Shown: in pieces, positions 1 through 28,898 of the stretch
Layout: each line of letters begins with the position of its first letter
Numbering within the stretch: the first letter of the stretch is position 1
Virus record (IMG/VR): IMGVR_UViG_2837229570_000001
Origin: an uncultured virus (IMG/VR IMGVR_UViG_2837229570_000001)
Taxonomy: Duplodnaviria > Heunggongvirae > Uroviricota > Caudoviricetes
DNA: 28,898 bases
Strand: one strand, 5' to 3'
The notes under the pieces: generated by a model
Databases searched by the model: none
Seen by the model: only the letters and a program-made list of their open reading frames with translations
What the model was told of the DNA's origin: nothing
Program-made: the position numbers and the translations under genes

Positions 1-537
1 GAACAGATCGCCGACCGGGTGATTGCCGTCCAGCTCGCCGACCAGCACCGGGAAAATCCCGAAAAAGAAATGTTGGAAGCGGAACTGTCCGAAAATGTCC
101 GAAAGCAAGATAACATCATGCGCGCCATTGAGGACGGAACCGGCAGCGCCCGGCTCTCTGCCCGGCTGCGTGATCTCGAAGAACAGGAAAGCATACTGCG
201 CGCCCAACTGGCCGCCATTGATGAACCCGCCGCCGCGCCGGTCTATGACCGTGACCAGCTCATTTTTATGCTGTCCCAATTCCAGCGCGGCCCGGACGAA
301 CAGGACGAGGAATACAAGCAGCGGCTCATAGATACTTTTGTCCATGCCGTCTATCTCACTGACGAAATAGCCTTTGTGCAATTTAACATAACCGACCCCG
401 AAAAAGCAGAAAGCACCACGCTCGAAAGCGTGATGCTTGATCTGCTCCACGGTAAACCCATCGCGGAAAACCCCAGTAATTCGGGGCTTTCCGCCGGGTT
501 CGACCGGGTTTCACTTGGTGGAGGCGGGGGGAGTTGA
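1..537 (+). CDS. C-terminal part of a large serine recombinase/integrase (5' end outside window) of an island integrated at tmRNA
   Basis: Coiled-coil followed by KQRLIDTFVHAVYLTDE..VQFN, typical of LSR C-termini; frame open from the window edge; ends inside the tmRNA 3' end. Confidence 0.75.
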   Translation, partial: EQIADRVIAVQLADQHRENPEKEMLEAELSENVRKQDNIMRAIEDGTGSARLSARLRDLEEQESILRAQLAAIDEPAAAPVYDRDQLIFMLSQFQRGPDEQDEEYKQRLIDTFVHAVYLTDEIAFVQFNITDPEKAESTTLESVMLDLLHGKPIAENPSNSGLSAGFDRVSLGGGGGS

Positions 538-871
538 ACCCCCGTCCGAAAACGTTTGAACGGGAACTTCTCCGGGCGCAGACGGTTTTTTAAGATTCCC
601 TTCCCCAAGCGCGAGCCGTCACGCTCAGAGGGTCGGTAGCTTCATGATGCATGGTGCGCTCAAAGCTTTGCGCACGCACGGTCCCCACTCAAATGACGCC
701 CCAATCCGGCTCGTGGGCCTTCCGGTTGGAACGGTCGCGGGCTAGTTAGGCCGCGACGAGTTCGCAGTTATCGTTGTTCTTTAATTTATAAAGAGTGCCC
801 GTTTTTAGAAGGTCAGGCGCCTTCGCCCGCTATTCCCGCCTCCGCGTCCCCGTCGAAACCGGTACGCCCCC
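516..871 (-). ncRNA. ssrA: tmRNA
   Basis: 5' GGGGGCGTACCGGTTTCGAC and 3' GGTTCAACTCCCCCCGCCTCCACCA; Ala-type acceptor stem with G3:U; internal tag frame ...KNNDNCELVAA*; smpB nearby. Confidence 0.97.
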
Positions 872-879
872 ATGTCGTC

Positions 880-1034
880 GGAGCAAGCTGCGCTCCGTTT
901 CATCCGCCTAACGGCGGATATACACTCTGCTCCGCTGCTCCGACTCTCCCCGGCAAAGCCGCATTGCTGGGCTCCGCCGGGGTAACGTGGGAACGGGAGC
1001 AAGCTGCGCTCCGTTTCATCCGCCTGACGGCGGA
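880..1034. repeat. 39-bp direct repeat pair (880-918, 996-1034) flanking a GC hairpin; REP-like intergenic element
   Basis: GGAGCAAGCTGCGCTCCGTTTCATCCGCCT(A/G)ACGGCGGA twice, one mismatch. Confidence 0.8.
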
Positions 1035-1059
1035 AAAACCAAAATTGACGGCTGCCGCC

Positions 1060-1581
1060 TCAGGCCTTCTCCGGCGCGGGATAGTCCACACCGAAGGTCT
1101 CCACGGTGACGGCCTTGATCCGCTGCTCCGCCCGGGGGCGGTCCATGCGGTCCCGGGGCTGGTTCACGATGGCGTCGGCCACGTCCATGCCCTCGGTCAC
1201 CTTGCCGAAGGCCGCGTACTCCCCGTCCAGGTGGGGGGCCTTCTCCACCATGATGAAGAACTGGCTCCCGGCGGAGTTGGGGTTCATGGCCCGGGCCATG
1301 GACAGCACGCCCCGGTCATGCTGGAGGCTGTTCGAAAAGCCGTTGTGGCTGAACTCCCCGCGGATGGAGTAGCCGGGGCCGCCCATGCCGGTGCCGTCCG
1401 GACAGCCGCCCTGGATCATGAAGCCGGGGATCACCCGGTGGAAGATGAGCCCGTTATAAAAGCCGGACTGCACCAGGCTGACAAAATTGTTGACGGTGTT
1501 GGGGGCCACCTCGGGATAGAGTTCGGCCACCATCTTTCCGCCGTTTTCCATCTCAATGGTCACAATGGGGTTCTGGGCCAT
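1060..1581 (-). CDS. Cyclophilin-type peptidyl-prolyl cis-trans isomerase
   Basis: FHRVIPGFMIQGG, GVLSMAR, NSAGSQFFI, HLDGEYAAFG motifs; ATG at 1581 with AAAGGAG RBS. Confidence 0.96.
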   Translation of the reverse strand: MAQNPIVTIEMENGGKMVAELYPEVAPNTVNNFVSLVQSGFYNGLIFHRVIPGFMIQGGCPDGTGMGGPGYSIRGEFSHNGFSNSLQHDRGVLSMARAMNPNSAGSQFFIMVEKAPHLDGEYAAFGKVTEGMDVADAIVNQPRDRMDRPRAEQRIKAVTVETFGVDYPAPEKA

Positions 1582-1614
1582 GGGAAACACTCCTTTCTGT
1601 TGGGGGAGTATCGT

Positions 1615-1643
1615 AGAATACCACACTCCCCATGCCGTGTCAA
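1615..1643 (-). promoter_or_regulatory. sigma-A promoter of cyclophilin gene (may read through to ssrA)
   Basis: TTGACA-17 nt-TATTCT with TGn extension. Confidence 0.7.
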
Positions 1644-1660
1644 GTGAGAATATGTGGATC

Positions 1661-2125
1661 TTACCGGCGCCGTTCCTTCAGGGTGCGGTCCATCTCCCGC
1701 TTGGCGTCCCGGGCGGCGGCGGCAGAGCGCTTGTCGTAGAGCTTTTTGCCCTTGCACAGGCCCACCGACAGCTTGATGTGGGGCCCGCGGAAATAGACCG
1801 ACAGGGGCACCAGAGCGTAGCCGTCCTGCTTCACCTTGGCGTAGAGCCGGAGAATCTCCCGCTTGTGCATCAGCAGGCGGCGGGGGCGCACCGGGTCCCG
1901 GTTGAAGATATTCCCCTTCTCATAGGGGCTCACATGGAGGCCGTGGACCATCATCTGCCCGTCCTTGATGATGCAGAAGGAGTCCTTCAGATTCACATTG
2001 CCCATGCGGATGGATTTGACCTCCGTGCCGCAGAGCTCGATGCCGGCCTCATATTGCTCCTCCACGAAATAGTCGTGGTAGGCCTTGCGGTTGGACGCGA
2101 TCTGCTTGACTGCCGCGTGGTCCAA
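1661..2125 (-). CDS. smpB: SsrA-binding protein SmpB
   Basis: NRKAYHDY, EAGIELCGTEVKSIR, GKKLYDKR motifs; TTG start with AAAGGAGG RBS. Confidence 0.98.
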   Translation of the reverse strand: MDHAAVKQIASNRKAYHDYFVEEQYEAGIELCGTEVKSIRMGNVNLKDSFCIIKDGQMMVHGLHVSPYEKGNIFNRDPVRPRRLLMHKREILRLYAKVKQDGYALVPLSVYFRGPHIKLSVGLCKGKKLYDKRSAAAARDAKREMDRTLKERRR

Positions 2126-2208
2126 GGGCGCGCCTCCTTTCCTGAGGGTGACGGTATGCCGTGCCGGGAAAACTGTGGGCCGCGGCAGCGGCCTGACCGG
2201 CAGAGATG

Positions 2209-2237
2209 ATTATAACACATTCCGCCGGGCTTTAAAA
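2209..2237 (-). promoter_or_regulatory. Extended -10 promoter of smpB, overlapping the immA stop codon
   Basis: TGT-TATAAT (-10 at 2209-2214); weak -35 region coincides with TAA at 2232-2234. Confidence 0.55.
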
Positions 2238-2690
2238 GGGGTTTTTGTCCCCGGGGAGGGGCGGCACCGTGCTCCGGCGGTACCGGGCCAGAGGGAGGGG
2301 GACCCCCATCCACCGCGCCACCTGCTCGTCCGACCACTCGGCGCACTCCCGCAGGTCGGCATCGTCATACAGGAGGTCCACTGCGAAGCGGTGGGCCTCG
2401 TTTTCATATTTGTTGGCCACCATGCAGGTGTTGCGGTCCATAAACAGGCGGTTGAGGCCCCGGTGGAGGAAGTGGTGCCCCAGCTCGTGGGCGCACACCA
2501 GGCGCTGCTGAGGCTCGTCCAGGCAGGCATTGACATAGACAATGGTGCGCCGCTTCACATACTGGTGCAGGCCCCGCATCTCCACCAGCGGGGCGCGGAT
2601 CACAATGAACCCAAGCTCCTCCGCAATGCGGAAGGGGTCCCGTGTGCCATGCTGCGCCGCCACTCTATTTGCGAGTGCCTTCGTGTCCAT
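2232..2690 (-). CDS. immA: ImmA/IrrE-family Zn metallopeptidase (anti-repressor)
   Basis: AHELGH HExxH motif, ENEAHRFA, GTRDPF N-terminus; directly downstream of an HTH repressor. Confidence 0.9.
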   Translation of the reverse strand: MDTKALANRVAAQHGTRDPFRIAEELGFIVIRAPLVEMRGLHQYVKRRTIVYVNACLDEPQQRLVCAHELGHHFLHRGLNRLFMDRNTCMVANKYENEAHRFAVDLLYDDADLRECAEWSDEQVARWMGVPLPLARYRRSTVPPLPGDKNPF

Positions 2691-3128
2691 TCAAGCCTCC
2701 TCTTTGGGCCCGCGGTACTTTTTGGGGGTATAGGTCTCCTTGTTTCTCAGACGGGCGGCCTCCAGGCCCAGCTTCATGGCTGCGGTGAGAGAGTCCCTGG
2801 CCTCCGGGGACATGGGCACCCCGTCGAACATCAGGTCCCCGCTGTTCTCCAAGTCCCCCATGATGCGCTCCACCTCCCGGGCCACGTCACGGCGCTCCCG
2901 CTCCGTCAGGGTGGAGCGGCCCCGCCCGGCGGGCAGGTCCTCCAGCACCTCATAGGGGCTGACGCCGAAATACTCTGAGAGCTTCCGCACCACCTCCGGC
3001 GAAGGCTCCTTGGCCTCGTTGGCCTTCCACTTGGACACCAGGGACTTGCTGATCCCGGCCTCCACGGCGGCCCGGGTGGGGACCACGCCCTTCCGGCGGC
3101 AGAGCTCCAGAAACCGATCATAAAACAC
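2691..3128 (-). CDS. ImmR/XRE-family HTH repressor
   Basis: HTH (TRAAVEAGISKSLVSKWK) and C-terminal LMFDG..NKETYTPKKYR; GTG at 3128 with GGGGTGA RBS preferred (ATG 3146 is an alternative). Confidence 0.88.
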   Translation of the reverse strand: MFYDRFLELCRRKGVVPTRAAVEAGISKSLVSKWKANEAKEPSPEVVRKLSEYFGVSPYEVLEDLPAGRGRSTLTERERRDVAREVERIMGDLENSGDLMFDGVPMSPEARDSLTAAMKLGLEAARLRNKETYTPKKYRGPKEEA

Positions 3129-3187
3129 AAAATCACCCCGTTCCATTTGTGCACCCCGACAAAGTTCCCAAAATTCATAAAAATGGG

Positions 3188-3216
3188 TAGACAAGTTGAA
3201 AACAATGAACTATTAT
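3188..3216 (+). promoter_or_regulatory. Rightward early promoter with an operator in its spacer
   Basis: TAGACA(3188-3193)-17 nt-TATTAT(3211-3216). Confidence 0.7.
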
Positions 3217-3336
3217 GAGGGCGGGAGGTTGAAAAACGAGAACTACAGTTGAATACTGGACACTAATGCATCCAGCATACCACATATGTTGCTGGTTTTC
3301 AACCAAAATCAAGGGAGAAGTTGAATTTTGTGCAAA
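3194..3336. promoter_or_regulatory. Five imperfect 18-bp operator-like sites (3194-3211, 3227-3244, 3247-3264, 3287-3304 reverse, 3319-3336)
   Basis: AGTTGAAAACAATGAACT, GGTTGAAAAACGAGAACT, AGTTGAATACTGGACACT, rc GGTTGAAAACCAGCAACA, AGTTGAATTTTGTGCAAA. Confidence 0.7.
3274..3302 (-). promoter_or_regulatory. Leftward repressor promoter
   Basis: TTGAAA-17 nt-TATGCT with TGn extension on the minus strand. Confidence 0.7.
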
Positions 3337-3375
3337 ACGATGAACGGATTTCCGGCTACAAGAGGAGGATACCAG

Positions 3376-3561
3376 ATGAAGGGTCCCATAAAACGGACTT
3401 TTGAACGGGCGGGCCAGATTCCGCCGCCCTGGAGCGACCCCCAGGACCAACGCCCCTGGGCCTGGTGCCGGCGGTGCCTGGGCGAGATCTACGCCCCCAC
3501 GGCGGACGGCGCGGCCCTGTGCCGCCAGTGCCGACGGGAGAAGCGGGGCAGAGGCGGGTGA
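3376..3561 (+). CDS. Small phage Zn-finger-like protein
   Basis: GAGGAGG RBS; DPQD..CRRCLGEIY..CRQC; GTGA overlap with next gene. Confidence 0.65.
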   Translation: MKGPIKRTFERAGQIPPPWSDPQDQRPWAWCRRCLGEIYAPTADGAALCRQCRREKRGRGG

Positions 3562-3845
3562 AGAACAGCTTTGTGCTCTATCACGACTGGGAGGAGCCGG
3601 TGAAGCTCCTCACCGACGCGCAGGCGGGGGCGCTGTTCAAGGCCATCTTCGCCTATGAGAAGCGGGGGGAGGAGCCCCCGGAGGACCCGGCGGTGCGGAT
3701 GGCGTTCCGGTTCATCCGGACGGCGCTGGACGAGAACCGGGTCAAGTACGAGGCCCGGGCGAGGAAGAACCGGGAGAACGGCCTGCTGGGCGGACGGCCC
3801 AGAAACCCAGTGGGTTCTTGGGAAAGCGGTAAAAGCGGATACTGA
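3558..3845 (+). pseudogene. Truncated phage replication initiator, N-terminal DUF6291-like domain only
   Basis: KNSFVLYHDW..LTDAQAGALFKAIFAY..NRENGLLGGRP; the low-complexity linker (KADTESASVSDSVS) lies in another frame and stops at 3885. Confidence 0.65.
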
Positions 3846-3961
3846 GTCTGCGTCTGTCTCTGACTCTGTATCTGCTCCTTTCTGAGGAAAGGAGGCGCGA
3901 GGACGTTTGGGCGGATTTGTGGAAAACCCGGTGGAAAACCGGGAGAGAGGAGGTGGGGATC

Positions 3962-4189
3962 GTGCGGGACCCCATGGGATTTCGGGGCGTGCGGCCGGTG
4001 GACCCGGACTGCTACGCCCAGCCGGGGCGGCGGCCCTGGCGGGAAGCGGAGAGACCGGCCAGGGCGGAGCGGGGCGGCGAGCCCCAGTGGAAGATCGACT
4101 ACTGCCTGGAGCGGTGCCCCCTGCCGGGGGAGAAGTGCCGGGGCAGAGGACTCTGCCCGGCGAGAGGGAGGAGCGGGAAGCATGAGTAA
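3962..4189 (+). CDS. Small Cys-rich hypothetical phage protein
   Basis: AGGAGG RBS before GTG; IDYCLERCPLPGEKC..C; overlaps the next start. Confidence 0.5.
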   Translation: MRDPMGFRGVRPVDPDCYAQPGRRPWREAERPARAERGGEPQWKIDYCLERCPLPGEKCRGRGLCPARGRSGKHE

Positions 4190-4589
4190 ACCGAGGTACG
4201 ACTGGTGGAGCTACGTAAAGGGAATGATCCGGCGCTATCCGGAGCTGCGGCGGCGGTACGGCGCGCTGCGGGAGGGGCGGCTGACGGCGGACTACTCCGG
4301 GATGCCCCGGGGCGGCGGAGACGGGCGGGCGGTGGAAGGCCTGGCCATCCGGGAGCTGCCCAGCACCAGCCAGCGGGAGTATGAGGCCGTGCGCCGGGCG
4401 GTGGAGACCACCGAGCACTACCGCAACGGGCAGGAGCGGCTGAAGGTGATCGAGCTGGTGCTGTGGAAAAAGACCCACAACCTCCAGGGCGCCGCCCTCC
4501 AGATCCCCTGTCATGTGGACACCGCCAAGGTCTGGCATGGGGATTTTATCCGCCTGGTGGCCAGCTATTACGGCCTGATGGATGAGTAA
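4182..4589 (+). CDS. RinA/ArpU-like late transcriptional activator
   Basis: MSKPRYDWWSYVKGMIRRYP N-terminus, C-terminal HTH-like region; last early gene before the packaging genes. Confidence 0.7.
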   Translation: MSKPRYDWWSYVKGMIRRYPELRRRYGALREGRLTADYSGMPRGGGDGRAVEGLAIRELPSTSQREYEAVRRAVETTEHYRNGQERLKVIELVLWKKTHNLQGAALQIPCHVDTAKVWHGDFIRLVASYYGLMDE

Positions 4590-4678
4590 GAAGCGCGGAG
4601 TGCCTGGGAACAGGCACAAAAAGGCCGCCCCGGGAGGGGCGGCAAAGGAAATGTATGGGGGAGAACAATGGGAGGCGG

Positions 4679-4852
4679 TCAGTTCTTGGTGCGTTTGGCG
4701 ACGCGGAAGAGCCAGATGCTGCCGATGATGCCCGCGATAGCGCCGAAGACCATCCAGGTCTCGGGAAGGGCCAGACCACAGGCCAGCGCTATTAGACTCA
4801 TAAATAACAAGGAAGAAGCTGTGTAATAAAAAAAAGCCTTGTTGCTTATCAA
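4679..4852 (-). CDS. Small two-TM membrane peptide, copy 1 (57 aa)
   Basis: TTG start after GGGAGTG; hydrophobic with basic tail RVAKRTKN; own promoter TTGACC-17-TATCAT. Confidence 0.7.
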   Translation of the reverse strand: MISNKAFFYYTASSLLFMSLIALACGLALPETWMVFGAIAGIIGSIWLFRVAKRTKN

Positions 4853-4930
4853 GAAGATCACTCCCATTCAACCTGATAATCCAATGATAACAGAATTTAA
4901 AAACGCGGTCAAGGAGAGGAGACAATACAG

Positions 4931-5017
4931 ATGGCGGAGGGTATCAACACGAGGGAACTGAACAAGGGGTCCGAGAGACGATAAAAGGGCTGAGGAAGGT
5001 CACGTTCAAGCTGACCC
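4931..5017 (+). pseudogene. Frameshifted 5' fragment of tape-measure-like gene A
   Basis: MAEGINTRELNKG / IKGLRKVTFKLT versus MAESIHIKELNKGIRETVKGLREVTIKLT. Confidence 0.75.
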
Positions 5018-5041
5018 TGCAAGGAGAACAACGGGAGGCGG

Positions 5042-5212
5042 TCAGTTCTTGGTGCGTTTGGCCACACGGAAGAGCCAAATGCTACAAGGAATGCCCGGAA
5101 TACTCGCAACGATCATCCAGGTCTCGGGAAGGGCCAGACCGCAGAGCAGCGCCAAAAGACTCATAAGCAATAAATTGGTAGCAATGATATAGAAAAATGC
5201 CTTGTTACTCAA
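5042..5212 (-). CDS. Small two-TM membrane peptide, copy 2 (56 aa; not in the ORF track)
   Basis: Hand translation MSNKAFFYIIATNLLLMSLLALLCGLALPETWMIVASIPGIPCSIWLFRVAKRTKN; GGAGGTG RBS; promoter TTGACT-17-TAACAT. Confidence 0.7.
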   Translation of the reverse strand: MSNKAFFYIIATNLLLMSLLALLCGLALPETWMIVASIPGIPCSIWLFRVAKRTKN

Positions 5213-5288
5213 GAAGGTCCACCTCCCCAGCAGGATAACACAATGTTACCAGAATTTAAAGATACAGTCAAGGAAAGGAGAAACACAG

Positions 5289-6935
5289 ATGGCGGAGAGC
5301 ATCCATATCAAAGAACTGAACAAGGGGATACGAGAGACGGTGAAAGGGTTACGGGAGGTCACGATTAAACTGACCCCGCTGGAGGAAGCGCTGCCGGAGG
5401 TCACCCAGGGCATCGGCAAGCTGGAGCACGGCGCGGAGGAGGCGGGCTCGACCCTGGCGGAGAGCGGGAAGCGATTCACCAAGCCGGAGGACGGCGGGGA
5501 GGCGGGGACCTCCAGGCTGGCGGGCGGCATATCAAAGGCGGCACTGGACAATCTGGTCAAATCAGGAATGTGGAGTACGATAGGCAGGACGACCAGCGCC
5601 GCGGCCGAGGCAGGGTTCTCCAGCCTGTTGGGCGACACGGCGGGGAGCATGGCGTCCCACATCGTGTCGGACGCGGGGACCGGGCTGATGTTCGGGCTGC
5701 TGAACGCCACGGCGGCGGGGGGCGGCATCGCGGCCAGCGCGGCCACAGCGGCGGGCGGCATCGCCGGCGCGATGGGGGGCCTGGGGAGCGTTCTGGGCGG
5801 CCCGGTCGGGGGGCTGGTGGTGGGCGCCCTGTTCGGCGTGGCGGAAGGGATCGTGGAGTCCTTCGAGAAGCAGGACCAGGCCTTCCAGGACTATGTAAAG
5901 AGCCAATACGACCGGGTGATGCAGGAGCAGCAGGCCATGCTGCAGCGGGGCACCACCCTGGCGGCGGCGGGAGACGAGGAGTACCAGGCGGCCATGCGCG
6001 GCCTGGAGGAGGCCCAGAACGAGCTGGAGAAGCTGATGGGTCAGGGCTTTATCGACACCCGCAAGGATGGAATCCAGGCGCAGAAGGAGTGGCTGGAGGA
6101 GCAGACCAAGCAGAAGGAAGAGGGGGAAACCGGGCTGGGGCTGGGGGACGCCTACGGGCTCATCGGCTCCTTCCAGGCCTCCCTGGAGAACGACAAGGAG
6201 CGGCTGGAGCGGGATGCTCTGAGCATCGTGATGGGAGATGGGGAAAAAATCAGCAGCTACCAGGACAGCGCCCAACGGGAGCGGCTGGAGGAGCTGCAGG
6301 CCCAGTACCAGGCGCTGGAGGAGCAGTACGGCGCGACCGACAGCGAGGAGATGCAGAGAAAGATCGGGGCAAAGATGGGGGCGCTGCTGGCGGAGGCCCA
6401 GATCATCGCCGCCAACGAGTACAACGCCTCCGAAGGGGCCCAGCTCATGCAGGAGTCCAACCTGGCGCTGGTACAGGGCATCCGGGACGACTCGGTGCTG
6501 CAAAAGGAGTATTACAACGCCGGGTACACGATGGGAGAGGAGTTCAGCCAGGGCATCCTGGCGGCCAGGATGGAGAACGCCTTCTCCCCGGTGGACTACG
6601 GCCTGGCCCCGGAAGAAGGGGGGGCCGGAATCGGCTCGGCAACATCGGAGCCGGAAAACAATGCGATCCCATCGGCATACAAGGTGAAGGCGGACAGCGG
6701 CATCCATGGGCGCTATGCCTACGGCCTGGACTATGTGCCTTACGACAACTTCCCGGCCCTGCTACACCAGGGCGAGCGGGTGCTGACGGCCTCCCAGGCA
6801 CGGTCCGCGGACCGGGGCGGCGGGGTAAACGTGACCTTCTCGGGACCGGTCACCGTCCGGGAGGAGGCGGACCTGGACCGGCTGGCGGCCAAGCTGGCCG
6901 AAAAGGTGGCCCGGGCGGCCCTGCTGCGGGGCTGA
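5289..6935 (+). CDS. Tape-measure-like protein A (548 aa), outside the tail operon
   Basis: AAAGGAG RBS; Gly/Ala hydrophobic zipper, long helical region, C-terminal AYGLDYVPYDNFPALLHQGERVLTA..VREEADLDRLA typical of tape-measure C-termini. Confidence 0.7.
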   Translation: MAESIHIKELNKGIRETVKGLREVTIKLTPLEEALPEVTQGIGKLEHGAEEAGSTLAESGKRFTKPEDGGEAGTSRLAGGISKAALDNLVKSGMWSTIGRTTSAAAEAGFSSLLGDTAGSMASHIVSDAGTGLMFGLLNATAAGGGIAASAATAAGGIAGAMGGLGSVLGGPVGGLVVGALFGVAEGIVESFEKQDQAFQDYVKSQYDRVMQEQQAMLQRGTTLAAAGDEEYQAAMRGLEEAQNELEKLMGQGFIDTRKDGIQAQKEWLEEQTKQKEEGETGLGLGDAYGLIGSFQASLENDKERLERDALSIVMGDGEKISSYQDSAQRERLEELQAQYQALEEQYGATDSEEMQRKIGAKMGALLAEAQIIAANEYNASEGAQLMQESNLALVQGIRDDSVLQKEYYNAGYTMGEEFSQGILAARMENAFSPVDYGLAPEEGGAGIGSATSEPENNAIPSAYKVKADSGIHGRYAYGLDYVPYDNFPALLHQGERVLTASQARSADRGGGVNVTFSGPVTVREEADLDRLAAKLAEKVARAALLRG

Positions 6936-6952
6936 ACGGGACCTTCCGTCCA

Positions 6953-7573
6953 TTACAGCGGAGGCAGCACAGTGAGCATGGCAAGCCCGCCGGTGACGAT
7001 ATAGGAGAAAGACGCGCTCTCCCCGTTGAAGAAATTCATGGTGCCGTCGGTAAAGGCGGCATTCGCAATATCAAGGGATTCGTCCAACGACGCGATTTCC
7101 TCACTGGAGGAAAAGCCGCCGGTGACGACCGCAAGGTAGCTGCCGAATACTTTGGCATCGCTCTCACTCAGTTGAGAAGAATCTCCAGTGAGGAATACCT
7201 GTGTAAGTTCGCCGGAATCCTTGGCCTCATACAGAATGCAGCTGGCGCCGGGACAGATGCTGTAAGAGTACGCCACCAAATCCCCGTTTTCGGCATCGGG
7301 CAGTTCAGATATGTCCGGATCATTTTCAAAGGCGTTGGGAAGATCGCTGGAGGAAAACGTATTGGACATGGCCTCGGCCATAGCGGAGCGGGAGAGGCCA
7401 AACGTGGCGCCGGTATAGGGAGTCACCTCGCCGGCAGGAGGAGCAGAGACCGCAACAACGGGAGACTGGCCGGGATCGCCCGTCGGAGCAGGCTGATCGG
7501 AAGAGGCAGAGCCGCAGGCGGCTGTGAGGGTAAGGCACAGGGACAGAGTCAGCAGGCAAGAGAGCTTTTTCAC
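6953..7573 (-). CDS. Acidic lipoprotein (moron-like)
   Basis: MKK-hydrophobic-LTAAC lipobox, Pro/Ser linker; AGGAGG RBS; lower GC than neighbours. Confidence 0.8.
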   Translation of the reverse strand: MKKLSCLLTLSLCLTLTAACGSASSDQPAPTGDPGQSPVVAVSAPPAGEVTPYTGATFGLSRSAMAEAMSNTFSSSDLPNAFENDPDISELPDAENGDLVAYSYSICPGASCILYEAKDSGELTQVFLTGDSSQLSESDAKVFGSYLAVVTGGFSSSEEIASLDESLDIANAAFTDGTMNFFNGESASFSYIVTGGLAMLTVLPPL

Positions 7574-7598
7574 TGTAAAATCCTCCTATTCATTGTTT

Positions 7599-7657
7599 GG
7601 ATTTGTGAATATTTACAAATCCCTTGCAAGTATAGCACAACTGTAATGGATCAGCAA
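7599..7657 (-). promoter_or_regulatory. Lipoprotein promoter with a downstream palindrome
   Basis: TTGCTG-17-TATACT (7657-7629) with TGn; GGATTTGTGAATATTTACAAATCC near-perfect palindrome at 7599-7622. Confidence 0.6.
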
Positions 7658-7789
7658 GAGCATCGTGACAGTGCGAAGCGCGGAGACGGCACCAAAAGGG
7701 GCCCCCGCAAAGCCGCAAGGCAAATCGGGGACCCACGAAAGGCAAAACGCCTTTCGTGGGAGAGCCGGAGGCCATCCCACCACCGGGGG

Positions 7790-7810
7790 GCCAAAAAACC
7801 GTGGTAGGAT
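7790..7810 (+). promoter_or_regulatory. Putative activator-dependent late promoter
   Basis: GCCAAAAAACCG-TGG-TAGGAT extended -10 with no consensus -35, just upstream of the terS RBS. Confidence 0.45.
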
Positions 7811-7833
7811 GACATAGCTGAAGCAAAGGAGGG

Positions 7834-8076
7834 ATGTCATTGGAGACGGAAGAGAGGATCGGCCCGGAGGGCTACACCCAGGCGGCGCTGGAGGCCCTGG
7901 CCGACATCGCCCTGGGACGGAAGTCCTACCCCGCCCGGGACAAGGACGGGCGGGAGGTCCCCTGCCAGCCCACGGTGGCCGAGCGGCTCAAGGCGCTGGA
8001 GCTGCTGAGCCGGTGGAGCGGGGAGGCCGGCACCGGAGCCCGCGCAGAACCGGCCAGGATCGTGGACGATGTGTGA
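7834..8076 (+). CDS. terS: Short terminase small subunit (oligomerisation and C-terminal parts only)
   Basis: ALADIALG..PTVAERLKALELL..RIVDDV; overlaps terL start; TTG at 7840 may be the real start. Confidence 0.7.
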   Translation: MSLETEERIGPEGYTQAALEALADIALGRKSYPARDKDGREVPCQPTVAERLKALELLSRWSGEAGTGARAEPARIVDDV

Positions 8077-9325
8077 GATCAGATGCTCCTCCCTCCTGGC
8101 CCCGGCCTTCCACTGCGTCCACCGGGATGTGAAGGCGGGGGGACACACCCACTACTGGCTCCCCGGCGGGCGGGGCTCCGGCAAGTCCTCCTTCGTGGGG
8201 GTGGAGATCCCCCTCTGCCTCATGCGGGACGCCCAAAAGGGCGTGATGAGCCACGCCGTGGCCCTGCGGCGCTACGGCGTGACCCTGCGGGAGTCGGTCT
8301 ACGCCCAGCTCCTGTGGGGGGTGCACGCCCTGGGGGCCGGACGGCTCTGGGAGGCGCGGCTCTCCCCCCTGTCCCTGTGCTACCGCCCCACCGGACAGCG
8401 CATCCTCTTCCGGGGCGCCGACGACCCCATGAAGCTCAAGTCCATCCGACCGGAGCGGGGCTACATCAAGTATGCCTGGTACGAGGAGGCCGACGAGTTC
8501 GAGGGGGAGGAGAAGGTCCGGGCCGTCAACCAGTCCCTGATGCGGGGCGGGGAGGACTTCGCCTTCTTCTACACCTTCAACCCGCCCCGCAGCGCCCGGA
8601 ACTGGTGCAACCAGTATGTGAGGGGGGAGCACCCCGGGACCCTGGTGCACCGGACCGACTACCGCACGGTGCCCAGGGCCTGGCTGGGAGAGCCCTTCCT
8701 GCTGGAGGCCGAGCACCTGCGCCTGGCCAATCCCCAGGCCTACGCCCGGGAATACCTGGGGGAGGTGACGGGCACCGGCGGCGAGGTGTTTTCCAACGTG
8801 ACGCTGCGGACCATCTCCGAGGAGGAGATCGGGCGGTTCGACCACATCCGCCGGGGGCTGGACTGGGGCTACGCCGCCGACCCCCTGGCCTACAACGTCT
8901 GCCACTACGACCCCGTCCGGCGGCGGCTCTACCTCTTCCGGGAGCTCCACCGGGCGGGGCTCACCAACCGCAGGACCGCCCTCCTCCTCCGGGAGGAGGG
9001 CGGGGAGGGGCGCATCGTCTGCGACTCCGCCGAGCCCAAGAGCATCGCCGAGCTGCGGGACTACGGCCTGCGGGCCGTGGGGGCCCGCAAGGGAGCGGGG
9101 TCCGTGGCCTTCGGAATACAATGGCTCCAGGACCTGGAGGAGATCGTCATCGACCCCGCCCGCTGCCCCGAGAGCGCCCGGGAGTTCACCGGCTACGAGC
9201 TGGAGCGGGACCGGGACGGCGGCTTCCGGGCCGGATTCCCCGACCGGGACAACCACCACATCGACGCCGTGCGCTACGCCTGCGAGGACGATATGGCGGG
9301 CCCGGCGCTGCATATCCTGAAGTGA
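8069..9325 (+). CDS. terL: Terminase large subunit, PBSX/SPP1 type
   Basis: Walker A GGRGSGKS, Walker B WYEEA, FNPP, nuclease motifs GLDWG, DSAEP, NHHIDAVRYA all intact. Confidence 0.95.
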   Translation: MCEIRCSSLLAPAFHCVHRDVKAGGHTHYWLPGGRGSGKSSFVGVEIPLCLMRDAQKGVMSHAVALRRYGVTLRESVYAQLLWGVHALGAGRLWEARLSPLSLCYRPTGQRILFRGADDPMKLKSIRPERGYIKYAWYEEADEFEGEEKVRAVNQSLMRGGEDFAFFYTFNPPRSARNWCNQYVRGEHPGTLVHRTDYRTVPRAWLGEPFLLEAEHLRLANPQAYAREYLGEVTGTGGEVFSNVTLRTISEEEIGRFDHIRRGLDWGYAADPLAYNVCHYDPVRRRLYLFRELHRAGLTNRRTALLLREEGGEGRIVCDSAEPKSIAELRDYGLRAVGARKGAGSVAFGIQWLQDLEEIVIDPARCPESAREFTGYELERDRDGGFRAGFPDRDNHHIDAVRYACEDDMAGPALHILK

Positions 9326-9424
9326 AACGGGCTCCGGCTCCACGGCCGGGGCGACAGAGCGGCGGCAGCCGCGACGACGAGAGAGGAGGAGCAGGGACCC
9401 GGAAGCAGGGCCCTGCGGCACAAG

Positions 9425-10771
9425 ATGACATACACACAGACCGAGCTGGTGAGCGCGGCCCTGGCCGACCCGGACCGGGCCCCCATGCGCCTGCATGAGA
9501 TCGTCAGCGAGGAGATCCGGGTTTTTCAAAGCTCGCCCCGGTACCGGGAGCTGCTGGAGGCCGACGCCTACTACCGCAACCGCTCCGACGTGCAGCGCAA
9601 GGCCGGCAACGGGCCGGGGCGCTCCAACGTCCGGCTGGAGCACCCCATCTACAAAAAGCTGGTGGACCAGAAGGCCCGCTACCTCCTGTCCCGGCCCTGG
9701 GCGGTGGAGACGGAGGACCGGGCCTATGGACAGGCCCTGGAGGAGCTCTTTGACGCCGGGTTCCGGCACACCGTGAAGGCCCTGGGGCGGGATGCGGTGA
9801 AATCGGGGGTGGCCTGGCTCCAGCCCTATATCGGCCCGGCGGGGAGGCTGGAGTTCCTCCGCCTGCCCGCCCACGAGGTGGTCCCCCTGTGGCGGGACGC
9901 CGGGCGGAGCGAGCTGGACGGCTTCCTCCGGGTCTACCCCCAGACCGTCTACGCCGGGCGGGAGGCCCGGCGGGTGGAGCGGGCCGAATACTGGTCCGGG
10001 GACGGCCTGCGGCGGTTCCTCTGCGCCGACGGCAGCGGGCGGTTCCGCCCCGACGGGGAGCCCGAGCCCCACTTCACCCTGGGGGGCCGGGGCTACAACT
10101 GGAGCAGGGTCCCCCTGGTATGGCTGCGCTACAACGAGGAGGAGCTGCCCCTGTGCCGCTATGTCCGGGACCTCATCGACGACTACAACTGGCAGACCTC
10201 CGTCACCGCCGACGCCCTACGGGACGTGGCCAAGTTCGTCTACATCCTCAAAAACTACGGCGGGGCCGACCTGGACGAGTTCGTGCGGGACCTGCGGCAG
10301 TGTCTGGCCGTGAAGGTGGAGGGCGACGGCGGCGTGGACAAGCTCCAGACCGACCTGGACGTGTCGGCGGTGCTGGCCTTCCTGGAGCGGGAGCGGCGGG
10401 ACCTTTTCGATTTCGCCTCCGCCGTGGACACCAGGGACCCTGACCTGGGCAGCGCCTCCGGCACGGCGCTGGGCTTCCGGTACATGGATCTGGACGCCGA
10501 CTGCGCCGACCTGGCCGACGAGCTCCAGGCCGCCTTCCGGCGGCTCAAGCCCTTCCTGGACACCTGGCTCCAGGCCACGGGCCGGGGGGACTTCTCCGGC
10601 GCGGCGTTCCGTGTGGAGTTCAATATGGATATGCCGGTGAACGAGAGCGAGGTCATCGCCAACGTCAACGCCAGCCGGGAACTGTTGTCCCCCCGCACCC
10701 TGCTGGCCAACCATCCCTGGGTGGCCGACGTGGAGCGGGAGCTGCGGGAACGAGAGGAGGTGAACCTATGA
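9425..10771 (+). CDS. SPP1 gp6-like portal protein
   Basis: KKLVDQKARYLL, LIDDYN, SGTALGFRYMDLD, HPWV motifs; follows terL. Confidence 0.92.
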   Translation: MTYTQTELVSAALADPDRAPMRLHEIVSEEIRVFQSSPRYRELLEADAYYRNRSDVQRKAGNGPGRSNVRLEHPIYKKLVDQKARYLLSRPWAVETEDRAYGQALEELFDAGFRHTVKALGRDAVKSGVAWLQPYIGPAGRLEFLRLPAHEVVPLWRDAGRSELDGFLRVYPQTVYAGREARRVERAEYWSGDGLRRFLCADGSGRFRPDGEPEPHFTLGGRGYNWSRVPLVWLRYNEEELPLCRYVRDLIDDYNWQTSVTADALRDVAKFVYILKNYGGADLDEFVRDLRQCLAVKVEGDGGVDKLQTDLDVSAVLAFLERERRDLFDFASAVDTRDPDLGSASGTALGFRYMDLDADCADLADELQAAFRRLKPFLDTWLQATGRGDFSGAAFRVEFNMDMPVNESEVIANVNASRELLSPRTLLANHPWVADVERELREREEVNL

Positions 10772-11241
10772 TCGCGGAACCCATTCGGGCCCTCCTGGGA
10801 GAGGACCTGGCGGGGCGGGTGGAGGAGGTCCTCCGGGGTGCGGGACCGGAGGGCGGAGACCTGGACCTGGTGGCGGGCAACGACGGCAGCTATCTCCCCG
10901 CGGGGGAGGTGGAGCGGCGCCTCCGCACCGCCGCCCTGCGGGCGGGTCTGGCCGGGCTGGTCCACGACCCCGACGATATCCTGCCCCTGGTGGACCTGGA
11001 CGCGGTGGAGACCGACGGCCGCGGCGGCCTCCGTACCGACCTGGAGGCTCTGCTCGCCCCCATCCGGACCGCCAAGCCCTACCTCTTCCGGACCGGGGAG
11101 GCGGAGCCGCCGGTCCTGGCCGGCGCCGTCCCCGCGCCCCCCGGCGGCGCGCCCCGCAGAAGCTATACCATGGAGGAGCTGGGACGCCTTACCATGGAGG
11201 AGTACAGAGAAGCGCGGAGGATAGGCGCGCAGGGGAACTAA
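10768..11241 (+). CDS. Capsid scaffolding protein (short)
   Basis: Upstream of capsid; NDGSYLP, KPYLF, MEEYREARR motifs. Confidence 0.65.
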   Translation: MIAEPIRALLGEDLAGRVEEVLRGAGPEGGDLDLVAGNDGSYLPAGEVERRLRTAALRAGLAGLVHDPDDILPLVDLDAVETDGRGGLRTDLEALLAPIRTAKPYLFRTGEAEPPVLAGAVPAPPGGAPRRSYTMEELGRLTMEEYREARRIGAQGN

Positions 11242-11466
11242 GGCGTCATGGAGACGAAAAAACAGGTTGGCCGGAGGCCAACGGCATTTTTCGCGGAATG
11301 ACGGCTTAGTGACCCGTGGGCGCGCCCAATCCGCAGCGTGACAGCCCCGAAGCGCGCAGGGGGGCTGAGGCGGGACAGAGCCGGCTTCAGAACAGGCCCG
11401 CGCCCTCCGGGATAGAAGCTCCGCAGGAAACCATCACAACAAACAGGAAAAAGGAGAGGAATTACA

Positions 11467-12564
11467 ATGGCAAACACATTTCTGACCCCCAGCGTCGTCG
11501 CCCGGGAGGCCCTGATGGTGCTGGAAAACAATCTGGTCATGGCGAATCTGGTCCACCGGGACTACTCCGATGAGTTCGTCCAGGTGGGCGACACTGTGAC
11601 CATCCGCAAGCCCGCCAAGTTCACGGCCAAGAACTTTGCCGGCGCCATCGTCCGGCAGGACGCCTCCGAGGGGAGCGTGGCCGTGAAGATCGACCGGCAC
11701 CGGGACGTGTCCTTTGAGGTGACCAGCAAGGAGATGACCCTGGACATCAAGGACTTTTCCAGCCAGCTCATCGCCCCCGCCATGCGGGCCATCGCCCAGG
11801 CGGTGGACGAGGACCTTCTCAACGAGTGCGCCAACATCGCAGCCTCCGTCCAGGCCACCGCAGATCCTTCCGATCTGGCGGATCTGGCCGCCCTGGCCAA
11901 GACCCTGGACGCGGCCATGGCCCCCCTGGATCAGCGCAGACTGGTGCTCTCCACCGCACACAAATACCGCTATGCCCTCACCGACAATCTCTCGAAGGTG
12001 GCCTACGCGGGCAGCGGGGAGACCCTGCGCAACGCCGAACTGGGCCGTGTGTACACGCTGGACACCTACATGGACCAGAACTGCCCCGACTCCCTGTCCG
12101 CCGCCCCCGGCACCGCCGGGGCCTACCAGGTGACCGGTACGGCGGGGGCGACCGTCGTGGCCCTTACGGGGGTGAGCGCCGCCACAGCCACCGTGAAGAA
12201 GGGCGACTGCTTCATCCTGGACGGCTACCGCTACCACTTTACCGAGGACAAGACCGCCGTCTCCGGCGCTGTGGCCCAGGTGGGCATTGACTGTGAGCTG
12301 GTGAAGGATTACACCAACGCCGACGCCTATGTGGTCTCCAAGCCCCACTCCCTGGCCTTCCACCGCAACGCCATCGCCCTGGTCACCCGCCCCCTGGCCC
12401 TGCCCATGGGGGACGACCGGGCCGCCATCATCAGCGGCAACGGCCTGGGCGTCCGGGTGGTGTACGGCTACGACCAGGATACGAAAAAGGACACCGTATC
12501 CCTGGACGTCATCTACGGCATCCAGACCCTGGACGACACCCTGGCGGTAAAACTGGTGGGGTAA
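11467..12564 (+). CDS. Major capsid protein, P22 coat-like (HK97 fold with insertion domain)
   Basis: MANTFLTP..AREALMVLENNLV..VHRDYS..GDTVTIRKP; AFHRNAIALVTRPL; DVIYG. Confidence 0.92.
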   Translation: MANTFLTPSVVAREALMVLENNLVMANLVHRDYSDEFVQVGDTVTIRKPAKFTAKNFAGAIVRQDASEGSVAVKIDRHRDVSFEVTSKEMTLDIKDFSSQLIAPAMRAIAQAVDEDLLNECANIAASVQATADPSDLADLAALAKTLDAAMAPLDQRRLVLSTAHKYRYALTDNLSKVAYAGSGETLRNAELGRVYTLDTYMDQNCPDSLSAAPGTAGAYQVTGTAGATVVALTGVSAATATVKKGDCFILDGYRYHFTEDKTAVSGAVAQVGIDCELVKDYTNADAYVVSKPHSLAFHRNAIALVTRPLALPMGDDRAAIISGNGLGVRVVYGYDQDTKKDTVSLDVIYGIQTLDDTLAVKLVG

Positions 12565-12610
12565 AACAAAGCGCGGAGCCGCACGGCGAAACAGAAAGGA
12601 AACGGATGGG

Positions 12611-12985
12611 ATGGACCACGTGAATGAACGGCTTGTCCGGCTCAAGCATCTGCTGGGCATTGTGGAGGAGGAGCAGGACGGACTGCTGAGTACGGCGCTC
12701 CAGGCCGTGGAGGACCAGGTGCTCAACTACCTGGGCCGGGAGGAGCTCCCTCCGGAGCTGGAGCGGGCGCTGCTGCTGATGACGGCCTCCTATTGGAAGG
12801 GGGCGGCCCTGGGCGGCGGAGCCGCAGCGGGGCCGGTGGCCTCTGTCAAGCGGGGAGACGTGTCCACCTCCTTTGCCGTGAGCGGCGGAGCCGCGGCGGG
12901 AGCAGGGACCTTCGAGCTCGCGGACGGGGGCGCCTTCTTCGGCTGGCGGGAGACCCTGAACGGCTATCGAAAGCTGAGGAAATAA
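12611..12985 (+). CDS. Head-tail connector/adaptor
   Basis: LKHLLG..VLNYLGREELPPEL..VASVKRGDVSTSF..LNGYRKL; position. Confidence 0.8.
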   Translation: MDHVNERLVRLKHLLGIVEEEQDGLLSTALQAVEDQVLNYLGREELPPELERALLLMTASYWKGAALGGGAAAGPVASVKRGDVSTSFAVSGGAAAGAGTFELADGGAFFGWRETLNGYRKLRK

Positions 12986-13349
12986 GAAGCGCGGAGCGCC
13001 CGGGAGCAGGGCGACAGCGAAACACGGAGACGAAAAAACAGGTTGGCCGGAGGCCAACGGCATTTTTCGCGGAGTGTTGAGCAGTTGTCCGTGGCGGAGG
13101 GCGCGGAGCGTGACAGGAGAGAAGCGCGGAGCGCCCGGGAGCAGGGCGACAGCGAAACACGGAGACGGCGTCAGAACAGGCCCGCGCCGCTCTGTTTCCC
13201 GCGAAGCGGAAAACTGCCGCATTTGCGATCCCGCTCTTCCTTTCCGAATCGAAACACCTGTTTCGATTCGGGGAGGACGAGCAAGGGAATGGAGCGAGAA
13301 ATCGCCGTGGGCGGAATGGACTTTGCGAGGACGAGAGAGGAGGGTATCC

Positions 13350-13736
13350 ATGGGCTTTGGGAACCCCGCCGCCGAGCGGGCGGCGCTGGAGCAGACCTAT
13401 GAGGACCGGACCGACGTGCTCCGCCCGGGGCGGGACCGGGAGGGCAATCTCACCCGGACGGTGTACGAGCTGGTCTATGGGGCGCTGCCCTGTGCCCTCT
13501 CCCGGGCCGGGGTGCAGTCCAGGCTCAGCCGGGAGCGCAGCGGACAGAACCGGGCGGAGAACCGGCTGGACTACGACGCGGTGCTCTTCCTGGCACCCGA
13601 GCCGGAGCTGCGGCCCGGCGACCGGGTCCGGGTACAACGGGCGGACGGAGAGACCCTGGAGCTGGAGCTGGTGGGGCGGGCTGTCCGCTACCCCACCCAC
13701 CAGGAGGCGGCGGCCAGGGAAAAAAGACTGATATGA
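13350..13736 (+). CDS. Head closure / head-tail joining protein
   Basis: GAGGAGG RBS; LPCALS..LFLAPE..LRPGDRV..YPTHQE; position. Confidence 0.7.
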   Translation: MGFGNPAAERAALEQTYEDRTDVLRPGRDREGNLTRTVYELVYGALPCALSRAGVQSRLSRERSGQNRAENRLDYDAVLFLAPEPELRPGDRVRVQRADGETLELELVGRAVRYPTHQEAAAREKRLI

Positions 13737-13749
13737 CGGAGAGACGAGT

Positions 13750-14193
13750 ATGACGGAATACGACCTTATGCAGGCGGCCGCGGGAAAGCTCACGGCCCTG
13801 TGGCCCGACCGGCCCGTGTACACCGGGACCATCCCCGCGGGGGCCGACGGAAGCTTTTTCCTGGAGCCCACCGGCTCCGAACAGACCGAGGGGCTGGACC
13901 GCTTCCGGCACCGGAAGGCGCGCTTTCGGGTGCGCTACTTTCTGGACAGCGGAGACGCCGGGGCCTTCGCCCAGTGGGCGGAGACCATGTTCGCCTCCTT
14001 CCGGCGGCTGGAGGCGGCGGAGGGAGCGCACACCCGGACGGTACGCCTGACGGGCCGGAAGGCCCAGGTGGCAGAGGACGGGAAGTCCTGCCAATTTACG
14101 TTTGACGTCGACCTCTATTACCGGGAGGAGCCCCAGACCACCGGAGAGGTGATGGAATACCTGAAACAGGAGGAGACATGGAAGAGACAGTGA
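13750..14193 (+). CDS. Tail terminator-like protein
   Basis: Between head closure and sheath; LWPDRPVY..SFFLE..FRVRYF. Confidence 0.65.
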   Translation: MTEYDLMQAAAGKLTALWPDRPVYTGTIPAGADGSFFLEPTGSEQTEGLDRFRHRKARFRVRYFLDSGDAGAFAQWAETMFASFRRLEAAEGAHTRTVRLTGRKAQVAEDGKSCQFTFDVDLYYREEPQTTGEVMEYLKQEETWKRQ

Positions 14194-14384
14194 CGACCAA
14201 GACCCCCAAGCGGTCCCGGCGGGGCGGAGTGGAACCGGTGTTCACCCGGCGGCAGCTCCTGAAGGCCGAGACCATGGCCGTCCCCAGGGACGTGCTCTCC
14301 GCCGTCCTGGAAGAGGGGCGACTTTACACCAAAGGCCAGGCGCAGGGCTTGGCGGAAACATTTTTGAAAAGAAAGGTGAACTGA
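14178..14384 (+). CDS. Small phage protein preceding the sheath
   Basis: AGGAGG RBS; FTRRQLL..RDVLSAVL..YTK..FLKRKV. Confidence 0.65.
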   Translation: MEETVTTKTPKRSRRGGVEPVFTRRQLLKAETMAVPRDVLSAVLEEGRLYTKGQAQGLAETFLKRKVN

Positions 14385-15719
14385 ATGTCTATGGGAGGCG
14401 GCACCTTTACGGTGCAAAACAAGATCCTGCCCGGCAGCTACATCAATTTCGTGAGCACGGCCTCCGCCGCCACGCTGGGAGAGCGGGGCACGGCGGCCCT
14501 GCCCCTGGAGCTGGACTGGGGGCCGGAGGGCCAGATCTATGCCCTGGAGGCCGGGGAGTTCAACCAGACGGCCCTGAAGGTGTTCGGCCATGACGCCACG
14601 GCGGCGGAGCTGCTGCTCATCCGGGAGGCGCTGAAGCGGTGCTCGACCCTGCTGGTGTACCGGGTGAACGCCGGCGGGACCAAGGCCGGCGCCACAGTGG
14701 GAGGCCTGACCGTCACCGCCCGGTGGGGCGGCACCCGGGGCAACAGCCTCCGGGCGGCGGTGCAGGCCAACGCCGACGACGAGGAGAAGGTGGACGTGGT
14801 GACCTATCTGGAGGAACAGGAGGTGGACCGCCAGACCGTGGCGGCCTCCGGCGGCGCGGCGGACCTGAAAGCCAACGACTTTGTGAGCTTCGGCACGGCG
14901 GAGACCCTGACGGCGGCGGCCGCCACGGCCCTCACCGGCGGAACCAACGGCACGGTGAACGGCGCGGCCTACGCGGCCTGGCTCACCGCCCTGGAGGTGG
15001 AGGACTTCAACGCCGTGGGCTATCCCGGCACGGATGAGAGCGTAAAGGCGCTGGTGGACGCCTTCGTCAAGCGGCTGCGGGACGAGGACGGACGCAAGGT
15101 GGTGGGGGTGCTCTACCAGCACGCCGGGGACGACATCGGCCTTATCAGCGTGAAAAACGGCGTGGTGCTCACCGACGGCACCGTGCTCACCGGCGACAAG
15201 GCCGTGGCCTGGGTCACCGGCGCCACCGCCGGGGCGGAGGTGAACGAGTCCCTCACCAACACGGCCTACGACGGCGCGGTGGATGTGGACGTCAAGTACA
15301 CCAGAGGACAATACGAGCAGGCCATGCAGGCGGGCGAGTTCGTCTTTTACCCCGACGGGGGAAAGGCCCGGGTCCTCTCCGACCTCAACAGCCGCACCAG
15401 CTTCGGCGGAGGGATCAGCGAGGACTGGACCTCCAACCGGGTGGTGCGGGTCATGGACGGCTGGGCCAACGATGTGGCCCGGACCTTCTCCCAGAGCTAC
15501 CTGGGTACACAGACCAACAGTGAGACGGGCCGGGCCCTCTTCAAGGCCGACCTGGTGGCCCTCGGAAAGGAATACGAGGGCATCGACGCCATCAGCGGCT
15601 TTGCGCCCGACGACGTGACCGTGCTCCAGGGGGACGGCAAGCGGGACGTGTCCGTGGCCTGCGCCCTCACCCCCAACGACAGCATGGAAAAGCTGTATAT
15701 GACGGTGGCCGTCCATTAA
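14385..15719 (+). CDS. xkdK: Contractile tail sheath (XkdK-like)
   Basis: GGGTFTVQNKILPGSYINF, LELDWGP, NESLTN, NRVVRVMD, MEKLYMTV. Confidence 0.93.
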   Translation: MSMGGGTFTVQNKILPGSYINFVSTASAATLGERGTAALPLELDWGPEGQIYALEAGEFNQTALKVFGHDATAAELLLIREALKRCSTLLVYRVNAGGTKAGATVGGLTVTARWGGTRGNSLRAAVQANADDEEKVDVVTYLEEQEVDRQTVAASGGAADLKANDFVSFGTAETLTAAAATALTGGTNGTVNGAAYAAWLTALEVEDFNAVGYPGTDESVKALVDAFVKRLRDEDGRKVVGVLYQHAGDDIGLISVKNGVVLTDGTVLTGDKAVAWVTGATAGAEVNESLTNTAYDGAVDVDVKYTRGQYEQAMQAGEFVFYPDGGKARVLSDLNSRTSFGGGISEDWTSNRVVRVMDGWANDVARTFSQSYLGTQTNSETGRALFKADLVALGKEYEGIDAISGFAPDDVTVLQGDGKRDVSVACALTPNDSMEKLYMTVAVH

Positions 15720-15738
15720 AAGAGAGGAGTGAACGAAC

Positions 15739-16197
15739 ATGAAGGTACTCAACGGCTGGGATGCGGTGTCCGGCAAGGAGGGACGCGCGTACGCCAAGAT
15801 TGACGGGAACAACGAGGAGCTCTTTTACGCCAAGACCATCGAGGCCAAGGTGGAAAAGACCAAGAGCCAGGTAAAGTCCATCGGCCGGCGCATGGTGGGA
15901 CACAAGACCACCGGCGCGGAGGGCACCGGCTCCATGACCATCTACTACATCACCCCGCTCTTCCGGGCCAAGCTGGCGGAGTGGAAGGCGACGGGCCGGG
16001 ACGCCTATTTCGACCTGGTGATCGAAAACGACGACCCCGACTCCTCCGCCGGGCGGCAGATCATCCGCCTGGAGGGGGTCAACCTGGACGCCACCGTACT
16101 GGCCAAGCTGGACGGCGACTCCGACGACCCCCTGGAGGAGGAGACCGACTTTACCTTTGAGGATTGGGACATCCTGACCCCCTTCTCCAAGGTGTGA
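15739..16197 (+). CDS. xkdM: Tail tube (XkdM-like)
   Basis: DAVSGKEG..GTGSMTIYY..NDDPDS..GRQ..EEETDFTFED. Confidence 0.92.
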   Translation: MKVLNGWDAVSGKEGRAYAKIDGNNEELFYAKTIEAKVEKTKSQVKSIGRRMVGHKTTGAEGTGSMTIYYITPLFRAKLAEWKATGRDAYFDLVIENDDPDSSAGRQIIRLEGVNLDATVLAKLDGDSDDPLEEETDFTFEDWDILTPFSKV

Positions 16198-16229
16198 CGC
16201 AGGCGGGAGGGGGCGCGGGGCCCCCTCCC

Positions 16230-16483
16230 CAGCGTGTCGAGAAACCTCGACACGCTTCAAAAAAGTGCTTGCACTTTTTTGAACTCTTGCAGGCCGCTGC
16301 GTCGCACTCGCTGCACTCGCATGCTTGCGGCCTGAGAAGTGATTTTTGCGAGGCACAGGTCCCCGCAAAAATCGGATTTCAATTTCTTTTGCCGCCGAGG
16401 GCGGCAAAACTCTGCCGAGGTCTTTTGTCCCCTGTAAGGTGATTTGACTTCCTTGCAGGGTGCCTGGCTTTTTCGACAGACTG
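16230..16483. mobile_element. MITE-like non-coding element (254 bp) with imperfect terminal inverted repeats
   Basis: Left CAGCGTGTCGAGAAA versus right rc CAGTCTGTCGAAAAA (12/15); degenerate ~25-bp hairpin duplicated on both flanks; several internal hairpins. Confidence 0.6.
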
Positions 16484-16572
16484 GGAAGGGGGCACGGGCC
16501 CCCTCCCCTCCCATGTCCGTGGGGCGGAAGCAAAATGAAACAATATGAAAAGATAAAGGAGCGGTATTTTTT

Positions 16573-16980
16573 ATGGATAAGCTGATGGAATTCCTGATGG
16601 AGCAGGAGGTGCGGGAAAACGAGACCATGGAGGTGGACATCGCCGGGTTCCCCTACCCCTTTGTGGTGCGCGCCACCACCGAGGCCGAAAGTAAATCCAT
16701 TCGAAAGACCTGCCAGAAAGTGACCTTTGACAAAAAGAGCCGTCAAAAGAGTGCGGAGACAGACAGCGACCTCTACAATAGCCGCCTGGTGGCCGCCTGC
16801 TGCGTGTCCCCCAACTTCAAGGACGCCCAGCTCCAGGCCAAGTACGGCGTGGTGGGGGCCGAGGCCCTGATCGACGCAATGCTCAAGCCGGGACAGTTTA
16901 TCGACCTGCTGCTGGCGGTGCAGGAGATCAACGGCTTCTCCAGCGATATGGACGAGCTGAGGGACGAGGCAAAAAACTGA
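16573..16980 (+). CDS. xkdN: Tail assembly chaperone (XkdN-like)
   Basis: VSPNFKDAQLQAKYGV..MLKPG..VQEINGF..EAKN; between tube and tape measure. Confidence 0.88.
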   Translation: MDKLMEFLMEQEVRENETMEVDIAGFPYPFVVRATTEAESKSIRKTCQKVTFDKKSRQKSAETDSDLYNSRLVAACCVSPNFKDAQLQAKYGVVGAEALIDAMLKPGQFIDLLLAVQEINGFSSDMDELRDEAKN

Positions 16981-17150
16981 TCCGGGAGGGCGACAGCGAG
17001 GCGGGATACGCCCACTACGCCCTCCAGCGGTTCCACCTGCTGCCGGGGGCCCTCATGGCGCTGCCGCCCCGGGAGCGGGCTTTTGTGTACGCCTCCATCG
17101 ACCTCCAGCTGGAGCGGGAGAAAAAAGCCCTGCGGCACAGGAAGAAATAG
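16971..17150 (+). CDS. -1 programmed-frameshift extension of the tail chaperone (G/GT type)
   Basis: Slippery A AAA AAC at 16971-16977 before TGA; -1 frame LIREGDSEAGYAHYALQRF..RERAFVYASIDLQLEREKK..* with no RBS of its own. Confidence 0.75.
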   Translation, partial: KKLIREGDSEAGYAHYALQRFHLLPGALMALPPRERAFVYASIDLQLEREKKALRHRKK

Positions 17151-17196
17151 GCGGAAGTCCCGGCCCGGCGGCAAGGCCGCCAGGCCGACAGACCGG

Positions 17197-17225
17197 TGGA
17201 CAGGGCAAAGGTTTTCCAGTATAAT
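17197..17225 (+). promoter_or_regulatory. Cassette promoter 1
   Basis: TGGACA-17-TATAAT. Confidence 0.75.
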
Positions 17226-17266
17226 AAAAAGGAACCCAAAGGAGAAAACTGGAAAGGATGATAGGT

Positions 17267-17485
17267 ATGTTTGGAGAAAAGAAGAAAAAGGAAGAGCCCA
17301 GGTTTGTTGAAACAATGGTTCCCAGTAAAGGCGGTTGTTTTACGCGCATATTGGTAGATACGGAAAATGGAATTCAATATTTATTTGTAGACTCATCGGA
17401 GGGGGGGGGACTCACGGTGATGGTGGACGAGGACGGAAAGCCCCTGATCAACGAGGCGTACAGACGCAAAAAGGAAAAAGAATAA
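17267..17485 (+). CDS. DUF6440-like small protein, copy 1
   Basis: MFGEKK..RF..ILVDTENGIQYL..GGLTVMVDEDGKPL; GGAAAGGA RBS. Confidence 0.8.
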   Translation: MFGEKKKKEEPRFVETMVPSKGGCFTRILVDTENGIQYLFVDSSEGGGLTVMVDEDGKPLINEAYRRKKEKE

Positions 17486-17500
17486 GAATAAGTGGTGCGG

Positions 17501-17531
17501 AAAGCAACTGCCGGGAGGCAGTTGCTTTTTT
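17501..17531 (+). terminator. Intrinsic terminator
   Basis: AAAGCAACTGCC GGGA GGCAGTTGCTTTTTT. Confidence 0.85.
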
Positions 17532-17541
17532 GATGGGCTGG

Positions 17542-17570
17542 TGGACAAGGAGGGGATGTTCCGGTATAAT
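17542..17570 (+). promoter_or_regulatory. Cassette promoter 2
   Basis: TGGACA-17-TATAAT. Confidence 0.75.
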
Positions 17571-17611
17571 GGGGAAGAATCCAAAGGGGAAAACTGGAAA
17601 GGATGATGGGC

Positions 17612-17836
17612 ATGTTTGGAGAAAAGAAGAAAAAGGAAGAGCCCAGGTTTGTTCAGTGTTATTCTGGAGTTGCAAAGGATTTTGGTAATGTAAAAATACT
17701 GGTGGATACGGAAACGGGAGTACAATATTTAATTACATGGAGTACGGAGGAGGCAAGTGGATGCGGCGTGCTTGTGGACCAGGACGGAAAACCCCTGATC
17801 AACGAGGCGTACAGACGCAAAAAGGAAAAAGAATAA
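17612..17836 (+). CDS. DUF6440-like small protein, copy 2
   Basis: MFGEKK..ILVDTETGVQYL..VLVDQDGKPL. Confidence 0.8.
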   Translation: MFGEKKKKEEPRFVQCYSGVAKDFGNVKILVDTETGVQYLITWSTEEASGCGVLVDQDGKPLINEAYRRKKEKE

Positions 17837-17850
17837 GAATAAGTGGTGCG

Positions 17851-17882
17851 AAAAGCAACTGCCGGAAGGCGGTTGCTTTTTT
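17851..17882 (+). terminator. Intrinsic terminator
   Basis: AAAAGCAACTGCC GGAA GGCGGTTGCTTTTTT. Confidence 0.85.
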
Positions 17883-17897
17883 ATGGAGGTGAAAGCA

Positions 17898-19367
17898 TTG
17901 ACAGCGGAACAGACACTGAAATTTTATGATCAACAGCTTGCGGCGGCGGACAGCATGAACCGTGCGATGGAACAGATGACAAACGCCGTGGAGCGGGTGG
18001 GAGCCGCAATCCAAGCGGCGGCAGACCGGATGGGACTGCTCCAGACATCGACAGAAAAAACAACACAGAAGGCGACCAATTTAAAATCGCCTTTTGACTC
18101 CATGGTCAAGACAATGAGTTCAAAAGCGCAAGAAGGCATCTCTAAGTTAAAAACACTCTTAAATCCCAAAACTTTGTTAAGCGGCAAAAGCCTTCTTTGG
18201 CCCCTCGCCATTGACATCGGCTGGCAGCTTTTCGGCAACGACATTATCAACATTCTCACTCCGGCATTGACGGTGCTGGAGTCCTTTGCCGGGGTGGTAC
18301 GGGGCGTGCTGGGGACGGTGGCCCCTCTTTTTGCCCCCGTTGTGGGGGTGCTGGAGCGGATGGCCGCCGCCCTGGACTGGGTGGCGGCCAATATGGACGC
18401 GCTGGCCCCCGTGATTGGGGGCGCGGCGGCAGCACTGATGGTCTTTAACGCAAAACTGATTGCCGGAACAATCGCGTCCTGGGCCCATACGGCGGCCACG
18501 GCAATTTCGAGCGTGACGCAAAAGGTATTTAACACATCGCTGCTGGCCTGCCCGCTCACCTGGATCGCGCTGGCTATCGGTGTGGTCATTGGACTGCTCT
18601 ACCGTTGGATCCAGTCTGTGGGAGGGATCCGCACTGCATGGGCGATCGTGGTGGATGAGGTGAGCTATTTCCTGGATAAGATGGATCTGGGCTTTATGCG
18701 CACTTTTTATGGTATCCTCGATTATATGGGGGATTTTAAGGTCGGATTTTTGACTGGATTACAGGATGTGGTAAACGGCGGCATCGACCTCCTCAACAAG
18801 CTGATCGAAAACGTCAACAAACTGCCGGGAATCGCGATTCCCCTGATTGAACAGGTTACCTTTGGCGCAGAGGCCGCTTTAAAGAATGAGGAGGCAAAGC
18901 GGGCGCGAGCCGAGACAATGGCAAAATGGGAGACAGAGGCAGAGGAAAACCACCGCCTGCGACAGATGAGGATCAATGAAATGAAAAGTAAAAGCGCAGA
19001 AGAGGCCGGAGAAAGCGCATTGTCTGCGGGAACCGACCCGGGCGCTGCCGCAGAACAGCCCAACGAGATGGAGGTCATATATGGAGGAATGGATCCGGAC
19101 ACATACGGCGTGGGCGGCGGTCTGAATGTAAACCATGTGGAGAGCCTGGGGCGCGTGGAAAACGAGGTGAGCGTGGCAAAGGAGGACCTGGACCTGATGC
19201 GGGACGTGGCGGAGATGCGCTTCTTGCAGAATTTCGTCAGCCTGACGCCCACGGTGACGCTGAACGCCAGGGTGGACCGACAGGTGGACGTGGACGCGAT
19301 GCTGCGGACCATAGAGCGCAAGTTGGAGGAGGAGATCCTGATGTCGGCGGAGGGAGCCTATCTGTAA
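17898..19367 (+). CDS. Tape measure protein B (489 aa, canonical position)
   Basis: Between chaperone and LysM gene; helical with TM-like segments (ACPLTWIALAIGVVIGLLY); C-terminal EDLDLMRDVAE..TPTV..AEGAY; TTG after GGAGGTG. Confidence 0.85.
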   Translation: MTAEQTLKFYDQQLAAADSMNRAMEQMTNAVERVGAAIQAAADRMGLLQTSTEKTTQKATNLKSPFDSMVKTMSSKAQEGISKLKTLLNPKTLLSGKSLLWPLAIDIGWQLFGNDIINILTPALTVLESFAGVVRGVLGTVAPLFAPVVGVLERMAAALDWVAANMDALAPVIGGAAAALMVFNAKLIAGTIASWAHTAATAISSVTQKVFNTSLLACPLTWIALAIGVVIGLLYRWIQSVGGIRTAWAIVVDEVSYFLDKMDLGFMRTFYGILDYMGDFKVGFLTGLQDVVNGGIDLLNKLIENVNKLPGIAIPLIEQVTFGAEAALKNEEAKRARAETMAKWETEAEENHRLRQMRINEMKSKSAEEAGESALSAGTDPGAAAEQPNEMEVIYGGMDPDTYGVGGGLNVNHVESLGRVENEVSVAKEDLDLMRDVAEMRFLQNFVSLTPTVTLNARVDRQVDVDAMLRTIERKLEEEILMSAEGAYL

Positions 19368-19380
19368 GACGCCGGGCCGG

Positions 19381-19461
19381 TGGACAAAAGAGAACCTTTT
19401 CAGCGTCATGGAGAAAAGAAGCCCAAGCGAAAAAGCAACTGCCGGGAGGCGGTTGCTTTTT
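19381..19461 (+). pseudogene. Collapsed (empty) DUF6440 cassette: decayed promoter, GEKK remnant, terminator
   Basis: TGGACA-17-CGTCAT, GGAGAAAAGAAG, then the AAAAGCAACTGCC hairpin terminator at 19431-19461. Confidence 0.65.
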
Positions 19462-19484
19462 CTATCAAAAAATGAGGTGAGAGA

Positions 19485-19586
19485 ATGGAAATGGAAGAGG
19501 CGCTGCAGAGATATGACCGGCGGGTCCACAGGACCCGCCAATGGGACAGAGCGGCGAATGCGGCGGCGAAGGGGGCGCGCCGATGA
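19485..19586 (+). pseudogene. 33-aa remnant of another tape-measure paralog, coupled to the LysM gene
   Basis: MEMEEALQRYDRRV aligns with MNAAETLTQYERQL (TMP C); same AAAAAATGAGGTGA leader; ATGA overlap. Confidence 0.55.
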
Positions 19587-20227
19587 ACCGATACAGAATG
19601 TATCTCATTATGGGCAGCCTGGAGCTGCCCTTGCAGGTGCTGCCGGAAAAGCTCGCGGTGCGCGCCGCGGGCCGGAACGAGACGGCGGAGGTGCTGGAGC
19701 TGGGTGAGGTCCTGCTCCTGCGGGGCAGGGGACTGCGCAAGGTGGAGTGGGAGGGGCTCCTCCCCGCGTGGAAGCTCCCCTGCATGGACGGACAGCCGCT
19801 GACGCCCATTCTGGCGGTGCGGTATATCCAGCGCTACCGGGACAAAAAAGAGCCGGTGTACCTCCGGCTGGAGGGGACGGACCTGGACCTGGACGTGCCC
19901 TTCGGCATCGAGGATTTCAGCTATGAGGAGCGGGGCGGGGAGCCCGGCGACCTCTATTACTCCATCCAGCTCACCGAATGGCGGAGCTACGCCCCCAGCC
20001 GCGTCACCCTGCCCGAGGGGGAGGTCCGGGAGGCGGACCGGGCCGGCGCGCCAGAGGACGCCGGGAGCGGCAGCTATACGGTGGTCCCGGGGGACAGCCT
20101 GTGGGCCATCGCCCGGCGGTTTTACGGAGACGGGACCCAGTGGCGGAAGCTCTACGAAGCCAACCGGGCCGTGGTGGGGGCCAACCCCAATCTCATCTAT
20201 CCGGGGCAGGTGTTGACGATACCATGA
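19583..20227 (+). CDS. xkdP: XkdP-like LysM baseplate/tube initiator protein
   Basis: LPLQVLPEKL..GDLYYSIQLTEWR; LysM YTVVPGDSLWAIARRFYG..NPNLIYPGQVLTIP. Confidence 0.9.
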   Translation: MNRYRMYLIMGSLELPLQVLPEKLAVRAAGRNETAEVLELGEVLLLRGRGLRKVEWEGLLPAWKLPCMDGQPLTPILAVRYIQRYRDKKEPVYLRLEGTDLDLDVPFGIEDFSYEERGGEPGDLYYSIQLTEWRSYAPSRVTLPEGEVREADRAGAPEDAGSGSYTVVPGDSLWAIARRFYGDGTQWRKLYEANRAVVGANPNLIYPGQVLTIP

Positions 20228-21174
20228 GTTTATCAGTGCTTTACCGGGCGCCGGGGGAGGAGGAGGCCTGGGACGTGACGACCCTGGTCACGGCCTGTAC
20301 CTGGACCACCAAGCGCACGGGTTCCCCCGCCGCCCTGGAGCTGACGGTGCTGCGCAGCGAGACGGCGTGGGTCTGCGGCGGCATGGTGGCGGCCCGGCGG
20401 GACGGGGAGACCTTTTTCCAGGGCTATGTGTTCAAGGTCAGCTCCGGCGAGGGGGAGGAGCTGAACCTCACCGTCTATGACCAGCTCCGCTACCTGAAAT
20501 ACAAGGAGAGCTACGTCTTTGAGGGCCAGCGGGCGGACCAGATCCTGGCCCAGATCGCCGCCGACTTCAAGCTGAAGACCGGGGACCTGCCCAACACCGG
20601 CTACGTTATTCCCCGGCTGGTGGAGGACGGGACCAGCCTCCTGGACATCATCCTGAGGGCCCTGGACCTGACCCTGGTCCACGGCGGGCAGATGTTCTAT
20701 CTGTGGGATGACTGCGGCGCGCTGCGCCTGGGGGAGGTGACGGGCGAGGGGGACCTGCCCGTGATCGGGGACGGGAGCCTAGCCACCGGCTACACCTACG
20801 ATGTGGATATCGACGGTGAGACCTACAACCAGATCAAGCTGGTCCAGGGGGACGGGGAGGAGGGAAACCGCAAGAGCGTGATGCGGCACGACCCGGAGAC
20901 CCAGGCGCTGTGGGGCATCCTGCAGGACTATCAGCAGGTGGACGGGGAGATGAACGAGGCCCAGATGCGCCAGGAGGCCGAACGGAGGCTGGAGCTGTAC
21001 AACCGGCCTGCCAGGACCCTGGAGCTCCGGGCCCTGGCGCTGCCGGAGGTGCGGGCGGGAAAGACGGTATACATCCGCATCGGCCGGGAGGGGCTGGAGC
21101 AGCCCTTCCTGGTGGAGGAGGCCCGCCACGACCTGATGGCGGAGACCATGAATTTGAAAGTGAAGGTGATTTGA
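20224..21174 (+). CDS. xkdQ: XkdQ/YqbQ-like baseplate hub protein
   Basis: YDQLRYLKYKESY..NTGYVIP..LWDDCGAL..TYNQIKL..WGILQ. Confidence 0.88.
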   Translation: MSLSVLYRAPGEEEAWDVTTLVTACTWTTKRTGSPAALELTVLRSETAWVCGGMVAARRDGETFFQGYVFKVSSGEGEELNLTVYDQLRYLKYKESYVFEGQRADQILAQIAADFKLKTGDLPNTGYVIPRLVEDGTSLLDIILRALDLTLVHGGQMFYLWDDCGALRLGEVTGEGDLPVIGDGSLATGYTYDVDIDGETYNQIKLVQGDGEEGNRKSVMRHDPETQALWGILQDYQQVDGEMNEAQMRQEAERRLELYNRPARTLELRALALPEVRAGKTVYIRIGREGLEQPFLVEEARHDLMAETMNLKVKVI

Positions 21175-21417
21175 ATGCTGGAACAGATCAAAAAAATCGC
21201 GCGGCAGAGCGACGAGTGCGCCGCGCCGGCCATGGTGCTCTACGGCACGGTGACCGGGCTGGACCCCCTGCGGGTGCGGGTGGACAACCGCTTCGAGCTG
21301 GGGGAGCGGGCCCTCACCCTGCTGCGGGGGACCCGTGAGAGCCTGGAAGCGGGGGACGGCCTGGCCCTCCTCCGCAACCGGGGCGGACAGGAATTCCTGG
21401 TACTGGGGAGGCTGTGA
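21175..21417 (+). CDS. XkdR/DUF2577-like spike protein (short)
   Basis: GTVTGLDPLRVRVD..LEAGD..LLRNRGGQEFLVL. Confidence 0.78.
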   Translation: MLEQIKKIARQSDECAAPAMVLYGTVTGLDPLRVRVDNRFELGERALTLLRGTRESLEAGDGLALLRNRGGQEFLVLGRL

Positions 21418-21845
21418 GCGTGCTGCCGACACAGGGAGGAATCCTCTTGCAGGGGGGCACACCCCTGGTGCCCGCCGCGCAGCGGCCCAGCCGGACCTAC
21501 CGGGCGGACTTCGCCGCCGGGCGCATCGACGGCTTTACCGACGGGCGGGAGGCCATGGAGCAGGCCATCTATCAGATCCTGCACACCGAGCGCTTCGCCT
21601 GGCCCATCTACTCCTGGAATTACGGCGCGGAGCTGGGCCGGCTCACCGGCCGCAGCGTCCGGGTGGCCCAGGGCGAGCTGCCCCGCCTCCTGCGGGAGGC
21701 CCTCACCCAGGACGCCCGCATCACCGGCGTCCGGGACGTTACCGTGACCCAGTCCGGGAAACGGGAGGCGCTGGTGCACTTTACCGCCGAGACCGTGTTC
21801 GGCGACGTGGATGCGGCGGCCCCCCTCCGGCTGGGAACGGTCTGA
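21414..21845 (+). CDS. xkdS: XkdS/DUF2634-like baseplate protein
   Basis: EAMEQAIYQILHTERF..IYSWNYGAEL..EALTQDARI..TVFGD. Confidence 0.88.
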   Translation: MSVLPTQGGILLQGGTPLVPAAQRPSRTYRADFAAGRIDGFTDGREAMEQAIYQILHTERFAWPIYSWNYGAELGRLTGRSVRVAQGELPRLLREALTQDARITGVRDVTVTQSGKREALVHFTAETVFGDVDAAAPLRLGTV

Positions 21846-21884
21846 GGGAGCGCCGCGGAGATCACGCCCGGGGAATGTGGGGAA

Positions 21885-21913
21885 TGGACAGGACGGGCCG
21901 GGTCTGGTATCAT
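21885..21913 (+). promoter_or_regulatory. Cassette promoter 3
   Basis: TGGACA-17-TATCAT with TGn. Confidence 0.7.
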
Positions 21914-21952
21914 GGAGGGGACCCGAGGGAAATATGGAAAGGAGAGGATACC

Positions 21953-22171
21953 ATGTTTGGAGAAAAGAAGGAAAAAAGGTTTGTAAGGACGGTGCATGAG
22001 ATAGCAGATAAGGGGTCTGTCGGAGGGATCTTCGTGTATGCGGACACCGAGACCGGAGTGCAGTACATACATATCGTGGGAGATGGCAGAGGGGGCCTGA
22101 CGGTGCTGGTGGACCGGGAGGGCAAGCCCCTGCTGCGGGAGGACCTGATCAAGAAGCCATCCGAACCATAA
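21953..22171 (+). CDS. DUF6440-like small protein, copy 3 (72 aa)
   Basis: MFGEKKEKRF..YADTETGVQYI..GGLTVLVDREGKPL. Confidence 0.8.
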   Translation: MFGEKKEKRFVRTVHEIADKGSVGGIFVYADTETGVQYIHIVGDGRGGLTVLVDREGKPLLREDLIKKPSEP

Positions 22172-22183
22172 CAGAGGACAAGA

Positions 22184-22221
22184 GCAAAAAGGCAGCCGCC
22201 GGAAGGAGGCTGCCTTTTTGC
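22184..22221 (+). terminator. Intrinsic terminator
   Basis: GCAAAAAGGCAGCC..GGCTGCCTTTTTGC. Confidence 0.8.
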
Positions 22222-22321
22222 AGGAAAGAAAGCATGAGGTGAAAAAATGAACGCGGTCCCCCTCCGGCTGGGAACGGTCTGAGGGAGCGCCGCGGAGATC
22301 ACGCCCGGGGAATGTGGGGAA

Positions 22322-22350
22322 TGGACAGGACGGGTCGGGTTTGGTATCAT
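22322..22350 (+). promoter_or_regulatory. Cassette promoter 4
   Basis: TGGACA-17-TATCAT with TGn. Confidence 0.7.
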
Positions 22351-22389
22351 GGAGGGGACCCAAGGGAAATATGGAAAGGAGACGATACC

Positions 22390-22599
22390 ATGTTTGGAGA
22401 AAAGAAGGAAAACAGGTTTGTGAAACTCTCAATAGAAGGGGTAAAAGATGTGGCGTGCATGCAAGTAGTGGTGGATACATGGACTGGTATTCAATATCTG
22501 TTTGCAGAGTCATTTGGAAATGCGGGCGGCCTGACGGCACTTTTGGATGAGGATGGGAAGCCCCTGATCTGTGAGGAGTATCGGCGCAAAAAGGAGTAA
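22390..22599 (+). CDS. DUF6440-like small protein, copy 4 (69 aa)
   Basis: MFGEKKENRF..VVDTWTGIQYL..GGLTALLDEDGKPL. Confidence 0.8.
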   Translation: MFGEKKENRFVKLSIEGVKDVACMQVVVDTWTGIQYLFAESFGNAGGLTALLDEDGKPLICEEYRRKKE

Positions 22600-22621
22600 G
22601 CCGGAGAAAGGAGAGCGGACC

Positions 22622-22827
22622 ATGTTTGGAGAAAAAAGGAGTCAAGGTTTGTAACAATACTAAGCGAGTCGGCAAAGGGGGGTGGGATAGCCCGAGTTAT
22701 GGTAGATACGGAAACAGGAATACAATACTTATTTGTATATGCCTTAGAAGCAGGTGGTCTCACGATACTTGCGGATGAGGACGGGAAGCCCCCCATTAAC
22801 GAGGAGTATAGACGTAAAAAAGACTGA
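22622..22827 (+). pseudogene. DUF6440-like copy 5, frameshifted by one base in an A6 run
   Basis: ATGTTTGGAGAAAAAAGG stops after 10 codons; -1 frame gives KESRFVTILSES..MVDTETGIQYL..GGLTILADEDGKP..RKKD*; span 206 nt. Confidence 0.8.
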
Positions 22828-22833
22828 ACAATT

Positions 22834-22868
22834 AAAAAGCAACCGCCTTCCGAGGCGGTTGCTTTTTT
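22834..22868 (+). terminator. Intrinsic terminator
   Basis: AAAAAGCAACCGCCT..AGGCGGTTGCTTTTTT. Confidence 0.85.
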
Positions 22869-22895
22869 ACTGGAAAAAATGAGGTGAAAGAGAAT

Positions 22896-24296
22896 ATGAA
22901 CGCAGCGGAAACACTGACGCAGTATGAGCGGCAGCTTGCGGTGCTGGACCGGATGGAGCGGATCCTGGGGCGAATGACGGCGGCGGCGGACCAGATGGCC
23001 GGGGCCGTCCAGAGGGCGGCGGACCGGATGGGGGAGCTGCTGGCCTCCACCCAGAAGACGGCGGCGCAGTCGGTGAACCTGAAGGCGCCCTTTGACGGCG
23101 CGGCGCAGTCCATAGCAGGGGCCATGGTAAAGGGATTGGACCAATTTGAAAACAACCTAACCCCCCAGGGCCTGGTCCTCTCCCTGGCCGTCAACCTGGG
23201 CTGGAAGCTCTTCGGCGACGACATCATGAGCGTTCTCAATCCGGCCATGACGGTGCTGGAGTCCTTCGCGGGGATGGTACACAGCACCCTGGGGGCGCTG
23301 GCCCCCTTCTTCACGCCGGTGGTGTGGGCAGTGGAGCTGCTGGCCCAGGGCATCGACTGGATGGCGGCAAAAATGAATACGCTGATGCCCATTATTCTGG
23401 GTCTGGCGACGGCCATGGCCATTTTCCACAAGGCGACCATTGCCAGCGCGATGGCAACAAAAATCCATGCGGCGGGCACGGTTCTGCACACGGTGGTTAC
23501 CAAGGCCCATACGGTGGCCACCAATGGGTTGAAACTGGCCCAGGCGGCCCTCGACATGGTGCTCAGCACATCCCCTCTGGGGCTGATTGCCCGGCTGGCG
23601 GGCGTCGCGGTGGGAATATTCGCGGCGTGGACCATGCGGGTGGGAGGACTGAAGAACGCCATCGGTATTTTGTTCAAAGGCATTATCGGCGGCATCAACT
23701 GGGTGCTGGAGCTGCTGAACAAGATACCGGGGGTGAATATCCCCATGATCGCCAGCCTAGAGATCGAAAAGGGACCGGCGGCCCAGGCGGAGGCGGAAGC
23801 GACCACGACGGCGGCTTTGGGGGCGGCGGAGAGCCCGGTGTTCCCGACACCGGAGGACCCCTATGCCGCTGTCATTCCGCCGGACCTGGCGAACAAGAAC
23901 GCCCCCCTGGACTACGGCGCGATGCTGGCGGAGCAATCCCCCCTCTCGTACGGCATGGACAACTACGTCACAGCGAGGTGGGGAGAGGACGCCGCGACCG
24001 GGGCCTTTTCCAACGGGTACCAGACCCTGGCGGACTCGCTGAAGCTGGTGGAGACCGTGGAGCGGGTCCAGGCGGTGGAGCTGCTGGAGAGCGAGGTGAG
24101 CCTGTCGGAGGAGGACAGGGAGGCGCTGCTGGGCGCCATCACACAGCGCCCGGTGTCCAGGGTCCTCAACCTCTCCCCCACCGTGCACCTCACCGCCTAT
24201 GTGCGCAGCGAGCCGGACCTCTATCAGCTCAAGAACATGATCGAGCAGGTGCTGGAGGAGGAGATCTGCGCCTGCGCGGAGGGGGAGCACCTGTGA
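22896..24296 (+). CDS. Tape measure protein C (466 aa), paralog of B, inserted between xkdS and baseplate J
   Basis: Shares AADRMG, NLK.PFD, GW.LFG.DI, TVLESFAG, PTV.L.A.V, LEEEI..AEG with B. Confidence 0.82.
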   Translation: MNAAETLTQYERQLAVLDRMERILGRMTAAADQMAGAVQRAADRMGELLASTQKTAAQSVNLKAPFDGAAQSIAGAMVKGLDQFENNLTPQGLVLSLAVNLGWKLFGDDIMSVLNPAMTVLESFAGMVHSTLGALAPFFTPVVWAVELLAQGIDWMAAKMNTLMPIILGLATAMAIFHKATIASAMATKIHAAGTVLHTVVTKAHTVATNGLKLAQAALDMVLSTSPLGLIARLAGVAVGIFAAWTMRVGGLKNAIGILFKGIIGGINWVLELLNKIPGVNIPMIASLEIEKGPAAQAEAEATTTAALGAAESPVFPTPEDPYAAVIPPDLANKNAPLDYGAMLAEQSPLSYGMDNYVTARWGEDAATGAFSNGYQTLADSLKLVETVERVQAVELLESEVSLSEEDREALLGAITQRPVSRVLNLSPTVHLTAYVRSEPDLYQLKNMIEQVLEEEICACAEGEHL

Positions 24297-24314
24297 GCAT
24301 TTCCATTGGGAAGG

Positions 24315-24345
24315 AAGCGGCATCCCGCAGGGGGGCTGCTTTTTT
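24315..24345 (+). terminator. Probable intrinsic terminator
   Basis: Imperfect GC stem followed by a T-run. Confidence 0.55.
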
Positions 24346-24384
24346 CATATCTAAAAACAGACAGGAAAGGAGAAAAGAACAAGT

Positions 24385-25464
24385 ATGACGGACGAGCACA
24401 GCTATGAAGCGCTGATGGCCCGGTGCCTGGGGCGGGTGTCCGCAGAGGTGGACAAGCGGGAGGGCTCCATCCTTTACGACGCGCTGGCCCCGGCCTGTGC
24501 CGAGCTGGCGGTGTTGTACACCGAGCTGGAGACCATGCTGGACCGGGCCTGGCCCGACACGGCCGCCGGGGCGGACCTGGACAAGAAGGCCGCCGAGCGC
24601 AGCCTCATCCGGGCCCCGGCCTCCCCCGCCGTGCGGGAGGGCCGCTTCACCGGCGCGGACGGGGGGGCCTTCGACGTGCCCATAGGCACGCGCTTCTCCG
24701 GCGGAGCGGTGAACTTCACCGTGACGGAGCGGCGGGAGGCCGGCGTCTTCCGCCTCACCGCGGAGACCCCGGGCAGCGTCGGGAACACCTGGTTCGGGAC
24801 CCTGTTCCCCATCGACTATGTGGAGGGCCTGGCGGGGGCGGAGCTGGGGGAGGTGCTGGTCCCCGGCGACGACGCCGAGGACGACGAGAGTCTCCGGGCA
24901 CGCTACTTCGGCTCCTTTGAGAGCCAGGCCTTCGGCGGCAACCGGGCCGACTACCGGGAGAAGGTCCTCTCCCTGCCCGGCGTGGGAGGGGTAAAGATCT
25001 TCCGCACGCCGGAGGGGGGCGGCACGGTGGGCCTCACACTGGTGGACAGCCTGTGGGGGGTGCCCTCCGACGACCTGGTGGCGGCGGTACAGGCCGCCAT
25101 CGACCCCGTGTCCGGCCAGGGGGACGGGGCGGGCCTGGCCCCCATCGGCCACACGGTGACGGTGCGCCCCGCCGTGGGAAAGACCATCGACGTCGCCCTC
25201 ACCCTGACCCTGGAGGGGAGCCTGACCTGGGAGGCCGTGCGCCCCGACGCCGAGGCCGCCCTCCGGGCCTACTTCGCCGAGCTGGTCCAGGGCTGGGCGG
25301 ACGCCTCCGGCCTCACCGTGCGCCTGAGCCAGGTGGAGACCCGGATGCTGGACATCCCCGGCGTGCTGGATGTGCAGGGGACCCGGCTCAACGGCGGGTT
25401 GGCCAATGTGACACTGGAGGAGGAGGAGATCCCGGTGCTGGGGGTGATGAGCCATGGCGCTTGA
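24385..25464 (+). CDS. xkdT: Baseplate J-like wedge protein (XkdT)
   Basis: DKREGSILYDALAP, EDDESLRARY, GGNRADY, GLAPIGHTVTV. Confidence 0.93.
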   Translation: MTDEHSYEALMARCLGRVSAEVDKREGSILYDALAPACAELAVLYTELETMLDRAWPDTAAGADLDKKAAERSLIRAPASPAVREGRFTGADGGAFDVPIGTRFSGGAVNFTVTERREAGVFRLTAETPGSVGNTWFGTLFPIDYVEGLAGAELGEVLVPGDDAEDDESLRARYFGSFESQAFGGNRADYREKVLSLPGVGGVKIFRTPEGGGTVGLTLVDSLWGVPSDDLVAAVQAAIDPVSGQGDGAGLAPIGHTVTVRPAVGKTIDVALTLTLEGSLTWEAVRPDAEAALRAYFAELVQGWADASGLTVRLSQVETRMLDIPGVLDVQGTRLNGGLANVTLEEEEIPVLGVMSHGA

Positions 25465-25999
25465 GTCCTATTGGCCGGAGTACCTGCGGGAGCTCCGGGA
25501 GTTCCAGGCGCTGGCCGGGGCGGAGGAGCCTGAGCTCACCGCGGCGGGGGCCGCGCTGCGCCGCGCGCCGGACGACTTCTACACCGCCACCCTCACCGAC
25601 GCCGGCTGCGCCCGGTGGGAGCGCCTGCTGGGGCTCCCGGTGGTCCACGGCGGAGACCTGGCCCAGCGCCGCTTCCGCATCATGACCCGGATGAACGAGC
25701 AGCGGCCCTTCACCATGGCGCGGCTGGGGGAGATGCTGCGGGGCCTGTGCGGCGAGGAGGGATTCACTCTGGCGCTGGACGGGGCGGACTTCCTGCTGAC
25801 GGTGCGCCTGGCCCTCACCGCCCGGCAGATGCTCTCCGACACGGCCGCCCTGCTGGACCGGGTGGTCCCGGTGAACCTGACGGTGGACCTGTCCCTGCGG
25901 TACAACCAGCATCAGACGCTGCTGGGCCGTACCCACGCCGCTCTGGCGGCGTATACCCACGATCAACTGAGAAATGAGGTGCTTGCAAATGGCGGCTGA
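25454..25999 (+). CDS. xkdU: XkdU/DUF2313-like baseplate protein
   Basis: YWPEYLRELREF..RWERLLGL..RRFRI..PFT..VVPVNL..YNQH. Confidence 0.88.
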   Translation: MALESYWPEYLRELREFQALAGAEEPELTAAGAALRRAPDDFYTATLTDAGCARWERLLGLPVVHGGDLAQRRFRIMTRMNEQRPFTMARLGEMLRGLCGEEGFTLALDGADFLLTVRLALTARQMLSDTAALLDRVVPVNLTVDLSLRYNQHQTLLGRTHAALAAYTHDQLRNEVLANGG

Positions 26000-26573
26000 A
26001 ACAGCCAATTACGGGCTGAAAAAGCCCAGCGCAGAGGATTTTTACAACATTGAGGACTTCAACTGGAACGCCGACGTCATCGACGCTGAGCTGGCGAAGC
26101 GGGCGGAGCTGGGGGAGGACGGGAGAGTGCCCGCCGCGCAGCTCCCGGCCATGGATTTTGACCCGGCGGGCAGCGCCGCGGCGGTGCAGACGGCCCTCTC
26201 CGGCCACACCGGGGACAACGTCCGCCACCTCACCGCGGCGGAGCGGACGGCCTGGAACGCCAAGGCCGCCGGGGATCACACCCACACGGCGGCCCAAGTG
26301 GGGGCGGTGCCCACGACCCGGAAGGTGAACGGCAAGGCGCTCAGTGCGGACGTCACCCTGGCAGCGGCCGACGTGGGGGCGGCGGCCGCCGGCCACAGCC
26401 ACGCCGCCTCCGGCGTCACGGCGGGGACCCTGGCCGGAAAGGTGAACGCCAACGCCTCCGCCGCGGGCACCCTGACCGCCGCCCAGGTCCGGGACATCAG
26501 TGTGGGGACGGCGGAGCTCACCCCGGGGACCTCCGCTCTCGTCACCGGAAGCCTCTACTTTGTCTATGAGTGA
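25989..26573 (+). CDS. Short tail fibre protein
   Basis: TANYGLKKP..FNWNADVID; HxH motifs (DHTH, GHSH); VPTTRKVNGKALSADVTL. Confidence 0.85.
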   Translation: MAAETANYGLKKPSAEDFYNIEDFNWNADVIDAELAKRAELGEDGRVPAAQLPAMDFDPAGSAAAVQTALSGHTGDNVRHLTAAERTAWNAKAAGDHTHTAAQVGAVPTTRKVNGKALSADVTLAAADVGAAAAGHSHAASGVTAGTLAGKVNANASAAGTLTAAQVRDISVGTAELTPGTSALVTGSLYFVYE

Positions 26574-26584
26574 GGTGAGACCGG

Positions 26585-27697
26585 ATGGCGAAAAAAGGAT
26601 ATGTCGGTGTGGGCGGCGTGGCCAGGAAGCTCAAAAAGGGATATGTGGGCGTGGGCGGCGTGGCCCGCAGGCTCAAAAAGGCGTACATCGGCGTGGGCGG
26701 CGTGGCCCGGCCCTGCTGGAGCGGGGGAGAGTTGTCCTACTACGGGACGGCTGCGACCTTGACAAATTCCATAGCGTATCATGCCGGAACATCAGTTGGG
26801 AACTACGCTTTATTTGGAGGCGGTTATTACGCCCCGTCCGCTGCAACCTATTCTACAGTGAATGCCTACAGCAATGCTTTGACGAGAAGCACGCCAACTG
26901 CGCTAAGTACAGCGAGACGCTATCTCGCAGCGGCATCGGTCGGAAATTATGCCCTGTTTGGAGGCGGCCGGCCTGACAGCTCCGCGGTCGACGCATACAG
27001 CACCTCTCTGACCCACAGTGTGCCGACGGCCCTGAGTCAGGCAAGAGGGCAGTTGAACGCGGCATCGGTTGGGAACTATGCGTTGTTTGGCGGTGGACTT
27101 TATTCCAATTCCGGCTACTCGAACGATGTGGACGCTTATAATGCATCGCTTACGAGAAGCCTTCCAAGCGCTCTGGGCGAGGCCAGATACAATCTCGCAG
27201 CGGCGTCGGTCGGGAACTACGCCCTGTTCGCCGGGGGTGTGGCATATGACGACGGTTCATACAGCAGCAGTTATTTGGACGCCTATAATGCCTCGCTGAC
27301 AAAAACCAGCAAAAGCCTTGGCATGATTACCAGCCGCGGTTCATCGGCATCCGTAGGCAGCTACGCATTATTTGCGTATGCGCCTGGAGCTAAAGTTCAA
27401 TCCGTCAATACATCGCTCACGACTGCTGATATTGCGGACCTAAGCCGAGGAAGAAGGAATCCAGCAGGCGGCTCGGTGGGGGACTATGCCCTTTTCGCCG
27501 GAGGTTACGAGTCCGGATATCTGGGTGCCGTAGACGTTTATGACGCATCGCTTACCAAAACGGTGACAACTGATCTGAGTAAGGCGCGAGAAAGCGCAGA
27601 GTCCGCCAGAGCCGGAGATTTTCTCCTGTTTGGCGGCGGCATGATCAGCACCGGAAATTCCGCAGCGACCAACGTCGTAGACGCCTACACAATTTAA
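26585..27697 (+). CDS. Putative receptor-binding protein: triple GYVGVGGVAR repeat plus seven Kelch-like repeats
   Basis: Seven ~44-aa units of the form SVGNYALFGGG..VDAY..SLT; GC drops after ~26730. Confidence 0.75.
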   Translation: MAKKGYVGVGGVARKLKKGYVGVGGVARRLKKAYIGVGGVARPCWSGGELSYYGTAATLTNSIAYHAGTSVGNYALFGGGYYAPSAATYSTVNAYSNALTRSTPTALSTARRYLAAASVGNYALFGGGRPDSSAVDAYSTSLTHSVPTALSQARGQLNAASVGNYALFGGGLYSNSGYSNDVDAYNASLTRSLPSALGEARYNLAAASVGNYALFAGGVAYDDGSYSSSYLDAYNASLTKTSKSLGMITSRGSSASVGSYALFAYAPGAKVQSVNTSLTTADIADLSRGRRNPAGGSVGDYALFAGGYESGYLGAVDVYDASLTKTVTTDLSKARESAESARAGDFLLFGGGMISTGNSAATNVVDAYTI

Positions 27698-27724
27698 ATC
27701 ATTTATTTAAGGAGGAATAGAAAC

Positions 27725-28105
27725 ATGAGCACAAGGTATCAGCTTTGGGACAAGGCCAGTCAGGTCATCACGCCCATTGGGGAGGTGCTGACGGCGGGGC
27801 AGTGGATGGAGCGGTATCCCGCGGCGGCGGCGATCCCCTATGTGCTGGCTGCCGGGGAGGTGAACGGGGCGTTCTGCACGCCCCTTGCCCAGATGAAGCA
27901 GATCTGCGCCCAGCAGGGGTGCGACTTCTCCGCCTGCGGGACCGACCAGGAGGCGCTGGATGCCATCGAAGCCTTCGAGGACGCGCAGAACGCCCCCGGC
28001 GAGGCGGTCTCCAACGAGGAGCTGACGGCCACGAGCCTGGCGTCCATCGCCGCCAGCCTGGAATATCAGAACATGCTCACCCTGGACGACGCGGAGGTGG
28101 TATAA
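27725..28105 (+). CDS. Hypothetical fibre-associated protein
   Basis: AAGGAGG RBS; between RBP and xkdX. Confidence 0.65.
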   Translation: MSTRYQLWDKASQVITPIGEVLTAGQWMERYPAAAAIPYVLAAGEVNGAFCTPLAQMKQICAQQGCDFSACGTDQEALDAIEAFEDAQNAPGEAVSNEELTATSLASIAASLEYQNMLTLDDAEVV

Positions 28106-28106
28106 C

Positions 28107-28247
28107 ATGAGCTTTGAACGGATCCAGTATTATTACGAGGCGGGCCTGTGGAGCAAGCCGATGGTGAAGATGGCGGTGCGCAAGGGCGTCATCACCAGGG
28201 AGCAGTACCGGGACATCACCGGCGAGGACTACAGGGCGCAGACGTGA
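28107..28247 (+). CDS. xkdX: XkdX-family small protein (46 aa; not in the ORF track)
   Basis: MSFERIQYYYEAGLWSKPMVKMAVRKGVITREQYRDITGEDY; GGAGGTGG RBS. Confidence 0.85.
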   Translation: MSFERIQYYYEAGLWSKPMVKMAVRKGVITREQYRDITGEDYRAQT

Positions 28248-28318
28248 GCGCCGCCGGCGGAGCGGGCCCGGTCCAAGTCCCGGCGCAGCGACCGGCCGAA
28301 GTAACGCGGGCAGCGCAA

Positions 28319-28355
28319 AGGCCCCCGGGGACCCTCACAGGGTCCCCGGGGGCCT
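28319..28355. terminator. 17-bp perfect hairpin between convergent genes
   Basis: AGGCCCCCGGGGACCCT CAC AGGGTCCCCGGGGGCCT; T-tracts weak. Confidence 0.6.
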
Positions 28356-28385
28356 GATCTGCTGGAAGTGCGTTAAAACAGGGCC

Positions 28386-28898
28386 CTATCCCGGCCTGCC
28401 CTGACGGGCGAAGGCGGAGAAGATATCCGCAGTCTGGGCCTGGGTGAGGGTGCCGGAGGGGTCCAGCCGTCCGCCGGGGGACCAGGGCAGCACGCCGGCG
28501 TCGCAGGCCCAGTAGAGGGAGTCGTCGGCCCAGGGGGAGATGTCCTGGTAGTCGTTGCAGGCCGCCACCCCGTCAGGGAGAAAGGTATCCCATTCCAGCA
28601 GCGCCGCCCAGCGGCGCAGCAGGACGGCGGCCTCCTCCCGGGTAATGGGCCGCTCCGGCTGGAAGCGGCCCTCCCCGGTCCCCAGTACCAGTCCCTGGTG
28701 GGCGGCCCAGCTCACCGCCGGGGCGTAGTCCGCCCGGGGGGACACGTCGGAAAAGGGGGCCTGGGCATCGTAGGGCACGGCCCCGGCGCTCTCCCACAGG
28801 GCGGAGACGAAGCCGCCCCGGGTGACAGGACCCTCCTCCCCGCGGGCGGTGGGGCACAGCAGCAAAAGTAAGAGCAGCAGCGCGGCAAATTCCTGCAT
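28386..28898 (-). CDS. Secreted S-layer homology (SLH) domain protein (host gene; start at window edge)
   Basis: Signal-like N-terminus; FSDV..AVSWAAHQGLVLG..FQPERPITREEAAVLL; DISPWA. Confidence 0.85.
   Translation of the reverse strand: MQEFAALLLLLLLLCPTARGEEGPVTRGGFVSALWESAGAVPYDAQAPFSDVSPRADYAPAVSWAAHQGLVLGTGEGRFQPERPITREEAAVLLRRWAALLEWDTFLPDGVAACNDYQDISPWADDSLYWACDAGVLPWSPGGRLDPSGTLTQAQTADIFSAFARQGRPG

Follow-up and report, generated by a model that had tools for sequence, protein, structure and literature searches.

We analysed a window of 28,898 nucleotides (the whole stretch of DNA of the viral record), in which host genes directly adjoin an element at 2232-28247 on both sides. The window was searched for families with Pfam, PHROGs and NCBIfam, and contains the following features.

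516..871, minus strand: tmRNA gene, host context (Rfam RF00023, 160.6 bits)
1661..2125, minus strand: smpB, host (Pfam SmpB, E 5e-60; single copy in genome G000)
2232..2690, minus strand: ImmA-type M78 metalloprotease, anti-repressor (PF06114, E 4e-16; phrog_87)
2691..3194, minus strand: HTH (Xre/ImmR-type) repressor (PF01381, phrog_8)
3465..3845, plus strand: stand-alone DUF6291 protein (PF19808, profile 1-79 of 79 covered)
4182..4589, plus strand: putative late-gene activator, weak assignment (phrog_248, E 2.3e-5)
4679..5212, minus strand: two small hydrophobic-protein paralogues, 62 and 56 aa (repeat D3 and translations)
5202..6935, plus strand: p577, 577-aa tape-measure-like protein upstream of the terminase (C-terminus against 8v3w_B)
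6953..7573, minus strand: lipoprotein-like moron on the opposite strand (translation begins MKKLSCLLTLSLCLTLTAAC)
7834..8076, plus strand: 80-aa ORF, candidate small terminase on positional grounds only; overlaps the start of terL
8069..9325, plus strand: large terminase terL, Terminase_3 (PF04466, PF17288)
9425..10771, plus strand: SPP1-type portal (PF05133, E 2e-58)
10768..11241, plus strand: scaffold, 157 aa (phrog_194)
11467..12564, plus strand: P22-type major capsid protein (PF11651, phrog_283)
12611..14384, plus strand: head-tail connector, adaptor, tail terminator and small ORF (PF05135, phrog_615, PF20765, phrog_966)
14385..15719 and 15739..16197, plus strand: tail sheath and tube (PF04984, PF17482, PF09393)
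16573..16980, plus strand: XkdN-type tail assembly chaperone (PF08890, E 1e-29)
17197..17881, plus strand: two DUF6440 genes, 17267-17485 and 17612-17836 (PF20037; GC about 54%)
17883..19367, plus strand: TMP1, 494-aa tape measure in the canonical slot (phrog_1068, E 6e-47, profile 282-705 of 706)
19541..21845, plus strand: XkdP (LysM), XkdQ/YqbQ, XkdR, XkdS (PF01476, PF24032, PF10844, PF10934)
21885..22852, plus strand: three DUF6440 units, 21953-22171, 22390-22599 and 22622-22827 (the last frameshifted)
22884..24296, plus strand: TMP2, second gene of TMP type, an insertion between XkdS and baseplate J (phrog_1068, C-terminal part)
24385..27697, plus strand: baseplate J (24385-25464), XkdU, two fibre proteins (PF04865, PF10076, fibre PHROGs)
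27725..28247, plus strand: XkdW-position protein and XkdX (28107-28247) (TIGR01669)
28319..28355, no strand: 17-bp perfect hairpin between the element and a convergent SLH-domain host gene, right boundary (-49 kcal/mol, z -6.7)

The family matches bear out the original prediction of an ImmA/HTH switch, in which the HELGH motif of ImmA is intact, and of a full head and contractile-tail set in PBSX order within 2232-28247. The left junction is marked by the 106 nt between the smpB start and the ImmA stop. The predicted absence of integrase, helicase, primase and recombinase also held, as none had a family match inside 2232-28247, and an integrase was likewise absent from the right flank, which is host DNA. 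Nor are there att repeats, the left and right junctions sharing no word of 11 nt or longer. The connectors span 12611-14193, and the XkdQ/YqbQ reading frame runs from 19978, with the true start probably lying later. The scaffold directly follows the portal with no gp7-type gene in between. This lack of a gp7-type head protein had been overlooked in the prediction, as had the lack of any holin/endolysin or other lysis family within 2232-28247 in the three collections, and the presence of three tape-measure-like genes together with DUF6440 moron arrays.

With regard to individual genes, the ORF at 5202-6935 (577 aa) was rejected as a terminase, since its C-terminal match and its homologues in the TMP slot make it tape-measure-like. 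Its C-terminus matches the diffocin tape measure CD1366 (8v3w_B) with an E-value of 1.3e-11, and homologues of 33-39% identity fill the TMP slot in L128, L131, L132, L135 and L136; its 3' end has 82-85% DNA identity to three other G000 prophages, and its pN/pS is 0.43. The supposed replication-initiator stub is a complete DUF6291 protein standing on its own, the atlas clusters of this family being 95-113 aa long. The late activator at 4182-4589 is retained as putative, given a single weak PHROG match (phrog_248) and no match in Pfam or NCBIfam. There is no recognisable small terminase in the element: the 80-aa ORF at 7834..8076 gave no Pfam, PHROG or NCBIfam match and no phage match, and only near-identical homologues among 5.8 billion proteins. 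The lipoprotein-like moron at 6953..7573 matched no family in the same three collections.

The two small hydrophobic proteins had no family matches either. Their genes lie one per copy of a 194-nt direct repeat (copies 78% identical, spaced 363 bp), the copy number of which varies between strains and which is rearranged in L033 and L142-L149. Each of the DUF6440 genes at 17197..17881 has a promoter-like site (at 17197 and 17542), a ribosome-binding site and a terminator hairpin (z -5.2 and -4.8), and a hairpin at 22188 in the second DUF6440 array reaches z -6.8. TMP1 is bracketed by terminator hairpins, one of them at 19431, and strong terminator hairpins break up the tail operon. The DUF6440 genes with their own promoter-like site and terminator, the lipoprotein gene and the two opposite-strand hydrophobic-protein genes look like morons expressed during lysogeny.

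All comparison sequences were retrieved via the element itself, so strains without it are invisible to this sampling. The same smpB-ImmA junction was seen in all nine metagenome contigs extending past ImmA (ImmA at least 98.7% identical), while the tmRNA side differed from G000 in six of the six contigs reaching there, homology to G000 stopping at window 509-516. An immobile element at a single locus next to smpB, as predicted, is thus supported. The right junction is bridged by one metagenome contig, and the early region is short, without replication genes, and alike in 7/7 contigs covering it. Contigs from four runs match the element with almost no differences: X1 (which may be the source itself), an isolate run that carries no flag as a potential source, and two pig-gut metagenomes from different studies. 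The check for conservation next to smpB across the genus gave the opposite outcome, the element being absent at all seven congener smpB neighbourhoods examined. An orthologous element was also not found in 14 congeneric species representatives (best sheath identities 43%, 38% and 36%), and any domestication of the element is therefore young and species-level. Moreover, the GC content, described earlier as host-like, was inexactly so: it is 63.8% for the element and 66-68% for the structural modules compared to a genome mean of 59.5%, with just 6.8% of 5-kb windows along the genome at 65% or more. The element lies above the host mean and is not ameliorated, which counts against domestication.

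To describe selection, unique variants were counted as synonymous or nonsynonymous. The proposed check for purifying selection on the structural genes was clearly positive for the head part (32 synonymous, 20 nonsynonymous, ratio 0.22, binomial p 6.5e-8; portal 12 and 5), and it held for only some of the tail. Connector, sheath and tube (18 and 14, ratio 0.26, p 1.4e-4; sheath by itself 11 and 3) and TMP1 (9 and 5) are constrained, whereas the baseplate genes are weakly so (17 and 28, ratio 0.59, p 0.064) and TMP2 is nearly neutral (13 and 33, ratio 0.86). The regulators had 15 synonymous and 7 nonsynonymous variants (ratio 0.15), with 4 and 2 in ImmA (8 sequences), 6 and 4 in the HTH repressor, and 5 and 1 in the putative late-gene activator; the lipoprotein-like moron had 5 and 3. 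The pN/pS of head, sheath and regulator genes ranged from 0.09 to 0.26, and the flanking host genes gave 19 and 19 (ratio 0.30). No frame-breaking gap occurred in the head genes (2-7 sequences compared per gene), and no broken frames were seen in the sheath, tube, TMP1 or regulators among the sequences compared; one DUF6440 copy (22622-22827) is frameshifted.

We conclude that the element is a defective prophage of the PBSX type, fixed among the sampled strains and maintained by selection. To the complete description, a defective myovirus prophage of PBSX type, about 26 kb long and immobilised in a gut Firmicute, sitting at one site directly upstream of smpB in every sampled strain with its switch and head/contractile-tail genes under purifying selection, we give about an even chance of being right. 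From the domesticated GTA- or PBSX-like particle of the original prediction, immobility, the single locus and the constraint on head, sheath, tube, TMP1 and regulators stand, while genus conservation, GC amelioration and GTA-type host control do not. A GTA-like function we only infer from the sequence. Defective prophages under purifying selection reportedly represent a general pattern, described by Bobay and colleagues in 2014, and such selection does not prove particle formation. Its retained head and tail genes make the element a candidate, open to testing, for a particle that the host maintains for packaging DNA or for killing. In the mechanism that we propose, DNA damage would cause ImmA to remove the repressor, and head and tail assembly from the late genes would follow. 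Since excision and replication are both closed to the element, its terminase could start only on the chromosome in situ, and heads sized for about 40 kb would take the right part of the element plus adjoining host DNA, in a PBSX-like or lateral-transduction-like packaging. For release, lysis genes of co-resident prophages would be required; in G000, lysis could be supplied in trans by three further prophages with contractile tails, which carry fibre and endolysin genes.

The locus could instead be a silent cryptic prophage, kept for its lysogeny-expressed repressor (immunity), lipoprotein, small membrane proteins and DUF6440 morons, with structural genes as slowly decaying passengers and no particles. 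The lack of lysis genes and of a recognisable terS or gp7-type gene, the terminators within the tail operon, the relaxed baseplate (0.59) and TMP2 (0.86), the one frameshifted DUF6440 copy and the promoter-like sites of the morons are in line with this. However, constraint on the head genes (0.22, p 6.5e-8), the sheath (11 synonymous, 3 nonsynonymous) and TMP1 matches that on the flanking host genes, and no frame-breaking change affects the head genes, sheath or TMP1 in any compared sequence, which is unexpected for passengers at a pS of 0.01-0.03, and we regard such silence as possible but unlikely. Slightly less likely still is a recent crippling of a temperate phage whose lineage remains active, so that constraint would stem from the phage's own recent past and from genes exchanged with active relatives instead of host service, the right-end integrase and lysis genes having been lost in one deletion after xkdX. 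Homology to L113 and to the G000 prophage at 1,149,221-1,149,748 does end at window 28232, inside the xkdX end (the XkdW/XkdX module is 97.5% shared with another G000 prophage, also ending at 28232), and beyond this point L113 carries a fibre gene and then the beginning of a gene of an endolysin family; from about 28171 on, however, its extension has the other prophage's allele and may therefore be chimeric, joined during assembly across the 528-bp shared module. In L147, ImmA (98.7%) lies beside a foreign smpB, with about 99% identity from window 1860 rightwards and 60-67% leftwards, and the tmRNA is directly next without the PPIase, which would fit an attachment site inside smpB; this single 6-kb contig could also be chimeric.

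In favour of a crippled copy, the structural genes also share 79-87% identity with their counterparts in a complete phage (see below), but all 7 contigs that cover the early region have it in the same short form, lacking replication genes. The truncated right end is also common to G000, L112 (97% identity, another sample) and one pig-gut run; the loss therefore predates strain divergence, and yet the genes are intact. A true gene transfer agent, with heads taking random chromosomal fragments shorter than the cluster and no preference for its own DNA, appears quite improbable. It would agree with the missing integrase and replication genes, a sole terS candidate of 80 aa with no detectable DNA-binding family, the shortened scaffold and absent gp7-type gene, and with the GTA-like packaging reported for gut Oscillospiraceae, with no locus identified, by Borodovich et al. 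2026 (PMC12946183). Against it, the capsid shares 84% identity with its counterpart in a 40.3-kb phage, the element is governed by an ImmA/HTH switch of phage type and not by host regulators, and conservation does not go beyond one species.

The PBSX-type defective prophage that we favour can be compared with four known systems. The phage G041 (IMG/VR contig 3300010266_000003) is a complete temperate myovirus genome of 40,271 bp with direct terminal repeats, sharing gene order with the element and identities of 79% (terL), 76% (portal), 84% (capsid), 87% (sheath), 73% (tube) and 66% (XkdN); nothing in the capsid likeness points to a small head. G041 additionally encodes a serine integrase, Sak4, helicase, primase, RusA, methyltransferase, terS (172 aa), a minor head protein of gp7 type, a further fibre and an amidase endolysin, none of them present in the element, and its scaffold is 229 aa versus 157 aa. 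It has a single 646-aa TMP where the element has three TMP-like genes, and is without ImmA, p577, the DUF6440 genes and TMP2, which is 35% identical to TMP1 and has no counterpart at the corresponding position in G041. PBSX of Bacillus subtilis has a small head and packages 13 kb of host DNA. The likeness to it, judged by family matches and gene order, comprises an Xre-type repressor with an XkdA/ImmA-type protease, a late order of terminase, portal, scaffold, P22-type capsid, XkdK-type sheath, XkdM-type tube, XkdN, TMP, XkdP/Q/R/S/T/U, fibre, XkdW and XkdX, a fixed chromosomal place and no integrase/replication module. Unlike PBSX, the element lacks an xhlA/xhlB/xlyA-type lysis cassette, has no recognised Xpf-type sigma factor, and carries three TMP-like genes and DUF6440 moron arrays. 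GTAs are under host control, whereas the element keeps a phage-type switch. According to Borodovich et al. 2026 (PMC12946183), FpGTA of Faecalibacterium is podovirus-like, has two loci of 10.5 kb and 5.5 kb, packages 8.4-8.9 kb and occurs almost throughout its genus, and a terS without a DNA-binding domain is reported there; it resembles the element in being phage-derived, non-replicating, head-bearing and from Gram-positive gut anaerobes. In contrast, the element occupies one locus of 26 kb, encodes a contractile tail and was found in one species. R-type tailocins (diffocin, PDB 8v3w) have a contractile sheath, tube and baseplate in common with the element, and the p577 C-terminus matches CD1366; these tailocins lack terminase, portal and capsid genes, whereas in the element all three are present, unbroken and under constraint.

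The window (G000:C1:509630-538527) lies within a single-contig 3.22-Mb genome (G000), and profile searches with Pfam, PHROGs and NCBIfam show that a phage-derived cluster, here called the element, spans 2232 to 28247 between host genes. The left flank and the gene content are as follows.

Left flank and gene content of the element
516-871, minus strand: tmRNA (Rfam)
1060-1626, minus strand: cyclophilin PPIase, host gene
1661-2125, minus strand: smpB, host gene
Control/early region: ImmA/M78 protease (HELGH intact), HTH repressor, DUF6291 protein, putative activator
Head genes: terL, SPP1-type portal, scaffold, P22-type capsid, connectors, tail terminator
Tail genes: sheath, tube, XkdN, tape measure, XkdP/Q/R/S, baseplate J, XkdU, two fibre proteins, XkdW-position protein, XkdX (TIGR01669)

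The switch is encoded by neighbouring genes matching PF01381 (Xre-type repressor) and PF06114 (XkdA/ImmA-type protease, HELGH motif present), and the late genes follow an xkd-type order from terminase to XkdX (PF04466, PF05133, PF11651, PF04984, PF09393, PF08890, PF01476, PF24032, PF10844, PF10934, PF04865, PF10076 and TIGR01669). On the right, XkdX (end 28247) is followed by a perfect 17-bp hairpin and a convergent SLH-domain host gene, beyond which lie host genes for PadR, Fe-ADH, GNAT, PanE, BlaI/BlaR1, MreB, ComF and RecD2. No ORF in 2232-28247 matched integrase, helicase, primase, recombinase, holin or endolysin families in Pfam, PHROGs or NCBIfam, no att repeat was found in that no word of at least 11 nt is common to both junctions, and endolysin homologues in G000 occur only in its other prophages, none of them after XkdX. 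Given these gene families, the absent mobility modules and the junctions, the original prediction was essentially right in describing a switch, a head and a tail without integrase, replication families or att repeat. An element lacking integrase and replication genes would be unable to propagate.

Some individual gene assignments had to be revised. The 577-aa ORF at 5202-6935 (p577), proposed as a terminase, is tape-measure-like: its C-terminal end is similar to the tape measure of diffocin (8v3w_B, E 1.3e-11), and its homologues occupy the tape-measure slot in five related phage contigs. The DUF6291 protein is not the stub of a replication initiator, since it covers the entire Pfam domain and the Atlas clusters of the family measure 95-113 aa; moreover, no tool assigns it a replication role. 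The late activator keeps one PHROG match (phrog_248), which at E 2e-5 makes for a weak assignment. By position, an 80-aa ORF (7834-8076) is the candidate small terminase; it has no family match and only near-identical homologues. Searches for terS identity gave no match in Pfam (E up to 1), PHROGs, NCBIfam or 50,697 phage records, and 5.8 billion proteins returned near-identical copies only.

A terL search of IMG/VR plus follow-ups led to a relative, G041, a contig of 40,271 bp that has terminal repeats of 119 bp and is rated complete. The two are 79% identical in terL, 76% in portal, 84% in capsid, 87% in sheath, 73% in tube and 66% in XkdN, and the closest capsid among cultured phages is 43% identical. 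In contrast to the element, G041 has a large serine integrase, a methyltransferase, an amidase endolysin, an extra fibre, a Sak4-type annealing protein, a helicase, a 752-aa primase, RusA, a 172-aa terS and a gp7/Mu-F-type minor head protein. Its scaffold is 229 aa long, whereas that of the element is 157 aa, and it has a single tape measure of 646 aa. Neither the terS nor the activator of G041 matched anything in the window. The gp7-type gene is present in all seven other related loci checked (L034-L038, L047 and L080) and absent from the G000-type contigs L032 and L033.

To return to the locus itself, a metagenome scan with ImmA gave ten contigs in which this protein is 98.7-100% identical. 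Conservation next to smpB was seen within the species, with junctions identical in type in 9/9 contigs extending past ImmA (the tenth stops inside ImmA), all comparison sequences having been found via the element itself, so that element-free strains are invisible. Six contigs extend past the tmRNA, and the G000 homology of all six stops at 509-516, which shows that the tmRNA side varies between strains while the element stays. Only one of the six, L145, matches G000 elsewhere, at 372,574-380,584, about 130 kb away, with this segment abutting the tmRNA. On the tmRNA side of G000 lies the gene of a 538-aa large serine recombinase (window -1079 to 537, plus strand; L001:421-2037) with Resolvase, Recombinase and Zn-ribbon domains, which ends 21 nt inside the tmRNA 3' end and closes a strain-specific island. 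It was rejected as the integrase of the element because the tmRNA, PPIase and smpB genes intervene and because it has no match in the six other-strain contigs past the tmRNA. Between the tmRNA and PPIase genes (880-1039) there is also a 44-nt repeat with a spacing of 116 nt; contig L146 carries extra tandem copies, and the copy number is therefore strain-variable.

Of the words sampled from window 1600-9600, half or more were present in each of 18 sequencing runs from 11 studies; four of these runs are labelled as isolates of the organism, and none of the runs listed was an RNA run. Contigs of four runs, namely X1 (possibly the source itself), an isolate run without a flag as possible source and two pig-gut metagenomes of different studies, match 8899-28898 almost without differences, and one metagenome contig bridges the right junction (26237-28517). 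Contig depth in X1 was 204-237 for the element and 217 for the flank, values that carry little weight since they are contig means from an uninduced culture. The sole GTDB matches for ImmA, at 62-63% identity, are in Oscillibacter, and the host may be a member of the Oscillospiraceae.

Conservation beside smpB across the genus, which the original prediction had proposed as a check, was not borne out. Element genes were found upstream of smpB in none of the seven congener neighbourhoods retrieved (G002, G003, G005, G007, G011, G013 and G014; smpB was detected in 11 of 14 congeners), and a sheath search of the 14 congeners gave proteins 43%, 38% and 36% identical in three and weak 22-29% matches in six more. 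G002 and G011 have distant tail clusters on the tmRNA side. By ORF-level blastp, the smpB-adjacent genes of G003, G005 and G013 match G000 genes at 2.55 Mb and those of G014 match 1.74 Mb; since the smpB neighbours differ between species, the site is a synteny breakpoint. The right flank was uninformative in this respect, as the Fe-ADH homologues of the congeners are only 42-54% identical. A missing half of the element was sought at the other G000 breakpoint (2.556 Mb), where a pyrophosphatase, glycan genes and a conjugative element were found and no phage part. This conjugative element (2,560,107-2,571,732, L029) encodes a coupling protein, a TrbL/VirB6-like protein, PrgI and NlpC/P60, and adjoins the gene block neighbouring smpB in three congeners. 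A recombinase near smpB in G011 is surrounded by host genes, with no prophage there. Nor was the description of the element as having host-like high GC upheld: its GC content is 63.8% (66-68% in the structural modules), the genome mean is 59.5% and 6.8% of 5-kb genome windows reach 65%, and composition is uninformative because the flanking host genes are likewise GC3-rich.

The extent of selection was estimated from variants relative to G000, each site being counted once, with a binomial test against neutrality (p).

Synonymous and nonsynonymous variants, with pN/pS ratio and, where calculated, p
Regulators: 15 synonymous, 7 nonsynonymous, ratio 0.15
Head genes: 32 synonymous, 20 nonsynonymous, ratio 0.22, p 6.5e-8
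Connector, sheath, tube, XkdN: 18 synonymous, 14 nonsynonymous, ratio 0.26, p 1.4e-4
Sheath alone: 11 synonymous, 3 nonsynonymous, ratio 0.09
TMP1 (tape measure, 17883-19367): 9 synonymous, 5 nonsynonymous, ratio 0.17
Fibres: 29 synonymous, 27 nonsynonymous, ratio 0.32
Host PPIase and smpB: 19 synonymous, 19 nonsynonymous, ratio 0.30
p577: 33 synonymous, 44 nonsynonymous, ratio 0.43
Baseplate genes: 17 synonymous, 28 nonsynonymous, ratio 0.59, p 0.064
TMP2 (tape measure, 22884-24296): 13 synonymous, 33 nonsynonymous, ratio 0.86

The ratios, which derive from small counts and from few comparators that are not independent (two for the tail half), indicate that the predicted purifying selection on structural genes holds for the head and sheath, as it does for the regulators (0.09-0.26), but looks relaxed for the baseplate (0.59, p 0.064) and is nearly lost for TMP2 (0.86). 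Head, sheath and tube genes were free of frame-breaking gaps in every compared sequence. Gaps not divisible by three were present in p577 (two sequences), TMP2 (one), ImmA (one, in a contig whose title gives a coverage of 2.7) and the host PPIase (seven). Synonymous divergence was 0.005-0.03 in the element and 0.01-0.05 in adjacent host genes, i.e. of the same order, which fits co-descent. Neutral DNA that had diverged this far would be expected to show stops and frameshifts somewhere in about 20 kb of coding sequence, and the head, sheath and tube genes have none.

Three genes of the element are tape-measure-like: p577, TMP1, which occupies the canonical slot, and TMP2, which is 35% identical to TMP1 and is flanked by XkdS and baseplate J. 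A fourth, of 544 aa, occurs in strain L112, and its C-terminus is almost identical to that of TMP1. TMP1 and TMP2 are preceded by DUF6440 genes (about 70 aa), five units in two arrays (17197-17881 and 21885-22852), one of which (22622-22827) is frameshifted. Four units have a promoter-like site (TGGACA-17-TATAAT or TATCAT), of which there are no others in 20 kb, and all have a repeated ribosome-binding site. Hairpins with A-tract and T-tract, resembling bidirectional terminators (z -4.8 to -6.8), follow three DUF6440 genes (at 17500, 17851 and 22188), and a fourth hairpin, at 19431, follows TMP1. The GC contents of the two cassettes are 54% and 59%, and a lipoprotein-like gene and two small hydrophobic paralogues are found on the opposite strand. 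A literature search for DUF6440 returned only an unrelated genome report.

Several repeats were also observed. G000 has two copies of a 169-nt stretch (21816-21984 and 22253-22421, 96% identical), whereas contig L112 has one. In the strain-rearranged region 4660-5216, the copies of a 194-nt direct repeat are 78% identical and spaced 363 bp; they carry minus-strand hydrophobic proteins of 62 and 56 aa, both ending WLFRVAKRTKN, which could function in exclusion or in the manner of a holin or toxin. A GTTGGCCGGAGGCCAAC hairpin is part of intergenic repeats that separate structural genes at 11206-11359, 12985-13153 and 16224-16479; they recur in G000 near 75,367, 261,112, 297,947, 2,018,638, 2,019,725, 2,462,814 and 3,191,023, and in G041 between scaffold and capsid, and metagenome contigs tend to break at them. 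The fibre protein 26585-27697 has three N-terminal 14-aa repeats (KKGYVGVGGVARKL) and then about seven repeats with SVGNYALFGGG; it gave a faint Kelch match, has 17 synonymous and 20 nonsynonymous variants, and looks like a beta-propeller receptor-binding domain.

At the right end, homology to contig L113 and to a G000 prophage (1,149,221-1,149,748, 97.5%) ends at window 28232, in the last codons of xkdX. Beyond that point L113 has a fibre-like gene of 427 aa, after which an endolysin-family gene (phrog_18955) begins. Since it has the other prophage's allele from about 28171 onwards, L113 may have arisen by recombination or chimeric assembly over the common 528-bp module; in L112, from a separate sample and 97% identical, the end is of the G000 type as far as 28343. 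Three further contractile-tail prophages of G000 (about 1.030-1.044, 1.138-1.153 and 2.007-2.021 Mb) have in common a fibre N-terminus with 86-92% identity to the one in L113, and endolysin-like genes adjoin them. The XkdW-XkdX module, which the prophage at 1.149 Mb shares with the element (97.5%), is a substrate for inter-prophage recombination and assembly chimeras. At the other end, the 6-kb contig L147 has an ImmA 98.7% identical and a chimeric smpB (L147:1-2200 against window 1700-2900), the first 88 codons being identical to G000 and the remainder 58% identical. Its DNA identity to the window is about 99% rightwards from 1860 and 60-67% leftwards, and its tmRNA directly follows smpB, with no PPIase and with a Gut-1 RNA after the tmRNA. 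Three causes are conceivable: smpB may contain an attachment site, the locus may have passed to another host, or the assembly may be chimeric.

These results are best explained by a defective prophage of the PBSX type that is immobile, fixed among the strains sampled and kept intact by selection. As a rival reading, the element could be a copy, crippled only recently, of a phage lineage that is still active, which would agree with the close relationship to G041. The DUF6440 cassettes look like classic morons, as expected of a silent prophage kept for such genes, an explanation to be set against the constraint on head and sheath. A true gene transfer agent (GTA), the third rival, packages random host DNA in pieces smaller than its gene cluster, with a terS without sequence-specific DNA binding; the capsid of the element, 84% identical to that of a 40.3-kb phage, hints against a small head. 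Of the GTA traits, vertical inheritance with purifying selection is seen within the species and not across the 14 congeners, and control by host regulators is not seen, the phage-type ImmA/HTH module being retained and constrained.

For the PBSX-type defective prophage, activity would involve induction via ImmA, formation of particles from its own head and tail genes, packaging of host DNA in situ, and release via the lysis genes of other prophages. In a more far-reaching version, which we consider unlikely, the element would be a viriform with a contractile tail, kept by its host, a Gram-positive anaerobe of the gut. On SOS-type induction it would package and export chromosomal DNA, starting in situ beside smpB, and through recombination might introduce itself together with its flanks into other hosts. 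L147, with its chimeric smpB and different host background, would then be a trace of such transfer, and the exchangeable tape-measure cassettes, each with DUF6440 genes as partners, would represent a variable entry or immunity module.

With four isolate-labelled runs, one fixed locus and complete constrained particle genes, the element is a concrete, cultivable test case. On its own it is presumably unable to excise, replicate or lyse. If it does make particles, these have to contain host DNA or serve for killing, and in either case PBSX-type biology would reach into the strict anaerobes of the gut. Without particles, it would be a clean example of selection keeping structural genes intact in an immobile prophage. 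Passages of Borodovich et al. 2026 (PMC12946183) describe the GTA-like packaging of DNA from bacteria as common among Ruminococcaceae and Oscillospiraceae of the gut, name the responsible locus for Faecalibacterium alone, with no Oscillospiraceae locus given in those passages, and call the Faecalibacterium GTA (FpGTA) and PBSX the only Gram-positive examples.

Compared with known systems, the element differs from a functional temperate phage in that no integrase, att sites, replication module or lysis cassette was found in it. R-type tailocins consist of tail genes only, whereas the element keeps terL, portal, scaffold and capsid intact and constrained. PBSX-like particles have small heads with about 13 kb of host DNA and kill non-producer strains, and the holin and endolysin cassette that PBSX-type elements have after the tail genes is not in the element. 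It does match PBSX in late gene order, in the switch of Xre repressor and ImmA-type protease, and in having no integrase or replication genes.

Follow-up and report, generated by a model that had tools for sequence, protein, structure and literature searches.

PBSX, a defective prophage of Bacillus subtilis, is not known to have integrase or replication genes and carries a single long tape-measure protein (TMP), XkdO, at the canonical site. Ltp proteins act on the TMP, and their genes lie in the lysogeny module, not beside the TMP gene. Orphan toxin–immunity modules, such as those of CDI and Rhs systems, join the variable end of a large delivered protein to an adjacent small variable gene, with tandem 'orphan' units that carry a fragment of the large gene.

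The closest described systems also include HK97 gp15, Tab and Ltp. In phage HK97, gene 15 is found between the genes for the tail chaperone and the TMP. It carries a promoter and a terminator, deviates in GC content and is active in the prophage state; the exclusion exerted by gp15 depends on the tail region of the incoming phage, and chromosomal homologues of the YebO family occur outside prophages (PMC3594210). Tab, from Pseudomonas phage JBD26, is an 83-residue protein with no known domain, encoded by a constitutive moron between the terminase genes of the late operon. It recognises the TMP of the invading phage and blocks tail assembly; the TMP C-terminus determines its specificity, and the prophage depends on a linked self-protection function that is expressed late (PMC10884400). 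Ltp of Streptococcus thermophilus phage TP-J34 is a prophage-expressed surface lipoprotein that blocks DNA injection (PMC3952083). The stretch of 28,898 nucleotides analysed here (the window) holds an element whose TMP homologues and adjoining small genes form variable cassettes.

An Xkd-type element with three tape-measure homologues

By gene order and family content, the element in the window is a PBSX/Xkd-type prophage-like element of a gut Firmicute. Its order is sheath, tube, XkdN, (TMP), XkdP, XkdQ, XkdR, XkdS, XkdT and XkdU, with Pfam families matching PBSX. The left end is a repressor and ImmA-like pair (2232..3194) that adjoins the host smpB and cyclophilin genes, and the right end is a baseplate J and fibre-like block. 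Its general features, and the host genes beside it, are:

1060-1626, host cyclophilin gene (Pfam Pro_isomerase, E 3e-50)
1661-2125, host smpB (Pfam SmpB, E 5e-60)
2232-2690, minus strand, ImmA/IrrE-like metalloprotease (Pfam Peptidase_M78, E 4e-16)
2691-3194, minus strand, XRE-type repressor (Pfam HTH_3, E 1e-7)
4182..4589, plus strand, putative late-gene transcriptional activator (PHROG 248 'transcriptional activator', E 2e-5)
7834..16197, plus strand, packaging, head and tail block: small ORF (possibly TerS), TerL, SPP1-type portal, scaffold, P22-type coat, connector, adaptor, tail terminator, sheath and tube (Pfam, PHROG)
16573-16980, plus strand, XkdN-type tail assembly chaperone (Pfam Phage_TAC_5, E 1e-29)
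ending at 17150, plus strand, short ORF after XkdN read from the sequence, which we take to occupy the XkzB position
19541..21845, plus strand, baseplate genes XkdP (LysM), XkdQ (YQBQ, 20224-21174), XkdR-like and XkdS-like wedge (Pfam, PHROG)
24385..28105, plus strand, baseplate J (XkdT), Mu gp48-like (XkdU), fibre-like proteins and a small ORF (Pfam, PHROG)

A truncated ORF at positions 1-537 of the window has no family assignment. Pfam and PHROG searches recognised no replication or integrase family in 2232-8076, where several ORFs without a family lie. The likeness to PBSX rests on the Xkd order and Pfam families, on the repressor with an ImmA-like partner at the left end and on the lack of recognised replication genes. 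The difference is that this element has three TMP homologues without the TMP_3 domain at three sites, together with DUF6440 arrays. The structural genes are under purifying selection, with a sheath dN/dS of 0-0.11.

The tape-measure-like ORFs singled out in an earlier note on this DNA are all present and are all TMP homologues:

5289-6935, plus strand, A, 548 aa, of the family of the TMPs of two other resident Xkd-type prophages
17898-19367, plus strand, B, 489 aa from TTG 17898, with the C-terminal ~350 aa of a canonical TMP and a novel ~140-aa N-terminal module
22896-24296, plus strand, C, 466 aa, B/C-type

The same note had called B and C paralogues and A a different type. Both statements stand: B and C align with a BLASTP E of 2e-62 (30% of residues are identical along their whole length and 41% in the first ~260 aa), and A has no similarity to B (best E 3.2). 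Profile searches with PHROG and homology to relatives, a check the note had suggested, place all three among TMPs. PHROG 1068, 'tail length tape measure protein', is matched by B (E 6e-47) and C (E 7e-21); residues 120-494 of B, as aligned, are 37% identical to a 622-aa TMP, and hhalign relates the B/C family to canonical TMPs with a probability of 99.9 over the C-terminal ~320 columns. The C-terminal 350 aa of A (residues 226-575 as aligned) are 41% identical to a 738-aa Herbinix TMP, and among the matches listed, PF20155 is found in most ~700-aa relatives of A and the source-named ones are tape measure proteins. TMP_3 (PF20155) is itself absent from A, B and C in Pfam searches, even at E up to 1, and is carried by their 615-740 aa relatives; it was found in the canonical TMP X of one related contig (E 2e-26) and in proteins P0008, P0012 and P0073 (residues 254-419). 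Many other TMP families likewise lack TMP_3.

Only B occupies the canonical TMP location, from tail assembly chaperone to baseplate hub. C sits between XkdS and XkdT and A upstream of the terminase, and the count is two TMP homologues in the tail module and three in the whole element. B is compositionally foreign (GC3 0.68, against 0.88 in A, 0.86 in C and 0.87-0.95 in structural genes) and variably present; on this pattern it is an acquired copy, which recombination between the DUF6440 repeats on either side adds or removes. C combines native composition with presence at every covered site among variants, and for these reasons it is probably the working TMP of the element, displaced to the XkdS–XkdT interval. 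A is, by family and position, a third copy from another TMP family, at a moron site ahead of the terminase.

Since all three copies lack a domain that their relatives hold, the TMP_3-less A and B could be decoys, acting as dominant-negative proteins that poison rival Xkd-type tails (those of the two resident prophages, with 738- and 741-aa TMPs) or soaking up a rival's TMP-directed inhibitors. The position of A outside the tail module, the 39% and 33% identity of its C-terminal half to the TMPs of the two resident prophages and the near identity of the last ~110 aa of B to the end of TMP X, which precedes it in L034, would fit such a role. We nevertheless consider it highly unlikely. Identities of 33-39% are low for co-assembly with rivals' TMPs; neither B nor C has its own promoter and both lie downstream of strong terminators, so they are probably late-expressed; and no TMP in the element bears TMP_3, so at least one TMP_3-less copy must be the real TMP if particles are made.

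Hydrophobic Gly/Ala-rich segments are seen in the translations of all three homologues, and searches of the interval from the repressor pair to the late activator recognised neither an integrase nor a replication gene, as in PBSX. These features would also suit a PBSX-like killer particle in which the TMPs are membrane-damaging effectors whose N-termini set specificity, with DUF6440 and the small membrane peptides as cognate or orphan immunity. This is improbable in our judgement: hydrophobic segments are normal in TMPs, hundreds of which match the region, and neither a toxin nor an enzymatic domain was recognised in the three homologues by searches of Pfam, NCBIfam, PHROGs and PADLOC. Furthermore, the tail module of one relative (L041) shows no TMP homologue other than C, so C is probably structural.

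Small-gene arrays and their signals

Each TMP homologue follows small genes, namely two antisense membrane-peptide genes (memP) before A, two DUF6440 genes before B and three before C. Judged by composition and predicted signals, each 5' array consists of small low-GC transcription units like those expressed from a repressed prophage. The features are:

4679-4867, minus strand, memP1, gene for a hydrophobic 62-aa peptide (ORF and translation; GC 0.51), with a promoter-like site at 4912-4884 and a terminator-like site at 4643-4624
4931..5044, plus strand, A-like 5' fragment (about the first 38 codons), a scar left when ~360 nt spanning the antisense peptide gene and the start of A were duplicated in tandem
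5042-5212, minus strand, memP2, paralogue of memP1 for a hydrophobic 56-aa peptide, divergent from A, with promoter-like sites at 5271-5243 and 5212-5184
6953..7573, minus strand, antisense gene for a lipoprotein-like protein of 206 aa, in whose translation a signal peptide and a Cys can be read (GC 0.575)
17197..17531, plus strand, DUF6440 cassette D1: promoter 17197-17225, gene 17267-17485 (Pfam match at 17258-17485), terminator ~17499-17530; GC3 0.51
17542..17882, plus strand, DUF6440 cassette D2: promoter 17542-17570, gene 17612-17836 (Pfam match at 17603-17836), terminator ~17850-17881; GC3 0.44
19429-19462, plus strand, leftover terminator of DUF6440-cassette type after B (repeat family D7; fold -25.2 kcal/mol)
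21816..22421, plus strand, region of the D3 cassette: promoter 21885-21913, gene ~21953-22171, terminator ~22184-22221
~22236-22258, plus strand, C-start-like fragment after D3
22253-22421, plus strand, 169-nt repeat of XkdS 3' end, promoter and DUF6440 start, 96% identical to 21816-21984
22322-22868, plus strand, D4 and D5 as a single unit: D4 promoter 22322-22350, D4 gene 22390-22599, terminator ~22834-22867
22623-22827, plus strand, D5, frameshifted, within the D4 unit

DUF6440 (PF20037) has five matches in the 3.22-Mb genome, all in the window, at 53.8-67.3 bits against a gathering cut-off of 26.5; Pfam places D1 to D4 above cut-off, and D5 is the fifth copy. The promoter motif TGGACA-N17-TATAAT/TATCAT occurs four times in the window against 0.03 expected, a count reached in none of 100 shuffles, and the five terminators, each a hairpin followed by a U run, have folding energies between -21.7 and -30.4 kcal/mol (z -4.5 to -5.8). 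The earlier note had given every small gene its own promoter. This applies to D1 to D4 and fails for D5, as there are four promoter matches for five DUF6440 genes. D5 is, moreover, frameshifted, with an A6 run in the window where 3/3 relatives compared have A7. GC3 in the small moron-like genes is 0.41-0.67 against 0.87-0.95 in structural genes, and the DUF6440 genes are morons by the criteria of Juhala and Hendrix: predicted own promoter and terminator, deviant GC, insertion and variable presence.

DUF6440 is modelled as a soluble four-strand-plus-helix beta protein (pLDDT 84), and neither a signal nor a membrane segment was found in it. This argues against an immunity role towards membrane-damaging TMPs, as does the loss of D5 beside a C that is kept. 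PADLOC defence families gave no matches to the element's small proteins or TMPs other than weak coiled-coil matches. HK97 gene 15 resembles D1 and D2 in site, in signals and in having solo chromosomal relatives. It differs in that gp15, from a Gram-negative siphovirus, resides in the inner membrane, whereas DUF6440 has a predicted soluble fold, forms hypervariable arrays of 1-4 copies and travels with a TMP homologue to non-canonical sites. Tab is similar to DUF6440 in size, location in the late operon, expression signals and TMP neighbourhood, and is not known to occur in arrays or with extra TMP genes. The antisense lipoprotein-like gene beside A may be of the Ltp kind; it differs in that no sequence family was found for it in Pfam or PADLOC.

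The combination of DUF6440 array and B/C-type TMP recurs outside this element. A Lawsonibacter metagenome-assembled genome (MAG) has a prophage that shares 73% identity with the window in TerL and sheath. There, four DUF6440 genes, a B/C-type TMP and a TMP 5' fragment lie between adaptor and tail terminator. The combination is thus mobile and is found at three positions in Xkd-type late operons, two in the window and one in Lawsonibacter, with ~35% protein identity between occurrences. DUF6440 had no match in 84 loci (933,105 bases), of which 82 are canonical-TMP loci. The linkage on which the earlier note relied holds for the Lawsonibacter MAG and for 2/13 other viral loci, where DUF6440 lies within two genes of a TMP; it fails for the remaining 11/13 and for all 10 chromosomal loci in 9 related genomes. 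From these counts, DUF6440 is not generally TMP-linked. Solo DUF6440 genes outside phage contexts occur in 9/60 related genomes, in housekeeping surroundings, and in other viral contigs DUF6440 occupies classical moron positions, close to genes for integrase or lysis. The solo genes could be read as orphan immunity in the effector explanation.

The placement of DUF6440 right beside the N-terminal module, seen in three diverged lineages and set against the 84 loci without DUF6440, could alternatively mark a dedicated chaperone or regulator that serves the novel N-terminal module of B/C-type TMPs and replaces functions tied to TMP_3. This is very improbable, given predicted sigma-A-type promoters and terminators that uncouple DUF6440 from the late operon, a copy number from 1 to 4 with hypervariable sequences, solo chromosomal copies without any TMP, and a DUF6440 copy retained in L041 where B is deleted.

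Variation and recombination scars

In elements ~99% identical elsewhere, what differs is chiefly the small genes and, in A, B and C, the first 100-160 codons. Between A and its counterpart in L067, 44/45 variable columns fall in residues 1-120, with residues 1-110 hypervariable; in B, 22/29 fall in residues 41-160; and in C, 24/35 fall in residues 60-100. In two elements with flanks of 99-100% identity the memP genes share 60-73%, and DUF6440 copies have conserved ends, two hypervariable stretches and at least 8 variants. DUF6440 copy number differs among elements that are 97-100% identical, with 1-2 copies before B and up to 4 before C, and one contig (run X5) skips D2. B is present in 6/7 contigs spanning XkdN to XkdP and missing from L041. 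A DUF6440 gene follows B in L040, L048 and L035, and in one contig (L034) X, a canonical TMP with TMP_3, precedes two DUF6440 genes and B.

Duplication scars made of a small gene and a TMP 5' fragment occur at the A locus, at the C locus and in relatives. At the A locus, direct repeats 4660-5044 and 5023-5403 are 71-81% identical, and L067 carries the identical type of A-5' duplication scar. From these patterns, the varying and duplicated unit consists of the small genes together with the TMP homologue's first ~100-160 codons. The earlier proposal that small-gene array and TMP form a repeating, diversifying module is borne out by its three positions, the varying cassette number, the focused variation and the scars.

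The same observations bear on a neutral explanation, in which the TMP region is a recombination hot spot, the small genes are ordinary morons, the extra TMPs are passengers of unequal crossing-over and the variation marks recombination tracts. We hold this to be possible but somewhat unlikely. Repeats at the cassette ends and clear unequal-crossover products agree with it: in L040 and L048, B stands between DUF6440 copies, and in L041 it is deleted with a copy remaining. So does L044, where flanks 100% identical to the window surround a C with dS of 0.057, which indicates allele exchange. The moron sites and housekeeping contexts of other DUF6440 genes, and the use of the same sites by unrelated morons (a PF10112 membrane protein and Gly-zipper proteins), point the same way. 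Against it stand the recurrence of array plus B/C-type TMP at three positions, combined with its absence from the 84 loci; the shared architecture and scar type of the non-homologous DUF6440 and memP genes; the intact frames of extra TMP copies in every allele seen; and tract boundaries that fall repeatedly at ~codon 100-160 of three different TMP genes.

Decay of C, with dN/dS near 1, had been named as an outcome that would count against the module. Its whole-gene dN/dS is indeed 0.60-1.07, but all 7 full-length alleles compared keep the 466-aa frame and the variation is concentrated in residues 60-100, so that C looks like a gene with a swapped patch and unlike one in decay. Co-variation of TMP allele and adjacent small gene, which had been expected, does not occur one-to-one at the C locus, because D5 is invariant across four alleles of the variable patch and the array D4, Dmid, D5 is paired with two different patch alleles. 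This loose pairing also favours the neutral explanation. Co-variation at the A and B loci may reflect a single recombination tract over neighbouring genes.

Proposed function of the cassettes

We tentatively prefer the reading in which the small genes encode factors that the lysogen expresses against TMPs, each of them coupled to a TMP N-terminus compatible with it. The small proteins would be made in the lysogen, as soluble DUF6440 proteins for B and C and as membrane peptides, perhaps with the lipoprotein, for A. Their targets would be the N-terminal parts of the TMPs of incoming or co-resident related particles, and the effect would be blocked entry, killing or tail assembly, as for HK97 gp15, Ltp or Tab. 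The element would need a TMP N-terminus compatible with its own factor, and factor and N-terminus would therefore be inherited or exchanged together. Because the cassette ends are conserved (promoter and 5' end, 3' end and terminator, TMP C-terminus), recombination there would stack or delete cassettes, and stacking would yield two or three TMP genes in one tail module.

Several observations run against this proposal. Firstly, DUF6440 is predicted to be a soluble beta protein, unlike the known membrane or lipoprotein TMP exclusion factors. Secondly, the determinant for Tab is the TMP C-terminus, and here the N-terminus varies. Finally, this complete genome has a frameshift in D5. The many loci elsewhere at which DUF6440 lies away from TMPs, the loose pairing at the C locus and the lack of PADLOC defence matches other than weak coiled-coil ones also count against it. 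A delivered protein whose variable end adjoins small variable arrays, with gene-fragment 'orphan' scars, recalls CDI and Rhs modules and would also be expected of effectors with immunity genes. The polarity is reversed here, however, with a variable N-terminal end and small genes upstream or antisense, and the large protein is a structural tail component with no toxin domain found.

A more specific version, which we rate as rather unlikely, is that DUF6440 proteins act in the cytoplasm as specificity proteins for immunity or exclusion, recognising ejected TMPs by their hypervariable N-terminal module within an exchangeable self/non-self cassette. If this were true, the DUF6440 array plus TMP N-terminus would represent a new kind of exchangeable cassette for PBSX-like particles of gut Firmicutes. 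Stacked TMPs would then form a repertoire, solo chromosomal DUF6440 genes would serve as orphan protection genes, and the pairing of memP with A would be an independent invention of the same logic.

Gene order and tape-measure homologues of the element

By gene order, as read from Pfam and PHROG scans of its long plus-strand ORFs, the window carries a PBSX/Xkd-type contractile-tail element. Head and packaging genes (TerL, SPP1-type portal, scaffold, P22-type coat, connector, adaptor and tail terminator) are followed on the plus strand by sheath, tube and the XkdN chaperone, then by LysM/XkdP, YQBQ/XkdQ, XkdR-like and XkdS-like wedge genes, and finally by baseplate J/XkdT, a Mu gp48-like gene and fibre-like proteins. 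An XRE repressor and an ImmA-like protease make up the left end, which adjoins host smpB and a cyclophilin gene. Between this repressor pair and the terminase, the only recognised families are a DUF6291 protein and a putative late activator; Pfam, NCBIfam and PHROG scans recognised no integrase or replication gene there. NCBIfam matched nothing for 15 proteins, and PADLOC returned just two weak coiled-coil matches (E 9e-4 and 3e-3). A 5'-truncated ORF at 1-537 (+, 178 aa) has no Pfam match; the translated sequence could represent the C-terminal part of a recombinase-like protein.

The window is part of a complete 3.22-Mb genome, which contains two further Xkd-type prophages at G000:C1:1032832-1033314 and 1141735-1142217 (loci L038 and L037). 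Each has a canonical tape-measure protein (TMP) bearing the TMP_3 domain (741- and 738-aa frames), with XkdN-like and XkdP-like genes on either side, and neither contains DUF6440. Together with the window element, these loci place three related tail modules in one cell.

An earlier note had picked out three TMP-like ORFs beside small genes, and all three are TMP homologues:

5289-6935, A, 548 aa, 5' of the terminase
17898-19367, B, 489 aa, at the canonical TMP site, after XkdN
22896-24296, C, 466 aa, in the XkdS-XkdT interval

B and C are paralogues, as that note had it (E 2e-62). Both match PHROG 1068 (tail length tape measure), and they are the only copies of their type in the genome. Residues 120-494 of B share 37% identity with 615-640-aa TMPs that carry Pfam TMP_3 at ~87-282. 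In hhalign, canonical TMPs align with the B/C family at columns 143-463 only (the last ~320 columns), so the first ~140 residues of B and C constitute a different module; the same coverage rules out a degenerate TMP_3 at this N-terminus. TMP_3 itself was not detected in A, B or C, even at E up to 1. The N-terminal module is rare: of 1.84 billion representative proteins scanned, only a handful cover it, P0181, P0182, P0185 and P0190 fully and a few more in part, and an HMM of the module found it in full in one of 401 same-family genomes, the window's own. C was found in none of 60 related genomes. A viral scan with P0188 returned one canonical TMP, and one with P0182 no match; a scan with P0081, a short A-like protein, returned canonical TMPs only, at no more than 53% identity.

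A was correctly set apart as a different type: it is unrelated to B and is a TMP of another family. Its residues 36-256 and 226-575 align to residues 25-249 and 388-735 of a 738-aa Herbinix TMP, and the stretch that A skips is the TMP_3 domain of that protein (residues 254-419). Over its C-terminal half, A shares 39% identity with the 738-aa TMP and 33% with the 741-aa TMP of the two other resident prophages, both canonically placed in the XkdN-XkdP interval.

Small genes and cassette content among close relatives

The window has five DUF6440 genes, D1 and D2 before B and D3-D5 before C, and the genome has no others. The earlier note had given each its own sigma-A promoter; this stands for four, which carry a TGGACA-N17-TATAAT/TATCAT match (0.03 expected), but not for the fifth. 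A strong hairpin-plus-U terminator follows each of D1, D2, D3 and the D4-D5 pair, and a fifth, solitary one lies 3' of B. Before A there are two paralogous antisense genes for hydrophobic peptides (memP1 and memP2), with promoter-like sites, and after A an antisense lipoprotein-like gene. The small genes thus bear moron-type signals. A one-nucleotide difference in an A homopolymer (A6 in the window vs A7 in all three relatives compared) puts D5, the copy adjoining C, out of frame. In relative contig L048, both D1-type copies (9697-10029 and 11515-12045) are frameshifted at a G-run that is intact at window 17395-17405. The frameshifts at the two runs could be homopolymer switching or assembly errors in low-coverage contigs.

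The predicted DUF6440 model (pLDDT 84) has four strands in one sheet and a helix at the C-terminus. Neither Foldseek (best E 0.32, an AP2 DNA-binding domain, TM 0.42) nor VIA-align (best Z 4.1 among 48,161 chains) gave a significant match to this fold, and an ESM Atlas search returned DUF6440 clusters only.

Relatives of the element comprise two IMG/VR contigs and eleven metagenome contigs. Their structural proteins are 97-100% identical, and their cassette content varies. B is present in six of the seven contigs that span XkdN to XkdP; the remaining one, L041, has a lone DUF6440 gene at the canonical TMP site and no B, so that its tail module has no TMP homologue but C. DUF6440 copies stand on either side of B in L040 and L048, an arrangement that provides the substrate for a deletion of B as in L041. 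In L034, the chaperone is followed by a canonical TMP with the TMP_3 domain (X, 544 aa), and this in turn by two DUF6440 genes and B; the last ~110 residues of X and B are almost identical. XkdN and the next short ORF of this contig (2951-3668) are 77-83% identical in nucleotides to window 16484-17202, whereas its tube and sheath genes are 99.7-100% identical, so X seems to have been brought in together with chaperone genes of its own, on a single recombination tract. Downstream of B, L035/L032 and L040 carry a DUF6440 gene, then a truncated repeat of the first ~42 B codons, then genes for a membrane protein (PF10112) and a Gly-zipper protein of 117 aa. DUF6440 genes number one or two before B and up to four before C, and one DNA-run contig skips D2, adding one more array variant. 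C is found at every covered site, in full in the window, L034, L032, L040, L041, L042, L044 and L046 and in part in L043 and L045.

Third-position GC is 0.68 in B and 0.41-0.67 in the DUF6440 genes, against 0.86 in C, 0.88 in A and 0.87-0.95 in the structural genes; by these values B and the DUF6440 genes are compositionally foreign, and A and C native-looking. Because C is constant, native in composition and the sole copy in the L041 tail module, it is probably the working tape measure. B is probably an acquired copy.

Other inserts recur as well. PF10112 (Halogen_Hydrol) membrane proteins appear at the sites of DUF6440/TMP cassettes, in two variants after B (L032:139-981 and L040:5276-6115) and in a Lawsonibacter prophage (L039:7615-8523 and 14652-15389), at times accompanied by a Gly-zipper protein of 117 aa or, in L034:3683-4225, 180 aa. 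The gap between tube and XkdN (window 16198-16572) is another variable insert, with 376 nt in the window, 378 nt in L048 and only 71-78 nt in L040, L041 and L044; the ORF in this region (16164-16442, 92 aa) belongs to no family. A 1.6-kb metagenome contig (L049:161-1599) has B codons 1-183 fused to X codons 249-544 in reverse-complement orientation; this could reflect an inversion, or the shared repeats could have been mis-assembled.

The variable and duplicating unit

Ratios of dN/dS (NG86), window vs relatives

Sheath: 0-0.11
B: 0.10-0.35
XkdT: 0.30-0.73 (few changes)
C: 0.60-1.07

Variation within the TMP homologues is concentrated near their 5' ends. In C, 24 of 35 variable columns fall within residues 60-100, forming four patch alleles among seven full-length alleles (a set without the full-length C of L032 and the partial copies of L043 and L045). 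Outside the patch, dN is 0.005-0.011 and dS 0.009-0.016, a ratio of 0.54-0.91 from few changes. The 466-aa frame is kept in all seven alleles; on this and the clustering of changes, the idea of C as a decaying pseudogene is rejected. The flanks of L044 are identical to the window, yet dS of its C is 0.057, pointing to allele exchange. B shows the same pattern, with 22 of 29 variable columns within residues 41-160 (five alleles). For A, compared with relative L067, it is still sharper: 44 of 45 variable columns lie within residues 1-120, and the remaining ~430 residues differ once. The memP genes of this pair are only 60-73% identical, and the flanking genes 99-100%. DUF6440 copies, of which there are at least eight variants, combine conserved ends with two hypervariable stretches; in nucleotides, neighbouring copies share 85-96% identity over their promoter/5' and 3'/terminator parts, and their middles cannot be aligned.

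The duplicated unit is the variable unit. The C locus bears a 169-nt repeat, 96% identical, of the XkdS 3' end, promoter and DUF6440 start, preceded by a short fragment resembling the start of C. At the A locus, a tandem duplication of ~360 nt, also present in L067, takes in one antisense peptide gene together with the opening ~38 codons of A. In relatives, at the B locus, and in the Lawsonibacter MAG, DUF6440 genes are separated by truncated B-type 5' ends. Small genes plus the TMP 5' end therefore vary and duplicate together, both at the DUF6440 loci and at the non-homologous memP/A locus. The diversifying small-gene and TMP module proposed earlier is thereby supported and narrowed to the small genes and the TMP 5' end. 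Natural variation within one prophage lineage marks out a compact exchangeable unit, made up of small lysogeny-type genes and the opening ~100-160 codons of a TMP homologue; one element has it at three loci, and another genus has it at a third tail-operon position.

That position comes from a one-genome-per-species scan, which yielded a single further locus with a B/C-type TMP, in the Lawsonibacter MAG. Its Xkd-type prophage is related to the window element (TerL and sheath 73% identical, coat 78%), and its cassette block sits between head-tail adaptor and tail terminator, a third position for this combination. The block runs PF10112 moron, DUF6440, a fragment like the B N-terminus, three DUF6440 genes and a 450-aa B/C-type TMP homologue (35% identity to C). 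A DUF6440 array with a B/C-type TMP is thus a mobile combination. From the adaptor to the first moron, ~1.2 kb (L039:6372-7615, GC ~0.52) hold no convincing ORF.

DUF6440 elsewhere and a possible role beside tape measures

The proposed linkage of DUF6440 to TMPs is borne out by the Lawsonibacter array but not by the family at large. Nine of 60 related genomes have DUF6440, as single genes (one genome has two loci), and none of these ten chromosomal loci is near a TMP. Their surroundings are housekeeping or assorted chromosomal genes, including pheST, pseudouridine synthase, UDG, LexA and transporters, and the 39 window proteins matched nothing there except the DUF6440 copies themselves, plus one SLH match. 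Thirteen other viral loci lie near integrase, lysis or replication genes; only two have DUF6440 within two genes of a TMP, divergent and immediately 5' of it in L054 and two genes 3' of it in L060. A control set of 84 loci (80 viral A-family TMP loci, L147, L051 and the two other resident prophages; 933,105 bases) gave no DUF6440 match with a local HMM, which distant members may escape.

TMPs are targets of prophage-encoded exclusion and assembly-blocking proteins, Ltp among them, and to our knowledge every TMP-targeting case is a single gene. Genome papers on phages Shady, SuMu and phiCbK reportedly use the wording 'two tape measure', and DUF6440 is said to be named in a Listeria genome report. 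Among titles and abstract openings, we found no description of TMP-linked DUF6440 arrays or stacked TMP cassettes. The locus is a variant of a known theme, the moron beside a TMP gene. HK97 gene 15, a precedent for D1 and D2, is described as a moron between chaperone and TMP genes with chromosomal homologues (PMC3594210). A second precedent is Tab, described as a constitutive late-operon moron product of 83 aa that recognises the TMP of an invading phage and requires self-protection (PMC10884400).

The small proteins may act on the TMP N-termini of related particles, and their genes would then be linked to a compatible TMP N-terminus. Several points count against this reading. DUF6440 has a predicted soluble product, and outside these cassettes its genes mostly show no link to TMPs. 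D5 does not co-vary with the C patch and is broken in the window genome. Finally, joint variation can arise from adjacency alone.

If the coupling is functional, it would give a role to DUF6440, a family of Bacillota genomes and phages, account for morons settling beside TMP genes, and show one tail module able to carry alternative tape measures. It would also make specificity tractable in abundant gut anaerobes, by setting small-protein variants against variants of the TMP N-terminus. If it is not functional, the locus still shows clearly how structural genes are stacked and deleted when moron repeats recombine unequally.
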